Source: a virus. From it: DNA of 64,000 bases. Numbering within the stretch: position 1 is the first letter of the stretch; each line of letters opens with the position of its first letter. This document shows, in pieces, positions 1 to 64,000 of this stretch. The translations under genes and the position numbers were made by a program. Where the stretch lies: positions 76,865-140,864 of the IMG/VR virus record IMGVR_UViG_3300037313_000284. One strand, written 5' to 3'. A model generated the notes under the pieces. That model saw only the letters and a program-made list of their open reading frames with translations. It made no database searches and had not been told where the DNA came from.

Positions 1-122
1 TCTTTGTAGAGTTTATTAAGCTTGCCGGGGTTCTTAGCGCGATCCTTGAACGCCGTGACCATTTTCTTCTGGACCTTTGCCATCTTGGATCGCAAAGTGG
101 TCTTGCTAGGAGCCTTAGCCAT
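1..122 (-). CDS. Lys-rich basic protein, N-terminal part (runs off the window edge)
   Basis: ATG at 122 after GAGGAAT; reads MAKAPSKTTLRSKMAKVQKKMVTAFKDRAKNPGKLNKLYK, open to position 1. Confidence 0.7.
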   Translation of the reverse strand, partial: MAKAPSKTTLRSKMAKVQKKMVTAFKDRAKNPGKLNKLYK

Positions 123-124
123 TA

Positions 125-868
125 TTAATTCCTCAAGCTCTGGCGGGCCTTCTCGCTTGCCGCGTCGAGGCTTTCTTGGCCGTATTGTCCAACGGAGTTT
201 AATAGGTTCGACATGCCGTCGTTCAAAGTACGCTTCAAACCTTCCAGCGAATTGCCGCTGTTGACTTTAGAACGAAGCGTGGAAATCTCGTTGATCAGGA
301 AGTTAATGAGCGCCAAGTACAACGGTGCAACCGCGTCGTTTACAACTCGATCCGCTAGAGCGTCAGTCGAAGACATGGCTCGCAGATCGTTCATTAACTC
401 GCGTGCAAGGTTTACCTGATTGGAGAACGCATACGCCGCGCGCTCTGCCTTGCTTGTATTAGCGGTGTTTTCGTAGCCAGGAAGCAGCCGGATAACCGCA
501 GCCAACGCTTCCCGCGTGACAATCTCTTGCGTCGCGGGCGAGTTATAAGGTTGCAGCTTATCGCTAATGCGTTTGGAGACCTTACGCATCTGTTTTTCGA
601 AGGCGGTATTAGCCTCTTCGAAACCGTCGTCATCATCGTCTTCATCGCCGCCTACCCGGCGGACACCAAGTTCAACCGCCTCTTCCCGCAAACGGTTGAT
701 CTTCTTTTTAGTAACCTTGGTAGGACCGACGCTAGCCGGATGATCTTCGTCCCAAGGGAGATCGTCATCCGCACTAACGTCGGCCACTTTAACCTTAGTC
801 TTCGTCTTGGTCGGCACGCTCTTCTTCGCTTTGAGCTTTGCCTTCAATTTGCCGAGCTTAACAGCCAT
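125..868 (-). CDS. hypothetical protein (basic N-terminus, acidic tract, helical C-terminus)
   Basis: 247-aa ORF, AAGGAC RBS, tight packing. Confidence 0.8.
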   Translation of the reverse strand: MAVKLGKLKAKLKAKKSVPTKTKTKVKVADVSADDDLPWDEDHPASVGPTKVTKKKINRLREEAVELGVRRVGGDEDDDDDGFEEANTAFEKQMRKVSKRISDKLQPYNSPATQEIVTREALAAVIRLLPGYENTANTSKAERAAYAFSNQVNLARELMNDLRAMSSTDALADRVVNDAVAPLYLALINFLINEISTLRSKVNSGNSLEGLKRTLNDGMSNLLNSVGQYGQESLDAASEKARQSLRN

Positions 869-883
869 AGCCCGTCCTTTGAG

Positions 884-1372
884 TTAACGTAGATAGCGGT
901 ATTGCAAGAACAACGCTGCAATCGATAGCAGCACCCCGGCGAGCGATCCGAGAATTAATGACCGACGGTCGCGACGCCACTCTTGATCGTACGTGCTAGG
1001 GCCGGAAATGTGTAAGACACCTCCGATGATAGCCATGTACGCGAGCAGGGTAACGACCGGCGAGTTAACAACCGAAGCAGAATCACCGGTGATATTGATA
1101 TACAGGTTGGCGAACCGCGAGCCTAACAAAGACGCCCACATGAGGAACATGCCGGTGACTAGTTGACTAACGCGGTCGAATTTGTGGTCTTTGGACGCAC
1201 GAATCATCAGCGGCGTGTACACAATAGTAACTGTGCCCACGATACCGATGCAAACGGCGTTCATGATAGGCAGTAGAGTCTTGTTAGGTACTACTAACGC
1301 GAGCAGGCCAAATAAGCAGGCCGCCGCCACGCTAAATAGCGCCAACTTAGGAAGATTTGGGAGAGGGCGCAT
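884..1372 (-). CDS. multi-pass membrane protein, possibly lysis-associated
   Basis: 4-5 hydrophobic segments; near holin-like gene. Confidence 0.7.
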   Translation of the reverse strand: MRPLPNLPKLALFSVAAACLFGLLALVVPNKTLLPIMNAVCIGIVGTVTIVYTPLMIRASKDHKFDRVSQLVTGMFLMWASLLGSRFANLYINITGDSASVVNSPVVTLLAYMAIIGGVLHISGPSTYDQEWRRDRRSLILGSLAGVLLSIAALFLQYRYLR

Positions 1373-1386
1373 CTACGTGTAAACCT

Positions 1387-1581
1387 CTATGGAATCGAGC
1401 CCTTAAGGGCCAATAGTTCTCGTATAGTGTCTTCGAGACGCTGTGATGCGCTAGCATTAGCAGCGTAACATTTATTAAAATCTTCTACGTACTGTTTGTT
1501 TGTGGGTTCAATGTGTTGCTGGATAGCGCTGGAAACATCAGAAGTCCTGCGCGATCTAGGCCGGAAATCTAGAAGTGACAT
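1387..1581 (-). CDS. small hypothetical protein
   Basis: Likely start MSLLDF directly after the holin-like stop. Confidence 0.55.
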   Translation of the reverse strand: MSLLDFRPRSRRTSDVSSAIQQHIEPTNKQYVEDFNKCYAANASASQRLEDTIRELLALKGSIP

Positions 1582-1582
1582 A

Positions 1583-1861
1583 TCAGCGCCTTGCCATGGT
1601 CGATAAGCTAATAAGTTGAGCAAGATTGTCCAGACCGCGCGTGTTAGCCGCTACGGTCGCGAGACTTTCTCTGCCTTCTATAATACGCTTCTCTTGAATT
1701 TCCATTAACGAAGTACGGAGTTCCTTGTTCTCCGTCTGCGTGGTCTTCCGGTCGCGTATTAATAACACAATGATACCGAGTTGGCCGAGGACGACGAGGC
1801 CAGCCCAACCTTGGGCTATAAGCCATTCAACAATTTTCAGTATTGCGTCTTCCAAGGCCAA
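1583..1861 (-). CDS. holin-like protein (single TM plus coiled coil)
   Basis: TTG start after GGTAGGAGAG; one TM helix then a charged coiled coil. Confidence 0.5.
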   Translation of the reverse strand: MALEDAILKIVEWLIAQGWAGLVVLGQLGIIVLLIRDRKTTQTENKELRTSLMEIQEKRIIEGRESLATVAANTRGLDNLAQLISLSTMARR

Positions 1862-1889
1862 CTCTCCTACCTTGTGTTACTAGCCGATG

Positions 1890-2699
1890 CTATTCCATTA
1901 CCAAGGCGTCGTACATCATTCCGAGGACGGTAAGGATTTTACTATCCGAAGCACCCTCATCCAGTTGCACTTGCCGCAGCGGCTTTCCGTACGTGTCGTA
2001 CTTACTATCCTTAGAAAGGAGGATTAAGTACGAACCCTCTTCACGGCGGATCAGGTAGACTTGCCTATCAGGAAACCCGTCAGGGGTACCCCGTTTGGCC
2101 CAAGCGGCGTCACCCGACTTAGGTTGACTAACAGGAACGAATCCCATTTCGGTCAACGAACGCATGACCTTCCCAGGCAATGCTGCTTCCGAACCAATAG
2201 TAGCCGATGTTTCAATCGACTTTTTATTAGCTGGCGATTTCTCCGCGATCTTCTCACCCAAGGCACGCCACATCGAGAGGAACTTCTCACGATCTTTGTG
2301 CCATGGGTTTACTAAATCACGCATATCACCCATGAACGACTTGTAGAAGGCGCTCATGCGTTTGTCCTTAGCCAATTCCTTGCGACGCTTTTGCGTTTTA
2401 ATGATATTGGCTATCTCGTCGTCACCATCGTCTTCTTCTTCGTCCTCATCACTGAGGCCGCCTAACAGGTCTTCTAGTAATTCGAAGATACCTGTTAGGG
2501 CCAAGACTCGGTCGTTACGGCTCATTTCCGGGTGATCGGCCGCATCCATTTCCTCGTCGTCGTCTTCCAACGAGTTATAATACGCAGACACGAATGCGAA
2601 GAGAGTCTTCTGCGCCACCGGATCGGTTAAGAACCGGTGTAACGCTTCGACTTCTACTTGCCCGTCTTGTTCATCGTCATCGTAAGCGCCACGTGCCAT
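1890..2699 (-). CDS. hypothetical acidic protein
   Basis: 269-aa ORF with CAGGTG RBS. Confidence 0.8.
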   Translation of the reverse strand: MARGAYDDDEQDGQVEVEALHRFLTDPVAQKTLFAFVSAYYNSLEDDDEEMDAADHPEMSRNDRVLALTGIFELLEDLLGGLSDEDEEEDDGDDEIANIIKTQKRRKELAKDKRMSAFYKSFMGDMRDLVNPWHKDREKFLSMWRALGEKIAEKSPANKKSIETSATIGSEAALPGKVMRSLTEMGFVPVSQPKSGDAAWAKRGTPDGFPDRQVYLIRREEGSYLILLSKDSKYDTYGKPLRQVQLDEGASDSKILTVLGMMYDALVME

Positions 2700-2733
2700 G
2701 TTTCACCTGTGTTAATAACTGCAACAGGTGCTA

Positions 2734-3501
2734 CTAAGCGATCAGGGCGCGTTTACGCATCATCTGTTCAAGTTGCGCGAAGAAAGCGGGTTGCGAAGCA
2801 TACAGCTTACGGAAGTAAGCAATCATGCCTTGCGCGTCACGCTTATCAAGCGCGGCGGTTTCCTTAGCTTCGTCGCTTTCGCCTTCGGCGACGAAGTGCG
2901 AGTGCGCCACGACGGCGGAGTGCGAACAAGGAACTAACTTGCCGGTCTTAACCGACAGGATATTAAGTTGACCGTTGTCGTCGTAGGACACGACGCCCGA
3001 GTCAGCCGTGGCCGTTTCCGGGTTAGTGAACAGAGCGAATTCGCCTTGATCCACCGTGCCGATACCAGCGTCAAAGAAGTTAGCAGCGATACGGCCAACC
3101 GATTGACGGGCCGCAGCCGCGAGCAACGCCGAGATATCCGTATCCGATTGCTTAACCAGACGACGAACGCCGGGTTGAGCCTCGACAACCTTCCACGTCG
3201 CGTCTTCATCATCCGCGAACACGTTGGCTTCAATAACTTCACGCATCTGCGAAGCATCTTCGTACGGACGGCTTTCAGTAACCGGACGCACGTGGAAAGC
3301 CACAGCGCGAGCTTGTTCGATTTGGGTCACGTTGCGAACCGTACCCGGCACGACTTCGATCTTACCTTCGAACTTGTCGCGAATCTTGTTCGCGTAGTCT
3401 TGCGCGGTTTCCACCTTGGACGTTTCCGCAACCACGGAGGCCACGTTTCCGCCAATCATTTCGAAGGTCTGAATGTTAGCAACAACAATCTTGTTAGACA
3501 T
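2734..3501 (-). CDS. putative virion structural protein
   Basis: 255 aa, AAGGA RBS, high-expression codon style, late cluster. Confidence 0.6.
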   Translation of the reverse strand: MSNKIVVANIQTFEMIGGNVASVVAETSKVETAQDYANKIRDKFEGKIEVVPGTVRNVTQIEQARAVAFHVRPVTESRPYEDASQMREVIEANVFADDEDATWKVVEAQPGVRRLVKQSDTDISALLAAAARQSVGRIAANFFDAGIGTVDQGEFALFTNPETATADSGVVSYDDNGQLNILSVKTGKLVPCSHSAVVAHSHFVAEGESDEAKETAALDKRDAQGMIAYFRKLYASQPAFFAQLEQMMRKRALIA

Positions 3502-3545
3502 TTGTATTAATCCTTAGAAGGTTCAGGTCCTATCGACCGCTAGCT

Positions 3546-4661
3546 CTATAAACTGACGCCGTTATCAAGTAAGCCGCCCAAGTTGCCGCGAGCTAGCATG
3601 AAGGCGGATGGCCGAATGTACGATCTACCATTATGAGCAAAGTTATTGTTCTGCCCACCGTAGCTAACCGTAACATGCAGATGGCCGATGGAAGAGCGAG
3701 AAAGCATCCCGCCTTTGATGCTGGTTAAGTTACTATCTAACCAGTTGCCTAGTTCATCCATTTTGGTTTGGATGAATTGTGTCCTATCCACATTAACTTG
3801 GATCGATCCACCTTGGAAATCGAAGGTGCTAAGACCTTCGGCCAAGTAGAGGCGATTAAGCATTTCGTGGAGTGCTGCAACTCTAAGCGCATGCGTTAGG
3901 GGTTGCGGCATGGTGTCGGGGCTAAAGCTAGTCTGTTGAGGCGGATGGATATTAACCCGATCCATGCCTCGGTATAAGCAATCGATTAACTCCGTCTCGT
4001 GGAAACTGAAATGCCCTAACCAACGCGTCATCTGCGATTGGTCGATGAACATTTTGAAGCTCGACAGCATGCTAGCCGTCTTCGTGGAGATAACAAACGC
4101 TTGGCGGTACTCGTGTTGCGGTACGCCACCGATTAGGTAACGCCAGTGCGCCACGTATTCGCCAACGCCAATAACTGGAACCTGCCATTCCACAGTAGCA
4201 CGAATGCTACCGGGGCTTTCAGGAGTTTGCGTCGAAACGCTATCCGTTACTGCGTTGGTAGACGCGATCTGCACGGTACCTGCTAGAGTTAGTACCTCGC
4301 ACTGAATGTCAGTAGCGCCTAACGGCAGGTAGATTTCATCCATTAACGAGACGTTGACCACGCCAAAACCCGCAGGGGCAGGACGTTGTACACCTTCGTC
4401 ATAGGACACGACTTGGAAGTCTTGTTCCGCCGTACCGTTAGAGTGCGTCCAAATCAGCTTGTAATAACCCGAAGTCGGGGTGCAAATCGGAGCAACTGCG
4501 GGAATGCTAAGAGTAGCACGCCACGTGTTGGCATCGATCTTCACCGCCGCTGTAATCGGGATACTAAGTCCGTTGAAGTCTTTAGCTACGACCGTGACCG
4601 CATCTTCCGCAGGATCAAAATCGCGCTCGACTACCGTGTTACTGCCGGGGTAGAGGATCAT
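3546..4661 (-). CDS. putative neck / head-tail adaptor protein
   Basis: Beta-rich N-half; C-half ELIDCLYRGMDRVN...FDFQGGSIQVNVDRTQ resembles large-phage neck proteins. Confidence 0.5.
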   Translation of the reverse strand: MILYPGSNTVVERDFDPAEDAVTVVAKDFNGLSIPITAAVKIDANTWRATLSIPAVAPICTPTSGYYKLIWTHSNGTAEQDFQVVSYDEGVQRPAPAGFGVVNVSLMDEIYLPLGATDIQCEVLTLAGTVQIASTNAVTDSVSTQTPESPGSIRATVEWQVPVIGVGEYVAHWRYLIGGVPQHEYRQAFVISTKTASMLSSFKMFIDQSQMTRWLGHFSFHETELIDCLYRGMDRVNIHPPQQTSFSPDTMPQPLTHALRVAALHEMLNRLYLAEGLSTFDFQGGSIQVNVDRTQFIQTKMDELGNWLDSNLTSIKGGMLSRSSIGHLHVTVSYGGQNNNFAHNGRSYIRPSAFMLARGNLGGLLDNGVSL

Positions 4662-5020
4662 ACGACGCCTCCATTAGTAATGAACCCATGCCATAAACCA
4701 CCGGCGCTTCCGTCAATAGAGGGCGTAACTGTTAACGTAGCAAAATCTAGTGCGCCGTGGACCGTCCAAGCGCACTCCACTTTGCAACCTTGCACGTGAC
4801 TGGTTTCTACCCCAGCCGCTCTTACTAATCCCATTTGACTATGCGGGCAATCCCAACGATCTTGGGTATAGCATTCGGGTTCCCGACATACTAAAAACTT
4901 GCGACCAGCTTCAAAGAAACAAGTCTGCCACCAATCAGGTTTAGTAGGGCTACGAAAAACAAAGCCAACTTTGCGTCCGTCTTCGATTAGCCACCTTGGG
5001 TCTAAATCGAGCAACCGCAT
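4658..5020 (-). CDS. DUF6527-like Cys/His protein
   Basis: Start MRLLDLDPRW; C-terminal W..TVTPSI...WHGFITNG motif. Confidence 0.6.
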   Translation of the reverse strand: MRLLDLDPRWLIEDGRKVGFVFRSPTKPDWWQTCFFEAGRKFLVCREPECYTQDRWDCPHSQMGLVRAAGVETSHVQGCKVECAWTVHGALDFATLTVTPSIDGSAGGLWHGFITNGGVV

Positions 5021-5021
5021 G

Positions 5022-6137
5022 TTACCACTTGCCTTCGAGAGCGAGGCTAACCTTAGAACCCAGCATGGCATTCGAAGGGAAGGTGACTTCGTAATAACCA
5101 GCCTTATTAAAGCGCACGCCACCGCCTAAGTCATCCGCCGAGTTGTTTTGGATGATTTGCAGAATGTAACGCGCCATGGTGGCTTTATTAATCACTTGCG
5201 GATTACACCGCAGCACGAGTTCGCCTTGCTCGCCAATCGACATTGAGTCAATCGCGCCTTGGAGAATCTGCGCTTGTGTTTGGAAGTCGAACTTCTCGCT
5301 ACCTTGCTTAGCCGGGCGACCAAGGAAAGTATTATAACGATTGGTCTTATCACCAAAGGTCTGAGCAACGTGCGGGGCCGTGCTATCGTTACGAACCGCA
5401 ACGCTCTTGCTAACGACGCTTGAGAAATAATCGATCAGCGCGGCGTCAGTCTGCTTAGTCCAGTGTCCGAGGTTACGACGCTTGCCGAGTTGAATGCTCG
5501 TACCAGCCGCATCGTGATAACTCGTATCCCAAACCGGGGGCAGGCGATCTTCCCACACGGACACTACAACTTCACCGCCGGTATCCAGCACCGTCTTAGC
5601 GCTAGACTTACATTCGACCGAGACGATGATGCTAAGCGTCATTTGCGCGAGACGATAGCTAATAACGTAGAGCGTTTGTTGTGCGCTCATTGCGAACTGC
5701 GTTTGGGTGGGTTCATCCTCTAGCAGTCCGTCGCGTTGCAGCGCCGTGGTGATCTTGAAGAAAGCGTTAGCCGGGTTATAAGTCGCCGAGCTAATCGGAT
5801 CACCCGGATTAACCGGAGCGCAGAGTTCTAACAGCCGGTTAGCCGTTTCAAGAATGCTGTCACGGATATTAAGCACCGACGCGCGACTGCGCGATGCGAT
5901 GTTCTCCGCCACCAAATGCGAATGCGCGACAACGGTATCGTGCAATTGATTAGTGGTTTGCAAGCAGGCGCTAAGTTTGTCGAAGATTACCTTCTCCGAC
6001 GTGACCGTAAGAGCGCGGCGATTCTTTCGCGCGCCTTGATTAATAACCGCATCAGCGCTAGCGATAGCGATTCGGGCGTCCGCTTCGGCAGCCCGAATAC
6101 TACGAGTGACCGAGTCGAAAGTCTGTTTCGAGGACAT
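5022..6137 (-). CDS. hypothetical protein, probably structural
   Basis: Long ORF, likely start MSSKQ; late motif upstream at 6201-6211. Confidence 0.75.
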   Translation of the reverse strand: MSSKQTFDSVTRSIRAAEADARIAIASADAVINQGARKNRRALTVTSEKVIFDKLSACLQTTNQLHDTVVAHSHLVAENIASRSRASVLNIRDSILETANRLLELCAPVNPGDPISSATYNPANAFFKITTALQRDGLLEDEPTQTQFAMSAQQTLYVISYRLAQMTLSIIVSVECKSSAKTVLDTGGEVVVSVWEDRLPPVWDTSYHDAAGTSIQLGKRRNLGHWTKQTDAALIDYFSSVVSKSVAVRNDSTAPHVAQTFGDKTNRYNTFLGRPAKQGSEKFDFQTQAQILQGAIDSMSIGEQGELVLRCNPQVINKATMARYILQIIQNNSADDLGGGVRFNKAGYYEVTFPSNAMLGSKVSLALEGKW

Positions 6138-6237
6138 TATTCTACAATCCCTATAGTGGCGCAAATAACGCCACCTAGTCCAACGGTGGCCGCGTATTCC
6201 CTAATAAATTACTGAAAATAGACATAGCTAATAAACG

Positions 6238-6267
6238 AAAATACCCTCACGTGTTAGGTGAGGGTAT
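6238..6267 (-). terminator. intrinsic terminator
   Basis: ATACCCTCAC/GTGAGGGTAT stem followed by U-tract on minus strand. Confidence 0.7.
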
Positions 6268-6274
6268 AGGATAT

Positions 6275-6500
6275 AAAACAAAAACGCCACCCTTCAGCGA
6301 GAAAGGGTGGCGTCTTCGGAGGGTCTAACCGGCAATTGCTTGGGAGAGAACGCGTACTGTGCGGGGGTTAGTACGCGGGGCGACTGTCCTAGCGATTGCC
6401 ACCCTCTATGGCAACAAGAGTTAGTATGGGCTAGTCCACTTAAGCAGTGAACACACTAGCAAGGCTGTAACTAGCGTTGCGTGTCATCTAACTCGCCATT
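6275..6500 (-). ncRNA. candidate structured non-coding RNA (~230 nt)
   Basis: Late motif at 6506-6517 upstream; nested stems AUGGC-GAGUUAG/CUAACUC-GCCAU, GCUAGU/ACUAGC, GAGGGU/ACCCUC, GGCAAUCGCU/AGCAAUUGCC, CGCGUACU/AGUACGCG; ends in terminator ACGCCACCCUU/AAGGGUGGCGU-UUUU; no convincing ORF. Confidence 0.65.
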
Positions 6501-6554
6501 ACCAACTAATAAATTAGTGGTTTAATGACACCTAACTCTTGGCCGTATTATTTA

Positions 6555-6662
6555 TCATACTCGACGTATAGTTCGTTTTCGTAGTCGGCGACGATCATTA
6601 GAATTTTTAGCTCGCCGTTCCGCGCGATTACGGGGACCGGGATCAATGATTGAATTCGCCAT
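6555..6662 (-). CDS. 35-aa Arg-rich protamine-like peptide (not in ORF track)
   Basis: MANSIIDPGPRNRAERRAKNSNDRRRLRKRTIRRV with GGAG RBS. Confidence 0.55.
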   Translation of the reverse strand: MANSIIDPGPRNRAERRAKNSNDRRRLRKRTIRRV

Positions 6663-6702
6663 GACTAGCACTCCGCTAGTGGAGGAAAGGGAGCAGACAT
6701 AG

Positions 6703-6762
6703 AAAAAGGGCCATCACGAAGTTACAAGACGCTAACGCAATCCTGAGTCCGTGATGGCCCTT
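6703..6762 (-). terminator. long-stem terminator downstream of histone-like gene
   Basis: AAGGGCCATCACG/CGTGATGGCCCTT stem followed by U-tract on minus strand. Confidence 0.6.
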
Positions 6763-6865
6763 CTGTAACACATAGAAATTAGTCAGGTCGTCAGTCTAAA
6801 CTTAAGCCTGAGCCTTAATGCGGTCCCCCTACGGTGAACCTACAGTCTTAGACCTGACTTATTAA

Positions 6866-7429
6866 CTACATCGACTTGCGCTTACCAGCCTTTTTGGCGG
6901 GCTTCGCAGCTTTCTTGGCAGCCTTAGGAGCGGCCTTTTTAGCAGCAGGCTTAGCAGCCTTCTTAACCGAAGCCTTCTTTGCAGCGGGCTTCGCGGCGGC
7001 CTTCTTAGCCGGACGGCCAGCCTTCTTAGCGGCGGGCTTAGCAACGGCCTTCTTAGCAGCCTTGGGGGCGGCCTTCGCAGGTTTAGTAGCCTTCTTAGCC
7101 GGAGCCTTAGCAGCGGCCTTCTTCGACTTAGCGACCGACTTCTTCACGTTGCCGCGAATCGTCTTCCACTTAGCAAACGTGGTCGTTTGCATGCCCTTAC
7201 CACCGGACGGACCGGGCTTCTTAGCCGGGCGACCTTGCTTGGTCTTACCGGTCTTATAACGGAGCAGCGCGGCCTTACGAATCTTGGCCTTGTGCTCGGC
7301 CGACATAGTGCGGCCCTTGGTCGACTTAGCAGCGGCGCGCTTACCAGCGGCAACAGCCTTCATGTCCTTCTTACGGGCTTTGCCCGTCTTCGGATCGATC
7401 TTCTCGTTCTTACCGAGTTTGCGAGCCAT
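6866..7429 (-). CDS. histone H1-like (Hc2/AlgP-like) DNA-condensing protein
   Basis: Lys/Ala/Pro repeats AAKKAAKPA; CAGGAG RBS. Confidence 0.8.
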   Translation of the reverse strand: MARKLGKNEKIDPKTGKARKKDMKAVAAGKRAAAKSTKGRTMSAEHKAKIRKAALLRYKTGKTKQGRPAKKPGPSGGKGMQTTTFAKWKTIRGNVKKSVAKSKKAAAKAPAKKATKPAKAAPKAAKKAVAKPAAKKAGRPAKKAAAKPAAKKASVKKAAKPAAKKAAPKAAKKAAKPAKKAGKRKSM

Positions 7430-7562
7430 AGCTCTTCTCCTGATAGGTGGTACTCAATTAGTATAAACCTTCGAAGCGTACTAAGTGCTACCACCTATGC
7501 GGAGGGTCAGTGATAACTTGCTTCGAATGACGCTAATAAATTAGTAATATCGCGTAAGTTAT

Positions 7563-8207
7563 TTAGGCAGCCCACGTACCTTCAAGAGTCACGTCGAAAG
7601 TTTCGGCATTAGCCGGAACATAAGCGCCATTAACTTCGGCGATAGCATAGAAGTTATACGTGTCCGACGGGCTAAACGTAATAGCGCTACCAACAGCCGG
7701 AACGCCAGTACCCACCGCGTAAGCAGTGCCGCCGAAGAAAGCCGTTTGCGCGATATCAATACGACCAACAAGACCGGTAACCGAAGCCACGCCTAAGATA
7801 CCAGCCGATTGTAATGCTGCGTTGTCCGCAACGCTTAGCACCGGCAGAGTATCAAACAGGTAGAGACGGAAAGCCGCGTTAGTAACGCTAGCCGCGCTCT
7901 TACGAATACGAGCGCGTTCAATACGCAGACCGCGACCGGGAGCCGGATTAACAAACGAAAAGAAACCGCCAGCCGCAGAGGCCAAGGCGTCGCCTGCCGC
8001 GTACGCATTGGTATCAGTCGGACGCGTAAGCACATTCGATTTAATAGCAAACGCACTATCCGTGAACTGCGTAACGGTAATCGAGCCGTTGGCGATAAAA
8101 CCCTTCACTTCGCCGGGCAGCACAGTGAACGTTGCAGCTTCCGAAGCGGCAAGGATAGCATTGCCGAGACGAATGTCGGAATTGGTCCTGTTGGTAACTA
8201 GATACAT
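7563..8207 (-). CDS. putative virion structural protein
   Basis: Ala/Gly/Thr-rich beta protein with TRPTDTNAYAAGD; late motif upstream. Confidence 0.6.
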   Translation of the reverse strand: MYLVTNRTNSDIRLGNAILAASEAATFTVLPGEVKGFIANGSITVTQFTDSAFAIKSNVLTRPTDTNAYAAGDALASAAGGFFSFVNPAPGRGLRIERARIRKSAASVTNAAFRLYLFDTLPVLSVADNAALQSAGILGVASVTGLVGRIDIAQTAFFGGTAYAVGTGVPAVGSAITFSPSDTYNFYAIAEVNGAYVPANAETFDVTLEGTWAA

Positions 8208-8334
8208 TGGAATGATCCTATCTATGGGCGTTAGTATTATTAAATTATCTATTTACGATTGCAGCGAGGGTATTCTTTTAGCGGTACCGGCGGCCGCTTA
8301 AAATCTTCACTAATAATTATTGCCGAATTATTTA

Positions 8335-8832
8335 TTATTTCTTTTTACGCTTAACTTGCTTGCCAGTTTTAACATCTACTTTGATCGCGCGGGCCATACC
8401 GACTTTCGGCCGGTAGAAATGATGCTTCCCTTCAGTTCGATCAAACACAAATCTTCCGCCTTGAATACTAGGCTTAGGCTTTTTAACACCAGCAGATTTG
8501 GCGGTACTGAACTTAGCTTTAGCGTTAGATTTCTTTTTAGCAGCGTGATAAGCTTTCAAGCCTTCGCTAATAGCTTTACGGTGTGCAGCAGTCTTGACAC
8601 TGCGTCCGTCTGGATTAGCTTTCGGTCCTCGTTTGAATCGCTTCTCGTCTACCTTTGGCGCGGGCTTTGTTCCACGTTTAAACTTAGTAACAGGTTTAGG
8701 GGTTTTGAGCGGCTTCTTTTTCTTAGCAATGCGTCCTGGGCCACCAACTCTTTCAATGTTGCCGTTAGAACGCTTAATGATTTTTTCTTTCTTCCCCGTC
8801 CTGGGGTTAACTTTCGTAGTGACCTTAGCCAT
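8335..8832 (-). CDS. Lys-rich basic DNA-binding protein
   Basis: Very basic; AAHRKAISEGLK helix echoes AEHKAKIRKA in 6866-7429. Confidence 0.75.
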   Translation of the reverse strand: MAKVTTKVNPRTGKKEKIIKRSNGNIERVGGPGRIAKKKKPLKTPKPVTKFKRGTKPAPKVDEKRFKRGPKANPDGRSVKTAAHRKAISEGLKAYHAAKKKSNAKAKFSTAKSAGVKKPKPSIQGGRFVFDRTEGKHHFYRPKVGMARAIKVDVKTGKQVKRKKK

Positions 8833-9310
8833 GATCTTCGTCCATCATTTGCGCAAGCGCGCTAGCTGATAATAAAACTTCGCCGCGCTTAGCGGTGTCT
8901 TCACCTAGACGAGAAGCTTGATTAACTTCGTCACCCCACATGTCCTTATCGAATAGGATCGTGCGACCGTACCCGATACCGATAGAGCAAGGGAAATCCG
9001 AAGCTAGTTGCTTAGCCGCCGACACCGCGTCTTTCACGTTAGGAAAGATCGCAAAGATATCGTCAGCTTCCATCTTTACTATCTCGCCGCCGTGCGTCTC
9101 TACGATAGGCTTACTGACAATTTGAAAGCGACGTATTTGCAGCATAGCCGCGAATACGCCTTCGGTTTCTGTAATGCGACTAAACCCGCTCATGTCCGCA
9201 ATGAACACGGCGACGTCTCTGCCGAATAACCGATCCATATCCTCAGATATGTAAGGTTCGGTTTCCGGTCGCGCTAATACTAAATCAAGCAGGCGCGTAA
9301 GAAACATCAC
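8825..9310 (-). CDS. stand-alone class III adenylate/guanylate cyclase
   Basis: FIADMSGFS, GGEIVKMEADD, SIGIGYG, DMWGDEVNQASRL, GEVLLS motifs. Confidence 0.85.
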   Translation of the reverse strand: MMFLTRLLDLVLARPETEPYISEDMDRLFGRDVAVFIADMSGFSRITETEGVFAAMLQIRRFQIVSKPIVETHGGEIVKMEADDIFAIFPNVKDAVSAAKQLASDFPCSIGIGYGRTILFDKDMWGDEVNQASRLGEDTAKRGEVLLSASALAQMMDEDHG

Positions 9311-10716
9311 CGCATTCCTTGAACAGGCTCAACGCCAGCACCAAACACTAACTGCTTGTTGCCTTTCACGTTGAACAAGGGATAGAGCATAGTTTCGGTT
9401 AGTGTAGGCTCCATAAGTTCGGTCATAACCGAGCAAGAGATAACTTGACCCCTAGCAGTTTCAACCGGTGTGACTGTGGTTACGCGCCACATCAATCTAT
9501 ACTTATTATCGCCTATTAACGAGTTGCGGTCAACTTTACCTACCTCAGGTGGTAAAGACACTTCAATACCATCACCTCGGATTGCAACGGAATGTCCAGC
9601 GGTTTGGTTGAAGTTAGTAACTTGTCCGCGCACCACGTTGTGAATGAGAGTCACGTCAACGTGCGTCAAATCAATCGGGTAGTCCTTAGTGTTGGTAGCC
9701 CGAATGACTAATGTTTGCAGGTTGACTTGGCTAACGCTCGCGAGTTGCGCAATAGGTGCGTACGTCGTGCCGTCTAGCGAGTACGTAATAACTACGTCAG
9801 ACGCGTGTCGGCCATCATAAGCCACGGCCCATGCAAACTGGAAATAGTTAGGGCAGTTTAGCCCGCCCCATTCCACGTAGTCGTCAGGGTCCAGATGATA
9901 AACCGGAGGCATAACGCTTTCATCCGCGCCTAGCATCGGAACCATAGTCGCGTTGACAGACGATAATACTAACCGGGTACCGCCTAATAGATCATAGCCG
10001 CCTAGCAAGCCCGTTCCGAAGCAGATTGGGCACGTCTGCGAACTGCCAATGACGTAAGCGTTGTCCGCAAGAATGCTATCGGGATTCCACGCGTCTTTTT
10101 CGTAGTCCGCTATTAACTCCTCACCGAATTCGTCGGAAGGGCTATCGGAATACTCGTGATCATATTCCCCTGCGTGGCGTCCATCGTGCATCGGACCTTC
10201 GTACGGACCAACCGAAAGAGAGTTAGTAGTGTAAGGGTCGGTGGTGCCACTAGTGGAAGTCTTCGGCGGAGGTACTTCATCGTCAAATACATCGGCTTCC
10301 GAAAAGTTATGATCAGCACGATAACTTTTGGTTTGCGCGAAGTGGTGGTCATCGGCGGACACGTCTCTAACACGAACGCGCAAGGTACTGCCTGCCGTGT
10401 CCAGATCGTCAGTGGTGTCTTCTGCTACGCCTAGCACATGCGAATTACTAGACGGCGTTTCCGCCACGTGATCGCTAGGCTCAGTTTCGCAACCGCAACG
10501 AACACCGAATTTCTTAGGGGAGAAAACGAACAACTGCGTAGCGTCAATCGAAATCGCTTCCGCAATACGACGCGATGCAGCAGACGTTAATAAATCGATA
10601 CGGTCCTGTGCGGCGTGCGCTATACCAGCATTAGGCGGCACAATTCCATGCACTCGACCGGGCGAACCGGCGTGTTGCCCTGGTACGGACCGAGTGCCGA
10701 ATCTGAAACGGGTCAT
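9307..10716 (-). CDS. putative neck / head-completion protein
   Basis: CGC ... CPICFGTGLLGGY motif seen in large-phage neck proteins. Confidence 0.5.
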   Translation of the reverse strand: MTRFRFGTRSVPGQHAGSPGRVHGIVPPNAGIAHAAQDRIDLLTSAASRRIAEAISIDATQLFVFSPKKFGVRCGCETEPSDHVAETPSSNSHVLGVAEDTTDDLDTAGSTLRVRVRDVSADDHHFAQTKSYRADHNFSEADVFDDEVPPPKTSTSGTTDPYTTNSLSVGPYEGPMHDGRHAGEYDHEYSDSPSDEFGEELIADYEKDAWNPDSILADNAYVIGSSQTCPICFGTGLLGGYDLLGGTRLVLSSVNATMVPMLGADESVMPPVYHLDPDDYVEWGGLNCPNYFQFAWAVAYDGRHASDVVITYSLDGTTYAPIAQLASVSQVNLQTLVIRATNTKDYPIDLTHVDVTLIHNVVRGQVTNFNQTAGHSVAIRGDGIEVSLPPEVGKVDRNSLIGDNKYRLMWRVTTVTPVETARGQVISCSVMTELMEPTLTETMLYPLFNVKGNKQLVFGAGVEPVQGMR

Positions 10717-10730
10717 GAGGCTGCTCGGGT

Positions 10731-10756
10731 TAATTTATTAGCTGAAGTTAAATTAG
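10731..10756. promoter_or_regulatory. pair of oppositely oriented late-promoter motifs between divergent genes
   Basis: TAATTTATTAG on plus (10731) and CTAATTTA on minus (10749-10756). Confidence 0.5.
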
Positions 10757-10788
10757 CTGCTATCCAGTTAGTGTAGTAGCTCCGCGTA

Positions 10789-11421
10789 ATGGAGATAGCA
10801 GTGTCTATCGGATATGAGTTGCCGTTATTCCCGCTTCAAGCGAAGGCTCACAACAAGGTTATTTACCGATTAGGTGAAGGTGAACCTAGCATTATATGGG
10901 CGGGTCGGCAGGCCGGTAAAACGGAAATCTGTCGGCGTGTTTCACATGCGTTTGAAGCCGCACACCAAGTCGGCATCAGTTATTCACCGGAACATTTCGA
11001 AGACTTTTTAATCGAAGACTATGACCACTTCCATCCGGCGGAAGTGACATTGGAATTCGGGGCAGAGCTAGAGCCGATTTGGGAAGCATTAACTCCGCAA
11101 ACGGTCGTGTTCATTGATAACCTATTTGAACTGCCATTCGCGGAAGAGTTGTTTTATCGAATAGCGCACGTCACGCCGCATATAGTCGCTATGACCAGCA
11201 TAGGCATTGAAGACTCCGGTTGGGACGTTAGTAAAACTATAGCCTACATGATTGGTCCGTACGCCACTTGGGAAATGAACCCGATGATGGATCAAGAGGC
11301 GCTTAGAGAATCGCGGTCGATGACACCCGGTGATCGTCGTAAGTTCAATGATGAATTATTAGCTTGCGTGAACACGAAGTACATGTGGAAGGATTGGGCA
11401 TGCAAAACTTCCAAAAGCTAA
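10789..11421 (+). CDS. terminase-type P-loop ATPase-like protein (short, no nuclease domain)
   Basis: Q motif, AGRQAGKTE Walker A, VVFIDN Walker-B-like; only 210 aa. Confidence 0.55.
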   Translation: MEIAVSIGYELPLFPLQAKAHNKVIYRLGEGEPSIIWAGRQAGKTEICRRVSHAFEAAHQVGISYSPEHFEDFLIEDYDHFHPAEVTLEFGAELEPIWEALTPQTVVFIDNLFELPFAEELFYRIAHVTPHIVAMTSIGIEDSGWDVSKTIAYMIGPYATWEMNPMMDQEALRESRSMTPGDRRKFNDELLACVNTKYMWKDWACKTSKS

Positions 11422-11708
11422 CTATCGAAGAATTAGTGGTGTTGCGTAAGGCTTGTCATGATCGGCCATTTGCCGGAGATATGTTAATCGGCGACACGTT
11501 CATGCCGCAAGAGTTTCACGGGACTGCTAGCGAATTCGATATCTTGAATAAACTAGCGGACTACTATCTGATTGATTACCACGACGAAGGTTGGTTCGGA
11601 ACTGACAAAGGTTACGAACTGTTAGATTATTATCGCCCATGTCTCGGCAATTACGGATTAGCCGGACCGACACCAGGGCAATTGAAAGCATTTATATATG
11701 GCACATGA
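11400..11708 (+). CDS. winged-helix-like hypothetical protein
   Basis: Start MQNFQKL; L.D..LI......TDKGYELL resembles a wing motif. Confidence 0.55.
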   Translation: MQNFQKLTIEELVVLRKACHDRPFAGDMLIGDTFMPQEFHGTASEFDILNKLADYYLIDYHDEGWFGTDKGYELLDYYRPCLGNYGLAGPTPGQLKAFIYGT

Positions 11709-12396
11709 AATTTGGCTGGGGGCTGATCCTGGAACTGCTCACTTCGCTGTTACTGTAATCCGATATTGTACGGAAACCCGGCGCAAGAAAGTGCTGTACG
11801 TCGGCATGATCGAAAACCCGATCAAGAACCTGACAGAAACCGCAGTTACTATGAAGCGTCGTAAAAAGAAAAACGGCGTAGCACAACCGCATATCGATAA
11901 GGATGAACCGCGTCTGTCTATTGCGGTGAAGCTGTTCACTGACGAGATTGATTGGCTACTAACTACGTATAAGGTCACGCACTTCGTAGGCGAGCGTTTC
12001 CAAGCGCGCGGGCGCATGATGGGTGATACCATCGAGGCCGTAAGCACGATGATGGGGATTATTATCGCCATGTGTCAACGGCGTCGTATTAAATTCCTGA
12101 CCACCATTGCAGGGGTCTGGAAAGGCGCCATCGCACGGCAACGCTGTGACTTGCCAAAGCTCTACGCAAATGGTATTATTATATATCAAAAAGCGTTGGC
12201 AGAAGCAGGCTTCAAAGCAACGCAAGGTGAGGCTAGTGATATCGTTCATATGATCGATAGTTCGTTAATAGCCTTGTGGCATGCAGATCGAGAACAAGTA
12301 TGGGCGAACAGTTCACTCTTACGCGTACTAACAGAGCGCTTGCTTCGTCAAGCAAGCGCAGGCGAGTCATCATCCGAGCGGCTGAACGAATCGTAG
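11698..12396 (+). CDS. ruvC: RuvC-like Holliday junction resolvase
   Basis: LGADPG, VGERFQ, WK and C-terminal HMIDS acidic motifs. Confidence 0.7.
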   Translation: MAHEIWLGADPGTAHFAVTVIRYCTETRRKKVLYVGMIENPIKNLTETAVTMKRRKKKNGVAQPHIDKDEPRLSIAVKLFTDEIDWLLTTYKVTHFVGERFQARGRMMGDTIEAVSTMMGIIIAMCQRRRIKFLTTIAGVWKGAIARQRCDLPKLYANGIIIYQKALAEAGFKATQGEASDIVHMIDSSLIALWHADREQVWANSSLLRVLTERLLRQASAGESSSERLNES

Positions 12397-12422
12397 CCGC
12401 CAGCAAGATCACTACGTGTGCA

Positions 12423-12755
12423 ATGGCCCCGGAACTAAGCTACAAGGGGTCAGCTTGTCCGGTTATTAATTGCTACATGCGCAACGAACAAAACGGAGCC
12501 TGCACCGCAGCCGAAGAGGCTAAAGCGAGTAGCAAGCTAATGCGTGAAGCAATGACGATTGTCGAAATCATCTATGCGACGCGTGAAGCCCCGGAGTGGG
12601 CCAAGTTTACTATGGTCACCACCCTCAATGAGAAGCACGAACGCTTTATTAAAGAGGCTGATCTAGACGCGGGTAAGCTGCAATACGTGCTAGATCAAAA
12701 TCCCCTTTACGCGACTACACTGCTTAGTGTGTTCAAATCGCAAGCGGAGGAATAA
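12423..12755 (+). CDS. hypothetical protein with CPxxxC motif
   Basis: ORF track; start uncertain. Confidence 0.55.
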   Translation: MAPELSYKGSACPVINCYMRNEQNGACTAAEEAKASSKLMREAMTIVEIIYATREAPEWAKFTMVTTLNEKHERFIKEADLDAGKLQYVLDQNPLYATTLLSVFKSQAEE

Positions 12756-12756
12756 C

Positions 12757-12969
12757 ATGTTGATATTGATTTTAATTATTATCGGACTTGCCTTGCTCGG
12801 GTTTAGCGAGCACTACCTGCGAAAGCACCTGGATTGGGTAAAGACGTGGGGCTTTCCGGAAGAACCTGCGCATGGCTATATTAACTATCCTATAGCTCTC
12901 GTGCTTACGTTAGTAGCCACCGTGCTAGAGGTTACTGCTTTCGCATTAATGATAGCCAGATTCGTATAG
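12757..12969 (+). CDS. small 2-TM membrane protein
   Basis: GGAGG RBS, two hydrophobic helices. Confidence 0.7.
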   Translation: MLILILIIIGLALLGFSEHYLRKHLDWVKTWGFPEEPAHGYINYPIALVLTLVATVLEVTAFALMIARFV

Positions 12970-12978
12970 AGAAAACGA

Positions 12979-13212
12979 ATGGACCCGATTATTGCAACTG
13001 CATTGTTAGGGTTAGCTGCCTGCATAAGCTTTATGTTTGCGTTAGGCAACGCGCTCTATTGGGAAGACGCAAGTCGATTGGCCTATTACAAAGAAAACAA
13101 TAGCATCAATGGCATTTGGACTGGCGTTTGGGTAATCGTGTTTCTTCTTTGTGTTTGCGGGTTAGTTGTTTACACGCCCAAGGCGTTCTTAGTGCTTAAA
13201 GCTTGTTTATAA
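12979..13212 (+). CDS. small 2-TM membrane protein
   Basis: Two hydrophobic helices. Confidence 0.65.
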   Translation: MDPIIATALLGLAACISFMFALGNALYWEDASRLAYYKENNSINGIWTGVWVIVFLLCVCGLVVYTPKAFLVLKACL

Positions 13213-13300
13213 GGTCTGCCGTCTCGATCAATTTATTGGCGAGGCTGAGAGATTATAAGCCTCGGCCAAACCAATTTGCATCGAGAAGTGGTAGACTACA

Positions 13301-13918
13301 ATGGAATCCAAGAGCTTTAACCTGTACGAACAACAAACTAAAGTCCGCGAAATCCTTAAGGATGATAGCAGCGACTCGTTCTTTATTCTAAACGTTTCGG
13401 ACCGCCCCGACCGTAACCAGAAGGCCACGCGTGAACTCGCTATGGTCTTGTTCGCGGTTACTGTTGACGGTGAATCGCGTATTATTCGCGTGCCGCCTAG
13501 CTGGGTTCCGATTGACGCGGGCATGCAAGCGCCTAAGAAGGTTATTGCGGCGAGCGGTGAATTCCAACGCGCGTTAACGGCTGGCGCTATCGTGGTGCTG
13601 GACGATGAGACTGGTCGCCGCATTATTAGCGCTGACACTGAGAGCCGCGATGAATATGCTAAGGTCATGGCTATCGCGCAAAACGTCAACGGTTCGGGCC
13701 AAGGTTATCAGTCTTATAACCAATCGGAATCGGAAGCGGCGGATGATCCGTGGGCCAACGTTTCGGCTAGCGTGAAGGTCAACGTGCAGGAAGTCGAAGC
13801 TAATAACATGTCAGAAGTTGAATTCCGTAGCTTCCTGCGTCGTGAGGCTCGCTCGATTTCCGCGCTGGATAAGAAGTATATCTCGGACAAGCTGCCTACT
13901 CTGAACATCACGGTCTAA
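13301..13918 (+). CDS. hypothetical phage protein
   Basis: 205 aa; CAATTTATTGG at 13229 upstream; terminator downstream. Confidence 0.8.
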   Translation: MESKSFNLYEQQTKVREILKDDSSDSFFILNVSDRPDRNQKATRELAMVLFAVTVDGESRIIRVPPSWVPIDAGMQAPKKVIAASGEFQRALTAGAIVVLDDETGRRIISADTESRDEYAKVMAIAQNVNGSGQGYQSYNQSESEAADDPWANVSASVKVNVQEVEANNMSEVEFRSFLRREARSISALDKKYISDKLPTLNITV

Positions 13919-13939
13919 CCTAAGACAGTCCAAGACTCA

Positions 13940-13974
13940 AAAAGCCCCGGTGCATGCACCGGGGCTTTTCTTTT
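13940..13974. terminator. bidirectional intrinsic terminator
   Basis: AAAAGCCCCGGTGCATGCACCGGGGCTTTT between convergent genes. Confidence 0.9.
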
Positions 13975-13982
13975 GCCTATTA

Positions 13983-16900
13983 CTAGACTGCGACTATTTC
14001 TACCTCGTTAATAGTGGGGTCACCACCACCAGCGCCAGTAGCCGACGAGCTAGTGCCTACTGCAATCCAAAGTTCCGTGGACAGCGCCGTGAAAGTAAAC
14101 GACGGATGATCATAAGGCTTCGGAGAGTCGGTAGACGGGATGCTAGTATTTAGATACTCACTAGTGATAGCGTTAGCCGATCTAGACGCACCTAATTGCA
14201 ACGAAGTTGTATTAGTGGTGTTTTGATCGGTAGCGCCCATCGCTAGCTTAATAGTAGCACGATACGTAACGCCGACAGTAAGCGGCTGTCTTGCGGCAAG
14301 GTTCATACGCAGAGTCGGGAAGCGTCCGGTATTAGTAACTACCGGCTGACCTTTGTCTCCGTAAATGACGCCTTGCGCCACCACAACGGTGTCTTCACCC
14401 ACGGTCTTAGTCTTAACAAGATCGGGGTTGTGCACCACGTTCATCGGCGTCCACGTGCCACCAGTGATTTGCTGGATGGATTCGTTTTGTGCCGAGGTTA
14501 ACACTTCATTGTAGTATAGTTTGAACGAGGCTTCGAAACCAGTCTTAATAATCTGCCCGGCGGGTTGTGCAGGACGCGCCGGAACTGTGATCGTATTACT
14601 AAGCACTTCGAAACCACCCACCGTGACTTTGGTCCTATGCGACGTGTTAAGGTCGGCAAATTCCAAGTCATAGCGAGCCGTTGCAGCCGCTCCACTAATA
14701 GCAACAGTGTCGCGTTGGTGTTCGAACGTAAACGTGCCTGAGATATTACCCGACCACAAACCATAGCCAGTATAAATTTGCGTGTTTTGGTTAAGGTCAA
14801 TAGCAGAACCAGCTTCGATAAAGTCCGGCCCATCCCAGCCGCCATAACGACGAACGAATTGTTTCGGAGCTTCTAGGTTGACAACCGCGCCAGAAGCCGC
14901 ATTCGTAGGTGTGACAGTTAATCTTTCTTGACCACCCAACTTTTTCGGAAAGTTGAATGACCACGTAGACCAACCAAACGCATTACGACGACGGAACTGC
15001 ACGTAATACTTACGCGTAGGCAAGTTCGAAACTGAACCGGAAGCCGGAGCGTTAGTAATAGTCGTCCACGTCATCTGATCGATGCTATAGCGAACCTGAT
15101 ATTCTAGAATCGGATAACCAGGAGTAGTGTGTCCAACGTTCGTTAAGTTCCAGGCGAAACCAGTCGCAGTAGCAGTTAATATGCCTAGCGTAGCAGCCTT
15201 ATCCGAACCAGCGTTAGTCTTGAACGGTGTAATACACTCCGGACGACCTTCCCAAACCGGGAGAGCCATTAGATTTAGTGTATTACGTAATAACGTGTAG
15301 AGCGCTTGATATTGCGCAGACAAGAACGTTGCCGTTCCAGTCTCATACATGTCCATGGTTAGGAATGTCATGTAACGGTCAACGAAAGCAACAGCCGCGC
15401 CTAGTTGACCAGCGGTCGCCCAAGTATTACCGCCAGCTAGAACCGACCAACCATCCCATCCGTTTGGACCGTTTCTAAAGCACCCGATATTAAGCATTTC
15501 GGGAACGCCTGCGCCACATGAAGTACCCAGATAGTCAGCGTCAATCTGACTATCGAAGTTACTAGCAATCGGCGGCGGTTGTGACGGAGTTTGAGTACCC
15601 CAATGAGGTATACCCACGTCTTCTGGATAGAACGTCCTGAAATAAACGTCGTGGTTACCAGGATAATTAGTAGCAATCCCGACGAATTCAACAGGAACGT
15701 AGAACGGTTGGTGCGTAGGGTTGCTCTTAATATTTAAGCATTTCGTCATCAACCCGGACACTTTTTCCCAATAGGCGTGTCCGAATAATTGTACGAATTG
15801 TTTATGCCCGTTCCACTGCCCAGCACCCGCAGCACCACGGAAGCTTCTATGGTCATAGATATCTAAGTTATTAGCGCCAAACGTCAGCGCTGTAATCCAA
15901 GCTGCTTGCGGCGCTGACTGTCCGGCCGCCAAGACTGCCGTAAGCCACTTAGACCAAGTGATACCGAAGTCCCGTGAATATCCGCTGTCACTAATCTTAT
16001 CGACCATGAATCTACGACGTTTTTCCGCGTCGTGAATCCACCAAGGTTGTAGGGCGGTAAAATATTCTGCGCCCGTTGCGGTAACAGTTGCTAAGTCTGG
16101 TGCACCAGACGGCAGAGTGAATCCATTACCCAAAGCTGCGCGGTTAGCCATACTAACAGTATAGCGAGTGGATTTACTGGTAGCGCTAGGCGAAGGTGCA
16201 ATCGCGCCGTTCGGCGGCACGGAGCTAACAATATGTAGCACGCCGTAACCATCGAATATCCGCCATTGCCCAACTTGTGGTGTAGTTAATCCACTTCGAC
16301 GAATAGATTTAACAACTGATTTCTCGTTACCAATAGCGATGGCAATCGGGGAACTCTTAGTCGCGGGGTCCACGTTTAGTGTGTGCGTGTACGTAGTCGA
16401 AGAAGCACTACCGATGCCGCCTCCGTCAGCCCACACCGCTAGCATGCCGTCGAAGCCTTGCGCTTCGCTGCCGTAAACCATCCACGGGTCAATCATCACG
16501 CCGTTGGCCCAATACGATTGGCCTGTCATTAGGGTGGCGCTACCACCCGGAGGGGTCATCGTAAAGTTACCGGAAGCCGTATTAACACCATCTGGTGTAA
16601 TCTGCGTGATATTAAACACGCGATCCGAGATCGCGAACGGCTGACCGTCGGCGTAGCGACCCACAAGCACCGGAACGCTAAAGTAGAAAGTCACATCACC
16701 ATGAGTGATCGACGATTGTAGCGAAGTGGGCGTCACCGAAGCAATAACCGTGACAGCAATTGCAAAATTGGGCGACGTTAGACCGGTAGCGACGCTAGTG
16801 GCACGCACGATAACATCGTAAACGTTATTACCGCCAACGTCGACGGGGTTTTCGAAATCCTTAGGCGAACCTTGCCACACAAGGTTACTACCGACGATTT

Positions 16901-17099
16901 GGAAGTTGGCCGCGTCGGCTCCGCCAACGATTGCCCAAGTAACGGACTCGTTAGCGGTTAGCGCGTGAGTTAGCGTAGTTTCGTCAACTACGACGACCGT
17001 ATTCGCCATCGTAACCACAGGGGCGGGTAACGGGTTATACGTTAATAACGCCGCTACGCTGGTGCTCATGAAGCACCCGACTTTAGATAGTTGAGGCAT
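13983..17099 (-). CDS. tail fibre / receptor-binding protein (cadherin-like, FN3 and CBM-like modules)
   Basis: GGADAANF...DFENPVDVGGNNVYDVIVRAT cadherin-like repeat; YYVQFRRRNAFGWSTWS FN3 end. Confidence 0.7.
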   Translation of the reverse strand: MPQLSKVGCFMSTSVAALLTYNPLPAPVVTMANTVVVVDETTLTHALTANESVTWAIVGGADAANFQIVGSNLVWQGSPKDFENPVDVGGNNVYDVIVRATSVATGLTSPNFAIAVTVIASVTPTSLQSSITHGDVTFYFSVPVLVGRYADGQPFAISDRVFNITQITPDGVNTASGNFTMTPPGGSATLMTGQSYWANGVMIDPWMVYGSEAQGFDGMLAVWADGGGIGSASSTTYTHTLNVDPATKSSPIAIAIGNEKSVVKSIRRSGLTTPQVGQWRIFDGYGVLHIVSSVPPNGAIAPSPSATSKSTRYTVSMANRAALGNGFTLPSGAPDLATVTATGAEYFTALQPWWIHDAEKRRRFMVDKISDSGYSRDFGITWSKWLTAVLAAGQSAPQAAWITALTFGANNLDIYDHRSFRGAAGAGQWNGHKQFVQLFGHAYWEKVSGLMTKCLNIKSNPTHQPFYVPVEFVGIATNYPGNHDVYFRTFYPEDVGIPHWGTQTPSQPPPIASNFDSQIDADYLGTSCGAGVPEMLNIGCFRNGPNGWDGWSVLAGGNTWATAGQLGAAVAFVDRYMTFLTMDMYETGTATFLSAQYQALYTLLRNTLNLMALPVWEGRPECITPFKTNAGSDKAATLGILTATATGFAWNLTNVGHTTPGYPILEYQVRYSIDQMTWTTITNAPASGSVSNLPTRKYYVQFRRRNAFGWSTWSFNFPKKLGGQERLTVTPTNAASGAVVNLEAPKQFVRRYGGWDGPDFIEAGSAIDLNQNTQIYTGYGLWSGNISGTFTFEHQRDTVAISGAAATARYDLEFADLNTSHRTKVTVGGFEVLSNTITVPARPAQPAGQIIKTGFEASFKLYYNEVLTSAQNESIQQITGGTWTPMNVVHNPDLVKTKTVGEDTVVVAQGVIYGDKGQPVVTNTGRFPTLRMNLAARQPLTVGVTYRATIKLAMGATDQNTTNTTSLQLGASRSANAITSEYLNTSIPSTDSPKPYDHPSFTFTALSTELWIAVGTSSSATGAGGGDPTINEVEIVAV

Positions 17100-17490
17100 T
17101 TAGACTTATCCCATCGTCTGGAGGGATGACACCAACGAGTAACCATTGTTGTCGAGGTATGTCAGGCAACGTTAGTGTCTGATTGGCGAATTCGTGCAGG
17201 CTATCACCACAATAGATGATCATGCCGTTAGTAATAAAGTAGTGGCACCTACCATGGATGCCGTCTTCATCGTTGGGTCCTCCCCAACTAATATTCATAG
17301 ACGGTTGAAAGGTAGGCGAGTCATGGTTCAGGTTATAAGACCACCTAGCTCCGGTATGCGTCGGCTGGTCTACGTAAAAGGGATGCAGGTGTTTGCATGC
17401 GGGGCACCAATGCGCGTAAACCGCGTTATCGCCCCATTCGTAATGGCGCATTATTTTAGCGCTAAGCCACTGCGCTTTGACTTGGCCCAT
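17083..17490 (-). CDS. DUF6527-like Cys/His protein
   Basis: HWCPACKHLH, WSYNLNHDSPTFQPS, RCHYFITNG, YCGDSLH. Confidence 0.7.
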   Translation of the reverse strand: MGQVKAQWLSAKIMRHYEWGDNAVYAHWCPACKHLHPFYVDQPTHTGARWSYNLNHDSPTFQPSMNISWGGPNDEDGIHGRCHYFITNGMIIYCGDSLHEFANQTLTLPDIPRQQWLLVGVIPPDDGISLNASTI

Positions 17491-17547
17491 AGAACGCGGC
17501 TCCTAATGTTCACTTTAATAAATTAGCGCTATACCGATTAAACAAAG

Positions 17548-17579
17548 AAAAAGCCCCCGGAGCCTAGGCTCCGGGGGCT
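17548..17579 (-). terminator. intrinsic terminator
   Basis: AGCCCCCGGAGCC/GGCTCCGGGGGCT stem plus U-tract on minus strand. Confidence 0.85.
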
Positions 17580-17583
17580 GGTG

Positions 17584-17769
17584 TTAGTCTTTAGGTTTAG
17601 TGACGTTGGGTTTTGCACGAACCAATTCTGACATTGGCGATTCTTCTAGTTGCCGCATGATGCGTTCGCGTTCAGCGTCGGACAACTCCGGCGCGGGTTC
17701 GAACCCAAATGAGAACGGTTCGTCGTCTCCCTCGTCGTCGACTAACATATTGAATACTCGATGATGCAA
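17584..17769 (-). CDS. small acidic hypothetical protein
   Basis: Lies between a late motif (17793) and a terminator. Confidence 0.5.
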   Translation of the reverse strand: MHHRVFNMLVDDEGDDEPFSFGFEPAPELSDAERERIMRQLEESPMSELVRAKPNVTKPKD

Positions 17770-17833
17770 CGGCTTCTCGCTGAGCCTGACTGTAAATTAA
17801 TCGAAGTGTCAGGGCTCCGGAGCCAACTCTTAA

Positions 17834-20800
17834 TTAGTTGGGTAGTGCAGTCTCGGCCCACTTCTTACGCAACACGTCCGCGTATTCGTGAGTGATGTAG
17901 AGAGGGAATTCAGGCGTAGGCAACTTACTAACATCGATATCGCCGCAGTTGTAAGACAGCGTGATATGCGGGTTAAAAGTTGGGTACTTCCACACGGCCC
18001 CTAAATCTTGCGAGAGGTCAAAACGTTCTTGCATGATTGGAGAGTCGTACTTAAGCACCAGTACCTTGTGGTCGCCGTCTTCCCAAACTTCCAGCTTGAA
18101 AGTATCAGGACTTACTAATAATCCACTACCCGTCAGCATATAATCGACCGGCTCCCAAGGTTCGCTTAGGGGCTTTTCGCTATAGACCAACGTAGAGTGC
18201 ATCTTAGTAAAATCGGTAATCGGATTTTGAATCAAGTTGACCGCAATCCAATGCTCGATTTGACGTTGCGTGCGCTTACTAAACTTCACACCAACGTAGA
18301 CGCCTTCTGCCGCGACTTCGAATTGGCTAAAATCAAACGAAGCCTCTTCGTCGTCCTCGTGTCCACTCTCAGGCAAGATGCCCGCTAGTGAAGCTAGCTT
18401 CTCGACATTGTGATAGAGTTTAATACGGGTCGTTTTCTTTCCTTGTAGAAACTGCCAGAACGCTTTTTGGCCTGGAAGACCCGCGCCCCAATCTTTAGTA
18501 ACGTACGCAGCGAGCTTACCCGGAAATGGGGTAGCTTCTTTGCCGCTAGCCACAAGATAAGGACGAATGCGATTAGCAATATTTGCCAAATCACGCGCAG
18601 CGCCTTTACGCTGTTTCGCCTTAATCTTTTTAGTGATTTCAGCAAGTTCGTGTGCGAAGACATAGTTCAGGAACGCCGCTATGGGTTTCGCCTCGCGCTT
18701 ACGCACCAGACCTATGTTATTAGTAGTAGCTGTTTCGACCGGAACGATCATCAGCTTCTTAGTCTTCTCATTCACACCGAGCTTAAGGTTGAACGTCGTC
18801 TTACCATCCGCTTCTCTAACCTTCGGCGCTTTGACCGAACGTTCGGGAGCTTCTGGTTTATCCGGCGCTTTTGCCTTAGGCGGCTCTTCGTCCTTTTTAG
18901 TAGGCTTAGAGCTACGTGCTGCGTCTTCTTCCTCTAGGATTCTAAAGAACGCGTCGAATGCTTCCTTGCGGGTAGCAAACTGTTCGTCCTCACCAACCCC
19001 ATCGCGGTTGAAGATAATAAACCACTTGCCGGTTTTGATCACCTTATCGATGATGCCGCCGTTTTCCGGGTCTTTATTAGTAGCCGCGCCGCCGGGCGTT
19101 GCTTCGGTCCAACCGGGAGGTAGATCAGATTTAGGTTGCTGCGTCTGAACAGTATTAACAGGCGCATTCTCTAGCGCCGTCGCGTTTTCTTTCAACCAAT
19201 CCAGGCCCGCTTGCGTTAGCTTAACAAATTCACGCGGTCCCTGAAATCCTTGCATAAGCAGTCCACGAGCTATTAACTTGTCGAGAGTGTTACGAAGGAA
19301 ATCTGCTGCAACTTGCGGAGCCTTGCCTCGAATATCCTGTACATAAACGACCCATTCCGGATCATCCTTGAACATAAGAAGCACGGTACGCTCGTCGCCA
19401 GTTAACGCTTCGCCTGCGAACTTCGGCAAGAACGGGAAATTCATCGAGCGATCGTTCTGTCGAACCATGCTTTGCAAGTTAGTAAATTGATTACGCCTGC
19501 GCAGCAAGAATCGACGCTTCCACATTTCGAATGAACCGCTTTCGCTGTCCGATCCGAATTGGTTAGCCGGAACTTCCTCGCCTGGTTTGAAGTTAGTCCA
19601 CAGTTTATCCCAATAGCCTTGTAGACCAATTGGCACTTTGTTAACCAGCGAACTCTCAGAATTAACTTCGGCGACAGAAGGCGCGTGGAACGTACCCAAA
19701 TACCACATATAACCGCCGAAAGCTTTTTGATACACTTCCGGCAATTCGTCTAACGGTAGGTCGCGATAGCTATCCATAAATTTCTGGACTTCGGCACCTG
19801 ATAGTAAAGCGTCTTCGAGAACTTGTTGCTTCTCTACCGCTGTCATTTCGGAGTATGACTTCCGCTCATAAGAACGGTCTTCGTCATTAACGTCCGTCGA
19901 CAATTCGGCACGCATGGTGTCGTCTAGATTAGGTACGACCGGAGTTTGCAGCGACTTGTCTAATACCGAACCTTCTTTACTAATAACAGTAGCCGCGATA
20001 CGCGCCAAGATATCCATAGCTGCGTCTTTATACGCGTTAGGAAGCTGGGCTTCGTACTGACCAAACACGTACAACGCGACCGTGAAGTTACGGTAGTTGT
20101 CGTCGTGCGGCATATTAGTAGATGTCAGGAACGGATTGTTGCCACCGAACAGGGTCGTCAGCCAATAGGTACTAGCTAACTCGTTGGCGAAATCGTCGAA
20201 ATCCATCTGCCCTTCCGGCTTGCCACCGGTCAGGTCAGAGAACGGAAGGTTATTAGTATAATAGCTGATTGCCGCTACCGATTTAAGTGCGGCATTTGCC
20301 ACTTCGCGTTGCGAGCGCGTGCCGTCCTTACTAATCATCGTCAACGCTATATAGGCAGAGTCAACGAGTACCCGACGTAACGGACCACCACCCTCTTTCA
20401 CGTTCGCAGCGGCTTGTTCAAGCGTTGCGAAGTAGCGAGAGTCTTCTTTATCCATAGTGCCGGAATTACCAACGCCGTAAGTAGTAATTCTATCCGTAAA
20501 TTTAACAGCCCACGCCTGTCGTTCAGCGCCTTGCCGCATGCTACTCTGTGTAGTCGTTTGTGTTGGCTGGTTAATAGCTTTGATAGGCGGGGCATGGATT
20601 AAATCGCGACCAACGTAAACGCCGTCGGCTTTTACCGTGGCTTTACCCTGTGCACGCTTCATCGCCCGCTTAATCATCCCAAAAACAGTCGGGTTGTTCC
20701 ACACGTCGTACATGTGTGGAACCCATTCTTTGGATTTAGGCGAAGCACGCTTCAAACCTTGAACTTTGATTCCCGGTTTGTCAGTAACCCATTTCTTATC

Positions 20801-21583
20801 GTCTAAGAAACGTTGTGACTGCGTAATCTTATAGGTATCAAACAACGCAGCTAGTTCTTTATCAGACGTACGGTAAATATCAACGCCGGTGTCCCAATCG
20901 ATTTTGTTGAAACCGTTGATATTAGAATCAATGAATTCGCCGTAGAACCTACTACCCGGATGCGCTAACGTAGTAACCGTACGTTGACCTTTAGTCCGGA
21001 ACGCTGAATTCTTGTCAGCGATAGTCGTAGCGACCTTGAATTGGAAGTCATTAACGATATCGTCGAACACACCGGGGAGCATATAGGCGAATCGCATGAA
21101 ATCAGGACCGTCTTCTTTAAATCGGAAGACCGCCAACGTCATGTTACTACGCAGCTTACCTTCAGCGTGCTTAAGCATCGTTCCCGAGTAATCGGTGCTC
21201 GGAACTTCAATGCCGAAATCTCTAGCGCCGTCGGCCACTTCTTCTAACTTCGCCCAAAATTCTGCGTGGTGCGAATCGTGTTCACCGCCTCTGAAATCTT
21301 TGACGACTAGGAACATGTACGCGTGCACCATTTCGTGCAGCAGAATTCCGTCCAGTCCTTCTTTCTTATAGTCGTAACGGTTGTCTAACTCGATGATGCA
21401 TAGGTCTTTATTAACCACACCGTCCACCGGATAGGGATGGCGGAACACACCTAATGCACCACGCGACGTCACGTTAGCTAGATTTCCGACGCCGAGACGT
21501 AGGTCTTCTGGCAGTTCATTATTAAAGAACAATCGGTTGAACCGTAGGTATTGTTCCCTAAGCGGATAGTCTTCGGTCTTCAT
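17834..21583 (-). CDS. polyvalent protein: N-terminal SprT-like metalloprotease plus C-terminal Acb1/gp57B-like 2H phosphodiesterase
   Basis: LLHEMVH...HH..F at N-terminus; GVYVGVKFS...HSTLVYS...LEVW...LGA....FNPHITLSY...EY...W at C-terminus. Confidence 0.85.
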   Translation of the reverse strand: MKTEDYPLREQYLRFNRLFFNNELPEDLRLGVGNLANVTSRGALGVFRHPYPVDGVVNKDLCIIELDNRYDYKKEGLDGILLHEMVHAYMFLVVKDFRGGEHDSHHAEFWAKLEEVADGARDFGIEVPSTDYSGTMLKHAEGKLRSNMTLAVFRFKEDGPDFMRFAYMLPGVFDDIVNDFQFKVATTIADKNSAFRTKGQRTVTTLAHPGSRFYGEFIDSNINGFNKIDWDTGVDIYRTSDKELAALFDTYKITQSQRFLDDKKWVTDKPGIKVQGLKRASPKSKEWVPHMYDVWNNPTVFGMIKRAMKRAQGKATVKADGVYVGRDLIHAPPIKAINQPTQTTTQSSMRQGAERQAWAVKFTDRITTYGVGNSGTMDKEDSRYFATLEQAAANVKEGGGPLRRVLVDSAYIALTMISKDGTRSQREVANAALKSVAAISYYTNNLPFSDLTGGKPEGQMDFDDFANELASTYWLTTLFGGNNPFLTSTNMPHDDNYRNFTVALYVFGQYEAQLPNAYKDAAMDILARIAATVISKEGSVLDKSLQTPVVPNLDDTMRAELSTDVNDEDRSYERKSYSEMTAVEKQQVLEDALLSGAEVQKFMDSYRDLPLDELPEVYQKAFGGYMWYLGTFHAPSVAEVNSESSLVNKVPIGLQGYWDKLWTNFKPGEEVPANQFGSDSESGSFEMWKRRFLLRRRNQFTNLQSMVRQNDRSMNFPFLPKFAGEALTGDERTVLLMFKDDPEWVVYVQDIRGKAPQVAADFLRNTLDKLIARGLLMQGFQGPREFVKLTQAGLDWLKENATALENAPVNTVQTQQPKSDLPPGWTEATPGGAATNKDPENGGIIDKVIKTGKWFIIFNRDGVGEDEQFATRKEAFDAFFRILEEEDAARSSKPTKKDEEPPKAKAPDKPEAPERSVKAPKVREADGKTTFNLKLGVNEKTKKLMIVPVETATTNNIGLVRKREAKPIAAFLNYVFAHELAEITKKIKAKQRKGAARDLANIANRIRPYLVASGKEATPFPGKLAAYVTKDWGAGLPGQKAFWQFLQGKKTTRIKLYHNVEKLASLAGILPESGHEDDEEASFDFSQFEVAAEGVYVGVKFSKRTQRQIEHWIAVNLIQNPITDFTKMHSTLVYSEKPLSEPWEPVDYMLTGSGLLVSPDTFKLEVWEDGDHKVLVLKYDSPIMQERFDLSQDLGAVWKYPTFNPHITLSYNCGDIDVSKLPTPEFPLYITHEYADVLRKKWAETALPN

Positions 21584-21607
21584 AACTTTAACTCAATGCG
21601 CTAAGGG

Positions 21608-21946
21608 TTATTGCTCACTCCAGTCCTTACATGTAACCTTACCGCCGCCGTCAGACAGGCAGTAAATAGCGCCACGATAAATACCGTTGGTCGGAAAGAA
21701 GAACGGCGGGCTGGCGGGCTTCAGCCGGAAATAACCGGGAGCCCCGATAGCTACGCTGTTGTCGTAACCCCACCAAAGATCATTGGTCTCGCTGTTGTTT
21801 TGGATTACTAATCCAGCCCGGTCAGCGTTGGCGGGAATGAGCAACATCGGAACGATGCCGACCATCTTGCTATGGTCGTTTACGTCATCGGCATCAATGG
21901 TGACTGTCGGACGAAAGTAGTTGCTAGACATTTTTAATAATCCCAA
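21608..21946 (-). CDS. small beta-rich virion protein
   Basis: PANADRAGLVIQNNS motif; late cluster. Confidence 0.6.
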   Translation of the reverse strand: MGLLKMSSNYFRPTVTIDADDVNDHSKMVGIVPMLLIPANADRAGLVIQNNSETNDLWWGYDNSVAIGAPGYFRLKPASPPFFFPTNGIYRGAIYCLSDGGGKVTCKDWSEQ

Positions 21947-22361
21947 CAGAACGCTTGAGCGATTCCAACTCAGCCTTAGTCGTGGCGAGTTCGGAAGCTA
22001 ACGAATTAATAAGTAAGAACAGAGTAGACGTAGGATCGATGGCGAGCATTCCGTCTGTCCAGTCGCGAACAAGTGTGCTTAACAACGGACGTTCGTTTAA
22101 CGTCTGCGCAATAACACCGAAGCGTTGCTCTTCTGAGTCCATACCGGACTCAGGTGTATAACGATAGGCAACGATTAACTTCTCGATCTCTTCAGCTTTA
22201 AGGCCATCAATGATTGGTTCAATCTCTCGCTTCAGGCGTGCGTCAGAGGCTATTAGGGCAGGAGAATCGATACCATCCACCTTGTCCGCATCCATTCCGG
22301 TTCCGGCACCTTGATAATTTTTGTGCCATACCTCGCCGCCGTTTACCTTTAGCCTTGCCAT
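21924..22361 (-). CDS. tail-fibre-associated intramolecular chaperone (peptidase S74-like)
   Basis: WH..Y.GAGTGMDADKVDG fibre motif, then SDARLK, YRY, FGVIAQ and a terminal coiled coil. Confidence 0.75.
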   Translation of the reverse strand: MARLKVNGGEVWHKNYQGAGTGMDADKVDGIDSPALIASDARLKREIEPIIDGLKAEEIEKLIVAYRYTPESGMDSEEQRFGVIAQTLNERPLLSTLVRDWTDGMLAIDPTSTLFLLINSLASELATTKAELESLKRSVGIIKNV

Positions 22362-22407
22362 CGTCCGGTCCTTTATAACTCAGCATTAAATTAGCGCTTA
22401 GAGCACG

Positions 22408-22445
22408 AAAAAGCCCCGCTACCAGCTAAGGCAACGAGGCTTTTT
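22408..22445 (-). terminator. intrinsic terminator
   Basis: AAAAAGCC...GGCTTTTT imperfect hairpin. Confidence 0.6.
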
Positions 22446-22446
22446 A

Positions 22447-22959
22447 TTATTTAAGTTGAGCAACTGCTAGAGCAAATGCTCGCCGATTTTTCAATACTAA
22501 ACTGATGTTAGGACGGAAAACCAGAGCGTTGGTAGGTAGAAGGTCGTCATATTTTTCGTAACGATTTCGCGTAGGCGGATTAGGGTCGTACAGTTTATAG
22601 CCGTCGTAATAAACAGCGTGTGAACCTCCCACTTTGTTAAGGGACGGCACTGAAAAGATAGCAGGCCTACCCCAAAACTTATGACGGAAGAATTCAGGCG
22701 CAATCGCCCAATCTTTGTGTTGCTCTCGGAAGTCGCTGGCGTCCTCTTTATAATTTGGCGACTTGAAAAGACCCAATTCAGTCAGAATTTTGTCCTCGGA
22801 GCGGATGCCTTCACCGCTATCTGGATCGTAGGCTTCAGATTTAATAGCTGCTTCATAGACTTCTTCGTAGGGAAGAGTTAGCGCCATGGCAATGCACGCA
22901 ATCATGCAATCCGTAGCTAAGCGTTGTTCAATCAGTATCGTCATCGACGTTCTCGTCAT
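22447..22959 (-). CDS. papain-fold C39-like cysteine peptidase
   Basis: QRLATDCMIACIAM, HAVYYDG, LYDP (Q, C, H, D). Confidence 0.7.
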   Translation of the reverse strand: MTRTSMTILIEQRLATDCMIACIAMALTLPYEEVYEAAIKSEAYDPDSGEGIRSEDKILTELGLFKSPNYKEDASDFREQHKDWAIAPEFFRHKFWGRPAIFSVPSLNKVGGSHAVYYDGYKLYDPNPPTRNRYEKYDDLLPTNALVFRPNISLVLKNRRAFALAVAQLK

Positions 22960-23305
22960 CTAGATTAGTATCACACCAGTCAGGCGCAGGAACCCACTCT
23001 TCATCAGCATACGCACGGAAGCCATATTTCTCATTAATAGCGGCAAAGGCTATCGCCCGGTCACGTAATTGGACGGCAGACAGCGCCTCCAACATCGCCT
23101 TACCTTGGGGTGTTAACTTAGGTTGCCTCAGGCACCACGTCAGGCAATGCTTTTCCAGATTCAAGTCTTCGACCACAATGTGACAAGCACCGAAATCTTC
23201 ACCAGCTTCCGCAGCGGCTGTTACTAGCTTAGCAAGCTCCCGGTGCTTGTCTTCAATAACAGGTTCAATACGCGTGTAGTAAGACCCGTAAGACCACACC
23301 GTCAT
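22928..23305 (-). CDS. hypothetical protein
   Basis: Overlapping start/stop packing. Confidence 0.65.
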   Translation of the reverse strand: MTVWSYGSYYTRIEPVIEDKHRELAKLVTAAAEAGEDFGACHIVVEDLNLEKHCLTWCLRQPKLTPQGKAMLEALSAVQLRDRAIAFAAINEKYGFRAYADEEWVPAPDWCDTNLDDENVDDDTD

Positions 23306-24168
23306 TCTTCATCTTTCTCTACTAACCACGGAGCTTCGTATTCTTTGTCGATGACCACGCGGTATCCCATGCCCAACGGTCGGCGCTTGCCTTGGTATCC
23401 GTTGCAACGTGACTGCCGTTGGATTTGAAAATCAACAGGCAGACCGGTCGCGTGGCGCATCCAATAACTAATCGAAGTGCACAGCAGCGACCAGAACGGC
23501 GAAATGCCAGTCCTACCGAATAACTTATCGTACTTCTCATCCGACATGATCATGCGGACGTCAACATCGCGATAAGCTTTGGTGTAAGTTGCCGAACCTA
23601 CTAGGTAGCATGTCTCGTGGAACGCGCCAGTTAATACACCAGCCGCGTGATCTAGCTTTTCGGTATCGGGAAAGCCGATGTAGCAGTCGCGCTCGAAGTC
23701 TTTGAGGTCTTTATATTCTTGATGCGCCAAAGCATAAAATTCGTCGGCGGCCACATCGCTAGCAAAATCAACAGCGTTAGAAAGGCGACAAACGCAAAAT
23801 CGATTAGTGAGAGACGTACAACCTGCCATGCAAACCCCACCGCTACTAGGACAGTGAGTGGGTCGATTGGTCCCTGACGACGGCCCGAGCAACGATATGA
23901 AGTTAATAAGTTCTTTTGGCGGGGTTTCCGCAGTCGCTTTCGCACTGTGTTTTCCGTTTTTATACACTTCGCATGTGCTTTTAGGATCGAAGTGATACGT
24001 GCAACTTTTCGGACAGTCATCGCCAGTAAGAACGCATTTAGTAAAAGTCTCAGACAAGTGCCCGTGGTTTCTTGCGTTTTGTATGTTGCAGATAGGTTCT
24101 TCGTAATCGTTGAAGTCACACTTAGCCGTACAAGGGTTATCACTGAAAATGCAAGTCTTTCTATCCAT
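23302..24168 (-). CDS. Cys-rich repeats fused to Pol-beta-type nucleotidyltransferase
   Basis: Three C...C...C modules; YLVGS...RDVDVR and a third Asp in PVDFQ. Confidence 0.65.
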   Translation of the reverse strand: MDRKTCIFSDNPCTAKCDFNDYEEPICNIQNARNHGHLSETFTKCVLTGDDCPKSCTYHFDPKSTCEVYKNGKHSAKATAETPPKELINFISLLGPSSGTNRPTHCPSSGGVCMAGCTSLTNRFCVCRLSNAVDFASDVAADEFYALAHQEYKDLKDFERDCYIGFPDTEKLDHAAGVLTGAFHETCYLVGSATYTKAYRDVDVRMIMSDEKYDKLFGRTGISPFWSLLCTSISYWMRHATGLPVDFQIQRQSRCNGYQGKRRPLGMGYRVVIDKEYEAPWLVEKDEE

Positions 24169-25168
24169 GACGCCTCATCCCCTTGAACATCGTAATCAAC
24201 TGGTTAATAATATGATTGTCGTTCAGAGCATGGGTCGTCCATTTCCTACTTAACATATCCCGAAGTTCCAACACCTCGGCTTTCTTCATCTTACCGGGGT
24301 CCATCCCGTCAGCGAAGTTAACAACCTTGTGCGGTACTTTGAAGCGCTTCAAATCTGGAACGATCTTCTCGACCGCAGAACGTCCGGCTTCATCACCGTC
24401 CATAGCGATGATGATCTTGACGCCAAGCTCAATTAATATGTCTAGCTTAGCGCGGTTCCACCCGTTGGTTCCCCAAATGCACACTGCGGGGACGCCGTGT
24501 TGAAGCAGATTTAATGCGTCGCGTGCACCTTCCACAATCACGATGTAACCTAGCAATTCCGCTAGAGGAAAAGCCTCGTCAATCGGGTAAAGTGTGTAGT
24601 TGGAGAACTTCGGGTTATTAGATAGCAGGTACTTTACCTTGCTGGACTCGTCGTTCTTGTCGATCACGCATTGCACGTTGCCGACTTCGACTTCATCCAC
24701 CATGACAGGCAGATACAGGCGCGGTTCGTCACGGCTATCTACTAACGTTGCCCCCATCTTGCGGAGGAACTTTTCGCTAATAGTAACGCCGTCGCGCTTC
24801 CACGGTCCCGTCCATGGCATGTGACTGATGCCAATAACTTCCGCCGATCCGTAGAAGTCTTCAGGCGAAGGCATCTTGATCCACAGATCATTGTCGTCGG
24901 CCTCTTCACCGTTAGCATCACGGATCGGAGCCATGTGCATAATCGCGGCGAGTTCGTTCCAGCTAATGCGTTTCTGATCGTCGTGACACGCGTAACAGAA
25001 CGATTCATAGGGTTTGAAGCGTGGATTACTAATATTGATCTTACGGGAGGGCGTACGTTCCTGCCCTCCTGAGTGGATCGGGCACTGCACCAGCACGTGG
25101 TCAGGTTTAGTAATGTACTGCCGTCCAGTCTTAGCGATTTGCTCGACAATGAACGCGCTGTGATCCAC
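24161..25168 (-). CDS. dnaG: DNA primase (Zn finger plus TOPRIM)
   Basis: CPIH...CYAC; IVEGARDAL; AMDGDEAG; DPG. Confidence 0.85.
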   Translation of the reverse strand: MDHSAFIVEQIAKTGRQYITKPDHVLVQCPIHSGGQERTPSRKINISNPRFKPYESFCYACHDDQKRISWNELAAIMHMAPIRDANGEEADDNDLWIKMPSPEDFYGSAEVIGISHMPWTGPWKRDGVTISEKFLRKMGATLVDSRDEPRLYLPVMVDEVEVGNVQCVIDKNDESSKVKYLLSNNPKFSNYTLYPIDEAFPLAELLGYIVIVEGARDALNLLQHGVPAVCIWGTNGWNRAKLDILIELGVKIIIAMDGDEAGRSAVEKIVPDLKRFKVPHKVVNFADGMDPGKMKKAEVLELRDMLSRKWTTHALNDNHIINQLITMFKGMRRHG

Positions 25169-25193
25169 TATGGTTGCTCCGAAGTAAGGTGCA

Positions 25194-26207
25194 CTAGTAG
25201 TCCTCTTCAGAATTACGAGGCACCGCTACTAATATCTTATGGGCGCGGTCTCGACGAGGTTCCGGTAGTTGCTCTACCAACCAAACTAGCGGATTTGGCA
25301 GAGTGTCTTCGAGAGTGCGGAATTTCTTCTTCGATTTTTTATTATCGTTGGCTACGGCATCCGTACCGATCCGCTTATGCGACACCACCCGCTTGTCATC
25401 AGGTACATCGTCACCCGGCTCAAGAATCGTTCGATAATAAACGCGGCGCTTGTCGGTCTTCGCTGCTTTTCGGTAGTCTGCTAACGATAGCTCTCGCATC
25501 CAGAAAGGCGGCACATAGGGGAGTTGCGTATGCGACACACGCAACTTATTACCCTCGACATTGGCTTTTAATAACATAAAGCCTTTAGGGTCATGGTTCC
25601 AATGGTGAACCAAAGCCACACCGGGATAGATCGCGCGTTTTCCTACTAATTGCCACGTATGCAAATGCCCGCCGACGTAGAAATGTCTTGCGTCCGGGTG
25701 GAAGCCATCAGCAAGCCATCCGTTGTCCATCTTGGAGCCGTGTGCTTCCGTGTGATGGAACACAAGCATCGGCGTTTTGGATTTAATAGCGCCAAGGTCT
25801 TCGTGTACGTCCGGCGGTTGCCAAGGATAGAACTTACACATGACGCCATTGAGCTTTAGCATGGTAGGTTTATTAATAACCTTGATCATACCGCGCATTT
25901 TCTCGTAAGGCTCAAGAGCGTTGCTCTCGGAGTCCTCGTAATCGTGGTTGCCTCGTAACACGATTACCTTAAGGCCGCTCTCGTGAGCCTTGAAAACGAA
26001 ATCGACAAACTCGGCGTGATCCTTGGGCTTAGGGGTGTTATTATCGAACACGTCGCCGAGGATGACAATCACGTCCACCTTTGCTTTCAGCGCTGCGTCC
26101 AACGCAGCTTGGAGCATATCGGAAACGCACTTGCGCCAATAACCCGGTTTCAGGAAGCTCGGTTGCCTCCCAAAGTGAGGGTCACCGATAGTCAGCACTT
26201 TAAGCAT
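25194..26207 (-). CDS. sbcD: SbcD/Mre11/gp47-like nuclease
   Basis: GDPH, LGDVFD, GNHD, GHLH metallophosphoesterase motifs. Confidence 0.85.
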   Translation of the reverse strand: MLKVLTIGDPHFGRQPSFLKPGYWRKCVSDMLQAALDAALKAKVDVIVILGDVFDNNTPKPKDHAEFVDFVFKAHESGLKVIVLRGNHDYEDSESNALEPYEKMRGMIKVINKPTMLKLNGVMCKFYPWQPPDVHEDLGAIKSKTPMLVFHHTEAHGSKMDNGWLADGFHPDARHFYVGGHLHTWQLVGKRAIYPGVALVHHWNHDPKGFMLLKANVEGNKLRVSHTQLPYVPPFWMRELSLADYRKAAKTDKRRVYYRTILEPGDDVPDDKRVVSHKRIGTDAVANDNKKSKKKFRTLEDTLPNPLVWLVEQLPEPRRDRAHKILVAVPRNSEEDY

Positions 26208-26209
26208 TA

Positions 26210-26329
26210 CTAGCCTTTATACGCGATGATCGCCCACGGAAGCACAAAAAGAGATATTAAGAAAATCCAATCGCCATTCGATTGCGCGACGATACGGGTT
26301 TCACCTAGCCAATGTAATACGTCAGCCAT
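26210..26329 (-). CDS. 39-aa membrane peptide (not in ORF track)
   Basis: MADVLHWLGETRIVAQSNGDWIFLISLFVLPWAIIAYKG fills the gap between flanking genes. Confidence 0.5.
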   Translation of the reverse strand: MADVLHWLGETRIVAQSNGDWIFLISLFVLPWAIIAYKG

Positions 26330-26331
26330 TT

Positions 26332-26625
26332 TTATTGTACTCGGTTAGGAATTTCGACGAATTGGCCGTTTTGGGTGACCATTGCTGCGCGCAAAGCTTC
26401 GACTAGAGACAGTGGCAAGTCGTCATAAGTCAAACCGTCTAGCAAGATAGTAGCGGACGCAGACTCACCGCGTACGTGTTTGACATGCGTGTTGGGAGAA
26501 ATGCAATGCACTTGGGCTCCAGTAGTACCGATACTAACCGCGTCCGCGTGTTTCCACGAAACGATAAAAATCTTCGTACGATCATCCATGTTTATTAATC
26601 CATCATCCAAAAGAATAGAATCCAC
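26332..26625 (-). CDS. hypothetical protein with RGxS..ILLD segment
   Basis: VRGESASATILLDG resembles an ATPase Walker-B region. Confidence 0.55.
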   Translation of the reverse strand: MDSILLDDGLINMDDRTKIFIVSWKHADAVSIGTTGAQVHCISPNTHVKHVRGESASATILLDGLTYDDLPLSLVEALRAAMVTQNGQFVEIPNRVQ

Positions 26626-26673
26626 GTCAGGCCTTCCACTAGTGCGCCGAAGAATTCAGCTACGACGTGACTG

Positions 26674-27069
26674 TCATGCGGCCTGTGCCAACTGTCTCTT
26701 TTTCGCTTCCGCATGTTTCAGTTTCGCCCTGATTTCGATCTCAGCCAACTTCTCATTTACTAATTGCAAATGGAGCATTTCACAAGGATGTGGCATGCGA
26801 TTGTGCTTACGGTTATTGCACCTATGGTGTGCTACTAATCCGTTCTTGCGAACCCTACGACAACCCTGCTCTCGGTCATCCGGGTTCTTTGGCACAACGT
26901 GATCGAGAGAGGCTCGGTCACCAGGATGCGCGACATTCTTACTGCGTGGATGCGGCATGCCTTTCGAGCACAGATAACAAACACCTCGTTGAAGTGCATA
27001 GATGACTTCTATCCGAGGGAGGTTCTTTTGCTTACGCGATTTCCGCCGTGCTTTCTTTGGATTGCGCAT
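26674..27069 (-). CDS. HNH endonuclease
   Basis: CYLC, SLDHVVP, HHRCNNRK. Confidence 0.8.
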   Translation of the reverse strand: MRNPKKARRKSRKQKNLPRIEVIYALQRGVCYLCSKGMPHPRSKNVAHPGDRASLDHVVPKNPDDREQGCRRVRKNGLVAHHRCNNRKHNRMPHPCEMLHLQLVNEKLAEIEIRAKLKHAEAKKRQLAQAA

Positions 27070-27571
27070 TGTTACTAGCCATTCGACGTGCGGCCTCTTG
27101 CTTGATGTAATGCTCGGCGTAAGGCCAAGAGTAAACCGGCGTCAGCAAGATTTCCGTGAATTCTTCACTACTAAGCGACTGCAACTGTTGCTCAACGGTC
27201 CGGATATTAAGCTCGTCAACGATTTGCTGGAGCGGAGCGGTAATCCAACCTGATCCTTGGCACGTGTTGCACCAATAATCGTCACTATCTCTACCGTAGC
27301 TTATTTCGGGACGATGAAAGAAAGTCGGCTTGCGTTTGAACACATCGATACGCCGCTCTCGACAGTGATGACAATCAACGTACCGCTCAGCATAGACGAT
27401 AGTCCCGGCTTTGGCGTTTCCAGGTTTATTTAGCAACCCGACTAGATGCCCATCATACACATTTCGACTAATAACCATACGGGTAGTCTGGTTCAAAACG
27501 ATGAAATGTCTAGGCTTGTCGAAGTGAAGATCGCGATCTTCGTTATCAGTCACAAATGTTTGCTCATCCAT
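27032..27571 (-). CDS. Zn-finger hypothetical protein
   Basis: CHHC and CNTCQGSG. Confidence 0.65.
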   Translation of the reverse strand: MDEQTFVTDNEDRDLHFDKPRHFIVLNQTTRMVISRNVYDGHLVGLLNKPGNAKAGTIVYAERYVDCHHCRERRIDVFKRKPTFFHRPEISYGRDSDDYWCNTCQGSGWITAPLQQIVDELNIRTVEQQLQSLSSEEFTEILLTPVYSWPYAEHYIKQEAARRMASNNAQSKESTAEIA

Positions 27572-28290
27572 TTATTAACCCTTCGTTCCGCTCGCTTGAA
27601 GTACAGCTGGTCAAGTTCGATACCAATAAATTGCCTGCCAAGTCGAAGGCACGCGATTGCGGCTGCGCCGTAGCCCATGAACGGATCGAGGACTACCCAA
27701 CCCGGTTCTGTACTATTTTCGATGTAGTGGCGGAACAGCGACACTGGCTTTTCCGTGGGGTGGGTCTTTGCTTTGTTGCGTGGATTGTTCGCCTTGAAGC
27801 CTTGCGCACTGCCTGGGTTATTAATCGTGCGCGCCGGTGGCTTGTAGAAAAACAACGTGTACTCGCAGTCTTTCATGTACCAGCGATTGGCGTTCTTAGT
27901 ATTCTTGTCCCAGCGCAGTAAATTGTGGAATTTGAAACCAACCTGTTTGGCTATCGTCAGGTATTCCAACAGCAACAGATTATTAACCATGATGTAGGCT
28001 TCGCGACCAGGTTTCAGCACGCGGTATAGTTCAGCCATCCAGTCTTCGGTCTTGATTGCATTGTGCTTGAAAATCTTACCGTCGTTCTCTTTGAGAACCG
28101 AAACCTTCCAACCGGCCTTGTGCTTAGTGTTCTTGCCTCCGCTAATAACTTTATAGGGAGGATCGGTACAAACTAGATCGATGCTGTTGTCGGCCAGCGT
28201 GGCTAGTGTCGCCATGCAATCGCCGTGGATCAGCCTAATAGGTTCTTTCGATAACGTCGGCTTCGCTGTGAGCTTCACGGAGTTCTTCAA
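27550..28290 (-). CDS. beta-class DNA N6-adenine/N4-cytosine methyltransferase
   Basis: GDC, DPPY, HPTEKP, LDPFMGYG. Confidence 0.9.
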   Translation of the reverse strand: MKNSVKLTAKPTLSKEPIRLIHGDCMATLATLADNSIDLVCTDPPYKVISGGKNTKHKAGWKVSVLKENDGKIFKHNAIKTEDWMAELYRVLKPGREAYIMVNNLLLLEYLTIAKQVGFKFHNLLRWDKNTKNANRWYMKDCEYTLFFYKPPARTINNPGSAQGFKANNPRNKAKTHPTEKPVSLFRHYIENSTEPGWVVLDPFMGYGAAAIACLRLGRQFIGIELDQLYFKRAERRVNKWMSKHL

Positions 28291-28501
28291 GACGGTTCCA
28301 TTCGCGAGTTAGCTTAACCATTTTCTTTTGCAGACTGCGGTAACGTTTAGATACCTTAGGATCGGTCGCCAATCCTGCTACGATTAATAACTGCTTGCTC
28401 GCATCCCGCATGTAGTTGCCTGCGGTACGAAAGGTCGCTAGGAAACGATCAGCCTCGTGAATTGAAGCTTCGCTATGCCCCATGTTGCAGATGATGCACA
28501 C
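28235..28501 (-). CDS. hypothetical protein
   Basis: ORF track; MCIIC start. Confidence 0.55.
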   Translation of the reverse strand: MCIICNMGHSEASIHEADRFLATFRTAGNYMRDASKQLLIVAGLATDPKVSKRYRSLQKKMVKLTREWNRLEELREAHSEADVIERTY

Positions 28502-28736
28502 GTTTATTATCCCTTATTTCTTTGCGTCTAGCGTTGTACTTGGATCGCTTATCAGGATCATCGTACATAGCGCGTTTACGTTGTCGATCATATTTATTAA
28601 TAAGCGGATTACCTTGACGCGCCAGCTTGAGGCAGGTTTTGCAATTACCTTTACGCTTAGTAGCGCGCCTAGGGTCCGCGAAGAATTCAGTTTCAGGTTT
28701 TGTCTCACCGCACGTACCACAACACAATGTGCGCAT
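28473..28736 (-). CDS. Zn-finger protein like the N-terminus of endonuclease VII/HNH proteins
   Basis: CGTCGETKP..EF...CKTC. Confidence 0.6.
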   Translation of the reverse strand: MRTLCCGTCGETKPETEFFADPRRATKRKGNCKTCLKLARQGNPLINKYDRQRKRAMYDDPDKRSKYNARRKEIRDNKRVHHLQHGA

Positions 28737-28762
28737 TTAATAATTCCGGAATTTAGACAAAG

Positions 28763-28800
28763 AAAAACCCCCGGAGAGCCGTGAAGCTCCACCGGGGGTT
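28763..28800 (-). terminator. intrinsic terminator
   Basis: AACCCCCGG/CCGGGGGTT stem plus U-tract. Confidence 0.8.
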
Positions 28801-28861
28801 CGTTGGCAGCGTTGAACGGGGTTTTACTAACGCCCGTTACCCGTTCACGTCTTAGGCCGTC

Positions 28862-29572
28862 TTACTTCTTGCCCTTTTTGGCAGGAGCCTTAGCCGCCTT
28901 AGTAACCTTGGCGGGCTTGGCGCTCTTGGCTTCAGCCGTCTTCTTACCAGCCTTAACCGGGGCGGCCTTAGCGGCGGCCTTGGTAGGCTTCGGCGCAGGC
29001 TTCGCAGCCTTCACCGGAGCGGCGGTCTTCTTAGCGGCCTTAGCGGGCGCAGGAGCGGGCTTTGCCGCCTTAGTGGGAGCCTTGGTAGCCTTAGCAGGCT
29101 TCGGGGCTTCCTTGGCCTTCTTTTCAGTCTTAGCCGGAACCTTAGCCGGGGCAGCGGCCTTAGTAACCTTGGCAGCCTTAGGAGCCGTAGCCGCCGCTTG
29201 TTCACCAACTTGCAGCAGATTGGCGCGCTTGGCCTTCACGGTAGCCGAGAACTTGCCCTTACCACGTTCGGTAATAACCAGAGACTTGTTGCCTTGCAGC
29301 TTCGTAAGCAGGGCCGCGTAGTCAACGCCAAATTCCTTGGCAACCTTAGCAGTAACCAGACCACCCGTTTCCGCGACGACCTTAGCAGCTGCGTTCAGCT
29401 TCGGCGGCAGGGATTCCACCGGCGTAGTATTTTCACGTTGCAGCGCGTGCGACTTGCCGAACGTCAGCGCCACGGAGCCCGGCGGGACCTTGGCGGGAGC
29501 TTCCTTGCCGATGACGACCGCTTGATGCGAGCCGAGCGCGGCGAGGGTTTGTTTCAGAGCCTTGTTGGACAT
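28862..29572 (-). CDS. histone H1-like protein (globular N-domain plus Lys/Ala/Pro tail)
   Basis: KAAKPAPK repeats; CAGGA RBS. Confidence 0.8.
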   Translation of the reverse strand: MSNKALKQTLAALGSHQAVVIGKEAPAKVPPGSVALTFGKSHALQRENTTPVESLPPKLNAAAKVVAETGGLVTAKVAKEFGVDYAALLTKLQGNKSLVITERGKGKFSATVKAKRANLLQVGEQAAATAPKAAKVTKAAAPAKVPAKTEKKAKEAPKPAKATKAPTKAAKPAPAPAKAAKKTAAPVKAAKPAPKPTKAAAKAAPVKAGKKTAEAKSAKPAKVTKAAKAPAKKGKK

Positions 29573-29684
29573 TATGAGTTCCTGTTTGAGTTAGTTGACC
29601 GTGTGGAATTAACCTCTACTCCGAGCCCCCTGTCACGGTCAACAGGTAAACTAATAAAATCGGAAAAGGTTGCTGGGCGTTGTG

Positions 29685-30200
29685 TCAGTAGCCTTCGAGC
29701 CTTGGACTGCCTCGGCGGCCCTTGCTCTTGTAGGCCAAATTAGTTCTGGCGGAAGGCGGGATGATTGGCGGGGCTTTCCGCGCCGATCCCGGCTGAGTTG
29801 CTATGCGGGCGTGCTTAGCACAGTAGCGGGAGATCGTAATATTTTTGCTATTGCTACGATAGGGAATTTCTTGACCGCAGCACAGATTACTAGCGGCATT
29901 GAAAACCCGCCACGTGCCAACCGGAAAGCGACATTGATTAGGCTTGGCCTCGCTGTATAGGACTGCGCTCATCGTCGGCGGATGGCGCGCAACTTCTATA
30001 ATCTCTGCGCTTGGTGGTTCTAATGTTCCGCCGTTGACCAGAATGAAACTGCGTAAATCCATTCGCGTCTCACGATGCATAGTGTCGACATGTATTGCTG
30101 CCGCCTTCATCAAATCAACGATATTAAAATGGCCTTGCTCCATCCGTTCAGTAATAGCGGCTTTAGCAAAGGCAACTGCCAATGGTGTGTTCGTAATCAT
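29685..30200 (-). CDS. gcrA: GcrA-like protein (C-terminal Zn motif)
   Basis: QCRFPVG...LCCG...RYCAKHARIA matches the GcrA C-terminal CRWP.G..FCG..YC..H motif. Confidence 0.7.
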   Translation of the reverse strand: MITNTPLAVAFAKAAITERMEQGHFNIVDLMKAAAIHVDTMHRETRMDLRSFILVNGGTLEPPSAEIIEVARHPPTMSAVLYSEAKPNQCRFPVGTWRVFNAASNLCCGQEIPYRSNSKNITISRYCAKHARIATQPGSARKAPPIIPPSARTNLAYKSKGRRGSPRLEGY

Positions 30201-30286
30201 AAAGGCACGCCAGCTTTCTCGGGGTGCAGGAAATTCGTGCTCCCAAATTACGCTGGCGTGCCACAGTGTTTTAGGTCGGTGCGGCC

Positions 30287-30829
30287 TCAGTGAAAACCCA
30301 ATTCGCGGCAGAGCGCGCCGACATATTCGTAGGCCTTTTCAATTGGACCTTCCGTCTCGACGTTACGGCGCACGTACTCAATAGCTTGCGCTCGACGTTT
30401 ACTAAATGACAAATGCTTTACCGAGTCGAGACGTTTGGTCAGGATCGCAGTCACGTGCTCACGGTGAGAAATGAATTGCACGCTGGGGTCAGGTGGACGA
30501 TTCTCCACCAATGCGGGTTTATTGTTTTTACCGTTAATAAGCGGCAGATCGATTTCAGGATGCGCTACAGTTAGATCGTGATCCTCGATATACCCATGAC
30601 CATAGCGCATGGACTCGCTGTAGCCTTCCACGCGGTCAACGTGAAGGCCGACAACGAAAGCTGCGCTAACAGGTTCCACCGCCCACGAACCGCCGCGTCC
30701 GCTCTCACGAACCTGTTGCCGTTGTGCCTCGCGTACACCTGCAAGCATTCCCTTATGTGACAGCTTCTCTCCGAAGATAATAGGAACTTTTTCGCCGTCC
30801 ACTTCGACGATGATGTATTTCATTCGCAT
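30287..30829 (-). CDS. hypothetical protein
   Basis: AGGAG RBS before MRMKYII. Confidence 0.7.
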   Translation of the reverse strand: MRMKYIIVEVDGEKVPIIFGEKLSHKGMLAGVREAQRQQVRESGRGGSWAVEPVSAAFVVGLHVDRVEGYSESMRYGHGYIEDHDLTVAHPEIDLPLINGKNNKPALVENRPPDPSVQFISHREHVTAILTKRLDSVKHLSFSKRRAQAIEYVRRNVETEGPIEKAYEYVGALCRELGFH

Positions 30830-30896
30830 ATTATTCTCCTGTCCAGAATGAAAGAAAAGGCCGGGGTTGATCCCGGCCTTTATGTGTTGCGTAACC

Positions 30897-31268
30897 CTAG
30901 GCGTTGGATTCAGGCTTCGGTACTCGCTTTCGATAGTGCGTGACTCTAGCGCCGGGAACATCGCGTCTATTAATAACACCTCCCCACACTTCGTGGGCAG
31001 GATACCAACTGCCGTCGCCACCGGGCATGTATTCTGTACGAAATTGAACTTCTTCCTTACCGTCCACTTCGGGTGGCATATCGTAACCACTAACTTCAGT
31101 CCAAGCCGCGACCAAATCGATTTCCTTGGGCGCGTCAGCCATAACTTCTATCTTACGCCGCAGATATTCCGGAGCGTAAGCGATAGCGGCTTCCAAAGCG
31201 CCTCGTGCTTCACCCTCACTGTCGGTGTGAGTTGCGGCAACGGTGACTTGGAATGTATAGAACTTCAT
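30897..31268 (-). CDS. hypothetical early protein
   Basis: GGGAGAG RBS before MKFYTF. Confidence 0.7.
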   Translation of the reverse strand: MKFYTFQVTVAATHTDSEGEARGALEAAIAYAPEYLRRKIEVMADAPKEIDLVAAWTEVSGYDMPPEVDGKEEVQFRTEYMPGGDGSWYPAHEVWGGVINRRDVPGARVTHYRKRVPKPESNA

Positions 31269-31320
31269 TATTAACTCTCCCTTGTTTGCAGGCTTTCCTG
31301 TCCGAGTTGGCCTTAGGCGC

Positions 31321-31349
31321 ATCATAGCACAGCTATAAGCGAATCGCAA
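31321..31349 (-). promoter_or_regulatory. sigma70-type early promoter
   Basis: TTGCGA-N17-TATGAT with GC before the -10. Confidence 0.65.
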
Positions 31350-31352
31350 AAC

Positions 31353-31382
31353 AAAACCCCCGGTGGAATTCCACCGGGGGTT
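31353..31382 (-). terminator. intrinsic terminator
   Basis: AACCCCCGGTGG/CCACCGGGGGTT. Confidence 0.85.
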
Positions 31383-31410
31383 ATTTACGTGACTACGCTA
31401 GTCGGTCGTC

Positions 31411-32154
31411 TTACGCGTAAGCGCGCCTGCGGCGCATCAGCGCGCCCGCCGAGCCGAAGCCCATAATCATCAGCGCCCACGACGCGGGTTCAGGAACCAC
31501 AGACGCCGGGGGCGGCGGCACTTCGTTCGAGGGCGTGTAAAGCGTCAGCGTCGAAGTGTAGTCGAACGGCGTCTTATAATCGGTATCGACTTGCAGTCCG
31601 TCGAATAGCAGCGTCCCGTTAATCGCAGTAGCAATCACACCGTACTCGCCTGCCGTAGGCGCGCGGTATGAAATTTGCGTCCAAGGCGTCGCCGCGCTGT
31701 AACCCGTTGGGGCGTTGTAGCGCGTCGTAACGCCGCCGTCCGTGATCCACAGCGAGTTATCCTGCATGAGGAATTCAAACACCGGCTTCTGTTCGTTGAC
31801 CTTGTAGAAGCGCACCGACAGTTCCAAGAGGCTGCCGACTTCCGGGTTAACACCCGCCGCGTAGGCGGTAAGTACGTCACCCTCGTTCAGGGTCGCGAAC
31901 GGGAAGTAGAGAATCTTCGATTCGTACGAGGGCGTTCCGCTAATAACCGCCATCTTCGTACCTTCGTATGCCGTGACCGTCGTATCCCCCGACGTGAAAC
32001 TGGCGGCGACGGTTGCAGGATTGATCTGCTCGTAAGGATTCATCCAGTTAGTAAAACTACCGTCTTCGAAACCTCCGTTGACGAGAACAGCCGAATTTGC
32101 GACGCCAGCGAAAGTGATAGAGGCGAGGGCGGCTAGGATAAGCGTACGTTGCAT
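31411..32154 (-). CDS. PEPxxWA-CTERM surface protein
   Basis: Signal peptide, NGGFE, C-terminal VPEPASWALMIMGFGSAGALMRRRR. Confidence 0.9.
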   Translation of the reverse strand: MQRTLILAALASITFAGVANSAVLVNGGFEDGSFTNWMNPYEQINPATVAASFTSGDTTVTAYEGTKMAVISGTPSYESKILYFPFATLNEGDVLTAYAAGVNPEVGSLLELSVRFYKVNEQKPVFEFLMQDNSLWITDGGVTTRYNAPTGYSAATPWTQISYRAPTAGEYGVIATAINGTLLFDGLQVDTDYKTPFDYTSTLTLYTPSNEVPPPPASVVPEPASWALMIMGFGSAGALMRRRRAYA

Positions 32155-32205
32155 TGGAAAGGCTCCCGATGGGGTTGTGTGGTCGCCCGCAGAGGGCGCG
32201 CCCCT

Positions 32206-32235
32206 ACTATAGCACGACTATATCGTAGGTTGCAA
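32206..32235 (-). promoter_or_regulatory. sigma70-type early promoter
   Basis: TTGCAA-N18-TATAGT. Confidence 0.6.
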
Positions 32236-32239
32236 GCGT

Positions 32240-32280
32240 AAAAACGCCCCGGTTTCCTAAAAAGGAAACCGGGGCGTTTT
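32240..32280 (-). terminator. intrinsic terminator closing the Ubl operon
   Basis: AAAACGCCCCGGTTTCCT/AGGAAACCGGGGCGTTTT. Confidence 0.9.
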
Positions 32281-32309
32281 GCGTTAGCTCTTAGCTTTAT
32301 AGGCTACTG

Positions 32310-32759
32310 CTAGCCGCCGCGCCCTTGCGCAACGGTCGTAATCGTCATGTCAGCCGTCAGCTTGCGCGATTCCCCAACCACGCTGTTGTTAGCGTCCCGA
32401 AGCATGAGACTTCCGGTAATGCCCGCTGCCTTCATGGCCTGCTTAACCGTCGAACCGGAAGCCACTTCCGCAGTACCCGACTTCACACCAGCGAACTTGA
32501 CCGTGATGTTATTAGAAGCAACCGGAGCCGGATCGATAGTCGGAGTCGGCTGATCCGTGGTCGTGGCAGGGTCAGGTTGCGCCGTTTCGGTAGCAGCCTC
32601 GCTACTAACAGGTTCCGCTTCCGGCGCAGCAGTCGTTTCAGCGCTATCGTTGGTGGAAGCTTCCGACTGAGCTTCGTTAGTCGGCAGACCCGCGTCAGCG
32701 CTTGCGTCACCCGACACAGTGTTCTCGGTAGCTTCGGAATTAGTAGAATCGTTGTTCAT
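32310..32759 (-). CDS. ubiquitin-like (beta-grasp) protein with acidic disordered N-terminus and C-terminal GG
   Basis: ~80-aa acidic S/T/A/E/P arm, then ITVKF...EVASGSTVKQAM...L..DMTITTVAQGRGG-stop. Confidence 0.75.
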   Translation of the reverse strand: MNNDSTNSEATENTVSGDASADAGLPTNEAQSEASTNDSAETTAAPEAEPVSSEAATETAQPDPATTTDQPTPTIDPAPVASNNITVKFAGVKSGTAEVASGSTVKQAMKAAGITGSLMLRDANNSVVGESRKLTADMTITTVAQGRGG

Positions 32760-32816
32760 AGTCTGTCCTTTTCTAATAACCCACAGAGACGAACAGCCCG
32801 CCCCCGCTTACCAACG

Positions 32817-33503
32817 CTACCCGAACTTGCGGGAAAGCATCTTCCATTGCGGCTGAACTTGGGTAATAACCTCATTAGCCGTCAGATTGTTGTTCAAGGC
32901 TTGCATGCACAACCACAGCGTCATTTGACTGCCGATCTGTGCCGTCGCTCCAATTGAGAGGACGTTACCGCAGGTTCCCCGTTCCTCAGAAACCTCCGAG
33001 TCATCATACAGCGTTTCACGGTAGGAAGCAACTTGCTCCAAATCGCGAGGCGAAAACGCGTAGCTCATCGTTTGATAAGCATCGATACGGGTATCGAACG
33101 CCCATTGCACTTTCGGATTAATGAACAACCCGGCGTTAGTAATGAGCTTACGCACCGCCATGGTATCCACGCACATAAACACCACGTCGTATTTCAACTT
33201 CTCTCGTTCGTAACGCGACACAATCGAGTTAATGGTTGTGCCTGTAGCGTCGTGGATGCGGTAGGTAAGCGCTACTACCTTGGACGAACCAATGTCCTCC
33301 GGTCCGTAAACGTATTGGTTAGGCAGATTGTGCGCTTCCACCACGTCATCATCCATGACGGTGATATTAGTAAGTCCAAGTTTGGCAAGGCCGAGCGCAA
33401 TGCTCGACCCCACCGCACCTGCGCCAATGACAAGGAAGCTTAGATGCTCGAAGGTCTCCGGGTTGAAGACCGATTGGTGTCTAATAATTTCCATGTGGAT
33501 CAA
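32817..33503 (-). CDS. ThiF/E1-like ubiquitin-activating enzyme
   Basis: IGAGAVGS, DDDVVEAHNLPNQ, K, CVD, DTR; candidate catalytic Cys in ERGTCG. Confidence 0.9.
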   Translation of the reverse strand: MIHMEIIRHQSVFNPETFEHLSFLVIGAGAVGSSIALGLAKLGLTNITVMDDDVVEAHNLPNQYVYGPEDIGSSKVVALTYRIHDATGTTINSIVSRYEREKLKYDVVFMCVDTMAVRKLITNAGLFINPKVQWAFDTRIDAYQTMSYAFSPRDLEQVASYRETLYDDSEVSEERGTCGNVLSIGATAQIGSQMTLWLCMQALNNNLTANEVITQVQPQWKMLSRKFG

Positions 33504-34975
33504 TCCTCGTCCTCATCGTCGTCACTGTCATCGTCGCCATCGACAAGCGGGTCGTTAGTATGTGCGTTCATCGCCGTTAGGATTGTCTCTTCGACTTCGT
33601 GAAGAGAATTATTCCCGTCACTCCACTCGCCAGCAATAGCCTGCCATGATGAAACATACGTAGTAGAAGGTGCGGTTTTTCTATCAGGCAGGAGACCAAA
33701 TTTATGATCATATGATTCATCCACCATGCGGTAGTATTCCATTACCGCAAGGATCAACGAATAGTAGTCAAACGTTCGCAAGGCAGAACCAAACACCCTA
33801 CTGAAGGTGCCAACGCAATTGTTGTGCGGGTTTCGATAACCGGGAGTTGGGCTTGCGATGTTTCTGGCACGTACCGCACCGCTGATGTTAACTTGGATTT
33901 CGAACTTACCGCAGTAACGTTCTTCTCCTGTTCGCTGTCTGGTAGCCAACATCGTTTTGGTAATAACCGTGAACCCGAACTTCGTGGGTGTGAACGATTC
34001 CAATTCAGGGATCGTGCGAAGCTGATCAATGTTCGATTGGATGGCAGAGTTAGTATTGTCTTTCGCAGACTTCTCCAGCAATTGCAATCGGCCGATCTTA
34101 AGTTCCTCTTCGATCAAGGCCTTGTTGAGTTTTTCTAGGCGTGTTTCAGCCTTGGTTCTCTCGGCAACGATGTTTTTAGTAATAGCGCCGCGCCACCGTT
34201 CCACCAAAACTTCGTCTGTCACTGGCGTAAGAGGCTGAGCATTCAGCCAATCGACGTGTCCCATAAAGGTCGTAAAGACGAAGTTTCCGACCGTGACGTA
34301 ACCGTGTCGAGAAATAGTAAACTCGTTAGTTTGTATTTTGGGAATCTTGAACGGCTTCGTAGGTGTCGAGTCCGCCGGTGTCAGTTCCGTGAACGCCCCG
34401 TTTAACTTGGGGGCCTTCTCGACGTTGAAATGAATCCCCTCAATCAACACACCGTGCACGTAGACAATCGTCCTGGCGGTTCCTCGGCCAATAACCTCAT
34501 TTGAATTAGCAGAGAACCATGCTTTGGCGCTACCCTCGTCGGCAAGAGCGTCAATGGTGATCAGGTTATTCTGCATGCATCCGAAGATTTTTCGCTGGAC
34601 CTTACCACTATCGCTAGACGCCGGTCTTGTATAATGACGATCCTGCGAACAAGCTTGTTGCAGCGTATGATAATCGTACTCACGCCGATCTGTCATTAGC
34701 GACAATTTCCTGACAGACTTATATCTCTCGTTTCGCTTACTAATTGCTTCATTAGCTGCCGCAACGAACGGGTCATCCGACACGCGAACGCTAGCATGTC
34801 GCCTATCCAAAACGGTCGTAGCGAATTGGAGATTACCTTCCAACTCACTAATAATTCGGTCCAGGCTTCCGGCGGTACCACCTTTCACGGGCTTACCCTC
34901 GACTCCCCGGATTTTCATCATCAGGAGGAAGTTATCACGGTTGGACGGAAGCACGTCGCTAAGACGGATTTTCAT
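33500..34975 (-). CDS. coiled-coil protein with C-terminal prokaryotic E2-like domain
   Basis: GKFEIQVN...VRARN...RNPHNNCVG followed by two helices resembles the HPH..C.G E2 signature; acidic tail. Confidence 0.6.
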   Translation of the reverse strand: MKIRLSDVLPSNRDNFLLMMKIRGVEGKPVKGGTAGSLDRIISELEGNLQFATTVLDRRHASVRVSDDPFVAAANEAISKRNERYKSVRKLSLMTDRREYDYHTLQQACSQDRHYTRPASSDSGKVQRKIFGCMQNNLITIDALADEGSAKAWFSANSNEVIGRGTARTIVYVHGVLIEGIHFNVEKAPKLNGAFTELTPADSTPTKPFKIPKIQTNEFTISRHGYVTVGNFVFTTFMGHVDWLNAQPLTPVTDEVLVERWRGAITKNIVAERTKAETRLEKLNKALIEEELKIGRLQLLEKSAKDNTNSAIQSNIDQLRTIPELESFTPTKFGFTVITKTMLATRQRTGEERYCGKFEIQVNISGAVRARNIASPTPGYRNPHNNCVGTFSRVFGSALRTFDYYSLILAVMEYYRMVDESYDHKFGLLPDRKTAPSTTYVSSWQAIAGEWSDGNNSLHEVEETILTAMNAHTNDPLVDGDDDSDDDEDED

Positions 34976-35005
34976 CTTATTAACTCTCCATTGTATTGTG
35001 GCTGA

Positions 35006-35034
35006 AGCATAGCACGATGTATGAATCGCTGCAA
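35006..35034 (-). promoter_or_regulatory. sigma70-type promoter of the E2-E1-Ubl operon
   Basis: TTGCAG-N17-TATGCT with GC before the -10. Confidence 0.65.
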
Positions 35035-35041
35035 ATCAGCC

Positions 35042-35079
35042 AAAAAGAAACCCGCCACATCGAAACGTAGCGGGTTCTT
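35042..35079 (-). terminator. intrinsic terminator
   Basis: AACCCGC/GCGGGTT stem plus U-tract. Confidence 0.75.
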
Positions 35080-35081
35080 GG

Positions 35082-35372
35082 TCAGCGGGTGAAGCGCTCG
35101 AAACGCTTAGCGAGGAACAGCAGGACGTCTGAGTACGTGTACCACTCTTTGGCGGCCCGACTAGGCAAACCTTTCTGCGTCATGTTGAATTCCTCACGTA
35201 GCATAATTATTAAATGCCCGCGAGCGTTTTTCGTTAAGTTCGCCATCGGGCAATCGTATGGAATTGGGCTGTCCTCGTCCAACTCCATAAGAAAGCTCAC
35301 TACACCACGTAGGCGAGGTTCGATTCGCTTAATAACGGCAAGACGTACTGCTACGCGGGTTGCCCAGCGCAT
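35082..35372 (-). CDS. degenerate acyl-carrier-protein-like protein
   Basis: IEPRL..VV...LIIMLREEFN..LP...A....T..DVL.FL aligns to the ACP pattern; DSL serine absent. Confidence 0.45.
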   Translation of the reverse strand: MRWATRVAVRLAVIKRIEPRLRGVVSFLMELDEDSPIPYDCPMANLTKNARGHLIIMLREEFNMTQKGLPSRAAKEWYTYSDVLLFLAKRFERFTR

Positions 35373-35752
35373 GGTGCCACTTTCTTAGTTAGTAGCAAAT
35401 CGCTTTCACCGAACGGAGCATAGAACACTTCGTATTCCGTGCAATCGCCGTAGCCTTTGCGCACATGAATAATCATCACGTCACACAACCAACTCCACTT
35501 GCCGGTGAATAACCGCACAGGATGCCAAGCGAAATACGGCTCTGCATACATGAAGCGATACGGCGGCTGCATGAATTCCGCATTCGTGTAACGGCGCATA
35601 GCGTAATACGTTTGAACCGCTTCGCTGTGGGTTAGGTCGTTTACTAACACTACATCGCCTGCTGTAGTGAAGACACGACTTTTGAGCACGTAATCGATTT
35701 CGCCGTCGTCCATACGTATGACGCAATGATCTCTATTAACAGGCTTTGACAT
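35351..35752 (-). CDS. hypothetical protein
   Basis: Operon packing. Confidence 0.65.
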   Translation of the reverse strand: MSKPVNRDHCVIRMDDGEIDYVLKSRVFTTAGDVVLVNDLTHSEAVQTYYAMRRYTNAEFMQPPYRFMYAEPYFAWHPVRLFTGKWSWLCDVMIIHVRKGYGDCTEYEVFYAPFGESDLLLTKKVAPCAGQPA

Positions 35753-35753
35753 G

Positions 35754-36119
35754 CTACTTCCTCTTCCTGCGTTCGATCAGGTCGTCGATTCGCCTACCTT
35801 GTTGAGCAAGGTTGCTACTGAACCAACCTTCCGCTTCAATGAAAATATTAAACAAACCAGCGAAGTGATCATGGTACATTTTGACCGTAGCCAATTCGCG
35901 GTCAGACACCGCTAGACCACGCTGATAAGTGTTCCACGCTTCCTTAATAACCTCGTAGTTAGGCGTGATCGATTTCACGTGATCCGCAGCGCTCAGGCGT
36001 TCGACAGCCTGCGAAACAAGCGAATCCATCTTTGCACACCATTCAGGCGTACCTACCGGCATTTCAGCCGTTCCGTCTTTAACGGCGCGTAGTTCGTTGA
36101 TAAGAGTCGTATTCGACAT
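35754..36119 (-). CDS. hypothetical protein
   Basis: GGGGA RBS. Confidence 0.7.
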   Translation of the reverse strand: MSNTTLINELRAVKDGTAEMPVGTPEWCAKMDSLVSQAVERLSAADHVKSITPNYEVIKEAWNTYQRGLAVSDRELATVKMYHDHFAGLFNIFIEAEGWFSSNLAQQGRRIDDLIERRKRK

Positions 36120-36262
36120 GTTACTAATCCCCTAGCGAAGCAGCGGAACAGGGCGCGCCGCTTGTGAGTTGAAAAAGGCCGTGGTGCGTTTCAAGGGAGT
36201 GTCGTTTCCCAAGTATCGCAACCACGCGAGGTAGAGTTCGGGATTTTTGGCTTTTATTAACA

Positions 36263-37012
36263 TCAGCGTTTGATCGCCTTGAAGTACAAAGCGTCTTCGG
36301 GACGCGCGAGGCCTTCTGCGCGCAGACGCCCCTCGTGCTGCTTCACCCAAATCTTGCCGGGGCGCTTGGGAACCGACTCTTGCTTATTAAAGCTAGTATT
36401 AACATTTTCCGCTACCCACACGTCGGTTCGACCGGGAGTGATCCACCCGAGGCTTTTACCATTGAGCCCCGGTTCGCGTGCGGTAGCCGTTGTCTGGCAC
36501 ATCGAACCGCTGCACTCAAAGCCGCGATGATGCACAAGCTGATACTCGCTACTAACCGGACGCAACAGGATCGCCAGTAGGCTATTCCAATCGCGGTAAC
36601 GCATACCGTCCGGGTTATCCGGATTTGGCTTCGTGTGGTAGAGCGGGCGAGTTAGCATAACCTCGACCGTCGTTCCGACGGGAGGTGCCATGCAATCGTT
36701 CTCGAAAAAGCACAGTTGCTTGTCGATGAACGCTACCACCTTGCCGGGCTTTTTGTTACTAGCTACCGCCGTAACGAACAACGGTTCGTATTCGTACGGG
36801 ATGCCCGCTGCCGCCAGCGCAGCGCGGTCGCAATCGACGCACGACAAGTCCATGCCCTTGCCTTCGTACCTCAGGTGCGCATCGCACACGCTGTATGTCC
36901 TGCCAGGAATGCGCTTCCCGATCTGCAAGCAGATACTAGGATTGGTTTCGGTCTCACAGCCTCGGCACTTCACACCAAATTCGCCGTGGAAGGTGCAGTA
37001 GTTATTAGGCAT
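36263..37012 (-). CDS. Cys-rich hypothetical protein
   Basis: AGGAG RBS; several CxxC/CxxH pairs. Confidence 0.75.
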   Translation of the reverse strand: MPNNYCTFHGEFGVKCRGCETETNPSICLQIGKRIPGRTYSVCDAHLRYEGKGMDLSCVDCDRAALAAAGIPYEYEPLFVTAVASNKKPGKVVAFIDKQLCFFENDCMAPPVGTTVEVMLTRPLYHTKPNPDNPDGMRYRDWNSLLAILLRPVSSEYQLVHHRGFECSGSMCQTTATAREPGLNGKSLGWITPGRTDVWVAENVNTSFNKQESVPKRPGKIWVKQHEGRLRAEGLARPEDALYFKAIKR

Positions 37013-37061
37013 TGCTAGTCTCCTACGTCTTACGTCGATACGGGCGAGATTGCCCTACTAA

Positions 37062-37508
37062 TTAAACGTGATACACAACGCCCAACGGTTTCAATTGCTC
37101 GAAACGCGTGTAGCGGAACTTATACCACTGTGACGGGTCGTACACCTTCCCATCACGTACTAACACGCAATGAAGCGTGTCCGCCTCGAACCAACTACGG
37201 CTAGGAACCAAGTGAATGCCGTTGCGGTTGCGCACGCGGTTACGAACACGAATGCGAGCGTCGATATCGTCGGGATTATACTTCTCCGGCCAATGCCAAC
37301 GCACTTGCTGATCGAGTGCCTTCATAGTCGCTACTATCTGTGGGAAACGAAGCCCGCAGATAATATCGTCCGGCTCTTCGAACGGCACGAAATCCTCAAC
37401 GTGTTCGTAGTCGAGTCCCGTAGCCATCGCTATGCAACAAATCGCGCAATCGGCTGCACGACGTTGATAGACCATTTTAATATCAGGTTGTAGCCACGTC
37501 CACATCAT
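37062..37508 (-). CDS. papain-fold C39-like cysteine peptidase (paralog of 22447-22959)
   Basis: QRRAADCAICCIAM, HCVLVRDG, VYDP. Confidence 0.7.
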   Translation of the reverse strand: MMWTWLQPDIKMVYQRRAADCAICCIAMATGLDYEHVEDFVPFEEPDDIICGLRFPQIVATMKALDQQVRWHWPEKYNPDDIDARIRVRNRVRNRNGIHLVPSRSWFEADTLHCVLVRDGKVYDPSQWYKFRYTRFEQLKPLGVVYHV

Positions 37509-37530
37509 TAAATCCCGGCGTTTGTTCGAT

Positions 37531-37677
37531 TCAAATTTCTTGCCAGTTTGTCTTGCACTTAGGGCAAGAAATTTCGTCGCGCCAATGGGTCTCACTCGCT
37601 GTGTGATACTTGCGATGAGCAATAATGCAAATCGCCCCGCTAATTAGCTTGCTAACAGCAAGAATAACTTTTCGCAT
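37531..37677 (-). CDS. 48-aa Zn-binding peptide (not in ORF track)
   Basis: MRKVIL...C...H...CPKC; first gene after promoter, AGGAG RBS. Confidence 0.5.
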   Translation of the reverse strand: MRKVILAVSKLISGAICIIAHRKYHTASETHWRDEISCPKCKTNWQEI

Positions 37678-37770
37678 GTCCCGAATCTCCTATGGTATGT
37701 GGTCAGAGGGGATTGCGCCCTCTACGAACTCGATGCGATCATCGTCTCCGTCGTGCAGCGCCATGCTTAG

Positions 37771-37799
37771 ATTTTAGACGCATAGCGGCGCTATGTCAA
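37771..37799 (-). promoter_or_regulatory. sigma70-type early promoter
   Basis: TTGACA-N17-TAAAAT. Confidence 0.8.
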
Positions 37800-37818
37800 A
37801 TCGCCTAGGCCACAACGC

Positions 37819-37851
37819 AAAACGCCCGCCTTCGTACGAAGGCGGGCGTTT
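37819..37851 (-). terminator. intrinsic terminator
   Basis: AAACGCCCGCCTTCG/CGAAGGCGGGCGTTT. Confidence 0.85.
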
Positions 37852-37852
37852 G

Positions 37853-38578
37853 TTATGCGATTCGTGTGCGACGTTTACGTAAGGCCGCTCCAACGAAACC
37901 CATTCCTACGATTAGTAAGGCCCAAGTCTGAGGTTCAGGCACAGGCGTAGTAGGCGGGCCAGTAGGTGGTTCCGTCGGCGGGTTTCCTCCTGGTGGTTCC
38001 GGGTTATTAGGAGGATTCACCGGAGGATTTGGCGGGTTAGGTCTGATAACCGGCGGCTCCGGCATGACAGGTGGATTAGGATTAATTACCGGAGGTTCCG
38101 GATTAGTAGGCGGACCGACCGGTGGCGAAACCGGTGGCTTACCACCAACACCCACGCCGCCATCGCTACCACCTATTCCACCGCCAACCGGGAAATTATT
38201 ATCATCGGGAAGGAACGTCAATCCTTGCTTAACGGGAACCGGAGGCGGCACGGCTGGGATATCACCCAGCACCGGAGGAAGACCGTCAAAGATAATAGCG
38301 GTCATGTAAACCGGGGCCGGGTTTAAATGGCATGCGAAGCGCCATTGAGCGGTTTCTATTTCCCTAATCGGGTCGATGCGAATACGCACCGCACGATAGC
38401 CGTAACGAGACTTAGCGGGCGCTCTAGCCGCCGCAGGTTTAGCGCGAGCGGGACGAGCCTTACGCGGCGGTTCCTTGACCCAGCATTCGGTTTCCCGAAT
38501 CGGTTGCGCTTGAGCGCTGCCAGCGGCCAGCAATCCCGTTACTAATCCCATAAAGACAATGTTGCGCAACTGGCGCAT
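37853..38578 (-). CDS. Pro-rich PEPxxWA-CTERM surface protein
   Basis: Signal peptide, PPV/PNP repeats, VPEPQTWALLIVGMGFVGAALRKRR. Confidence 0.9.
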   Translation of the reverse strand: MRQLRNIVFMGLVTGLLAAGSAQAQPIRETECWVKEPPRKARPARAKPAAARAPAKSRYGYRAVRIRIDPIREIETAQWRFACHLNPAPVYMTAIIFDGLPPVLGDIPAVPPPVPVKQGLTFLPDDNNFPVGGGIGGSDGGVGVGGKPPVSPPVGPPTNPEPPVINPNPPVMPEPPVIRPNPPNPPVNPPNNPEPPGGNPPTEPPTGPPTTPVPEPQTWALLIVGMGFVGAALRKRRTRIA

Positions 38579-38630
38579 GGCTAGCCCCTTCTGTGTTTGG
38601 CGGCGCTTAAAAATTAGCCGTCAGATTTTA

Positions 38631-38903
38631 CTAGTCGTCTTCATCCTCGTCTTCGTCTTCATCGGTTTCCTCGTACTGTTCAATCAAGCTTTCGATTTCG
38701 GCTTGTTGTGCCAGCAACGTGGATTTAATAGACGGTTTGAACACGTCGAAGAGTTCCATGAACGCGACGTAACTCTTTTTAGTAAGTTGCAAGTCGCGCA
38801 TTTCAACTTCCTCACCGCGCCTCACCTTCTTCAGGGTCGCGCGAATGCGGTTGTACATTTCTTCCCGCTTTTCGGCAGGCGTGAGCGTTCTTTGTTTTGG
38901 CAT
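38631..38903 (-). CDS. hypothetical protein with acidic tail
   Basis: AGGGG RBS. Confidence 0.7.
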   Translation of the reverse strand: MPKQRTLTPAEKREEMYNRIRATLKKVRRGEEVEMRDLQLTKKSYVAFMELFDVFKPSIKSTLLAQQAEIESLIEQYEETDEDEDEDEDD

Positions 38904-39064
38904 TTAATAACCCCTGTCCCTTGATCTTGAGGTTCATATTGTAGCACGCCTTGGCCCTCAACGCAAAAGAGCCCCTTGCGGGGCTCTAGCAATGCCATTG
39001 TGTATTTCCTGTCCAAGGTGCCACTAGAAGAGGCGTTACTAATCACCGCCTCTTCCGCTGGAAT

Positions 39065-39529
39065 CTAGGCGAAGGTCTTTTGCGCGTTCAGCAAGGCCAT
39101 CTGAAGGTTATGGCCCTTCTCGCATTCCTTGTAGCCGAATTCAACAGCTACAGCTAGGTTACTATTCGGGCCAGTATCTTGTGCGTTCTTTTGCCACCTG
39201 TCGCGGTCCTTGCAGACCATGGCGTAAGCCCATGCCGTGGGCCGCGTCCACGTGGTTTCCGTTTCCCGATCAAACCAACGGTACTTGTCGTCTTCACGGT
39301 CAATAACCTGCACGTCAACGCCCGTAACATCAAACGCCATGATCGGGGAAGGCATTGGGCTACGTTCGGTCGGCAGTGCGACAACTTGAACACGGCTCCA
39401 TTCACCGTGTTGGATCGCCATTGCGACGCGATGATCAAATACCTCGCGTGCTTGATAGATCGTTTCGACTTCTACGCTCTTAAGGCAAGCGTCCGCGCCG
39501 CCGCGTTCTGCAATTACTAGAAAGGTCAT
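39065..39529 (-). CDS. hypothetical early protein
   Basis: AGGAG RBS. Confidence 0.7.
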   Translation of the reverse strand: MTFLVIAERGGADACLKSVEVETIYQAREVFDHRVAMAIQHGEWSRVQVVALPTERSPMPSPIMAFDVTGVDVQVIDREDDKYRWFDRETETTWTRPTAWAYAMVCKDRDRWQKNAQDTGPNSNLAVAVEFGYKECEKGHNLQMALLNAQKTFA

Positions 39530-39544
39530 TTAGTAATCTCCTAA

Positions 39545-39590
39545 AGAGTCCGATGTGAGAGGCGTTGAGGTAGCCACCTCTCAGGCCGGA
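39545..39590 (-). repeat. conserved 46-nt leader hairpin, copy 1
   Basis: Homologous to 40300-40345 with compensatory stem changes. Confidence 0.75.
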
Positions 39591-39610
39591 GCCTTACGCG
39601 AGACTTTCCG

Positions 39611-39775
39611 CTAGCAAAAACGCACCACACGCAAGGAAGACCTAACAGAGTGTTGTTCTCGCGTGCGGTTCATGACTGCTATGGCAAGTTCTATTTCGTT
39701 TTCGTTGTACTCCATTATCGGATGCCAACTGTTAGTAAGTCGATTATAGGATTCGATTCGGATTGGTTTGTCCAT
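39611..39775 (-). CDS. small hypothetical protein
   Basis: Start MDKPIR overlaps the upstream stop. Confidence 0.55.
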   Translation of the reverse strand: MDKPIRIESYNRLTNSWHPIMEYNENEIELAIAVMNRTREQHSVRSSLRVVRFC

Positions 39776-40005
39776 TAGTGAAACGTGTCCTCTAATTCCT
39801 TGCGGGCTTCGCGGTAGGCGCAGACGCCGCTGTTGTAGCCGCACCACGGCCCCATATTCGTTTCGTGCGTGCCTTCCGGCGCGTTTGCGTGAAGCTCACC
39901 GGCTTCCTCGTCGCGCCAGCCCGCGAGGAACCAACGGCGATTTTCGTCGTGTTCCGGTCCCCAATCGTTCGCAGCGGCGATCATGCTTTGATAGTTGAGT
40001 TGCAT
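39775..40005 (-). CDS. small hypothetical early protein
   Basis: Operon packing. Confidence 0.65.
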   Translation of the reverse strand: MQLNYQSMIAAANDWGPEHDENRRWFLAGWRDEEAGELHANAPEGTHETNMGPWCGYNSGVCAYREARKELEDTFH

Positions 40006-40009
40006 GTTA

Positions 40010-40285
40010 TTAATCTTCCAAATGGGAAGGGTCTAAGCCCACGTGGGCAATAAGCTCGGAGATAGTTGGCGGCTTGTGATCACCGTCAACGTAGTCTTCA
40101 TACTTGGAGCCGTAGACGCTGGCTTTCTCTTGCATCATTTCGCAAGTGATAGCGCGAAGATCAGGCGGCATCTTCATAATCTGTTCGGCGCAGAGTTTGC
40201 TAAACGCCTCCCAAAATTCGTTGCCGACTTCGTGCAATCGCACGGCTTCGTCTTCAGTCATTGTGTAGCGTTGTGCCACGGACAT
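40010..40285 (-). CDS. small hypothetical early protein
   Basis: GAAGG RBS; N-terminus (YTMTEDEAVRLH) resembles 40348-40611 (YAMSEEQARRIH). Confidence 0.7.
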   Translation of the reverse strand: MSVAQRYTMTEDEAVRLHEVGNEFWEAFSKLCAEQIMKMPPDLRAITCEMMQEKASVYGSKYEDYVDGDHKPPTISELIAHVGLDPSHLED

Positions 40286-40299
40286 TTTACTAACCTTCT

Positions 40300-40345
40300 A
40301 GAGTCCAATGGAAAGAGCGTTGGGGTAGCCGCTCTTTCGGTTGGG
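40300..40345 (-). repeat. conserved 46-nt leader hairpin, copy 2
   Basis: GAAAGAGCG-GCTACCCCAA-CGCTCTTTC on minus strand. Confidence 0.75.
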
Positions 40346-40347
40346 TC

Positions 40348-40611
40348 CTAGCTGCGGCTGTCGGCGACCGTCTCGGTCGTCACCAGCGGCTTACCGCAGT
40401 ATTTAGCAATATCGTACTTGGCGTCGATATTAAACGCCGCGAAGATCGCCTGTTGCGCCCGTAGTTCCTTGACGCACTCTTGGGCCTTTTCCAGATTGCC
40501 CTGCTCGACATACATCGCCGTATGGTTCTTGAGGGCGAACATTTCGCTTTCGGCCAGCTTGTGGATGCGGCGAGCCTGTTCTTCGCTCATGGCGTAGTTG
40601 AAGGTGGTCAT
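40348..40611 (-). CDS. small hypothetical early protein
   Basis: First gene after a TTGACA promoter. Confidence 0.75.
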   Translation of the reverse strand: MTTFNYAMSEEQARRIHKLAESEMFALKNHTAMYVEQGNLEKAQECVKELRAQQAIFAAFNIDAKYDIAKYCGKPLVTTETVADSRS

Positions 40612-40650
40612 CGTCTCGGTTCCCTCGGGGCCAATTCCCCTCTGTCCTTA

Positions 40651-40679
40651 GTCTTAAGGCCTAACGAATCGCCTGTCAA
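40651..40679 (-). promoter_or_regulatory. sigma70-type early promoter
   Basis: TTGACA-N17-TAAGAC. Confidence 0.65.
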
Positions 40680-40689
40680 GCTCCCTAAC

Positions 40690-40724
40690 AAAAGAAAATC
40701 CGCCCACGGTTAGGAGGGCGGATT
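40690..40724 (-). terminator. intrinsic terminator
   Basis: AATCCGCCC/GGGCGGATT plus U-tract. Confidence 0.75.
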
Positions 40725-40731
40725 GTTAGGC

Positions 40732-41418
40732 CTAATCGTAAAGAGAGATAGACTTCTCTTTCCTAGCTAGATTGAGCGCAGCCCTACGTTTACGTTCGTT
40801 AGCTTTAAGGCTTTTAGCTTCGCCTTCCGCAATTCGCGCGCGTTCCAGAAGTTTGTTCGCGTTTACTAACCTATCGGCGGCTACGGATTGCCACTGCGTC
40901 ATCAGATCGTGTAGCGCGGCCATTACGTAAACGTCGTCTAGCCAAAGCAGGCGCTTCCAATCAACGTCGTACATCGGCACGACCACACCAATATGCACGT
41001 TGAGTTTTCCGGCAGTCTGCGGAATGCGCTTTAGCCATATTAACCGCATGACTTCTCTACGCGCACCGTAGTTCACATAAATGAGACTACCGGGCTCTGC
41101 GACTGCACCGGTATTCCAAACGTTGCCGCTAATAACATAGCCACCGTAGGGGATATCACCCATATGGTTCACGCACATGACAACGCCAAGGTTGTCGGCA
41201 GCGCAATCGGCAACGGCCAACGCGTCAGCGCGTATCATGCCACGAGCTAGTACGTGGTCAGTTTCCTTGACGAAATCTTCTTTAATAATTCTTACTTCGC
41301 TCGGATGCGTGAGCATTATGCGGCGGTCGATCACCACAGCCCAATTGCATTCTTGGGGTTTCGGTAAAAATTCCCGTGCGAGTGAGATTGTGAACTTCTT
41401 ATTAGGTGGGTTCTTCAT
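40732..41418 (-). CDS. hypothetical protein
   Basis: 228-aa ORF, coupled start/stop. Confidence 0.7.
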   Translation of the reverse strand: MKNPPNKKFTISLAREFLPKPQECNWAVVIDRRIMLTHPSEVRIIKEDFVKETDHVLARGMIRADALAVADCAADNLGVVMCVNHMGDIPYGGYVISGNVWNTGAVAEPGSLIYVNYGARREVMRLIWLKRIPQTAGKLNVHIGVVVPMYDVDWKRLLWLDDVYVMAALHDLMTQWQSVAADRLVNANKLLERARIAEGEAKSLKANERKRRAALNLARKEKSISLYD

Positions 41419-41960
41419 GAACTATATGTCCCTTTGCCGCGTTTGAATGTGCCATCCGGCCAGATAATAACCCAACGTATGCCACGTTGTTTCGCGTAAC
41501 GCCACGTCGCCCAGGTTCCTGAACGAATGCGTTCATACGTCGTGTTGGGCATTACTAGTAACTCACTTACCGCGCCCACGATATCACGGTTACGTTCGAT
41601 ATAGGGCTTTGGTAGTTCCGTCTTGTCGCCCTTCATGAAGGCTCGCAACCTATCGTCTATCGGAGGGTGCACGTGAGTTTTATAACCCAGGATCGTAGCT
41701 AGGTTGTGCGCAATCTCATCACCTTCCAGGCAATCACCGTGGTGGAACCACGCCTCTTGATGCAGAGAGAAACATTCAGCAAGACGTTTTGACGTGCTCA
41801 ACTTGTCGATAAGGGTTATTAATTGCGCGTACGTAGGCGGTTCACGAGACGCGGTGATTCCGACATGATGTTGATATTTCGTCATCATCCTAGTCTGACA
41901 TGAAGGTGGGAGCTTCGCGTTCAAATCCGTAATGCTGCCAATAGGCTTCACTCTCAGCAT
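41415..41960 (-). CDS. SLOG-superfamily (YspA/DprA-like) nucleotide-processing protein
   Basis: VGITASR, HHGDCLEGD, HPP, ERNRDIV, RSGTWAT.RYA; true start likely near 41888. Confidence 0.75.
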   Translation of the reverse strand: MLRVKPIGSITDLNAKLPPSCQTRMMTKYQHHVGITASREPPTYAQLITLIDKLSTSKRLAECFSLHQEAWFHHGDCLEGDEIAHNLATILGYKTHVHPPIDDRLRAFMKGDKTELPKPYIERNRDIVGAVSELLVMPNTTYERIRSGTWATWRYAKQRGIRWVIIWPDGTFKRGKGTYSS

Positions 41961-42163
41961 CGGGGATCAATGGGTCTCTAGTAGCCTCGTACGGGAGTTT
42001 GCTAGGTTGACCACGTGACCACTGATCGTTGTCACGATGTACCCAAAGATAATTGGCGTGCTCCGTCTTGAGGAATTCATGCAGAGGCATCCGACAAAAT
42101 GCGAACTTGGCTTGCGTGGGCTTATCAAAATGATCTTCCAACACCATATCTACCCTTATGTCA

Positions 42164-43117
42164 TTATAATAACTCGAACTTAGTACCTTTGACGCCAAAA
42201 CCGATGAAACCCCAATGGCGACGCGGCTTGCCTTTCGGATCACTATCATTAACCACCTTGCGAACGTATTTCGCAGTTCGGTTACTATGTGTGACCGTGT
42301 AGCTCTGGCCTTCAACGTTGGGGCGCGTTTGGCGCATGTGCAAACCAGCCACCTTAGCCGCCACGTATGACAATGTGTTAGGCACACTAGCAGCGAAGGG
42401 TGATTCCGCACCACCGGGAGCGTCATAAACCCAATCGATCATTCCGCCGCCGCGCAACTTCGGTAATCGAACAGGTACAACCGCAGTTAATACGGTGTGC
42501 CTTGGGACGAACGGTAGTAGGTTGCCTTCCTCGCGACACCACCGAAACAAAGCCCGGTGGCTGCAATAAACGTGGACGTGGAAGGTATTAATACGCTGCC
42601 GTTGCTTGTCCTCGCGTTTGGGCGGCAACTCGTCGTGATCGAAGGACCACAACAAATCGAAGTTATTAGCTGTGGCAAACTTCTTCAACTCCTGTAGGTG
42701 CTCAGCTAGCGCGTTCACCTGTTGCGCTGCGGTAAGTTCCACAGCCCCTTTGCCGATGCGGCAAACAAGCGTCGCTTGGTACCTTGTGCGATATACTAAC
42801 CAGCACGTGAACAAGTAGTTGTATACGTTGACACCCCAAGGCATACGAGACAGCGCGCTGCGCAGTGTTTTGAAATCCTGCATAGTTGCCGTATCAATCC
42901 ACTCTAGTAACAGACGCGTATCGTTGCGGTATTTCCGCAGTTGGTTCGGAGCTAACGGCGAGTTGTAATAATTCGCCACGCTCTCTAGCAAGGTGCGCAG
43001 ACCGTACGCTTTATGCCAAACCTCTTTGTCGTCGCGGTCGTTAGAGCGGAACACATGACGAAGGTGGGCGTCAGGGTCTTTCGGTATACGGTATTTCGAT
43101 AGACTAACGCCAGCCAT
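42164..43117 (-). CDS. HUH-endonuclease / Rep-like protein
   Basis: FHVHVY, LSYVAAK, RRHWG. Confidence 0.5.
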   Translation of the reverse strand: MAGVSLSKYRIPKDPDAHLRHVFRSNDRDDKEVWHKAYGLRTLLESVANYYNSPLAPNQLRKYRNDTRLLLEWIDTATMQDFKTLRSALSRMPWGVNVYNYLFTCWLVYRTRYQATLVCRIGKGAVELTAAQQVNALAEHLQELKKFATANNFDLLWSFDHDELPPKREDKQRQRINTFHVHVYCSHRALFRWCREEGNLLPFVPRHTVLTAVVPVRLPKLRGGGMIDWVYDAPGGAESPFAASVPNTLSYVAAKVAGLHMRQTRPNVEGQSYTVTHSNRTAKYVRKVVNDSDPKGKPRRHWGFIGFGVKGTKFELL

Positions 43118-43123
43118 ACAACA

Positions 43124-43516
43124 TCACCATCCGTTAATAATTGTCACCACACCCTTGAACGCAGGAATGTCTTTGTATTCTTCGGGCACGATGTTTTCCG
43201 AGAAGGTCACTATCACCGCTTCAGGGGCGGAGAGAGGTTCAATCTCTTTGAAATCCCAAATTACGTGCTCTTGGCGCTCTTCCGGATAATAATTAATCCG
43301 CGCAGGCAACTCGCTGGGAATGTCCGTGAGTTTGTAGGCGAACAACCAATGCTCTTCACGTGGTTTACGATTTGGATTATCGTCCCCATCCACATGGACA
43401 TAGGTTCCCGCTACGTAGGCATATCTATCGTTGACCTTATTAATTATCCCAACGCAGCCACCTACGTCGACAACGCGTCCTACCAGGGGCTTGAAATGAT
43501 GCATAGTCTCTGACAC
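43124..43516 (-). CDS. hypothetical protein
   Basis: GAGGAG RBS. Confidence 0.7.
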   Translation of the reverse strand: MSETMHHFKPLVGRVVDVGGCVGIINKVNDRYAYVAGTYVHVDGDDNPNRKPREEHWLFAYKLTDIPSELPARINYYPEERQEHVIWDFKEIEPLSAPEAVIVTFSENIVPEEYKDIPAFKGVVTIINGW

Positions 43517-43518
43517 TA

Positions 43519-44451
43519 TTAACTCCTCGGTGTGACGACGTTGCCATAAGTAGTGCGGAACCGAGTTACCGTAGTAACTCTGCGTACTACGATTGCACCC
43601 CCACCTAAGCGCATGACACTACGATTATAGTCTGCAATTTGTTGCGCCCTAACTTCGGTCTTGTGATGCGACCGCAGCCGCCACTTCACGATCTGGAGCA
43701 CATCGCGTTCGAAAACGCCCCATTTATGGTAGCCCCTCATTTACTAACCTTCCCTTTGTTTGCTTTGGCTACAACGTACAGTGCTTTCATTTCCTTGCGG
43801 ATAGTACGTAGCTGTAGCAATTCCGCTTTGAGTGCAATCCTGCGGCGGCGAATCTCTTCATTAATAGCGCCAACGTCGTAACGTCTGCCGCTTCGGCCTG
43901 CGACTCTCGCCTGTAGACCTAACGTTTGCGTGTCCCATTCGCGCATCATGGGAACAGGAGGCACTGCCATTATCGCAACCACCATTTCAAATGCGGCACG
44001 GACTCGAACGGAATTACGAAATACCGATTGGTATTAGTATCGTGAAAAGCCCGCGTAGTGCCGTTGCGATCTTGATAAGGGAATACCCCGGCGACTTCGG
44101 TGTCCATACTAACTGGATCACGACCCTCCCCGTACAGCAGTTCTATAGCGCGATTGAACTCCGCCTCTGTCACTTGAACCGGAATGACCATTAGTAATCT
44201 CCCTGTTAGCCTCTTCCTTTTGAGACCACAACGTAACAACCGCCGTGCTTCGCTAGATACACACTGATCGATTGTAGCGGGTCCAAATCATTCGGCACCT
44301 GTGGGTCTTTATTGGGTATCCACAAATATAGATCACCGTGACCACTATCGATCATATCGCCCAAAGCTGCGTGCAGGGTCTTAACGTTTACTAAGTCTTC
44401 CCCCGCAATTGTCTCAAGATCGAACGTTATGATCGGCATAGGCTCCGACAT
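43519..44451 (-). other. four small hypothetical genes (43519-43740, 43737-43970, 43970-44191, 44206-44451)
   Basis: Tightly packed same-strand ORFs with RBSs. Confidence 0.6.
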
Positions 44452-44454
44452 TCA

Positions 44455-44907
44455 TTAACTCCTAGCGAACAGAGGTGTTGGTGAGAAATCGGTCAGGTCA
44501 TAGACCGATAGGCCGCGCACGTCGTAGCCCATATCGCGCTCGCTATAGGAGATACCAATGTCTCCCATGTTCGACGCCAAGGTCATCCGACACGCCTTGC
44601 CATTATACCTCGCATACGTCTTCACGTCCACTTTGGCCTCTCGGAGGATCATCCCCTCGGTAGCAGGCAAAGTGAGGATTACTAACGTAGCGCGAACGAA
44701 GGCTGGCAGACTATAATCGTGCATAGCGTGTTCAATGCTATGTTTGTATTCGTTGTACGGCGCGTTCGCGAAACTTTCGGTTACTAACTTAGTTGTGTCT
44801 TCATCTTGTTTAAGTCGTTCGCGCGCTTGTACTGGTGTCATGGCTGCGGCACCAGCCGCACTGGCGAGCAAAAGACGCTTTAGGCGATTGCGTTCGCGAT
44901 CATCCAT
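44455..44907 (-). CDS. hypothetical protein
   Basis: Start MDDRER after AAGGA. Confidence 0.65.
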   Translation of the reverse strand: MDDRERNRLKRLLLASAAGAAAMTPVQARERLKQDEDTTKLVTESFANAPYNEYKHSIEHAMHDYSLPAFVRATLVILTLPATEGMILREAKVDVKTYARYNGKACRMTLASNMGDIGISYSERDMGYDVRGLSVYDLTDFSPTPLFARS

Positions 44908-44908
44908 A

Positions 44909-45427
44909 TTAGTAATCCTTCCACTTGTCCCACTCAATGCGGGCGGCTTCTTCGGTGTCGAAGCGTTTTGTCCAACGATGCTCATCCTGTGGGTCGTAGT
45001 TGGTGACTACAAATTGCGGCGGACGCTCAGAGGTTTGCGAAATTACTAATGTGTCACCATTCTTGAGTTTGAGTTCCTCGATTTCGCGATATGCCATGTT
45101 AATAGTCCTCCGGTCGGTCGAAGAGCCCGTTACGAACGTCCTCCCAATATAGCTTGCAGTGAAGGCAGTAGCGTTCGTCTGGCTCAGTCATCGTGTCACA
45201 AGTTTCACACGTCCATGTACGTACTTCTGCGGCTTCGATTTCAGCTTCTCGCACAGAGATTTTCATACGATTTTCTTCTTAATAATTGCGCTGTCGAACT
45301 GTCGATAACCGAGAACGAAATTCACGATGAGTTCGTTCGGTTCGACACTGTGGCTGGGGTAGTTCACAGCCACATGTTCACGTAAAATTTGCGCAACCTG
45401 TTCGCGAGTTAGATGTATGGGTTCCAT
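44909..45427 (-). other. three small genes (44909-45097; 45099-45266 Zn ribbon; 45263-45427)
   Basis: The latter two are below the ORF-track cutoff and were translated by hand; CETC...CLHC; coupled starts and stops. Confidence 0.55.
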
Positions 45428-45431
45428 GTTA

Positions 45432-47529
45432 TTAATCATCCTCTTTGATAGTGCGGAACGATAGGGATACCGGCTTCATCACCTTGAAGCGAACGTAACC
45501 GCTTTCGTCTTCGCAGATTGCAGGATACGCTGGATGAAATAGTAACAGGGCGGTTTTATCTTGTGATCCTTTGGCGGTGAAGGTTGTCTTCGTGACGATC
45601 ACCATACCGCATGTGCCGTCCTGCGCTTCTACCATTGTTCCAGGCATTAGTTTCAGCACGTCCGCTAGGCTGATTTCATCCCGGTAATCCAGCGAAAAAT
45701 AATACTTCATCATATTACTAACCCCCTTCTAAATATGGGAACGAATGAAATCTCGGTAGGTTTTCAGTTCAGTGTGAAATGCCACTGCGTTTTCCTTGTA
45801 GTAGAAAAATCGGGCAACAACACCGTCGTTAGTAATATTTTTCGGGAAATCGCGGCCTTCAGTTTGGAACCCGACGTTACCGCTGCGGTCATACCACCCG
45901 TCGACGTTTGCGTCGTACGTGAGTTTATAGACCGGATGCAGTCCTATCAAATTGTACTGCACCAACCACACGACAGGTTCCGGGTCTACAGTTCTGTTTA
46001 GCTTTTTAACCATGTTGGTCTCCACTTATTAAATGTATGTAGAGCACACGTCGCCACAGGTCTTCGCGCATGCGCGGCCAACCGGTGAACGAATGACATT
46101 CCTGCATCATGCGTGGCGCAATGCGAGTGACCCACCACGCACGTTTCCCGTCATCAACCGGAACACTCTTCACACGGTCGATGAATTCCTTAAGCGTGCT
46201 GTTGCAGAATGGTCTTAGTAATTTCAAGTCTTTTGTCGTGGACACCTTCTCGATCCAAGGTCGAAACAAGGCGTCGAGTTCGGCGTCAGTCACGTTACTA
46301 ATCCTTCTTAGCGCGATTGAATCTGCGCACCCTAGTAATCAAAGCCAGGACGTCATTAAGCACCCAGGCGTTTGGCGTAAAACCCGGAGAGGACTGCACG
46401 ACACTGTAAGAGGCCGTGGTACGGGCAGGCGACTGCTTCTTACTAATCACGATGTATGATTCATCTGCGAACGTAATCATCCATTGCGGTTCGTCGCCGG
46501 GCAATTGCTCAACGTTATTGATAACATAACCACACGCATTGAGCACGTGCTTGACGTACGGGTCAATGGCTATTGTCTCCATGGGCCTATTCTCCAATGT
46601 CCGGTAAATGGTCAACATCCGAGACCAAAATTTTTGCAATCATGCGGCGTAATGTAACTTAACGCTAGTAGTTGCAGGTACACTGCGACGGCTTTATTCA
46701 TTTCAGTAAAGTTAGCGGTGTATGCGCCTCCGGTGTCGCACACGCCGATGCTCCAACGCCTGACCACGCCGAACGACCGTGATATCTCCCGAAGGTAGAC
46801 AAGCTTAATATCCGTCTTACTATCCGTCGAAACAAACCCGCGACAAGGCTTATAGCAGGATAGCGAAAGGCCAGGGATTTCGTCTACCCACGGAAGCTTG
46901 AGCATCAAGTCCATGTTATTAATCCTTATTGTCGAAAAGGCCGGTGCGTTGAAACTTACGCTGGAACTCGATTTCAGCTTCAATTGCTTTGACGGTGTTT
47001 ACCAACCCCTCGGCTGCCACTTCCGCACGGAACGCTTCGGCGGTGGCGAACCAATGATCGTACCACGGTTGGTAGTTGGGCTTAACGAGGGTATCGAAAT
47101 CGAATGACTTCGAAGCGCGCTCGGTGATCATTGTTAGTAAGAGTGCCATGTTGTCTATTCTCCGAAAGGGATGAGCGGTAAGGCGTCGCCAAAGGCGTAC
47201 CAGCGGAAATAGTCCGGGTGTTTACTAATAACCTTCTGCCGCAACTTGTCCGCGTCTAGCTTCATAGCGGACGGATCAAGCAAATGGTCATAGCGCATCA
47301 GCGCGGCTTCGATCTGTGCAGGCGTGCCCTTCCAAGCGACGTAACCAAAGGTTTCAGCCACCTCGCGATAAACCGGAAACGCGACCCGACAAATCTTAAC
47401 AATTCGATCAGGCTGCTTAGGAAGTGGAGCCCGAATGTCGAACCAATAAACTTCCGTTGGGGTGCTGACCTTGCTCGCTTCCGCAATAGCGTCTTCGAAC
47501 ATGTTATTAATCCTTGTGTAGCTGTGCAT
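45432..47529 (-). other. run of seven small hypothetical early genes
   Basis: 45432-45713, 45729-46025, 46006-46293, 46298-46639, 46612-46914, 46919-47149, 47155-47529. Confidence 0.6.
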
Positions 47530-47869
47530 AACGCTTCACAGTCGCAGTCGAAATATCGAAATGCGAAGCGGTTTGCCGAATGGTGGCGTTGTTATTTCGA
47601 CGCCATTGCACCACACTTTGCGGATCAACCGCCACAGGACGTCCGGTAGGCTTAGACGCGTAGGGACCACGTGGCCCACGCACCTTGGGAGGCACCGTAG
47701 ACGTTAGTAAAAACGGCAACAGTGCGGCGATCAAATCGTAAAGCAATCGATGCGGCTTATCGCTCCATTCCGCAGCTAGCGGCCCTTCACCGGACGGTGC
47801 TAGCCAATAAGCCTCAAGAGGATGTTCTAGCTTGCGCGGTGTAATAACGTTCCGCAGGTTTTCATTCAT
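47507..47869 (-). CDS. protein with C-terminal helix-turn-helix
   Basis: GRP...ATIRQTASHFDISTATVKRY. Confidence 0.7.
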   Translation of the reverse strand: MNENLRNVITPRKLEHPLEAYWLAPSGEGPLAAEWSDKPHRLLYDLIAALLPFLLTSTVPPKVRGPRGPYASKPTGRPVAVDPQSVVQWRRNNNATIRQTASHFDISTATVKRYAQLHKD

Positions 47870-47879
47870 ACTATTATCC

Positions 47880-48113
47880 CTAATAGCAATGAGGACAGAG
47901 GCCGTCAGTCAACCAAGGCGTCGAAGTCCACGTGCGGCAATCACGACAGGGTTGCTTAGGATATTTGCGAACGCGGCAACGTCGATAAGCGGTGTATGCC
48001 TCGATACGTCCTATGATGACCATGCGATAAAGCGATTTGCCTCGCATCTTGCGCCGATGGCGATTATTAGCTGTACGAAGCCGCATGTTTGTTAAACCTC
48101 TATCGGTTCCCAA
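47880..48113 (-). CDS. Arg-rich Zn-finger peptide
   Basis: MRLRTANNRHRRK; CRDC...CPHC. Confidence 0.5.
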   Translation of the reverse strand: MGTDRGLTNMRLRTANNRHRRKMRGKSLYRMVIIGRIEAYTAYRRCRVRKYPKQPCRDCRTWTSTPWLTDGLCPHCY

Positions 48114-48478
48114 TCGGGAATGGGCGGAAGGATGATGCCTTCGGAGAGTTCAATTGTCTGACGCAGGTTAATGATTGCTTCTTCGTTACGGAAGCGCTCC
48201 CACTCCACAGCGTCTTCTAAGTAGCAGCGGACCACATCGACATAAATGTTCCACGCCATAAGCGTGTTGAACGAATAGACGACAGCGATCACCTTGGCAT
48301 TAACGGTCCATGCAATCCCGGTAAGATTAGCGGGCAACAAAGCTTGCAACTCCGCGATCTGTATAGGATTCATTTTAGGCCAGCCATTATGCCCGAGAAT
48401 CGCAACGCAATAGCCGTGGTTGCGCACGTTGTCAGTAACGACTTTGGCGCAGCGCTTCTTTCTAAGCCAAAAGAACAT
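48092..48478 (-). CDS. hypothetical protein (tandem paralog B2)
   Basis: Shares LQ..LP..LTGIAW, SFN.L.AWN.YV and GIILPP with the next gene. Confidence 0.8.
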   Translation of the reverse strand: MFFWLRKKRCAKVVTDNVRNHGYCVAILGHNGWPKMNPIQIAELQALLPANLTGIAWTVNAKVIAVVYSFNTLMAWNIYVDVVRCYLEDAVEWERFRNEEAIINLRQTIELSEGIILPPIPDWEPIEV

Positions 48479-48507
48479 GTTATTATAACTCCAACTAGGC
48501 TAAGGGA

Positions 48508-48888
48508 TTACGTAGGCTTCCATTCAGGCATCGGCGGTAGGATAATACCTTTCTCCTTCTCCAAGGCTGCACGCATGCCTAACACTTGCTCACTTTTGCA
48601 CCAGTTATCCCATTCTTCAGCGTTGCCTATGGAGCACATTATTACCTCTACGTAGGTGTTCCACGCGAGCAAGGCGTTAAACGAGAACACCATGGCGGAG
48701 ATTCTATTAACGGTAGCGTCTAACCACGCGATACCTGTCAAATCATCAGGCAGAGCGCCTTGCAGCTTCTCCAGGTTTTTGCCATTGAGCTTAGGGTAAC
48801 CACCTTGCCCAGGGATCATGATGCAGAAGCCTCGGGCTTCGACGTGCATGAGGATGCTTTTGGCAACCTTTTGCCTATTAAACAGCAT
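48508..48888 (-). CDS. hypothetical protein (tandem paralog B1)
   Basis: As above; AGGAG RBS. Confidence 0.8.
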   Translation of the reverse strand: MLFNRQKVAKSILMHVEARGFCIMIPGQGGYPKLNGKNLEKLQGALPDDLTGIAWLDATVNRISAMVFSFNALLAWNTYVEVIMCSIGNAEEWDNWCKSEQVLGMRAALEKEKGIILPPMPEWKPT

Positions 48889-48906
48889 TCTAGTAACTCC
48901 TACCTT

Positions 48907-49128
48907 CTACAGCCGCGCTCGACGTCGTGGCGCTTGCTTGGAGCCCATACGTTGGTTGATGTAGCTATCCACGTCACTAATCCCGCGCGCTTCCAGCGCC
49001 TCGTCGATTAACTCGGCAACGAGTGTGCTACGAGAACCTTTGTATTCGTGAAAAGCGACCACGCGTAGCAGTTCCGCCTTCTCCGACGGGACGTACGTCG
49101 TAAGTAGCGTTCGATTTGATTCAGGCAT
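48907..49128 (-). CDS. ribbon-helix-helix-like DNA-binding protein
   Basis: LTTYVP...SRSTLVAELIDEAL. Confidence 0.6.
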   Translation of the reverse strand: MPESNRTLLTTYVPSEKAELLRVVAFHEYKGSRSTLVAELIDEALEARGISDVDSYINQRMGSKQAPRRRARL

Positions 49129-49131
49129 TAT

Positions 49132-49612
49132 TTAATCTCCGCTGTGCAGTTGCAGATTGAGGAAGCGCCGCACTACTAACTGCATGAGTGCTATTGGCTC
49201 GACACCTTGTCTGAGGGCATCGGTCATACATCGATCCCAGCGTGCACCATGACGTTGCTCATAGGCGTCCTCGTAGGCGAGCAACTCTAACGTCGTTAGT
49301 ATCTTACGACACTCTCGGACGTTCCCTTGAATTGAGCGTTGCATGTTATTAATCAACGTGCTGTTGACGAAAGGCCTCACGGCCCATGCGTGGTTCGAAC
49401 CGACGACGGTAACCCTTGCGGCTCCTAAATGGGTAAGGCCGCCATTTGCCGTGAGGCGTAAAACCTTGTGTCAGGTATACACGGCAAGGTTCGCGCATAT
49501 CCTCGGGTGTAAAGACACATATAACCTGCGTCTTGACGTGACGATTGCGGCGTCGATTATTAGTAGTACGTTTGCGCATGATGTTAACCCCTAAGAGTAG
49601 AAGCGGAAACAA
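49132..49612 (-). other. two small genes (49132-49344; Arg-rich 49349-49579)
   Basis: ORF track and RBS positions. Confidence 0.5.
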
Positions 49613-49975
49613 TAGTGGAAGTTGTGCAGAATGGGAGTGGAAGCGGAAACACTTCGCGTGTTAAATGGGATAGGAAATTATAAGGTGGTTCTAGCACACC
49701 CCCAAAATTCTGCAAATGACCCCCCAAAATTATACAAAATTGGAGTGTTAGTGTTAACTGTTAGATTTGGGGCAGATTCACCGAATTGTAACATGGACAC
49801 CGTGTAGAGGCAAATGGAGGCCTGATAGAGGCGTGTGGAGAGGAAGTAGGGCGGAGAGGGGCTGTTTTACCGTGTAGCGTGCTGTGGGTGTATGAAATTG
49901 GCGTGTGGGGCGCTGTTTTGAGTGAGGGGCTGTTTAGGGTGGTAAAACTAAGGCAGTTGGAAGTGTGTTACTAGG
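49600..49975. other. non-coding, strand-skewed region with short direct repeats (origin or terminus candidate)
   Basis: G-rich plus strand; GAAGCGGAAACA x2, ACCCCCAAAATT-like x2, GAGGGGCTGTTT x2, GGCGTGTGG x2. Confidence 0.45.
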
Positions 49976-50026
49976 GTGTACCGAGTTGCTCACCATGGCT
50001 CCGAATGGTTAGAGCGACCATAAAAC

Positions 50027-50059
50027 AAAAATGCCTCCCTAACGTGTTATTAGGGAGGC
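50027..50059 (-). terminator. intrinsic terminator
   Basis: GCCTCCCTAA/TTAGGGAGGC plus U-tract. Confidence 0.75.
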
Positions 50060-50119
50060 CGTGGTAGAGTAGAACGGAAACAGCTTGACCATAGGCCTCG
50101 CTGGGGGAAAAGTTATAAT

Positions 50120-50503
50120 TCAAACTAGGTCGCAAGCCACCGAACACGTGTCGATAGGCATAGCCCGTCGCCAATCCGGAATGACGTTGTGGCAAACACG
50201 GCAACTACTAGGCGTCCCCGGAGCGAAGGTGTTATAAACGTAATCGTCTTCGCAAGGCGCAAAACGAACCGGGGACGCTGCTACCGGAGCAGGAATGATA
50301 GGTGCGTTAGGTGCTTCGCATTCAACGTTAGTCATTACGCTGATAGCGCCATCCGCTGCACGATTGATTTGATTGCAATAGGGGCAAATCCCGTCCTGTT
50401 CGGTATCCGGCGCTACACGCCATTTACTAGGATCGGTAATCTTAGCGCAATGCTTACATTGCAGCATGAGTCTGAGTTCTGCGGTCACTGTCCATGGCTC
50501 CAA
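50120..50503 (-). CDS. double Zn-finger protein
   Basis: CKHC...CPYC; CRVC...CSVAC. Confidence 0.65.
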   Translation of the reverse strand: MEPWTVTAELRLMLQCKHCAKITDPSKWRVAPDTEQDGICPYCNQINRAADGAISVMTNVECEAPNAPIIPAPVAASPVRFAPCEDDYVYNTFAPGTPSSCRVCHNVIPDWRRAMPIDTCSVACDLV

Positions 50504-50604
50504 AACAGATGCGTCGAATGGCCTCCCCGATGCGTTTGCGTAACGAATAATTACATCGGGGAGAGGGTGAAATGGTGAGACGGTACTTATGACGTGCTGG
50601 CCGA

Positions 50605-50967
50605 TTAACTTCTCAACCGCAGGAAATCAAACCACGGTTTAGAGAACGCGTACTTCACGTGCGCACGATCCAGAATAACATCTGCATCTAGCCCGTACTG
50701 TTCAATCAGCTTCATGAACTTGCCGATCACATCGCCCATTTCAGCTTCAAGCTTTGCACGGTTCGTTACGCCGTTAATAGGATCGGCGGGATCGCGCTCA
50801 TCGATACCTTGGATTAATGACCGCGCTATCACATTGCCTACACGCGACAGAATTTCGATTGTCTCGAAAATTTCTTCTAGGTTCTTGCCGAGGACGCCCG
50901 TGTCTTCTGGTGTAGCCATCGGCTCCCACATCGAAGCAACTTGCTTCTTAGCAGCTTCCGTATCCAT
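50605..50967 (-). CDS. MazG-like nucleotide pyrophosphohydrolase
   Basis: LEEIFE ... LEAEMGDV acidic motifs; own promoter. Confidence 0.7.
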   Translation of the reverse strand: MDTEAAKKQVASMWEPMATPEDTGVLGKNLEEIFETIEILSRVGNVIARSLIQGIDERDPADPINGVTNRAKLEAEMGDVIGKFMKLIEQYGLDADVILDRAHVKYAFSKPWFDFLRLRS

Positions 50968-50998
50968 TTAGTAAGTTTCCCTTTTTAGATGCCGCGTA

Positions 50999-51027
50999 AT
51001 ATTACCATGTCGGCCGCATCTGGTCAA
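50999..51027 (-). promoter_or_regulatory. sigma70-type promoter (leftward)
   Basis: TTGACC-N17-TAATAT. Confidence 0.7.
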
Positions 51028-51158
51028 ACGACGCCCAAATTCGAACGGTTTAAGTTTGTTTGAATTTGCGTAGTCAGACTACGCATTCTAGCTGATTGTC
51101 AAACCACAGGCCGCGCGGCCCGCCAGATGGCTTCCAGGCGCTGATTTCCCTAGGGAAT

Positions 51159-51187
51159 TTGACTTCTAGCCTACATACGCCTACATT
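51159..51187 (+). promoter_or_regulatory. sigma70-type promoter (rightward)
   Basis: TTGACT-N17-TACATT. Confidence 0.7.
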
Positions 51188-51269
51188 TCATACGTCGCGA
51201 ACATTAGGGCGTTCGCCCACGCGGCATTCGCCCTAAACTATAACATCACATGTGAGGCTAATAACTGCT

Positions 51270-52298
51270 ATGGCTACCACCGAACAGAAGCGTTCTCTCA
51301 AGGACCTTTCGCCGCGCGAACTGCGCAACGAGTACCGCAAGATGAAGAGCGAACGCAACGAATTGCGCGAACGTAATAACGTGCTTATCGAAGACAACGA
51401 GGAACTTCAAGCCACTGCCGCTGCGCTTCGTGAACAGGTTACTGAACAGCAGGAGGAAATCGAGCGGCTTAACGCTGCGAACGAGGAACTGCAAACGAAG
51501 TACGAGCAAGCCGTCGATAATAACACGTCGCTGCGTGCGCTTATCGATACGGCGGGCGCTGGTCGGTCTTCGAAGGCTCTCGACGACACGCGTATCGTTG
51601 GACGGCTGGACGAAATCATCGGTCTGCTCAGCACGGCGATGGGTATTAACGCGCCGTCGGAAGTTTCCGATGATAACTCGCCCCTTCCTATCCTGCCGCT
51701 GAAGACGCGTAATGATACGCTCGATCAGCCGCAAGACGAAATGGACGACGACGGAACCGAGGACGAGGACGACGCGGGTTCGCCTGCCGACGCCTTTGAC
51801 GAGGACGAAGACGACGAAGAGGATGACGAAGTTATCATTGTACTCGCTGAAGGGTCCGATACGCCTGCGGTGAAGACTCCGGAACTTCCGGTTCCGGCGG
51901 AAGCTGGCTCGATTACTACCGATCCTACGTCCGGCGTCTCGCACGGCGCACCGCCTGCTAATAACCAAGCGGCAGCTATTCAAGGTGCGTCCGTCAACCT
52001 CGACGTTCCGCCCGCTGTCCCGCCTGCCGCTAAGCCTATGCTCGGTACTACCCAAGTGACGCAAGAGCAACTGACGGCGCTGGTGGTTCCGCAAATCAAA
52101 GACTTCATCGATATGATGGGGAATGATTTCGAGACCAACATGCGGGTTCCGATCCGCAACGGCGACATTACTAAAGAGCACGCGCTCCGCAGTCTTGTGG
52201 CTACCGTCTTCGGGCAAGAGGAAGGTACCTCGATGGCCGAAGCTATCCTGAACGCCGACACTACGCGCGAGGCGGTTTACGAGACGATGGGCGTCTAA
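51270..52298 (+). CDS. coiled-coil acidic protein
   Basis: Start MATTEQ after GAGG; long heptad region, D/E tract, Pro linker. Confidence 0.8.
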   Translation: MATTEQKRSLKDLSPRELRNEYRKMKSERNELRERNNVLIEDNEELQATAAALREQVTEQQEEIERLNAANEELQTKYEQAVDNNTSLRALIDTAGAGRSSKALDDTRIVGRLDEIIGLLSTAMGINAPSEVSDDNSPLPILPLKTRNDTLDQPQDEMDDDGTEDEDDAGSPADAFDEDEDDEEDDEVIIVLAEGSDTPAVKTPELPVPAEAGSITTDPTSGVSHGAPPANNQAAAIQGASVNLDVPPAVPPAAKPMLGTTQVTQEQLTALVVPQIKDFIDMMGNDFETNMRVPIRNGDITKEHALRSLVATVFGQEEGTSMAEAILNADTTREAVYETMGV

Positions 52299-52328
52299 CC
52301 CGGAGTCCTACCCGCTCACGCAATTTAT

Positions 52329-52362
52329 TGGCCCGGATGGAGAAATCTGTCCGGGCCATATT
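52329..52362 (+). terminator. intrinsic terminator-like hairpin
   Basis: TGGCCCGGA/TCCGGGCCA. Confidence 0.6.
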
Positions 52363-52384
52363 GCGTTATTAAGCGGGGTTACAA

Positions 52385-53305
52385 GTGGACGAGCAATTCA
52401 ACATCGGCTTCCGGCCTTCTACGCCTGACCAATTGATTGGCTATTCGAAAGAGGAAATGGCCGCCATTCAAGAGCGCGTTAGTAAGGCGCGTTCGGTTCT
52501 ATTCAGCGGACCTACCGGAACCGGCAAGACCACGCTTGCTCTGGCCTTAGCCTCGACGTTCACCGTGCCTGAGAACATCAAGCAGGTTAATTGCGGTGAT
52601 GAAAACGGCATTGCCGAAATGCGCAAGCTGATTGAAGTCGCTAGTAAGCGTACACTCAACGGCAAGCCTCGCGTGTTCATCATTGACGAAGTGCACAAGG
52701 CTACGCCTGCGGCACAAGATGCGCTATTAATTCCAATGGAAGCCGCCAAGAGTTCGTCGAAGTTCCTCTTTGCTACGAATGAGCCTGAACGGTTGAAGCC
52801 GGTTTTCCTACGCCGTTGTCTCAAGATTAATACGCCGGAATGGACTGAAAAGCGGTTGCTGCGCGTCGCTAAGCGAGTGCACAAGGCAACTGGACTTCCC
52901 ATTCCCAAAGACCTATCGATCTTCGAGAACCCCAGCGATCTACTAACTTTTATGGAGTTACCCAACAAGGTAGCTGCGGAATCGAGGAAGAACACCACCC
53001 AAGCTGCGCGCGTGGTTCTCGCTGCGATGCTGGGTACGCCTACTAATCACAAGCTGTTCGACTTCAAGTACGCTAGCATCATGGAAATCTCCCTAGCTTG
53101 TCGTGCGCTTATGGGCGTTACGATTAGTTGGGAGAAACCTGATGTTGAATTAGTAAAGATGCTGCGGAAGCAAGACCCTCGACTGGTTGCTAAGATCGGT
53201 AACGCATGCGCGACGGCGCTGCGGGACGATACACGTCCGGTCATGGTGCTACTCGACATTCTGATGGGTTCCGTTGCAAACGCGATCCACTTCGAAGGCA
53301 AATAG
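52385..53305 (+). CDS. dnaX: clamp-loader AAA+ subunit (DnaX/RFC-like)
   Basis: RP....LIG, GPTGTGKTT, IIDEVH, AQDALL, ATN, RRC. Confidence 0.8.
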   Translation: MDEQFNIGFRPSTPDQLIGYSKEEMAAIQERVSKARSVLFSGPTGTGKTTLALALASTFTVPENIKQVNCGDENGIAEMRKLIEVASKRTLNGKPRVFIIDEVHKATPAAQDALLIPMEAAKSSSKFLFATNEPERLKPVFLRRCLKINTPEWTEKRLLRVAKRVHKATGLPIPKDLSIFENPSDLLTFMELPNKVAAESRKNTTQAARVVLAAMLGTPTNHKLFDFKYASIMEISLACRALMGVTISWEKPDVELVKMLRKQDPRLVAKIGNACATALRDDTRPVMVLLDILMGSVANAIHFEGK

Positions 53306-53308
53306 TAA

Positions 53309-55270
53309 ATGAAGATCACGCGTGTCGAAACCTCTGACTACATTGGTATGAACGCGACGCTTCCCTTGGTGGACGGCGTGACCACGCTTACGGGTGCTAA
53401 TGCTGGTGGAAAGACGAAGCTAGTTAATACCGTCCCTGGCATCATGTTTAATGAAGTGACGTTGAACCCCGGAGCTACGATTGGTTTCGGATGGGAGACC
53501 GACAACGGTCCCGGTTCTATGTTACTAACTAAGCAGGGTAGCAAAACTCTGTGGCGCGGAACTGTCGACGGCAAGGGCGCGGAACACAACACGATACGCG
53601 CGGCGCAAGCTTGGATGCGCGAACACTTTCCAGTCACGCAATCCGTGTTCACCACTGCTAACTATTTGGCGGCCTTCCGTTCTGGCGTGATGCTGGGAGG
53701 TAAGCCTGCTGAACGTATGGCATTGCTATCTGACATTGTTGGATTGCAGGTGTTCGACGAACTACGCAAGGGAGTTAGTAAACTAGCTCAAAGCGCGAAC
53801 GTGACGCTAGCCCTGCGTGAACGCATCATGGCCGATCTGTCAGAGTTGGAAGCGGGGGACACGAACCGGACGGTATTCAATCTCGACGGGGTTACTAAGC
53901 ATCTGACGAACCGCAAAGCCAACCTTCGTGCCGAAGCTACGAAGTTGTCAGAGGCGTTAGAAGACAGGCCTTACGGTAACGTTCCCACAAAGACGCTAGA
54001 GCAGGCCTTAGAGCTTGCCCCAACGCGTAACAAGGCTTGGGATGCTTGGGACGAATTCAAGGCCGCTGGTGGGGCTCCTAAATTGTCTTACAGCGAGGCG
54101 GATTATCATGCAGCGCTGTGCGCGCAGGACATTGAAGGCATGGGCCTAACGCCGATATTAACTGGTAAAGTTAAGCAACTTGCGAAACTGGAACTACAAC
54201 GCAAGCGTCTAGCGGCACACCAAGCTGAAATGAATGCCATTCGCGAACAGCTAGATCACCTTAAAGGCCACAAGGGTAACACTTGCCCCACGTGTTCTAG
54301 TGTTATTAACGGAAAGCGTCTGGTAAGAGGCTTGATAAAAGCCCTGTCTGCACTTGAAGAGAATACCCCGTCACTGCGCAAAAAAGTTACGCTAGCGGAA
54401 GCCACTGACAAATATCGTAGCAAGTTAGAACGGTGGCGGACTACACCGTCTTCAGTTATTGAACGTCTTAACGACTATATCGATGTGATCGCGGCGTATG
54501 AGACTGCGCGAGAAGTGCAAGCGCGCTGGGGTGGGAAGTACCCAACTAGACCGGAAAAGCAGCGGATCGACACCGACGAAATCAAGCACGAACTGCGCTT
54601 GCGTAAACGTGGCTGTGGACTATTAACCGAAGACGAGCGACGATTCGATCTTCTGTCTGCGAAGTACAAGGGCGCATCCGGGGTACTGAGCGCTGTAAGC
54701 GATGTGATGGAAGAGCAATCCGAAATCTTCGCTAATAAGCGCCGTTTCAGTAGGCTTCAAGCTGAACTGGCGGAATTGCCTGACGGCGACGATGCCGAAC
54801 TGCTTGTGGAATTATTAAAGGCCTTAGACAACCGCAACGCCCGTAACAAGTACCTGGAATTGGTCGCGGAACATTGGATAGCGATGCTCAACGAGCTTGC
54901 CCCTTCGTTCTTTGACTACAAGATGGAATTCGCGTGGAAACCTAACGGGCAGTTAATAGCTAATCGGAAGGGTAGTGCAACGGATACCGTACTGCTGTCG
55001 GGTCGTGAGGGGCGTACGTTTCTACTGCTAAACGCTGTCGCTATACAGCGCTGCTTGCCACCAGCCAAAAGATTGCGTACACTGTTCCTTGACGAGATCG
55101 AAGCCGGGTCCGATCCTAGCAATCGTGCTTTGCTCGCGGAAATCATTCCTACGTTATTAGACCATTACGACAATATCGTCGTGGTCACTCCGCTTGCGAA
55201 ATCGGAGTTTTACGTGGAAGGTCCTCGCTATCGAGTTACTAAAGACCAAACCCTGGTGCGAGAGGAATAG
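53309..55270 (+). CDS. sbcC: SbcC/Rad50/gp46-like SMC ATPase
   Basis: GANAGGKT, CPTC zinc hook, LSGRE, LFLDE. Confidence 0.85.
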   Translation: MKITRVETSDYIGMNATLPLVDGVTTLTGANAGGKTKLVNTVPGIMFNEVTLNPGATIGFGWETDNGPGSMLLTKQGSKTLWRGTVDGKGAEHNTIRAAQAWMREHFPVTQSVFTTANYLAAFRSGVMLGGKPAERMALLSDIVGLQVFDELRKGVSKLAQSANVTLALRERIMADLSELEAGDTNRTVFNLDGVTKHLTNRKANLRAEATKLSEALEDRPYGNVPTKTLEQALELAPTRNKAWDAWDEFKAAGGAPKLSYSEADYHAALCAQDIEGMGLTPILTGKVKQLAKLELQRKRLAAHQAEMNAIREQLDHLKGHKGNTCPTCSSVINGKRLVRGLIKALSALEENTPSLRKKVTLAEATDKYRSKLERWRTTPSSVIERLNDYIDVIAAYETAREVQARWGGKYPTRPEKQRIDTDEIKHELRLRKRGCGLLTEDERRFDLLSAKYKGASGVLSAVSDVMEEQSEIFANKRRFSRLQAELAELPDGDDAELLVELLKALDNRNARNKYLELVAEHWIAMLNELAPSFFDYKMEFAWKPNGQLIANRKGSATDTVLLSGREGRTFLLLNAVAIQRCLPPAKRLRTLFLDEIEAGSDPSNRALLAEIIPTLLDHYDNIVVVTPLAKSEFYVEGPRYRVTKDQTLVREE

Positions 55271-55273
55271 ACT

Positions 55274-55885
55274 ATGCTGGCTGTGACAGACGTAGACGCG
55301 TTCGCGTTAATGAACGGCATGTTTCAGCGGTACCCCTCGGGTAAGCAGCCGAAGCTCTATTTCGGACTTAGCAGTTATTTCGCTACGTCACCGCAAAGAG
55401 AACACGCGATTGTCCTAGACGCTTCGCTGAAATTCCAAGCGGTTGATCCAGTGCCGTCCAACCCGATTGAAAACGGTGTTATTAATTGGGATATGATCGA
55501 CGCGTACTTGGATCGCCCCGCGAGGAAGCTACCGCTATACACACTCAAGCGTGTTGACGTGATCGAGGAAATGCTACGCAAGGCCGCCGACAACGATAAA
55601 CACGCGTTGTCGGCCATGCTTAGTAACTTCACACCGGCGGTACGTCCGCAGGTGCGTGAACGCGTCATTGAGTTCCTGAAAGACCCGAAGGGCGGCAAAT
55701 TCGAGTTGCCGGAGGCGCTTAGGCCTAAGCGTGGTCGCGCAGTAGATTACTACAAGACGGCGACTGAAACCGACTTCAGCGCGCTGAAGCGGGATATCCT
55801 ATATGATACGCCGTCTACTTACGAAGGACGCTATTGGCGAGCTATTATCCATGGTAAGCCTAAAGCTAAGGGAGGTAAGGGATGA
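55274..55885 (+). CDS. hypothetical protein
   Basis: GAGGA RBS. Confidence 0.7.
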   Translation: MLAVTDVDAFALMNGMFQRYPSGKQPKLYFGLSSYFATSPQREHAIVLDASLKFQAVDPVPSNPIENGVINWDMIDAYLDRPARKLPLYTLKRVDVIEEMLRKAADNDKHALSAMLSNFTPAVRPQVRERVIEFLKDPKGGKFELPEALRPKRGRAVDYYKTATETDFSALKRDILYDTPSTYEGRYWRAIIHGKPKAKGGKG

Positions 55886-55975
55886 ATAACCGTCTGACCT
55901 AATTTGTAGCTCGCAACACCCTCCAAGGCTGTTTTTATTCTCACTCCTGAGTCTCGAAAGAGGACATTTAATAAC

Positions 55976-56368
55976 ATGGCTAAGAACACTGTCGACTCCA
56001 TCGTGCGTCTGGAAGACGTCACTCCGGTTCGTAAGGAAGGCACGCTGGTTAGCGTGACCGAGAAGCTTATTACCTTCAAGAATCGCAAGCCGGGCGGTAG
56101 CCGCACGCAAACGCGTTCCTACCCGCGTGGTAAGGTCATGGCGTACGGTGAAGACTTCATCGTCGTCAAGGAATACGCGCCGGTTAGTAGCAAGCTCTTC
56201 CGTCAAATCTCGGGCGGCGTTTCTGAAGACAAGTTCGGCTTCTACAGCGTCGACGGCATTTTCATTAACCCGGAATTTGGTTCGGTGATGGCCGAGGAAT
56301 CGGGCAACACTGCACCCGCTAAGAAGGCCAAGGCGGACGACGGTAAGAAGAAGTCCAAGAAGGGTTAA
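55976..56368 (+). CDS. hypothetical protein with basic tail
   Basis: GAGGA RBS; terminator downstream. Confidence 0.8.
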   Translation: MAKNTVDSIVRLEDVTPVRKEGTLVSVTEKLITFKNRKPGGSRTQTRSYPRGKVMAYGEDFIVVKEYAPVSSKLFRQISGGVSEDKFGFYSVDGIFINPEFGSVMAEESGNTAPAKKAKADDGKKKSKKG

Positions 56369-56394
56369 TAGCCCTCTTCAGCCTGAACGTAATC

Positions 56395-56429
56395 AAGGGC
56401 GGTGGCGAAAGCTGCCGCCCTTATATTTT
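56395..56429 (+). terminator. intrinsic terminator
   Basis: AAGGGCGGTGGC-GAAA-GCTGCCGCCCTT. Confidence 0.8.
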
Positions 56430-56443
56430 GAACGGAGAACTGC

Positions 56444-56812
56444 ATGAGCACTCTTGCTGATGTTGTGATGACACAAGCAGCCCGCACTGCCCACGAAGTT
56501 AACAGGGTGCTGTGCGCGATCAACGGCGACAACTCGCAAATGCCTTGGGATGAAGCTCCCGCAAACATTCAAGCGAGTGCACTTGACGGTGTTCGCGCCA
56601 TTATGGAAGGGCGTATTACTAAACCTTCCGACGCGTGGGAAAACTGGAAGGCTTTTAAGATCAATGACGGTTGGACGCATGGCGCGGTGAAAGACCTTGA
56701 CGCCAAGACGCATCCGAATCTGGTTGATAACTACGAAGACCTTCCCGAAACTGAACGTCACAAGGACCTTTTGTATCTCGCCACGGTCATGAGTTTCATG
56801 CCAACGCGGTGA
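56444..56812 (+). CDS. stand-alone RyR-domain protein
   Basis: ENW...K..DGWTHG..KD..AKTHPNLV..YEDLPE.ERHKD. Confidence 0.85.
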   Translation: MSTLADVVMTQAARTAHEVNRVLCAINGDNSQMPWDEAPANIQASALDGVRAIMEGRITKPSDAWENWKAFKINDGWTHGAVKDLDAKTHPNLVDNYEDLPETERHKDLLYLATVMSFMPTR

Positions 56813-56813
56813 T

Positions 56814-56842
56814 TTGACACCCGAGTACCGTTCCTGTAGAAT
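56814..56842 (+). promoter_or_regulatory. sigma70-type promoter
   Basis: TTGACA-N17-TAGAAT. Confidence 0.8.
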
Positions 56843-56869
56843 AATATAGGAACGGGAAAGGGGCGTGTC

Positions 56870-57124
56870 ATGCCTTTAACTACTATTCGAGAACGGGTGG
56901 TTTCAACCATCGATCGTGTCGTGAAACTGGATAATAACAGAACGATACGTGACGAGGATGACTTGTATGTCGACTTGGACTTCGACAGTCTCGAAGCTAC
57001 CGAGTTCGTCATCGAACTGGAAACGGAATTCGATATTAGTATCTCCGACGTAGAGTCGGAAGCTATGCGAACTGTTAAAGACGCGTGCAACTTGGTCGAT
57101 AAGCTACTGTCGGTAGCTGCTTAA
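56870..57124 (+). CDS. acpP: acyl carrier protein
   Basis: DLDFDSLEATEFVIELETEFDISISD. Confidence 0.85.
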   Translation: MPLTTIRERVVSTIDRVVKLDNNRTIRDEDDLYVDLDFDSLEATEFVIELETEFDISISDVESEAMRTVKDACNLVDKLLSVAA

Positions 57125-57142
57125 CATCGAGGATAGTTTCTC

Positions 57143-57421
57143 ATGGCTGCTGAGATTGAACCTTTTCTGCGCAAGCTTATTAACGAAATTCGTATGCACA
57201 CTCCGGGGTTCTGCCCTGATCGTCTGTCTCCGGACACGGAAGTAGACGAAGAATTGGACCTTACTGAGTTGTGCGATAGCTTGGATCGAATCGAAATAGC
57301 TATTCACGTTGAAGAGGAATTCGACGTGTCGATTCACGAAGATGAGGCCGACAATCTCCGCACTTACGGTGAACTTGTGCGGTTTGTGGAGCGCACTGTT
57401 AGCGCGTCACAAGCCACGTAA
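57143..57421 (+). CDS. acpP: acyl carrier protein (second copy)
   Basis: CDSLDRIEIAIHVEEEFDVSI..DEA..LRT. Confidence 0.85.
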   Translation: MAAEIEPFLRKLINEIRMHTPGFCPDRLSPDTEVDEELDLTELCDSLDRIEIAIHVEEEFDVSIHEDEADNLRTYGELVRFVERTVSASQAT

Positions 57422-57434
57422 GTTAGGAGGACGG

Positions 57435-57932
57435 ATGCACTTGTTATTAACGGCAACGTATTTGATGCTATGCGTGTTGAGCGCTGTGCGTCTATACCAC
57501 GCTCGGAATCTAGCTCGTCGCAGCTTATATGCTGTACTAATTGCGGGTTGGGCAGGGAAAGCGTTGCTACCGGTGTATCCGTTTACTGACGAAAAGATAT
57601 TGCAAACGTTCTTAATGTTTGACGCAATGCTTTTCGTTGCGGCTTTGGGTCTATTGTCTATTACGCCGAGGTGGTGGCTACGTTGGCTGATGCTTTCGGT
57701 GCAACTGGAGTTCGTGGTAACGATCTTCATTTTGTTGCACTATTTCGGTAAAGGTACGCCACACGTTGTTCTTGTCTGGTTGGTGTTATTAAACCTTGTG
57801 TGCGCTGTATTCGTGGCTGCGCCAGGGTGGACTAAACGCATTCCAGGACTTAGACAAAAACCCTTACGTCGTAGTGATAGGCACATGCACAAGGTAACGC
57901 GTAACCATGATAGTTCGGACACTTCCTTGTAA
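57435..57932 (+). CDS. multi-pass membrane protein
   Basis: AGGAGG RBS before MHLLL; about 5 TM segments. Confidence 0.75.
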   Translation: MHLLLTATYLMLCVLSAVRLYHARNLARRSLYAVLIAGWAGKALLPVYPFTDEKILQTFLMFDAMLFVAALGLLSITPRWWLRWLMLSVQLEFVVTIFILLHYFGKGTPHVVLVWLVLLNLVCAVFVAAPGWTKRIPGLRQKPLRRSDRHMHKVTRNHDSSDTSL

Positions 57933-58167
57933 GTACGCTGTGGCGTCAAGTGAAGCCTACGTGATGGATGATCGTACTAATAACTTGCGGAAGGTAGAAA
58001 ACCCACCACGCGATTTGTGTGCGTGGGCGCTATTCGATCCTCACGCTCCTGCAAAGTTATTAGATGTGCCACCACACGTTTCGCGCAACGCCATAGCTGG
58101 GCATTTAATGGCCGCAGACGACTGCCTCATGTGTCCCTGCTACGAACCCGGAGACCCGGTAGAATGA
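57907..58167 (+). CDS. Cys-containing hypothetical protein
   Basis: CKY...C...CLMCPCY. Confidence 0.55.
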   Translation: MIVRTLPCKYAVASSEAYVMDDRTNNLRKVENPPRDLCAWALFDPHAPAKLLDVPPHVSRNAIAGHLMAADDCLMCPCYEPGDPVE

Positions 58168-58282
58168 CAAAACGTATTAATTCCTGGAAGATATTTTGGG
58201 AAGGTTTGGGCAGTCTTGCTGCCTGCATTGTATACGGACCGGGATTTCTCATTCGGAAAATGAGAAACCGAGGTTAAATCGT

Positions 58283-58357
58283 GGGCCGGTAGCTCAGTGG
58301 TAGAGCATTCGACTTTTAATCGAATGGTCGTGGGTTCGAGTCCCACCCGGCCTACCA
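58283..58357 (+). tRNA. tRNA-Lys(UUU)
   Basis: GGGCCGG acceptor, TTCGA-CTTTTAA-TCGAA anticodon arm, GTTCGAG, encoded CCA. Confidence 0.95.
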
Positions 58358-58379
58358 TCTTTTAGTATAGGGGTTACTA

Positions 58380-59456
58380 ATGAAGGGGCGTATCGTTGCG
58401 CTGGGTATTCTTGGCGCAGTCATGTTGGGCGTTGCCGCTACACATGCGGAACCCACATTTCCGGAAATGAACGGCCGGTTAGTAATGGACGAGGCCGATC
58501 TGATTCCTGCGGGTCGCGAAGCCGCGTTAGCTAACGAATTGCATCGATACAGCGTGACGCATGGTCCGCAAATTGCGGTGGTTACTATTCCATCGCTCGA
58601 AGGTGCTGACCCGGTGGACTATGGTAACCGGTTGTTCCGCCATTTGAAGTTGGGCGACAAAAAGCGCAACGATGGCGTGCTGCTAATGATCGCCCCAGCG
58701 GAACGAAAGATTCGCATCGAAGTTGGCTATGGCTTGGAACCGCAGCTGACCGATCTTGTTAGTAACCAAATAAATCGTACGGTCATCGGCCCGAAGCTTA
58801 AAGCTGGAGATTTCCCCGGCGGTATCGAAGCGGGCGTGGCCGCTATCGAGCAAGCTGTTATGCCGGAACCTGTCGTGTCGGCTGCTTCGGTTACTACTGC
58901 GGAAACCAATAAAGGTTTGGGCGTCGTCCTGTTAACCGTGTTACTAATAATTAGTGCTATCGTCGGGACTGTAATATACGAGCATCGTCGCGCCCGGCGT
59001 GCAAGGTCGCGTGAGGTACGCGAGACAGAAGCAAGGTTGCGACGTGAGGCGCTTAACCGCAAGCGCGAAGCCGAGTGGCGCGATTTCGCACGACGCGAAG
59101 CTATTAGTCAGGAGAACATACGGCGCGATGCACAAGGGGCGTTTCGACGCCGCCCCAAAACGCAACCTCGTCCGCCTGCCCGCGCCGCAACCATGAGTGC
59201 AGCCGCCGCAGCTTCAGTTAGTACGCAAGCTAGTCAACGGCGAGACAACGAAATTCGTGAACGCGAACAGAATAGGTTAGCAGAAGAACGTCGTGCACGT
59301 GATCGTCGTGACGAAGAAGACCGTAGAAGGCGCGAAGACTCGTATGCCTCTAGCAGCACTTCGTCGTGGTCTTCTAACAGCGACTCTTCTAGTAGTAGCA
59401 GTGACTACGGCGGCGGTGGTTCTAGTGGCGGCGGCGGTGACACTAGCAGTTATTAG
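58380..59456 (+). CDS. TPM-domain (YgcG/Psb32-like) membrane protein
   Basis: Signal peptide, QIAVVTIPSL, NDGVLL, RIEVGYGLEP, TM helix, GGGGSSGGGG tail. Confidence 0.9.
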   Translation: MKGRIVALGILGAVMLGVAATHAEPTFPEMNGRLVMDEADLIPAGREAALANELHRYSVTHGPQIAVVTIPSLEGADPVDYGNRLFRHLKLGDKKRNDGVLLMIAPAERKIRIEVGYGLEPQLTDLVSNQINRTVIGPKLKAGDFPGGIEAGVAAIEQAVMPEPVVSAASVTTAETNKGLGVVLLTVLLIISAIVGTVIYEHRRARRARSREVRETEARLRREALNRKREAEWRDFARREAISQENIRRDAQGAFRRRPKTQPRPPARAATMSAAAAASVSTQASQRRDNEIREREQNRLAEERRARDRRDEEDRRRREDSYASSSTSSWSSNSDSSSSSSDYGGGGSSGGGGDTSSY

Positions 59457-59506
59457 GACAGAAATAACGTTGTAATCTGACAGTCATCACGGCTGAAGTG
59501 TCCGAT

Positions 59507-59535
59507 TTGACCCTTGGGCCGTGGTGTGGTAATAT
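59507..59535 (+). promoter_or_regulatory. sigma70-type promoter
   Basis: TTGACC-N17-TAATAT. Confidence 0.7.
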
Positions 59536-59680
59536 CTAGTGGTGGGGCATACCCAACATTTAGGAGGGACTGACGCGTCTTCACTTAATAAACTTCTTCG
59601 GTGCTAGTGACCGGAAACTAGCAGAAATCGTTAAGACACAACGCACAATTATCTCAGAGATAAGAGGACTTAAGAAGCTG

Positions 59681-60004
59681 ATGACCGACTCCTTCGAAAA
59701 CCTAACGCGTGAAGTCAACGAAAACGAAACCGTCATGCAATCGGCTGTTCTTCTGCTTAATAACCTTAGTGCAGAATTGAAAGCTGTGAAGGACGACCCG
59801 GTGGCTATCCAAGCGCTGGCCGATAAGTTGGATAGTAACAGCAACGCATTGGCGGCTGCAATTGCGGCTAACACTATTGCTGAAGACGAAGAAGAGCCGG
59901 AACCTGAACCGGAAGTAGACGAAGAACCTGACGACGAACCAGAGCCGGAACTTCCTCTTGAAGGAGAAACTGGCAGCACTTCGGATGCCGAAACGTCTAC
60001 GTAG
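59681..60004 (+). CDS. coiled-coil protein with acidic EP-repeat tail (possible non-AUG upstream start at 59573)
   Basis: Frame is open upstream to AGGAGG at 59562. Confidence 0.75.
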   Translation: MTDSFENLTREVNENETVMQSAVLLLNNLSAELKAVKDDPVAIQALADKLDSNSNALAAAIAANTIAEDEEEPEPEPEVDEEPDDEPEPELPLEGETGSTSDAETST

Positions 60005-60025
60005 GCGTTTTAATAAATGAAGGCG

Positions 60026-60056
60026 AGGGCGGCAGGGAAACTTGTCGCCCTTTATT
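60026..60056 (+). terminator. intrinsic terminator
   Basis: AGGGCGGCAGG-GAAA-CTTGTCGCCCT plus TTATT. Confidence 0.7.
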
Positions 60057-60072
60057 AATGTGGAAAGCAAAT

Positions 60073-60345
60073 ATGACGCGCAAATACACGCTGACCGAAC
60101 TGGATACGATGCGGCAGGCTATCGCGGGTCTACGTTGGCGAGAGGACCCTACTAAGCAGTTCAATGGTTACAGCAGTAACGACCTGACGTCGTTTAACGC
60201 ACGAGTTGAAGACGAACTTCGGACTCATATGGCGAACGGCACGGAGCCTCAAGAATTAGTAGAAGCCGACAGAGCGATTGCTAAAGAGAGGCATAGGTAT
60301 TTGGTGGAAGCTGGTATAATCGTGTACGTTGATAGAATTTATTAA
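60073..60345 (+). CDS. hypothetical protein
   Basis: Start MTRKY. Confidence 0.65.
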   Translation: MTRKYTLTELDTMRQAIAGLRWREDPTKQFNGYSSNDLTSFNARVEDELRTHMANGTEPQELVEADRAIAKERHRYLVEAGIIVYVDRIY

Positions 60346-60354
60346 TATCACCGT

Positions 60355-60439
60355 GCCCCGGTGGTGGAATTGGTAGACGCGACGGACTTAAAATCCGTTG
60401 CCTTCGGGCGTGCCGGTTCGAGTCCGGCTCGGGGCACCA
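60355..60439 (+). tRNA. tRNA-Leu(UAA)
   Basis: ACGGA-CTTAAAA-TCCGT anticodon arm, long variable arm, encoded CCA. Confidence 0.95.
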
Positions 60440-60601
60440 TAATATTAATAGAGGTTGGAATGAAGGCGCTGTTAGTAGAAAACCAAAAGCTGTTCGGGCT
60501 GATGCGGCTCTGCGGCGGTTGTCGTCACACTAATAACGGTGTATATCCATGCCAGCAACACCTTGAAGCGGCGGAATATCTTAATGCTAGGTGGAAGTGT
60601 T

Positions 60602-60862
60602 ATGACGGAACCTAAACGCGGCCCGCCGATCCATTGTTACGAATCTATATTTGATGCTCCGTTTATGCGGAGAGTAGAAGTCGATAGTTCTGAAGCTAAC
60701 GAACCGCTACTGCGTGGCGAGCATCGATTTCTAGTGTGGACTTGTCCGAGTTGCGGTTGGCGACAAAACGCTGATAAACCTCGCATCTGCGGACGTAACG
60801 GTGAGCCGTGCAACGGCGACCGTTCGTGGGATTTAGATACTAGAAAGAAAGAGGGCAAATGA
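60602..60862 (+). CDS. Zn-ribbon protein
   Basis: CPSC...C...C. Confidence 0.55.
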   Translation: MTEPKRGPPIHCYESIFDAPFMRRVEVDSSEANEPLLRGEHRFLVWTCPSCGWRQNADKPRICGRNGEPCNGDRSWDLDTRKKEGK

Positions 60863-62481
60863 CCACCACGATTGCAGTGCAAGATACTAACGCACGATAC
60901 CATGTTGATGAATACAACGAATTGTGCGTGCATATGCAACGTCGATTCGACCGGCTGACTGCTGATAAGACGCCTGTGTTTCAGACTGACGCTACTGACG
61001 TGTTGTGGACGGCCTACGTCAACAGCTTTCCGGAAAGCGATCAACAGTATCATAACTGTTCGCATTGCCGACATTTCATGAAGCGTTTCGGCGGTCTCGT
61101 AGTTATTAACGAAGACGGTTCGCTGAAGTCGGTCATGTGGCCTTCTCGCGATGACACCGCAGACATGAAATATTACGGCGCTGCGGTTGAAAACGTGCGT
61201 AAATTGGTTATTAAGGCTAAAGTCAAAGGTCCGTTCCTCAATTCGCAGCACTCGCTGGGTACGCGCGAAACTACAGAGTGGACTCACTTCGCCATCGTTC
61301 CTACGCATTTGTTCCGCGATGCGAAATTGACGGCGGGCCAGAAGATGGCTGAAAAGCGCCAAGACTTCATTAACATGAAGCGGGCGTTAGAGGATTTCCC
61401 GTTAGACGCGCTCGTGCAAATGATGCGCATTATTAACACGGAAGCTCTCTATAATAACGACGCAGTGGTGGGTCCGGGCAAATGGTTGCACGACCTACAA
61501 GTGCGCCTGTCGGGAGTTAAGCACAGCCGGGCTAGGGACAACCTGCTTTGGCGTGCTATCGGCAGTGCTCCGGATGCATTCTGTCATGTTCGTGGCAGTA
61601 TGGTCGGCACACTGCTTGAAGACATTAAAGCTGGTCTTAGCTTTGACGACATTAGTAACAAATTCAAAGCTAAGATGCATCCGTTGAGGTACCAGCGGCC
61701 GCAGGCTCCGCCTTCGGAAGGCAACGTTGTCCAAGCTGAAAAGCTAGTTGCGAAACTTGGCATCACTAACTCACTAGCTCGACGTTGGGCTAATATTGCA
61801 GATATCCAAGAGAAGCTTTGGGAACCTACGGTAGTTAAGCCTGCCGCAAGTGATGGTGTTTTCGGGCATCTTAAGCCAAAGGCTCGTACGTTACAGCCTG
61901 AGATTAATACACCAGTCAAAACTATGACCTGGGACAAGTTCCAACGTACCGTGTTGCCTGAGGCTGAAAAGATCGAGTATTGCCCGTCTGCGCAATCCAG
62001 ATCGTTTGCTGGGCTACTAACTGCGTTGGACGAAAACGATCCGCCGATCATCCTATGGGATCATCCGGAAAAACGTAACCCGGTGTCTTGGTATTTCCAC
62101 CAACAAGCCCGGCCTATCGAATGGAACCTTCCCGTCAACGCGTGGGTCAACGTGTTAGTTATTACACCGGCCCCATATTCTTGGCATGGTGGTTCCTATC
62201 CGCAGTTTGGGCAGCGTGTGTTCTTCGTCCTCGAAAACATGCAGGACATGCGTAGCGAAGCCGGTACTGCGTTGTTCCCGCAGATACTAAAGAGCGAACT
62301 GCGCGAAGTGCGTGCTACTATTGAAGCTCATTCGAAAGTGTCGCGAACGCACAAAACCGAAGCGCCACAAGCGTGTGCGGTTGTGTTTAGTTCGGGTAAC
62401 GACGACGGCGAACCTATGTCGCTGAAAGTTACTACGAAGGGCAACGTCCAACAGAAGTATCTGCTGGATCGATGGGATTGA
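60859..62481 (+). CDS. phage protein of unknown function with HNCxxC motif
   Basis: QYHNCSHCRHFMKRFGGLV; 540 aa. Confidence 0.8.
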   Translation: MTTTIAVQDTNARYHVDEYNELCVHMQRRFDRLTADKTPVFQTDATDVLWTAYVNSFPESDQQYHNCSHCRHFMKRFGGLVVINEDGSLKSVMWPSRDDTADMKYYGAAVENVRKLVIKAKVKGPFLNSQHSLGTRETTEWTHFAIVPTHLFRDAKLTAGQKMAEKRQDFINMKRALEDFPLDALVQMMRIINTEALYNNDAVVGPGKWLHDLQVRLSGVKHSRARDNLLWRAIGSAPDAFCHVRGSMVGTLLEDIKAGLSFDDISNKFKAKMHPLRYQRPQAPPSEGNVVQAEKLVAKLGITNSLARRWANIADIQEKLWEPTVVKPAASDGVFGHLKPKARTLQPEINTPVKTMTWDKFQRTVLPEAEKIEYCPSAQSRSFAGLLTALDENDPPIILWDHPEKRNPVSWYFHQQARPIEWNLPVNAWVNVLVITPAPYSWHGGSYPQFGQRVFFVLENMQDMRSEAGTALFPQILKSELREVRATIEAHSKVSRTHKTEAPQACAVVFSSGNDDGEPMSLKVTTKGNVQQKYLLDRWD

Positions 62482-62489
62482 TGTTAACA

Positions 62490-62513
62490 AAACGGGGGCT
62501 TCGGCCCCCGTTT
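62490..62513 (+). terminator. intrinsic terminator
   Basis: AAACGGGGGC-TTCG-GCCCCCGTTT. Confidence 0.85.
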
Positions 62514-62532
62514 ACATGTGAGGGCCTGGGGC

Positions 62533-62832
62533 ATGACGATGACCAAGATTTCTGTGTTTCCTACGCGTGAGCAATTAGTAAACATAGGTCAAGCCAATTT
62601 CACATGGGGTTGGGGCATGGCTTTTCTGGTGGAAACCGAGCTAGGTAACTTCCAGTGGCTTTCTCCTGACTACGGTGGAGATAACTCGCTGCGGCCCTTT
62701 CTTGGGGACTACAAGGATTGGATTAAATTTCAAGGTATCGAATTCGGAAGGTCTAAAGGCCATCACGATCTAGTTCGATATTGCCCTAACTTCAACTACC
62801 AACCTGATGCGGCAATCGACCCGGAGCGTTAA
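62533..62832 (+). CDS. hypothetical protein
   Basis: ORF track. Confidence 0.6.
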   Translation: MTMTKISVFPTREQLVNIGQANFTWGWGMAFLVETELGNFQWLSPDYGGDNSLRPFLGDYKDWIKFQGIEFGRSKGHHDLVRYCPNFNYQPDAAIDPER

Positions 62833-62834
62833 TA

Positions 62835-63029
62835 ATGTTCGAACCTAAAGTCGGGCAATTCATGATCCACGACGAAGGCACCGGCGACGACACGCTTTAC
62901 AATTCCAAGGAAGAAGCTATTAACGCAGCCAACGCCGAGTGGGACGAATACGTGTTGCCGGGAGAAATCGGGCCTGCGGTAGCGATCATGGAAATCGTAG
63001 AAGTCGTGCGACTGAATAAGAAAGATTAG
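62835..63029 (+). CDS. small acidic hypothetical protein
   Basis: GGAG RBS. Confidence 0.65.
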   Translation: MFEPKVGQFMIHDEGTGDDTLYNSKEEAINAANAEWDEYVLPGEIGPAVAIMEIVEVVRLNKKD

Positions 63030-63032
63030 TAA

Positions 63033-63272
63033 ATGACAACGCTAATTGATAGCGATCGAACAATTATTAAGATTAAGAATATGCTGAGACAGGAAATGAC
63101 TGCTAACAACATGTCAGTTCCAAAGTTAGCCAAACGCATGAATAAGCACACGCAATTAATCTATCGCGCCCTGGATCACAAACACAACACGGACGTAGAA
63201 TTCCTAATCATGTGCTTTCTCGCTTTAGGTAAAACACTACATTTAGACTTGGTACCTATCAAAGAATCCTGA
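63033..63272 (+). CDS. XRE-like HTH protein
   Basis: MSVPKLAKRM...IYRAL...ALG. Confidence 0.7.
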   Translation: MTTLIDSDRTIIKIKNMLRQEMTANNMSVPKLAKRMNKHTQLIYRALDHKHNTDVEFLIMCFLALGKTLHLDLVPIKES

Positions 63273-63283
63273 TTATTAACCGT

Positions 63284-63367
63284 GCGGGCGTGGCGAAATG
63301 GCAACCGCAGTAGATTTAGGTTCTACCGCCGAAAGGCTTGGAGGTTCGAGTCCTCTCGCCCGCACCA
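63284..63367 (+). tRNA. tRNA-Leu(UAG)
   Basis: GTAGA-TTTAGGT-TCTAC anticodon arm, variable arm, encoded CCA. Confidence 0.95.
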
Positions 63368-63387
63368 TTAATAATCAAGGGTGCAAT

Positions 63388-63600
63388 ATGCGCTTCAGGA
63401 AATTCGATAGCTTCAAATGGCGCATGGCTACCAAGGCCGAGATTGAATCCTTCAATCGGGTACCTATTTCGGTGGTCTCAGTTAGTAATCAAAGTGGCGT
63501 AGAAGTGCAGATTGATTTGCGACGAATTCATCTAGAGGACGAAGAGCGCGTCATTCTCGACCGAATTGCATCCACGGTACTCCAACGTAATAAGGGTTAG
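63388..63600 (+). CDS. small hypothetical protein
   Basis: Start MRFRK after AAGGG. Confidence 0.6.
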   Translation: MRFRKFDSFKWRMATKAEIESFNRVPISVVSVSNQSGVEVQIDLRRIHLEDEERVILDRIASTVLQRNKG

Positions 63601-63604
63601 TAGC

Positions 63605-64000
63605 ATGACCGGCGATTTTGATCTAGCGGGCTACGAATACCGCGAAGTTCTCTTGGCGGATTTGCGTTCTGGTGAACACATGCGCGAATTAGTACATGCT
63701 GCGCGCCAAGAGGCTTCCAACATTCGCATTCGGTTGGTACTACCGGAAGGCATGGATCGCTATCGCGTGCCGGATCGAAAGATGCTTGAGTACGCAGATT
63801 CAGTCGTGACACGTGAAGCCGACCGAGACTACGTTATTAAAGACCGCGATACAGATCGTCTAAACATCGTCATGGAGCTTGATCTGGGCCGCTATAGGAA
63901 AACGTCCAACCGTTGGTCTTATTATCATCGGGCGCGCAAGTACGCACGTAAGGCTTCTCGTTACGGGAAACGTCAAGCGCGGGTTGAATTGAATAGCTAC
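63605..64000 (+). CDS. hypothetical protein, truncated by window end
   Basis: MTGDFDLAGYEYREV... open for 132 codons to the edge. Confidence 0.7.
   Translation, partial: MTGDFDLAGYEYREVLLADLRSGEHMRELVHAARQEASNIRIRLVLPEGMDRYRVPDRKMLEYADSVVTREADRDYVIKDRDTDRLNIVMELDLGRYRKTSNRWSYYHRARKYARKASRYGKRQARVELNSY

What the first reader, a model, noticed from the sequence alone, without database searches (positions are those of the whole stretch)
708..63488. Genome-wide roughly tenfold enrichment of TTAGTAA/TTACTAA (YTA-N-TAR family)
Seen: by eye I count about 75 exact TTAGTAA/TTACTAA (e.g. 708, 4674, 7541, 18112, 18204, 28824, 36121, 44191, 53522, 58374, 63026). Roughly 6-8 are expected for a 7-mer on both strands at ~50% GC (my estimate). 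Relatives TTATTAA, TTAATAA, CTAATAA, CTACTAA and TTACTAG are also conspicuous. They occur in both orientations, inside genes and between them. Inference: a dispersed, near-palindromic, HIP1/Chi/parS-like signal, for example binding sites for the phage chromatin proteins, a self-marking or modification site, or a packaging/recombination cue.
Basis: partly seen in the sequence, partly recalled or inferred. Interest (0 to 1): 0.7.

Follow-up and report, generated by a model that had tools for sequence, protein, structure and literature searches.

The report
Evenly spaced TTANTAA palindrome in phage
An uncultured large phage and its close relatives carry the 7-letter palindrome TTANTAA about once every 440 bases, ten times the chance rate, evenly spaced and forced into genes through codon choice, so an unidentified two-fold symmetric protein most likely reads it as a mark that the probable GC-rich host DNA lacks.

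Summary
TTASTAA occurs 78 times in the window, against 7.2±2.5 in dinucleotide-preserving shuffles. The full word is TTANTAA with any central base: 153 copies in the window and 318 in the 141-kb contig, against 31 expected.

The excess survives every codon-level null. With proteins held fixed there are 238 sites against 51.5±6.5. Of the tripeptides that could carry the word, 56% are spelled with it, against 11% expected.

Recognition is two-fold symmetric, with a strict 1-bp spacer and soft outer positions. Sites avoid one another within about 70 bp. They are kept at homologous positions three times more often than other words. Density stays at 1.8-3 per kb in six related metagenomic phages with 45-55% GC. 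A complete 206-kb sister phage has none above chance, and 448 kb of host-like Caulobacterales DNA has zero.

This is a selected DNA-level signal. It is most likely a docking site for a symmetric phage protein that marks phage DNA. A clade-restricted N6-adenine methylase is a weak candidate.

The scan has reported similar evenly spaced palindromes, spelled differently, in other phages.

The parts
13..63840 (.). Array of 153 perfect TTANTAA sites in the window. It is part of 318 sites on the 140,864-bp contig. Mean spacing is about 420-440 bp.
   Evidence: Expected 13.9 in the window and 30.6 in the contig.
708..714 (.). Example intragenic site, TTAGTAA.
18112..18118 (.). Example site TTACTAA, overlapped by the one-off variant CTAATAA at 18115. 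It lies inside the 1249-aa gene.
25870..25879 (.). Two sites overlapping by 3 bp (TTATTAATAA). This is one of only two pairs closer than 30 bp on the whole contig. The other pair is at 28594-28603.
39530..39536 (-). Site forming the exact spacer between a Shine-Dalgarno sequence (AGGAGA) and the ATG of gene 39065-39529. In all, 23 of 157 genes have this arrangement. Other examples in the window are at 36121, 38904, 40287, 45715, 50968, 55968, 58374 and 63026.
27550..28290 (-). Beta-class N6/N4 DNA methyltransferase gene. It is the only enzyme candidate found for acting on the word. It is restricted to the motif-bearing clade within this phage family. Its target is unknown.
   Evidence: PF01555, E 2e-30. 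Nearest solved structures are CcrM and HpyAVI. Orthologues at 62-82% identity lie on motif-rich contigs. It is absent from the complete motif-free sister genome.
24161..25168 (-). Toprim (DnaG-type) primase gene. It is the candidate for the rival 'priming site' reading. It is also present in the motif-free sister phage.
   Evidence: PF13155, E 1e-10. A 37%-identical homologue is present in G001.
58283..58357 (+). tRNA-Lys(UUU). With tRNA-Leu(UAA) at 60355-60439 and tRNA-Leu(UAG) at 63284-63367, it decodes AAA, TTA and CTA, codons the word brings into genes. These tRNAs are not specific to the motif clade.

Best explanation
TTANTAA is a clade-specific recognition word kept by selection on the DNA itself. 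More precisely it is 5'-(T>C>A>G)TA-N-TAA, needing at least one perfect TAA half-site and a strict 1-bp spacer. Its most likely role is as the docking site of a two-fold symmetric (dimeric) DNA-binding protein or enzyme encoded by the phage. Because the word contains only A and T, it is essentially absent from the probable GC-rich alphaproteobacterial host. About 2 sites per kb therefore mark phage DNA as distinct from host DNA.

One site is enough for a stretch of about 70 bp, which suggests that each bound complex occupies or serves that length.

Shown: the enrichment, its DNA-level nature, the symmetry, the even spacing, the positional conservation, the restriction to one clade, and the absence from host-like DNA.
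For: 1. The excess is 10.4x genome-wide (318 against 30.6). No other 3-N-3 palindrome exceeds about 2.2x.

2. The signal is at the DNA level, not the protein level. Of frame-1-compatible tripeptides, 56% are spelled with the word against 11% expected, and 20.6% against 2.3% in frame 0. Non-coding DNA is 11.8x enriched.

3. The recognition logic is symmetric. The preference at position 1 (T>C>A>G) mirrors that at position 7. Inner positions and the spacer length are strict. Single outer mismatches remain 2-4x enriched, but double mismatches are at 1x. The same holds in pooled relatives. The flanks carry no information.

4. Spacing is regular. Gaps under 70 bp number 24 against 84 expected when pooled. 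At under 30 bp the ratio falls to about the un-enriched baseline. One-off variants are also depleted within 80 bp of perfect sites. CV is 0.85 against 0.99±0.055, and 0.80 against 0.97±0.06 in relatives.

5. Of all sites, 27% sit at homologous columns in pairwise orthologue alignments at 62% nucleotide identity. The figure is 8.9% for all 3-N-3 words and 8.3% for AT-only words.

6. Density is held at 1.8-3.0 per kb across relatives with 45-55% GC, which corresponds to O/E of 4-20x. Relatives with 51-53% TerL identity are not significantly enriched, including a complete 206-kb genome with 23 sites against a control of 19.

7. There are 0 sites in 448 kb of Caulobacterales-type DNA, against 8.7 expected. 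That DNA was reached through the phage's PEP-CTERM tails.
Against: No reader protein was identified. Pfam and PHROG scans of about 110 proteins found no ParB, RHH_1, GapR or MucR family match, and only one marginal HTH.

There is no helical phasing between sites, which a wrapping or one-face lattice might predict. The host assignment rests mainly on 25-50-residue PEP-CTERM tail similarity, with weaker side evidence. Two sites per kb is many more than any known partition, packaging or occlusion system uses. Nothing computed here distinguishes a passive binder from an enzyme such as a methylase, nickase or primase.
Confidence: 0.5

Rival explanations
1. The word is the target of the clade's own beta-class N6-adenine methyltransferase (window 27550-28290). 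This would be an xANTx-type site like GANTC of CcrM/HinfI. The sites would be kept abundant because the methyl marks are used, a relationship like that of HIP1 to its methylases.
For: A 3-N-3 interrupted palindrome is the classic form of a Type II methylase site. The core TANTA parallels GANTC, and the best solved-structure match is CcrM. The methylase is one of the best conserved proteins of the clade, at 62-82% identity. It is present on every motif-rich contig where that region was sampled (G000, L014, L109, and the contig of L007). It is absent, together with any PF01555 gene, from the complete motif-free sister genome, although the flanking genes there are syntenic.
Against: Homologues at 56-59% identity sit in unrelated phages that have 0-5 TTANTAA sites per 17-20 kb. 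The family alignment shows no residue block that separates motif-rich from motif-free carriers. The co-occurrence within the family is a single phylogenetic event. Methylation alone explains neither the enrichment nor the 70-bp exclusion. The graded tolerance at outer positions is unusual for a methylase.
Confidence: 0.15
2. The sites serve an enzyme that travels along the DNA and needs a site within reach. Examples are start sites for the phage Toprim primase (5'-YTA on both strands), nicking or loading sites for recombination-dependent replication, or Chi-like sites that tame a nuclease.
For: Even spacing, a short maximum gap (1,990 bp against a Poisson mean of 2,767) and no gain from a second site within 70 bp are what a 'nearest site' function predicts. 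A palindrome offers the same word on both strands. From my own knowledge, some DnaG primases start at CTA or TTA templates. The phage encodes a Toprim primase, a DnaB-like helicase, SbcCD-like nuclease subunits and an NAD ligase.
Against: Known primase and Chi words are read on one strand and are not palindromes. Here both half-sites act together and the degeneracy is mirror-symmetric. The primase is also present, at 37% identity, in the motif-free sister phage. Paired nicks at a palindrome would break the DNA.
Confidence: 0.15
3. The word accumulates through a mutational or repair drive. An example would be very-short-patch-like conversion of near-matches into the word, or biased gene conversion. 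It would have no function of its own.
For: Transition neighbours are the most common variant at each position (CTANTAA 4.2x, TCANTAA 1.7x, TTGNTAA 1.4x). VSP repair is known to distort word frequencies in E. coli (my own knowledge).
Against: A drive would deplete near-matches, but none is clearly depleted. It would not produce a 70-bp exclusion zone or regular spacing. It would not hold density constant from 45 to 55% GC. The word contains no C or G, so deamination repair does not apply.
Confidence: 0.05
4. The word is a translation-level feature. It could provide hidden stop codons (TAN-TAA) in off-frames, reflect a favoured codon pair, or act as an AU-rich spacer between the Shine-Dalgarno sequence and the start codon.
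For: In 23 of 157 genes the word forms exactly the spacer between the Shine-Dalgarno sequence and the start codon. That is about 20-fold above even the genome-wide density. In addition, 24 stop codons overlap a site. Every intragenic site places TAA in one alternative frame.
Against: Some 239 of 318 sites lie wholly inside ORFs. TAA alone is only 1.2x enriched and A.TAA only 1.9x, so stop codons as such are not selected. The TTA half is needed as much as the TAA half, and the symmetry has no meaning for RNA. The encoded tripeptides are diverse. The enrichment survives nulls that preserve codons, proteins and codon junctions. The spacer hot spot is weak or absent in relatives L010 and L012.
Confidence: 0.05

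Closest known systems
HIP1 (GCGATCGC), the highly iterated palindrome of cyanobacteria
   Same: Both are short palindromes many-fold over-represented genome-wide, inside genes in several frames and between genes. Both are kept across related genomes, and neither has a settled function. A methylase gene co-occurs with the word in both cases.
   Different: HIP1 is 8 bp, GC-rich, uninterrupted and cellular, and it contains known methylase targets. This word is 7 bp, AT-only and has a free centre. It is carried by a phage clade and is absent from host-like DNA. No methylase has been tied to it.
17-bp dyad repeat of Cluster O mycobacteriophages (TGTTCGGNNNCCGAACA; PMC4351075)
   Same: Both are palindromes dispersed through a phage genome, within and between genes.
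   Different: The Cluster O repeat has about 34 copies of a 14-specified-base site, roughly 1 per 2 kb. Here a 6-specified-base site has 318 copies at 2.3 per kb, with a measured exclusion zone and proven codon-level cost.
Uptake signal sequences (USS/DUS) and Chi
   Same: These are frequent words that distinguish own from foreign DNA. USS are reported to be unusually evenly spaced (my own knowledge). In all cases density, rather than exact position, is maintained.
   Different: USS, DUS and Chi are asymmetric words read on one strand by uptake or RecBCD/AddAB machinery of cells. This word is strictly two-fold symmetric and belongs to a virus.
GANTC, the CcrM/HinfI methylase site of Alphaproteobacteria and their phages
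   Same: Both have the same architecture (xA-N-Tx). The phage methylase's nearest solved relative is CcrM. The probable host group uses GANTC.
   Different: GANTC is depleted here, at 0.52x. The enriched word is TTANTAA, for which I found no described methylase or restriction enzyme.
Yap1/AP-1-type bZIP sites (TTASTAA, TGASTCA)
   Same: This is an identical 7-bp overlapping-half-site palindrome read by a dimer whose two-fold axis lies on the central base pair (my own knowledge). It shows that such a short site can be read by one dimer.
   Different: These are eukaryotic transcription factors. No bZIP is known or was found in this phage, and here the central base is entirely free.

Membership tests
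Highly iterated palindrome (HIP1-type genomic word) | A short palindrome many-fold over-represented across the whole genome, in coding and non-coding DNA. | tested here: met
   318 against 30.6. Coding density is 1.9 per kb and non-coding 3.3 per kb. The spread is even.
Highly iterated palindrome (HIP1-type genomic word) | The excess is not explained by codon usage or protein sequence. | tested here: met
   238 against 51.5±6.5 with proteins fixed. 56% against 11% of compatible tripeptides carry the word. Repeated in five relatives.
Highly iterated palindrome (HIP1-type genomic word) | The word contains the target of a cognate methyltransferase encoded in the same genome. | tested here: inconclusive
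   A PF01555 methylase co-occurs with the word within the family. Homologues also occur in motif-free phages, and no specificity signature was found.
Chi (RecBCD/AddAB regulatory word) | An asymmetric word read on one strand, with orientation bias. | tested here: not met
   The word is a perfect interrupted palindrome with mirror-symmetric degeneracy.
parS/ParB-type or KorB-type site sets | A palindrome of 14-16 bp or more, in a few to tens of copies, with a ParB-family gene in the same genome. | tested here: not met
   The word has 6 specified bases and 318 copies. No PF02195 match was found in the 141 kb, but the contig is only about 68% complete.
Type II restriction-modification recognition site | A short (interrupted) palindrome recognised by a methylase and endonuclease pair. 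Genomes exposed to it avoid the site. | tested here: not met
   The form fits, but the site is enriched 10x rather than avoided. True restriction-type palindromes in this genome are purged, with seven 6-mers at 0 copies. The gene coupled to the methylase is an orphan with no homologues.
Primase recognition sites | A strand-specific short template word, and a primase whose specificity matches it. | not testable with these tools
   A Toprim primase is present, but it is also present in the motif-free sister. Specificity cannot be computed.
   Central base counts are A 66, C 75, G 82 and T 95. Other AT-only words are not enriched.

The most novel reading that the evidence does not exclude
This phage clade marks its own DNA by sequence rather than by base modification. 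An AT-only 7-bp palindrome, written every 440 bp or so and virtually absent from the GC-rich host chromosome, would be read by a dedicated dimeric phage protein. That protein could gather, protect or selectively process phage DNA, while host DNA, and rival phage DNA lacking the word, is left out. In function this would be a sequence-encoded counterpart of T4's modified cytosine or of Chi-based self-recognition.
Probability: 0.3. Interest if true: 0.85.

Novelty: new variant of a known kind. Interest (0 to 1): 0.65.

Why it matters
If the word is read by a protein, this is a compact and experimentally tractable case of a virus shaping its whole genome around a recognition signal. That includes about 240 places inside its own genes, the encoded amino acids, and 15% of its ribosome-binding spacers.

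The case offers several things:
- a measured footprint of about 70 bp;
- a possible mechanism by which an unmodified phage genome is told apart from host DNA.

It also adds the densest and shortest example so far to a growing set of evenly spaced palindromes in uncultured phages. That points to a general, undescribed layer of phage genome organisation. In practice, such words could serve as lineage markers for binning these phages from metagenomes.

Tried and rejected
1. Stop-codon reassignment. TAG-TAA runs suggested recoding, but the standard code gives dense long ORFs of up to 1,249 aa and all sites avoid the stop frame.

2. Codon usage, dipeptides or codon-junction bias as the cause. All rejected by the three nulls.

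3. A longer hidden element. The flanks carry no information.

4. Thymidine-hypermodification enzyme. I guessed this for the 540-aa protein at 60859-62481 from the host range of its homologues. Synteny with relatives shows it is the ResIII-type helicase next to DnaB, so the idea was dropped.

5. Phage tRNAs (Lys-UUU, Leu-UAA, Leu-UAG) as compensation for the word. The same tRNAs occur in motif-free relatives, so they are not specific.

6. Helical phasing of sites. None found: power 2.8 at 10-11 bp, with only the 3-bp coding period present.

7. Local compensatory turnover within 150 bp between genomes. Not seen.

8. Host-type nucleoid proteins GapR and MucR, and also ParB and RHH_1. No match in the contig.

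9. The gene coupled to the methylase (179 aa) as a reader. It has no homologue among 5.8 billion proteins, so it is not conserved in the clade.

10. Genes shared by motif-rich loci and missing from the motif-free sister. Those that could be named are nucleotide-metabolism or lysis genes: dNMP kinase, PNK-like and spanin-like.

11. IMG/VR scans with this phage's own TerL and helicase found nothing. Whole-record searches of metagenome loci were not possible.

12. Full-text search for 'TTANTAA' returned only an unrelated mammalian promoter study.


Full report
WHAT IS THERE

The window is the right-hand 64 kb of a 140,864-bp IMG/VR virus contig. The contig has 51% GC, is linear, and CheckV estimates it at about 68% complete. 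It encodes a tail sheath, baseplate, portal, large terminase, ribonucleotide reductase, NAD ligase, SbcCD-like nuclease subunits, a DnaB-like helicase and a 1,910-aa SNF2 helicase. This is an uncultured large myovirus. Its terminase is only 33-37% identical to any cultured phage, the nearest being Rhizobium RHph_N46, Pseudomonas PaBG and Erwinia Yoloswag.

There are 42 TTAGTAA and 36 TTACTAA, 78 in total, against 7.16±2.46 in dinucleotide-preserving shuffles. TTATTAA (45) and TTAATAA (30) are equally frequent, so the real word is TTANTAA. It has 153 copies in the window against 13.9 expected, and 318 on the contig against 30.6, an excess of 10.4x. The four central bases are used 66, 75, 82 and 95 times, and the twelve bases on either side carry no information. 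TTACTAA and TTAATAA are the two most frequent of all 7-mers.

THE SIGNAL LIES IN THE DNA, NOT THE PROTEINS

I called 158 ORFs with a codon model trained on the contig. Sites occur in the two reading frames that avoid an in-frame stop. There are 182 as xTT-ANT-AAx and 56 as TTA-NTA-Axx.

Against three nulls the 238 intragenic sites compare as follows:
- codon permutation: 29.4±5.1
- synonymous shuffle with every protein unchanged: 51.5±6.5
- synonymous shuffle that also keeps all codon-junction dinucleotides: 90.4±6.4

Both frames are enriched about 8-fold.

The cleanest statistic concerns tripeptides. Of 323 that could carry the word in frame 1, 182 (56%) are spelled with it, against 11% expected from codon usage. 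In frame 0 the figures are 20.6% against 2.3%. The compatible tripeptides are themselves 1.36x more common than amino-acid composition predicts, so protein sequence has also yielded. The tripeptides are diverse, for example ITN, VTK, IIK and VTN.

Non-coding DNA is enriched 11.8-fold over its own composition. The same excess over synonymous shuffles is seen in five related contigs and in none of five outgroups.

RECOGNITION LOGIC

The spacer is strict. TTATAA, TTANNTAA and TTANNNTAA are all at 1.0-1.3x. Inner positions are strict as well, with variants at 0.7-1.7x.

The outer positions are soft, but only on one side at a time. NTANTAA is enriched 10.4x for T, 4.2x for C, 3.3x for A and 2.1x for G, and the mirror image holds at position 7. 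The doubly degenerate ATANTAT, CTANTAG and GTANTAC sit at 0.7-1.1x. Pooled relatives show the same table.

Mirror-symmetric degeneracy, together with the need for at least one perfect half-site, is the behaviour expected of a two-fold symmetric reader of double-stranded DNA with a binding-energy threshold. It has no meaning for RNA or for a single-strand reader. The free central base, as often G or C as A or T, argues against AT-hook or H1-like reading of the minor groove.

SPACING

Sites are more regular than random. The coefficient of variation of gaps is 0.85 against 0.99±0.055. The longest gap is 1,990 bp against a Poisson mean of 2,767.

The main feature is a zone of about 70 bp around each site in which further sites are rare. 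Pooled over the contig and five relatives, there are 24 gaps under 70 bp where 84 are expected. Below 30 bp the ratio is 0.13, which is about the un-enriched baseline. Beyond 70-80 bp the ratio returns to 1 or slightly above. One-mismatch variants are also depleted within 80 bp of perfect sites, at 84 against about 216 expected. They therefore behave as members of the same functional class.

In the relatives alone, gaps under 50 bp number 11 against 27.3±4.6 (0 of 2,000 simulations), and the CV is 0.80 against 0.97±0.06. There is no 10-11-bp phasing.

The simplest reading is a saturating benefit: a second site within about 70 bp adds nothing.

RELATIVES

A search with the terminase found metagenomic relatives. 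Contigs with 62-67% identical TerL come from NCBI, ENA, JGI and Logan assemblies, and so are independent data. They carry the word as follows:

| Locus | Sites | Expected | GC |
|---|---|---|---|
| L007 | 56 | 2.8 | 55% |
| L008 | 53 | 6.5 | 48% |
| L010 | 42 | 6.8 | 48.5% |
| L012 | 41 | 9.7 | 45% |

Two more contigs were reached through the methylase, L014 with 61 against 4.1 and L109 with 15 against 3.2. Density stays at 1.8-3.0 per kb while the composition-based expectation varies about 3.5-fold. This is what selection for density predicts.

Relatives at 53%, 51% and 36% TerL identity are not enriched. L011 has 6 against 3.2, L009 has 3 against 3.7, and L013 has 1 against 5.5. L009 belongs to a complete 205,908-bp genome with terminal repeats (G001). 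That genome holds 23 sites, against 19 for the reversed control word.

In pairwise codon alignments of reciprocal-best orthologues (124 kb aligned, 62% nucleotide identity), 27% of sites are at the same column in the partner. The figure is 8.9% for all 3-N-3 words and 8.3% for AT-only words, and the motif ranks 88th of 2,974 words. In the terminase gene, L007 and L008 share 6 of their 6 and 7 sites despite a 7-point GC difference. Individual sites are thus under some constraint, but most turn over while density is kept. I saw no local compensation within 150 bp.

HOST AND CONTRAST WITH HOST DNA

Two phage proteins end in PEP-CTERM sorting tails. The tail of one matches chromosomal PEP-CTERM proteins of Phenylobacterium, other Caulobacterales and some sphingomonads at up to 88% identity over 25 residues.

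Other observations fit a GC-rich alphaproteobacterial host:
- GANTC, the CcrM site, is depleted: 0.52x here and 0.39x in G001.
- The tRNAs decode A/U-ending codons.
- A motif-free relative carries a permuted tmRNA with an ANDN...AVAA tag. From my own knowledge, this tag type is alphaproteobacterial.

In the 448 kb of host-like DNA fetched (67.8% GC), TTANTAA occurs 0 times against 8.7 expected. If that host assignment is right, the word discriminates phage from host DNA at least several-hundred-fold. This is inference and rests mainly on short tail similarity.

WHO READS IT

The only DNA-modifying candidate is a 246-aa beta-class N6/N4 methyltransferase (PF01555, E 2e-30). Its nearest solved structures are CcrM and H. 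pylori HpyAVI.

In favour:
- Its orthologues at 62-82% identity lie on motif-rich contigs of this family.
- The complete motif-free sister lacks it and any PF01555 gene, although the flanking genes (a 236-aa protein, a metallophosphoesterase and the Toprim primase) are syntenic.

Against:
- That pattern is one evolutionary event.
- Homologues at 56-59% identity sit in unrelated phages with essentially no TTANTAA.
- The alignment shows no block of residues separating the two groups.
- The gene translationally coupled to it is an orphan.

No ParB, RHH_1, GapR or MucR family match was found. About 110 proteins scanned against Pfam or PHROGs gave no convincing sequence-specific DNA binder.

A SECONDARY PATTERN

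In 23 of 157 genes the word sits exactly between the Shine-Dalgarno sequence and the start codon, beginning at -8, -7 or -6. In addition, 24 stop codons overlap a site. This is about 20-fold above even the genome-wide density.

It may be the cheapest place to put a 7-bp AT-only word. Alternatively the word may also help translation initiation there. The hot spot is weaker or absent in two relatives, so I treat it as secondary.

VERDICT

The enrichment is real, selected at the DNA level, symmetric, evenly spaced, partly conserved in position, and confined to one clade of uncultured large phages.

- Best explanation (about 0.5): docking sites for a symmetric phage-encoded protein that mark phage DNA against a host that lacks the word.
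- Rivals: target of the clade's methylase (0.15), sites for a DNA-tracking enzyme such as the primase (0.15), a mutational drive (0.05), and a translation-level effect (0.05).

I found no description of this word in the searchable literature. The nearest published analogues are HIP1 of cyanobacteria and the 17-bp dyad repeats of Cluster O mycobacteriophages. Earlier notes of this scan report similar evenly spaced palindromes with other spellings in other uncultured phages, including a GANTC-blanketed phage. Those notes are unchecked leads, not evidence.

Noticed in passing
Whole contig, including window 1-64000. Also the sister genome G001 (L098-L108).: Restriction-type 6-bp palindromes are purged to an extreme degree. 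AGATCT, AGTACT, CCCGGG, CTCGAG, CTGCAG, GGATCC and GGGCCC have 0 copies against 33-38 expected. CCGCGG, GCCGGC and TGGCCA have 1 copy each. The sister genome shows a similar but not identical list. GANTC is at 0.52x here and 0.39x in the sister. This implies unmodified DNA under heavy Type II restriction pressure.
   Followed up: partly
window 31411-32154 (-) and 37853-38578 (-): Two phage proteins end in PEP-CTERM sorting signals (PF07589, E 4e-7 and 7e-7). The tail of the first matches Phenylobacterium/Caulobacterales chromosomal proteins at up to 88% identity over about 25 residues. This is a lead to the host, and an odd feature for phage proteins, since they would be substrates of the host exosortase.
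   Followed up: partly
window 58283-58357, 60355-60439, 63284-63367 (+): tRNA-Lys(UUU), tRNA-Leu(UAA) and tRNA-Leu(UAG). One third of all TTA codons lie in perfect or one-off copies of the word. However, motif-free relatives carry the same tRNA types.
   Followed up: yes
L011 14703-15101: A motif-free relative encodes a permuted (two-piece) tmRNA with the tag ANDNVNIAAELAVAA. From my own knowledge, this form is typical of Alphaproteobacteria.
   Followed up: no
L008 5677-9468, L012 5667-9452, L010 10001-13690, L011 3725-6679: Inteins with LAGLIDADG domains interrupt the DnaB-like helicase, the large terminase or the ResIII helicase in several relatives. They are absent from the corresponding genes of this contig.
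   Followed up: no
window 63566-64000 and contig 20-1765: The two ends of the contig carry the N- and C-terminal parts of the DnaB-like helicase. In relatives this is one gene between the ResIII helicase and the terminase. The contig ends are therefore adjacent in the relatives' gene order, but the reading frames do not join directly. No family A DNA polymerase (PF00476) is present in the 141 kb.
   Followed up: partly
window 27032-28290 (-), compared with G001 19845-21697: The methylase, a coupled 179-aa orphan and a 97-aa gene form a cassette of about 2.6 kb. The cassette is missing from the otherwise syntenic stretch of the sister genome.
   Followed up: yes
L110 (unrelated phage carrying a 59% methylase homologue): A different interrupted palindrome, AAANTTT, is 5.6x enriched (18 against 3.2), and GANTC is at 0.27x. 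Other phages may have their own favoured words.
   Followed up: no

Follow-up and report, generated by a model that had tools for sequence, protein, structure and literature searches.

The locus described here lies in a 140.8-kb virus record from IMG/VR (completeness ~68%), the final 64 kb of which we analysed and refer to as the window. A 417-nt gap on the minus strand, amid co-oriented genes of a head/connector module, holds the candidate RNA. One module gene (3546-4661) matches a PHROG head-tail connector family; most of the module's genes have no family assignment, and the adjoining module also includes genes for basic proteins. The features of the locus are listed below, with positions counted along the window.

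7429-6866, minus strand: 187-aa gene, first in transcription order at the locus
6760-6703, minus strand: terminator-like hairpin between the 187-aa gene and the micro-ORF
6555-6662, minus strand: micro-ORF of 35 aa with an arginine-rich C-terminal half and tandem stops UGA UAA
6525-6544, minus strand: upstream alternative 5' strand (U), 12 nt past the stop codon, predicted to pair with the P1 3' strand in the read-through form
6506-6517, minus strand: promoter-like motif CTAATTTATTAG, kept here in 7/7 homologues
6505-6281, minus strand: two-domain RNA of ~225 nt, which follows the motif and ends with terminator 1
6407-6505, minus strand: domain 1, closing stem P1 and a three-way junction with hairpins P2 and P3
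6504-6488 with 6424-6409, minus strand: P1 closing stem
6492-6496, minus strand: invariant GCGAG site on the P1 5' strand, where the P1 internal loop meets P1b; complements the terminator loop
6476-6454, minus strand: P2 hairpin CGCUAG/CUAGUG with an 8-11-nt loop
6461-6466, minus strand: invariant AGCCUU in the P2 loop, identical in 7/7 sequences
6452-6434, minus strand: P3 hairpin of 7 bp, including UCACU/AGUGG
6319-6406, minus strand: domain 2, an irregular, extended hairpin made up of P4, P5, a pyrimidine-rich internal loop and P6, whose loop is C-rich
6316-6281, U tract to 6272, minus strand: terminator 1, 14-bp stem with loop UCUCGCUG at 6302-6295
6233-6267, minus strand: terminator 2 (back-up), from the intrinsic terminator scan
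6201-6212, minus strand: second copy of the promoter-like motif, ahead of a structured leader and the 371-aa gene
5022-6137, minus strand: 371-aa gene, downstream; anchor for finding relatives

Relatives and genomic setting

A search of 5.8 billion proteins recovered seven relatives of the 371-aa protein, at 43-78% identity, and a profile search of 1.8 billion representatives contributed four more, bringing the total to 11. Six further distinct copies of the RNA were found in metagenome contigs (loci L002, L004, L005, L008, L009, and L010), and three loci were duplicates of these (L003 of L002, L006 of L005, and L011 of L010). Every copy is located directly upstream of the 371-aa orthologue, in the order motif, ~200 nt, terminator, motif, and leader. 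The known set is therefore seven sequences, of which those of the window and L002 are nearly identical. A distant relative of the 371-aa protein, at locus L012, has the same slot, with a motif, ~240 nt, a terminator, and another motif. The RNA in that slot is strongly structured (z -7.5) and is not homologous to the present one: the covariance model of domain 1 gave an E-value of 0.7 and that of domain 2 gave nothing.

Searches beyond these contigs returned no additional members. Annotated phage genomes (INPHARED) had no blastn match to 6100-6700, and the 371-aa protein had no relative among contigs of IMG/VR or of the JGI metagenomes, whether a single sequence or a profile served as query. 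Sequence patterns derived from the invariant islands of the RNA had 0 matches in IMG/VR viral contigs and 0 in JGI metagenome contigs; the two pattern matches in 185,579 prokaryote genomes were G+C-rich and lacked the hairpins and the terminator, and we rejected them as chance. Covariance models detected no second copy in the window, and BLAST recorded one copy in the 140.8-kb record. The family thus appears to be small and, as far as the sequences searched indicate, so far confined to this phage clade.

With Rfam 15 at gathering thresholds, the whole window contained only three tRNAs, all elsewhere. When the threshold was relaxed to E up to 10 for the region 6000-6800 and the seven homologous loci, no family recurred, and the matches were scattered, sub-threshold, and placed on terminator hairpins. 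In full-text literature searches, outside the catalogue of ~10,000 viral RNA candidates (PMC10690425), neither this RNA nor a comparable pair of micro-protein and RNA was described. We regard the locus as representing a new RNA family without a described relative; in the tests that could be run, it did not qualify as a member of any named family. The AF2 model of the downstream protein is of moderate quality (pLDDT 67.7), Foldseek found no match to it in the PDB, VIA-align aligned only a generic N-terminal three-helix bundle, and BFVD returned only uncharacterised jumbo-phage proteins, such as those of PaBG, Motura, Yoloswag, and phiRSL1. None of these comparisons identified it as a capsid protein.

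The first-pass annotation, which was made from the sequence alone, had assigned the RNA its own late promoter. The motif that it named, CTAATTTATTAG at 6517-6506, is present and conserved, and its recurrence and conservation suggest, from sequence alone, that it functions as a promoter. The exact string TAATTTATTAG has four copies in the window, and six with one mismatch allowed, compared with 1.0 expected. Across the 140.8-kb record, the looser pattern TAATTTNNTA occurs eight times, and seven of these copies are intergenic although intergenic DNA makes up 11% of the record. Five copies sit 25-104 nt ahead of ORFs in the structural block. The block's sixth copy precedes the RNA, with the next ORF 342 nt away. 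The copy before the 371-aa orthologue is kept in every relative, L007 and L012 included. Given this recurrence ahead of structural units, the RNA has its own copy of the signal found ahead of the neighbouring units, and it would be co-expressed late with the structural genes that bear the same motif and end at its own terminator. Since the 371-aa gene has its own motif, we infer that the RNA is not the leader of that gene.

On its other side, the RNA always adjoins the micro-ORF, which is conserved as 33-51 aa in all six loci that hold the upstream DNA (in L008 this position falls off the contig). An N-R-x-x-R-R-A motif and a basic R-K-R tail are common to the peptides, and the ORFs usually close with tandem stops. 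The N-R-x-x-R-R-A motif is reminiscent of the arginine-rich motifs of lambdoid N proteins. The micro-protein had no match in Pfam or PHROG, nor did a phmmer search of PDB sequences (E up to 10) return any. No copy of the promoter-like motif occurs between the hairpin at 6760-6703 and the micro-ORF, and the latter is therefore probably expressed from read-through transcripts that end in the RNA. At L012, judging from the gene list and the sequence, the motif follows the preceding gene after only ~50 nt, which would leave no room for a small ORF.

Fold and covariation

The segment 6545-6238, which had been proposed to encode a structured RNA, folds at -125.2 kcal/mol, compared with -83.4 +/- 5.0 kcal/mol for dinucleotide shuffles (z = -8.35), and none of 100 shuffles was as stable. 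Trimmed of both terminators and of the upstream segment, the core had a z-score of -3.18. The opposite strand folds about equally well, so that energy alone cannot assign the strand; the 23 G-U pairs in the curated helices, which would be A.C on the other strand, together with the U tracts identify the minus strand as the RNA sense. Folding each sequence singly produced the same architecture in all seven.

Plain MAFFT misaligned the variable helices, so that RNAalifold on the full-length RNAs recognised no more than P2, P4, and the terminator. We thus curated the alignment by hand, splitting each of the seven sequences into 38 blocks by length, and then checked it with covariance-model alignments. 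Nine helical segments were scored: P1a, P1b, P2, P3, P4, P5a, P5b, P6, and the terminator stem. Across the 60 paired columns of the curated alignment, 406 of 417 cells are canonical (97.4%) and 50 columns contain compensatory double changes. As a control, the 5' strand of each sequence was matched to the 3' strand of another; here 61% of cells paired, with a maximum of 69.5% in 1000 derangements. In domain 1, the canonical fraction is 95% for P1a, 91% for P1b, 100% for P2, and 98% for P3, and most columns carry compensatory changes (five of six in the P2 stem). The corresponding values in domain 2 are 98% for P4, 100% for P5a, 93% for P5b, and 100% for P6, the last two compared with 45% and 44% in the cross-sequence control. 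Compensatory changes are found in every column of P6, and P4 (GAGGGU/ACCCUC) is nearly invariant.

The covariance-model check involved building a model for each domain, realigning the seven sequences with Infernal, and counting pairs. For domain 1 (alignment A7), 84.7% of positions paired compared with 72.6% in shuffles, with 16 double-change pairs against 7.9, and slid controls reached 32-48%. For domain 2 with the terminator (alignment A8), 84.2% paired compared with 65.6%, with 24 double-change pairs against 15.9, and slid controls reached 36-52%. In both cases, none of the 500 shuffles scored as high. The first-pass annotation had named covariation across related phages, and folding better than shuffled controls, among the checks on its proposal; both came out in its favour, with covariation now seen in six relatives.

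Most helices drawn in that annotation also stood up. Both parts of the outer stem of domain 1, GAGUUAG/CUAACUC and AUGGC/GCCAU, are present on the minus strand, and the register kept in the relatives is UGGUAA/UUGCCA. UCACU/AGUGG is found as part of P3, and all the strands of domain 2 are present (GAGGGU/ACCCUC, GGCAAUCGCU/AGCAAUUGCC, and CGCGUACU/AGUACGCG). The exception is the inner pairing GCUAGU/ACUAGC, which is possible in this sequence and is not kept in the relatives, where the conserved element is P2.

Among the homologues, AGCCUU, CC..AGAGGG, and CUCCGRA are conspicuous as invariant islands. The AGCCUU loop is unchanged in all seven sequences above the covarying P2 stem, and the P3 loop carries an invariant UGC..UAA. 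Domain 2 is remodelled in L009, and the pyrimidine-rich internal loops are not universal. The RNA contains no conserved ORF: the longest ATG frame here has 15 codons, as had been reported, the longest ATG frames among the seven sequences span 11-57 codons and vary in strand and frame, and the L010 RNA has no stop-free stretch longer than 28 codons. Overall, we are highly confident that the locus is a real, conserved, structured non-coding RNA gene.

Two of the possible roles can be weighed against this fold. The first is a trans-acting, base-pairing small RNA of the 3'-UTR-derived kind with an internal promoter, in which the loops AGCCUU, the C-rich loop, and UCUCGCU of the terminator would target phage or host mRNAs. 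The promoter-like motif and terminator of its own and the short invariant loops on covarying stems are what one would look for in such an RNA, but the invariant stretches are just 5-6 nt long. Moreover, in the translation-initiation regions of neighbouring genes at six loci, no target paired with the same RNA loop across orthologues, the sole partial match being that of the il5 strand to the leader of the 371-aa gene in three close relatives. We find this role distinctly unlikely.

The second, suggested in the first-pass annotation, is a 6S-like decoy of RNA polymerase or a mimic of an RNA antitoxin. Size and phage context are consistent with either, but the fold is branched, with two domains and no rod with a central bubble, and neither 6S (RF00013) nor any antitoxin RNA was matched in Rfam. 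An antitoxin of the ToxI type is further contradicted by the absence of tandem repeats from 6100-6900 (Tandem Repeats Finder, minimum score 30). We give almost no credence to these two suggestions.

Alternative closing strands and the terminator hairpin

The first-pass annotation had noted that a segment upstream of the motif is complementary to CUAACUCUUG and AUGACAC, so that a read-through transcript would fold differently from one initiated at the motif. The complementary segment is indeed present at 6544-6525, and the pairing with the P1 3' strand turned out to be conserved in 7/7 sequences. This U element starts with GG and lies 6-12 nt past the stop codon in the six loci that hold the micro-ORF. 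Duplexes of U with the P1 3' strand have energies of -15 to -19 kcal/mol in all seven (RNAduplex), and pairs from the same sequence average -15.3 kcal/mol, compared with -9.8 kcal/mol when strands of different sequences are combined. In five sequences, namely the window, L002, L004, L008, and L009, the own pair ranks first in its column; in L005 and L010 the pairing is individually no better than shuffles.

U is a more perfect partner of the P1 3' strand than the proximal strand is. When the long form is folded by partition function, U accounts for 7.9-12.9 expected pairs of the P1 3' strand in six of the seven sequences and the proximal strand for ~0; the L002 fold is split between the two. 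P2, P3, domain 2, and the terminator are retained in the long form, and an extra hairpin encloses the motif. The proximal strand likewise covaries with the P1 3' strand (P1a and P1b), and since both do so, both pairings appear to be selected. The closing stem thus has two alternative 5' strands, and promoter-initiated and read-through transcripts would differ at the 5' end: a short form of ~225 nt would arise from late transcription starting at the internal motif, and a long form of ~264 nt or more from read-through of the micro-ORF.

These observations could also be explained by an element acting in cis, in the 3' UTR of the micro-ORF transcript, with a role in processing or retroregulation. 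The duplex of U and the P1 3' strand would then act as an RNase III-type processing site or as a stabilising element, and in this way determine how much micro-protein is made. Ribosomes that terminate 6-12 nt upstream could influence the duplex, and the short RNA would arise as a by-product or through processing. The fixed spacing of U behind the tandem stops in six loci speaks for such an element, as do the covariation of U with the P1 3' strand in 7/7, its predominance in the predicted long-form folds, and the probable placement of the micro-ORF on read-through transcripts that all end in the RNA. Yet covariation of the proximal strand argues that the short form is under selection as well, the internal promoter-like motif is kept in 7/7, and the ~180 nt of covarying helices with invariant loops that separate the motif at 6517-6506 from terminator 1 far exceed the needs of a processing site or a 3' stabiliser. 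We consider a cis-acting element the main rival of the protein-binding role discussed below, with which it is compatible, and rather unlikely.

At the other end of the RNA, a terminator scan confirmed the two tandem terminators that had been described, placing intrinsic terminators at 6318-6279 and 6267-6241. The hairpin and U tract of terminator 1 are kept in 7/7 sequences, its stem is 100% paired, and nine of the ten columns of its core show compensatory changes. Terminator 2 is present in the window, L002, and, further downstream, L005, and is absent from L004 and L008. No covariation was detected for an anti-terminator strand of terminator 1 (-11.4 kcal/mol for own pairs compared with -10.7 kcal/mol for cross-sequence pairs), and a complement to the 5' half of the terminator exists only in the window and L010, through the invariant AGAGGG. 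A riboswitch or attenuator that controls the 371-aa gene was also considered; it is probably not the explanation, given that no anti-terminator covaries and that a separate copy of the motif precedes the gene.

The terminators bear on another possibility, processive antitermination like that of lambda N-nut or HK022 put, in which polymerase would read through terminators 1 and 2 into the 371-aa and later genes, with the peptide bound to a nascent RNA hairpin or with the RNA alone acting on RNA polymerase. The gene order fits this arrangement: an ORF for an arginine-rich peptide adjoins a structured RNA, and one or two terminators and then a set of late genes come next. The N-R-x-x-R-R-A motif, which is reminiscent of those of lambdoid N proteins, may point the same way. 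The lack of a covarying anti-terminator strand does not, and nor does the conserved motif that the 371-aa gene has after the terminators. No boxA or boxB was recognised by eye; the P3 loop UGC..UAA is only vaguely boxA-like. The RNA is, moreover, several times larger than nut or put, and conservation of the terminator loop, together with its complement, suggests that this hairpin is stably retained in the mature RNA, as described next. Antitermination is, in our view, improbable.

The loop of terminator 1, UCUCGCU, is kept in four to five of the seven sequences while the stem covaries freely. Five of the seven have a terminator loop with a 5-6-nt Watson-Crick complement at a shared site, GCGAG, which in these five is the only place, or among very few, that complements the loop. 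Two sequences have changed on both sides: L010 pairs GCGACGC with GUGUCGC at -13.3 kcal/mol, far better than any cross pair, and L008 pairs AGCGG with CCGUU. In L009, the complement is displaced by 4 nt. These changes, in a set of only seven sequences, are suggestive of a pseudoknot or an intermolecular contact. The terminator hairpin belongs to the conserved RNA itself. The pairing of the loop with GCGAG competes with the first pairs of P1b, a conflict that the long isoform would not have.

The first-pass annotation had listed a packaging or scaffold RNA among its suggestions. Such a contact is reminiscent of the packaging RNA (pRNA) of phi29, and one could imagine a packaging or assembly RNA that forms rings or scaffolds through intermolecular contacts between loop and GCGAG and acts on the prohead or on DNA condensation. 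Domain 1 has a pRNA-like topology, with a closing helix and a three-way junction with two hairpin arms, the complementarity between loop and strand covaries, and the gene carries the late motif amid genes for head, connector, and basic proteins. The contact in pRNA, however, joins two hairpin loops, unlike the loop-to-strand contact here, and the P2 and P3 loops (L2 and L3) have no complementarity of at least 5 nt in the loop alignment. Rfam searches relaxed to E up to 10 did not recover pRNA or any other family, no link to a portal or ATPase was found, and an intramolecular contact would look the same in sequence as an intermolecular one. We judge a packaging RNA to be quite improbable.

Proposed role and comparison with known systems

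Our preferred reading is that the RNA binds protein and acts jointly with the arginine-rich micro-protein. The invariant loops on covarying stems would be the sites of recognition, and the RNA would hold the very basic peptide or be its RNA target. The micro-ORF, which the first-pass annotation had not connected with the RNA, is to our mind the strongest pointer to function: it adjoins the RNA in six of six loci with upstream DNA, and L012, whose slot has a non-homologous RNA, apparently lacks it. The read-through form would free GCGAG to dock on the terminator loop. Taken by itself, this role is tentative, and we place it somewhat short of even odds. For the whole statement, comprising a conserved non-coding RNA gene with its transcription unit, its alternative fold, and this role, we estimate a probability of about 45%.

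The loci compared are fairly close relatives, among which adjacency of the micro-ORF could be plain synteny.

A more specific version of the protein-binding role would make the RNA and the micro-protein a dedicated late ribonucleoprotein, a kind of particle not known from tailed phages, which might act as a scaffold or chaperone for basic DNA-condensing proteins or assemble with itself during head assembly, with the two isoforms as a switch. Self-assembly would proceed through the contact between the loop and GCGAG, like the rings of pRNA. This version is speculative, and we hold it to be a long shot.

Very few structured phage RNAs beyond tRNAs have a known role, and most candidates have thin covariation. 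The RNA described here is compact, and its support is unusually clean for seven sequences, with nearly every helix covarying. It combines three features of design: interchangeable 5' strands linked to two predicted transcript forms, a covarying contact that the terminator loop would make with a strand of P1, and a fixed neighbour encoding an arginine-rich micro-protein. Should the RNA and the micro-protein form a ribonucleoprotein that acts late in infection, or in assembling the heads of large phages, a process not known to involve RNA outside the phi29 group would gain an RNA component; if the RNA is instead regulatory, it would represent a new layout in which a micro-ORF is coupled to an RNA switch.

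Several known systems share part of this design. ROOL and GOLLD are large, ornate phage-associated RNAs that are reported to form RNA-only complexes (10.1101/2024.12.08.627333). Like them, our RNA is phage-associated and elaborately folded. It is several times smaller, shares no sequence or model similarity with them, and its multimerisation is only a possibility.

The sib retroregulation of lambda and the RNase III sites of T7 are alike in that a long, near-perfect duplex is found only in the longer form of the transcript. Here, however, the forms differ at the 5' end and not at the 3' end. In the N-nut system of lambda and in HK022 put, a gene for a small arginine-rich protein similarly sits beside a structured RNA ahead of terminators and late genes. 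The present RNA differs from these in being about three times larger, in the conservation of its terminator loop, and in the promoter-like motif that separately precedes the downstream gene.

The pRNA of phi29 (RF00044) is likewise a phage RNA of 120-230 nt in a setting of morphogenesis genes, with short covarying complementarity. Its three-way junction with two arms is also found in domain 1, in all seven folds and with the support of covariation. Nevertheless, pRNA is an early transcript from the genome end of small Bacillus podoviruses, whereas our RNA is a candidate late transcript, and the pairing partners here are a terminator loop and a stem strand rather than two hairpin loops.

Type I 3'-UTR-derived small RNAs with an internal promoter, such as MicL and DapZ, are similar in layout: the RNA directly follows an ORF, shares its terminator, contains an internal promoter-like element, and would come in a long and a short form. 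The RNA described here is much larger, with seven covarying helices in two domains, and no pair of seed and target was found for it. Its two forms differ, in addition, by a conserved exchange of strands in the closing stem.

Motif copies and the region upstream of the ncRNA

The promoter-like motif TAATTTNNTA, which precedes both the two-domain ncRNA and the 371-aa gene, occurs in six copies within an 11-kb stretch (window 6201-17525), all of them intergenic and pointing to the next ORF. The remaining 130 kb of the record contains only two more copies. These copies probably make up the class of promoters or operators that belongs to the structural module.

Upstream of the ncRNA, between the 187-aa gene and the arginine-rich micro-ORF (35 aa), we identified the following element:

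6703-6760, minus strand: terminator-like hairpin

This hairpin, which has a long stem, a large loop conserved in part, and a U tract, was found in the window and in L002, L004, L005, and L010. Since the interval from the hairpin to the micro-ORF contains no TAATTT motif, expression of the micro-ORF may depend on read-through of this hairpin. Elsewhere in the window, tRNA genes are encoded:

58283-58357, plus strand: tRNA Lys-UUU
60355-60439, plus strand: tRNA Leu-UAA
63284-63367, plus strand: tRNA Leu-UAG

Alternative pairings in the ncRNA and the downstream leader

In the window phage, the base of domain 2 (6397-6407) carries AGAGGGUGGC, a further complement to the 5' half (6303-6312) of the stem of terminator 1, the intrinsic terminator of the ncRNA; this pairing (-18.2 kcal/mol) equals the terminator stem itself in strength. 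The complementarity is present in weaker form in L010 and is not kept across the ncRNA family.

The leader of the 371-aa gene (window 6156-6191, minus strand) contains the segments GGCCACC, GGUGGCG, and GCGCCAC; the second is complementary to both the first and the third and can pair with one or the other. A Shine-Dalgarno-like UAGGGA follows directly downstream. This arrangement, which may form a translational switch or pseudoknot acting on the gene, is conserved in every relative, L007 and L010 among them.

The ncRNA slot and the 371-aa protein in relatives

L012, whose gene is distantly related to the 371-aa gene, shows the same slot order at 900-1140: motif, ~240 nt, terminator, motif, and gene. 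The ~240-nt stretch is strongly structured (z -7.5); neither covariance model detected homology to the ncRNA, and apparently no small ORF precedes it.

Searches of protein collections yielded only ~11 relatives of the 371-aa protein (window 5022-6137). The structural model of this protein, of moderate confidence, includes an N-terminal three-helix bundle, and the model's sole resemblances were to uncharacterised proteins of the jumbo phages PaBG, Motura, Yoloswag, and phiRSL1.

Follow-up and report, generated by a model that had tools for sequence, protein, structure and literature searches.

A probable polyvalent-type counter-defence protein with a SprT-like protease and a C-terminal Acb1 domain in an uncultured myovirus

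Described systems and the source gene

Acb1, a 2H phosphodiesterase that needs no metal, cleaves open 3'-5' cyclic di- and trinucleotides beside an adenosine. The CBASS second messenger is thereby lost before the effector of the host can bring about cell death. It has so far been studied as a free early enzyme. The Dar system of phage P1 (DarA, DarB and DdrB) is a set of head-packaged, injected anti-restriction proteins. The HxT/HxT catalytic tetrad of Acb1 and the roles of its ligand-contact residues have been described (Hobbs et al. 2022, PMC9117128), and a Schizotequatrovirus was found to contain Acb1 in its particles (bioRxiv 10.1101/2024.12.24.630238). For the polyvalent proteins of phages and conjugative elements (Iyer, Burroughs, Anand, de Souza and Aravind 2017), large proteins that combine unrelated enzymatic domains and most often have a zincin peptidase as their hub, 2H domains were predicted to degrade defence nucleotides, with RNase activity offered as one option; 12 polyvalent MPTase clades are distinguished there, and the term 'SprT' is absent from the text (Iyer et al. 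2017, PMC5512222).

The window analysed here is a stretch of 64,000 nucleotides (IMGVR_UViG_3300037313_000284:76865-140864) within a 140.9-kb record. The source is an uncultured myovirus, distantly related to the PaBG-like jumbo phages, with a genome estimated at ~200 kb and a 68%-complete record. The open reading frame at 17834-21583 on the minus strand is the sole Acb1 match in the record (six-frame search, 113.6 bits). An earlier note had read this gene as a fusion of SprT and Acb1 of the polyvalent type, with a long middle region lacking any assignment. Both points are borne out: the two domains lie in one open 1249-aa frame, and the ~957 residues between them (136-1092) match no family in Pfam, PHROG or NCBIfam. 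The gene and its two recognised terminal domains are as follows.

17834..21583, minus strand: whole gene, 1249 aa (P0001), an uninterrupted open frame starting with ATG
21179..21583, minus strand: SprT/Spartan-like zinc protease, residues 1-135 (Pfam SprT-like, family profile, VIA fold match)
21323-21337, minus strand: HEMVH, residues 83-87, with H105 as third zinc ligand
17852..18307, minus strand: Acb1 2H phosphodiesterase domain, residues 1093-1244 (Pfam PF23474, E 3.7e-31)
18191-18199, minus strand: HxT motif 1, H1129/T1131, aligned with 7T26 and RB69 gp57B
17960-17968, minus strand: HxT motif 2, H1206/T1208, aligned with 7T26 and RB69 gp57B

A nucleotide search with the whole gene against 50,697 phage records returned no match. 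With the whole protein, tblastn matches were confined to the Acb1 domain (1243 records), and residues 1-1092 gave matches solely to the SprT part in Tenacibaculum phages and to one stand-alone copy of a small domain, hereafter domain C. We put at roughly 0.78 the probability that this is a polyvalent-type counter-defence protein, in which a conserved scaffold is followed, after an EEA(S/T) junction, by interchangeable C-terminal cargo, in this case an intact Acb1.

The protease and Acb1 domains

The N-terminal HEMVH zinc protease proposed in the earlier note is well supported. Residues H83, E84, H87 and H105 are invariant in 8/8 aligned family members, the family profile matches human Spartan (6MDW) with E values of 1e-8 to 1e-10, and the protease model superposes on 6MDX_A with a Z-score of 12.9 (rmsd 2.7 Å, 113 residues aligned; VIA). 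Taken alone, the 1249-aa protein falls just under the Pfam cut-off for SprT-like (PF10263; 25.1 bits versus 25.6), whereas its relatives score above it, at 25.7-42.7 bits. The MPTase-PolyVal family (PF18818) gave no match to the protein at E <= 1, and the N-terminus is a SprT-like protease rather than a member of one of the MPTase-PolyVal clades. The HExxH motif with a downstream His and the protease fold are shared with SPRTN/Spartan, as is the presence in the same chain of a domain of nucleic-acid-binding type, here a winged helix; unlike in SPRTN, a zinc-binding subdomain and ubiquitin/PCNA motifs were not identified in the 1249-aa protein. The substrate of the protease could be the protein itself, host proteins or DNA-bound proteins. 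A further resemblance to the N-terminal part is seen in the structure of PaBG gp089, a SprT-like protein of 448 aa (Foldseek E 7e-5).

At the C-terminus, all of the Acb1 motifs named in the earlier note were found, with GVYVGVKFS, HSTLVYS, LEVW, LGA, PHITLSY and EY..7..W corresponding column for column to the solved FBB1 Acb1 and to RB69 gp57B. The domain scores 108.2 bits against PF23474 (cut-off 27), covering model positions 1-143 of 144, and aligns with FBB1 Acb1 (PDB 7T26) at E 2.3e-16 across both HxT motifs. Its predicted structure matches that of FBB1 Acb1 with a Z-score of 19.6 and 1.6 Å rmsd over 139 of 140 residues at 33% identity (VIA), and Foldseek gives a TM-score of 0.91 with 1.7 Å rmsd. 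The catalytic tetrad residues are kept (H1129-S-T1131 and H1206-I-T1208), and Y1096, W1167, E1233 and W1242 occupy the aligned Acb1 positions of the nucleobase-stacking aromatics, the adenine-contacting Glu and the C-terminal lid Trp. Judged from sequence and model, the Acb1 module is full-length and looks catalytically competent. By homology to T4 and FBB1 Acb1, its substrates would be CBASS cyclic oligonucleotides, and metal-independent cleavage of these is to be expected by analogy.

The domain shares fold, tetrad, stacking aromatics, adenine-contacting Glu and lid Trp with T4 gp57B and the FBB1 enzyme (PDB 7T26/7T27). It differs from them in its context: the known Acb1 proteins are stand-alone and ~150 aa long, whereas here the domain forms the last 12% of a 1249-aa protein. 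Identity to Acb1 of the T4 group is 31-36%, and the domain falls into a small lineage-specific group with P0002, P0003 and a 321-aa protein of locus L004 (36-47% identity). Two word-index searches for stand-alone relatives of the domain found none, probably because shared 5-mers are lacking, and a pattern scan of viral contigs likewise gave nothing.

Scaffold, junction and relatives

Structure modelling and comparison with relatives divide the middle of the protein, up to the junction with Acb1, into the following segments.

20594..21151, minus strand: beta-rich region, residues ~145-330 (structure model, pLDDT mostly 70-90)
19424..20545, minus strand: helical region, residues ~347-720 (structure model)
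19148..19414, minus strand: winged helix-turn-helix, residues ~724-812 (VIA, Foldseek)
18911..19141, minus strand: domain C, residues ~815-891 (LPPGWTE...GGIID...WF.IFN followed by a helix; a small beta-meander plus helix)
18359..18847, minus strand: domain D, residues ~913-1075, the most conserved module
18338..18349, minus strand: EEAS motif at the junction of scaffold and cargo, residues 1079-1082

The beta-rich region lies within a module (residues 1-354) that is 36-43% identical in relatives (blastp), and the helical region is 30-42% identical in all of them (blastp); a search of 1.84 billion cluster representatives turned up no homologue of the helical region beyond the family. Structure prediction assigned the winged helix, which matches many MarR/HxlR/PadR chains with Z-scores of 11-12.8 over 84-97 residues (rmsd ~2-3 Å; VIA) and a Foldseek probability of 1.0. 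Regions 145-720 and domain D, in contrast, were left without a clear fold match. The fold searches used two multi-domain models, and Acb1, SprT and the winged helix accounted for most of their matches, so that residues 145-720 and domain D were barely probed and do not qualify as new folds; this scope applies to the lack of a domain-specific match for residues ~145-330 and of a clear match for domain D, which is modelled with pLDDT > 90. Domain D is preceded by a conserved linker, PERSVKAPKV.EADGK, is 60% identical to its counterparts in P0003 and P0004 (blastp), and forms the C-terminus of P0007 and P0029, the minimal relatives.

Domain C is not in Pfam, PHROG or NCBIfam. This unit of 65 aa recurs in ~190 cluster representatives, among them stand-alone proteins of 67-100 aa and giants that carry either InPase with DarA_N (and DarA_C) or MuF_C/LPD1/LPD5/LPD38. 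Its model is confident (pLDDT > 90), and the best fold match reaches only Z 7.1. ESM Atlas feature searches with domains C and D yielded no usable match. Domain C is also found alone among early genes of Pseudomonas phage vB_PsaM_M1.

Only ~6 relatives of the protein were found among 1.84 billion protein clusters. They share the SprT domain, beta domains, helical domain, winged helix, domain C and domain D, and diverge after the junction, where Acb1 follows in three, ART-PolyVal in one (P0006) and nothing in others. The order SprT, scaffold, Acb1 recurs in P0002, from two contigs of different samples (ENA, Logan), and in P0003 from a third sample. P0004 ends after the junction and the 321-aa Acb1 protein is encoded two genes downstream (L004), from which it follows that a covalent link to the scaffold is not essential for Acb1. 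In P0007 and P0029 the protein stops at domain D.

The EEAS of the 1249-aa protein is its sole EE[AGT][AGST]. EEA(S/T) stands at the same junction in P0002-P0006. P0003 and the split Acb1 protein of L004 repeat the EEA motif directly ahead of their Acb1 domain, and P0007 and P0029, which carry no cargo, do not have it. A cleavage pattern of the T4-like LxE type was sought at the junction; the residues ahead of EE vary, and no particular protease is therefore assigned to the site. Uncharacterised tails are present in P0003 (~1697-2105), P0005 (~1342-1594) and P0006 (~1364-1700) and at the end of the L004 Acb1 protein (115 aa). On the evidence of these alignments, Acb1 is a swappable cargo on a conserved scaffold. 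The suggestion that the middle region hides new anti-defence domains was not upheld: it is a conserved scaffold and not a store of hidden variable effectors, and the variable, effector-like parts follow the junction at residue ~1079.

The variation in cargo, together with the presence of domain C in DarA_N/InPase and MuF_C/LPD giants, places the protein in the polyvalent-protein network. Like the proteins described in 2017, it is large, combines unrelated enzymatic domains in 1249 aa (a zincin peptidase of SprT type and the 2H domain Acb1, with the winged helix), varies in composition among close relatives (Acb1, ART-PolyVal, unrecognised cargo or none) and shares domains with other members. 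It departs from them in that its peptidase is of the SprT/Spartan type and outside the 12 MPTase clades, that no MuF, portal or DarA domain is present in the protein or adjoining it, and that a fixed, lineage-specific core varies at the C-terminal end only. Polyvalent genes of the phage type are usually located with head-morphogenesis genes (portal, MuF, terminase), whereas this gene keeps a conserved position behind SbcD and primase in 6/6 loci. It is a good new example of the polyvalent class, and the conceptual gain is modest because the idea of 2H domains of polyvalent proteins acting on defence nucleotides was published in 2017 (PMC5512222).

Genomic setting and possible roles

The gene lies in a transcription unit bounded by terminators.

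22408..22445, minus strand: intrinsic terminator closing the upstream unit (dG -25 kcal/mol, z -5.4, then a U run)
22387..22393, minus strand: promoter-like TAATTTA, 26 nt ahead of the 145-aa gene (genome motif count)
21924..22361, minus strand: first gene of the unit, a 145-aa protein with a short fibre-like stub and a Peptidase_S74 intramolecular chaperone domain
21608..21931, minus strand: 107-aa companion gene directly upstream of the large gene, ATG at 21931
17552..17579, minus strand: strong intrinsic terminator ending the unit (dG -28.7 kcal/mol, z -5.4), after a 61-aa ORF at 17584-17769

The 145-aa protein matches PF13884 (E 2.9e-8) and tail-fibre PHROGs, and in L005 its slot is taken by a PAAR_motif protein. 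The 107-aa companion is 47-52% identical in L002, L004 and L005, where it is always immediately 5' of the large gene, and has no family match. Directly 3' of the large gene there is no stable hairpin. Of 16 genomic copies of the phage-specific TAATTTA, 11 are intergenic, and nine stand 24-52 nt before a start codon. One copy lies 25 nt before a 68-aa gene just upstream of the portal gene, and the motif also stands before genes around a head-tail connector homologue and before non-structural genes such as BubE/DUF6527; two genes behind it, of 469 and 380 aa, matched nothing in Pfam, PHROG or tblastn. Co-transcription with tail-fibre chaperone genes, as had been suggested, holds for the shared unit, although with one S74 gene (21924-22361) rather than several. 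The description as a late virion operon is supported only in part. The unit is insulated and shares TAATTTA with the portal-operon leader, but the portal is 27 kb away, the large gene comes after primase and SbcD, and 'late' is not established since the motif also precedes BubE/DUF6527. SbcD and primase precede the large gene in each of the six related loci. In relatives at ~18% identity the synteny with the SbcD-like nuclease and Toprim primase is kept, the gene starting 97 nt after primase. Apart from the small S74 stub, the unit partners include no recognised structural protein, and neither Terminase_6C nor a T4-type prohead protease was found in the 68%-complete record.

Two alternatives concern the nature of the fusion and of its C-terminal domain. 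That the fusion is an artefact of assembly, a missed stop or a frameshift might be suspected from a single metagenomic record and from L004, which has the pieces as separate genes; the uninterrupted frame and the recurrence of the same domain order in P0002 and P0003, across three samples, make this very improbable. The 2H superfamily also includes RNA-end and 2',3'-cyclic-phosphate/2'-5' phosphodiesterases of LigT-like or Usb1-like type, and the domain might conceivably serve RNA repair or cleavage rather than act against CBASS, a reading with which the 'RNA ligase' label of PHROG 755 and the RNase option of Iyer et al. 2017 are consistent. LigT-type and Usb1 chains, however, reach only Z <= 11 at 12-20% identity, far from the values for Acb1, the Pfam LigT_PEase match has an E value of only 0.19, and the base-stacking, adenine-contacting and lid residues of Acb1 are kept, so that an RNA enzyme appears improbable.

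A more serious contender, at a little under even odds, is that the scaffold is an intracellular, DNA-associated, Spartan-like protease of a replication and repair module, to whose 3' end Acb1, ART or other tails have been fused, with nothing packaged; such a protease would, for instance, clear phage DNA of proteins bound or cross-linked to it. The persistent SbcD/primase synteny argues for this, as do the pairing of a Spartan-type protease with a winged helix, which follows the logic of DNA-dependent proteases, and the separate downstream Acb1 gene of L004. PaBG gp089, which adjoins an MmcB-like repair gene and a thymidylate kinase, points the same way. Against a housekeeping role stand the repeated gain of different effectors at one marked junction and the presence of the DarA/MuF-associated domain C and of ART-PolyVal, all of which are polyvalent signatures, while a terminator cuts the gene off from the replication genes and it has its own promoter-like motif. 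The polyvalent counter-defence reading has difficulties of its own in the distance from portal, MuF and terminase, the SprT-like protease outside the MPTase-PolyVal clades, the separate Acb1 of L004, and domains B, C and D, which have no assigned activity. Under this preferred reading, the Acb1 cargo would destroy the CBASS signal in time to keep the host effector from killing the cell, and the SprT protease of the protein, or a head protease, may cut at the junction. Synthesis and action only inside the infected cell has close to an even chance of being correct; virion packaging and delivery with the DNA is plausible but slightly less likely than that. The fuller proposal of the earlier note, in which a late-made protein enters virions, is injected so as to forestall CBASS and is cleaved by the SprT protease that it carries, refines the preferred reading with the same domain assignments and is tentative. 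Consistent with packaging are the insulated unit with a motif common to the portal leader and connector region, partners with virion-type domains (the S74 chaperone here, PAAR in L005), the ties of domain C and ART-PolyVal to DarA/MuF-type packaged proteins, the Acb1 in Schizotequatrovirus particles, and the conserved EEA junction and long disordered linkers, which look like processing sites. Speaking against it are the lack of an adjoining structural gene, with the portal 27 kb away and primase/SbcD always directly before, the use of TAATTTA by non-structural BubE/DUF6527, the setting of PaBG gp089, which sits among DNA-repair and nucleotide genes and carries no virion annotation, and a search of the 68%-complete record that found no prohead-protease family. 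The PaBG virion proteome lists only 14 proteins (PMC7412058).

It is rather unlikely that the SprT scaffold is a virion-loaded delivery vehicle with EEA(S/T) as the protease site that releases whichever counter-defence cargo is attached. In that case, new counter-defence enzymes would be expected in the uncharacterised tails of the relatives, and the widespread domain C would represent a new family of small effectors or inhibitors. The EEA junction offers a handle for mining counter-defence domains, by inspection of what follows the motif in relatives, and the previously unannotated domain C is now defined across the ~190 protein clusters of the polyvalent network. Acb1 tethered to the scaffold, exchanged for an ADP-ribosyltransferase or split off provides a natural test of the timing and delivery of anti-CBASS activity.

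With the P1 Dar system the protein shares the concept of pre-made counter-defence, and domain C is found together with DarA_N and DarA_C elsewhere, in other proteins. It differs in having no DarA or DarB domain, and its packaging, unlike that of the Dar proteins, is putative. The same genome encodes, beside the portal, a 1910-aa SNF2-helicase protein with a weaker methyltransferase-PHROG match, which we read as DarB-like.

The terminal domains of the 1249-residue protein

The 1249-residue protein is well supported as a polyvalent-type protein in which a conserved SprT-led scaffold carries an Acb1 cargo. Its gene lies on the minus strand of the window (17834–21583), in a frame that opens with ATG and continues for 1249 uninterrupted codons. 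The IMG/VR virus record is 140,864 bp long with completeness judged at 68%, and the window is its final 64 kb; a search of all 140,864 bp returned this gene as the sole Acb1-family match. The phage is by its sequence a myovirus, since its genome encodes a tail-sheath protein (PHROG 23) as well as a portal (E 3e-114). The portal shares 34% identity with its counterpart in Pseudomonas phage PaBG; jumbo phages of Rhizobium and Erwinia follow in similarity.

Residues 1093–1244 match Pfam Acb1 (PF23474) over model positions 1–143/144, with an E-value of 3.7e-31 and 108 bits (cut-off 27). The C-terminal domain matches PHROG 755, the T4 57B family, equally well, and aligns at E 2.3e-16 with the Acb1 structure solved for Erwinia phage FBB1. 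From an AlphaFold model of residues 790–1249 (mean pLDDT 84), the Acb1 domain superposes on 7T26/7T27 with a TM-score of 0.91 and 1.7 Å rmsd. Structure comparison with FBB1 Acb1 gives a Z-score of 19.6 with 139 of 140 residues aligned, versus Z ≤ 11 for LigT-type and Usb1 chains. Both HxT motifs are present (H1129/T1131 and H1206/T1208). Hobbs et al. (PMC9117128) described the Acb1 residues that stack on the bases, contact adenine N6 and form the lid; the counterparts Y1096, W1167, E1233 and W1242 are all retained. Because the fold match, the HxT motifs and the ligand and lid residues are all preserved, we take it to be a competent Acb1 domain, with an activity predicted from sequence and model, and the Acb1-like assignment made in the earlier note stands. 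As cargo, it should degrade CBASS signals.

The HEMVH motif (residues 83–87) had likewise been read as part of an N-terminal zinc protease, and profile and fold both agree. The 1249-residue protein alone scores 25.1 bits against the SprT-like Pfam model, just below the 25.6-bit cut-off, whereas its relatives score above it; a family profile finds human Spartan with E-values of 1e-8 to 1e-10. In the structure model of residues 1–812 (mean pLDDT 75.5), the fold of the N-terminal part agrees with that of the Spartan protease domain (Z 12.9, 2.7 Å rmsd over 113 aligned residues). H83, E84, H87 and H105 are unchanged in all eight aligned family members. On this profile and model evidence the domain is assigned as a SprT/Spartan-type zincin rather than to one of the MPTase-PolyVal clades.

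A constant scaffold with exchangeable cargo

Comparison with relatives by blastp divides the protein into module A (residues 1–354), B (383 to ~800), C (~815–891) and D (913 to ~1075), followed by Acb1. Residues 724–812 form a winged helix-turn-helix with Z-scores of 11–12.8 to dozens of MarR/HxlR/PadR chains; residues 145–720 carry no fold assignment, the lists of fold-search matches having been taken up by other domains. The best conserved module is domain D, at 60% identity, for which no recognisable relative was found. The earlier note had proposed the middle region as a place where new anti-defence domains might hide; it is instead conserved scaffold, and the candidates for such domains are the tails of the relatives.

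What follows domain D differs among these relatives. P0002 (1487 aa) and P0003 (2105 aa) resemble the 1249-residue protein in joining the scaffold to Acb1, which is internal in P0003, while P0006 (1982 aa) has ART-PolyVal in its place and P0005 a tail of no recognised kind. P0004 ends 10 residues past domain D, and two genes downstream on the same contig, L004, a separate protein bears the Acb1 domain:

L004:14541–15506, split-form 321-aa protein: junction-like leader, Acb1 at residues 49–206, 115-aa unmatched tail

The leader (residues 3–40 of the protein) resembles residues 1418–1455 of P0006. The Acb1 lid lacks its Trp in the 321-aa protein, and the whole lid is missing in P0002. In the distant relatives P0007 and P0029, domain D is the C-terminal end.

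The motif EE[AGT][AGST] occurs once in the 1249-residue protein (1079–1082), exactly at the boundary between domain D and Acb1. It is found at the same position in P0002–P0006, with a second copy directly before Acb1 in P0003, and again directly before Acb1 in the split 321-aa protein; P0007 and P0029, both cargo-less, lack it. Across the family, then, the scaffold is constant and the cargo that follows this junction exchangeable. The motif could mark a point of cleavage or merely a recombination joint.

When residues 1–1092 were searched exhaustively with HMMER against 1.84 billion cluster representatives, only six proteins came back at E < 1e-30. Some 190 further proteins match residues ~815–885 alone, that is, domain C, and these range from stand-alone forms of 67–100 aa to giants of 3000–4900 aa. 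Those scanned carry InPase and DarA_N (with or without DarA_C), or MuF_C with LPD1, LPD5 and LPD38; these InPase, DarA_N, MuF_C and LPD partners are hallmarks of the polyvalent class. Neither Pfam nor PHROG nor NCBIfam has a model for domain C, whose predicted fold of four strands and a helix (pLDDT > 90) finds generic matches only (best Z 7.1). In Pseudomonas phage vB_PsaM_M1 it is a 68-aa gene amid small early genes.

Polyvalent proteins with zincin and 2H domains are already known: Iyer et al. 2017 (PMC5512222) described zincin peptidases as the hub domain of such proteins, and 2H domains within them, some fused to MuF or portal, for which degradation of defence nucleotides was proposed. 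What this analysis adds is the SprT-led scaffold family, its constant position after the primase and the unannotated domain C, together with the junction motif, the swapping of Acb1 and ART, and the fission variant.

Transcription unit and promoter-like motif

On the minus strand, an SbcD-like nuclease, a Toprim primase and three small genes precede a terminator, which is followed by TAATTTA, the 145-aa, 107-aa and 1249-aa genes, a 61-aa ORF and a second terminator.

22408–22445, minus strand, terminator upstream of the unit (dG −25, z −5.4)
22387–22393, minus strand, TAATTTA motif before the 145-aa gene
21924–22361, minus strand, 145-aa protein, first gene of the unit: fibre-like motif and Peptidase_S74 intramolecular chaperone domain
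21608–21931, minus strand, 107-aa protein: 47–52% identity in three related contigs, always directly upstream of the large gene
17552–17579, minus strand, strong terminator ending the unit, after the 61-aa ORF

The order of SbcD, primase and large gene is preserved in all related contigs, and in the most distant of these the large gene begins 97 nt past the primase. The 107-aa protein has a conserved end (SDGGG...T.K.W) and no family match, and could be a partner for the 1249-residue protein. The 145-aa protein is a stub, of which self-cleavage would leave only ~40 residues; in related contig L005 its slot (987–1244) holds an 85-aa PAAR_motif protein. S74 and PAAR are trimer- or spike-tip-type modules, odd neighbours for a counter-defence protein. 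In RB69 (locus L014, 75699–79139), 57B, the gene for a stand-alone Acb1, is flanked by the tail-fibre chaperone gene 57A on one side and by genes for internal head proteins (ipI) on the other, an arrangement that parallels the chaperone-domain neighbour seen here, perhaps by coincidence.

The record contains 16 copies of TAATTTA, approximately the chance expectation. Because 11 of the 16 copies are intergenic and nine are located 24–52 nt before start codons, it is, judged by placement, a real phage promoter-like element, plausibly of middle or late class. One copy precedes a 68-aa gene that lies immediately before the portal gene, and there are several around a head-tail-connector homologue. 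Searches in Pfam, PHROG and by tblastn with the 469-aa and 380-aa genes behind TAATTTA returned no matches that would mark them as structural. The longer form (C)TAATTTA(T/A)T (window 6205–22393 and genome 68001) precedes at least nine genes at a distance of 24–52 nt, with none in the early-looking region at 22.4–64 kb of the window, and is likely a phage-specific promoter class.

A TAATTTA copy also lies 29 nt upstream of a gene for a 135-aa DUF6527 protein (17083–17490, minus strand; PF20137, BubE in newer Pfam labels), which overlaps the start of an orphan gene encoding 1038 residues (13983–17099, minus strand). The product of the latter has no match in Pfam, PHROG, NCBIfam or PDB sequences, and the gene is missing from the syntenic position in related contigs. 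A 161-aa ORF at 8825–9310 (minus strand) gave a PHROG match that is weak and to an uncharacterised family (phrog_29613, E 1e-6).

Virion packaging or intracellular use

Whether the virion carries the protein and injects it is a question on which the evidence divides, and we put packaging somewhat under even odds. Kinship with polyvalent proteins (DarA, MuF, ART-PolyVal), the virion-type partners in the unit and the shared promoter motif speak for it, as does a report that Schizotequatrovirus particles contain Acb1 (bioRxiv 10.1101/2024.12.24.630238). Against it stand the synteny with the replication module, the viability of the split arrangement, and the pairing of Spartan with a winged helix, which follows the logic of a DNA-associated protease. 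That the protein is produced and acts solely within the infected cell, as a component of such a protease, has close to an even chance.

PaBG gp089, a SprT-like protein of 448 aa, structurally resembles the N-terminal part of the 1249-residue protein; its neighbours are repair and nucleotide genes, and it carries no virion-protein label, in a phage whose particle proteome lists only 14 proteins (PMC7412058). The family profile also weakly hits the solved Pam3 portal protein, in its C-terminal part (E 0.04).

Beyond the window, just upstream of the portal operon, the same genome encodes a 1910-aa protein (L006:11890–17622; genome 68890–74622, minus strand) that matches SNF2-type helicases (phrog_21391, E 4e-62) and, more weakly, a DNA-methyltransferase PHROG (phrog_11801, E 5e-5). 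From its sequence this looks like a DarB-type second giant or polyvalent protein of the phage, and relatives encode a 1967-aa SNF2/ResIII protein at that position.
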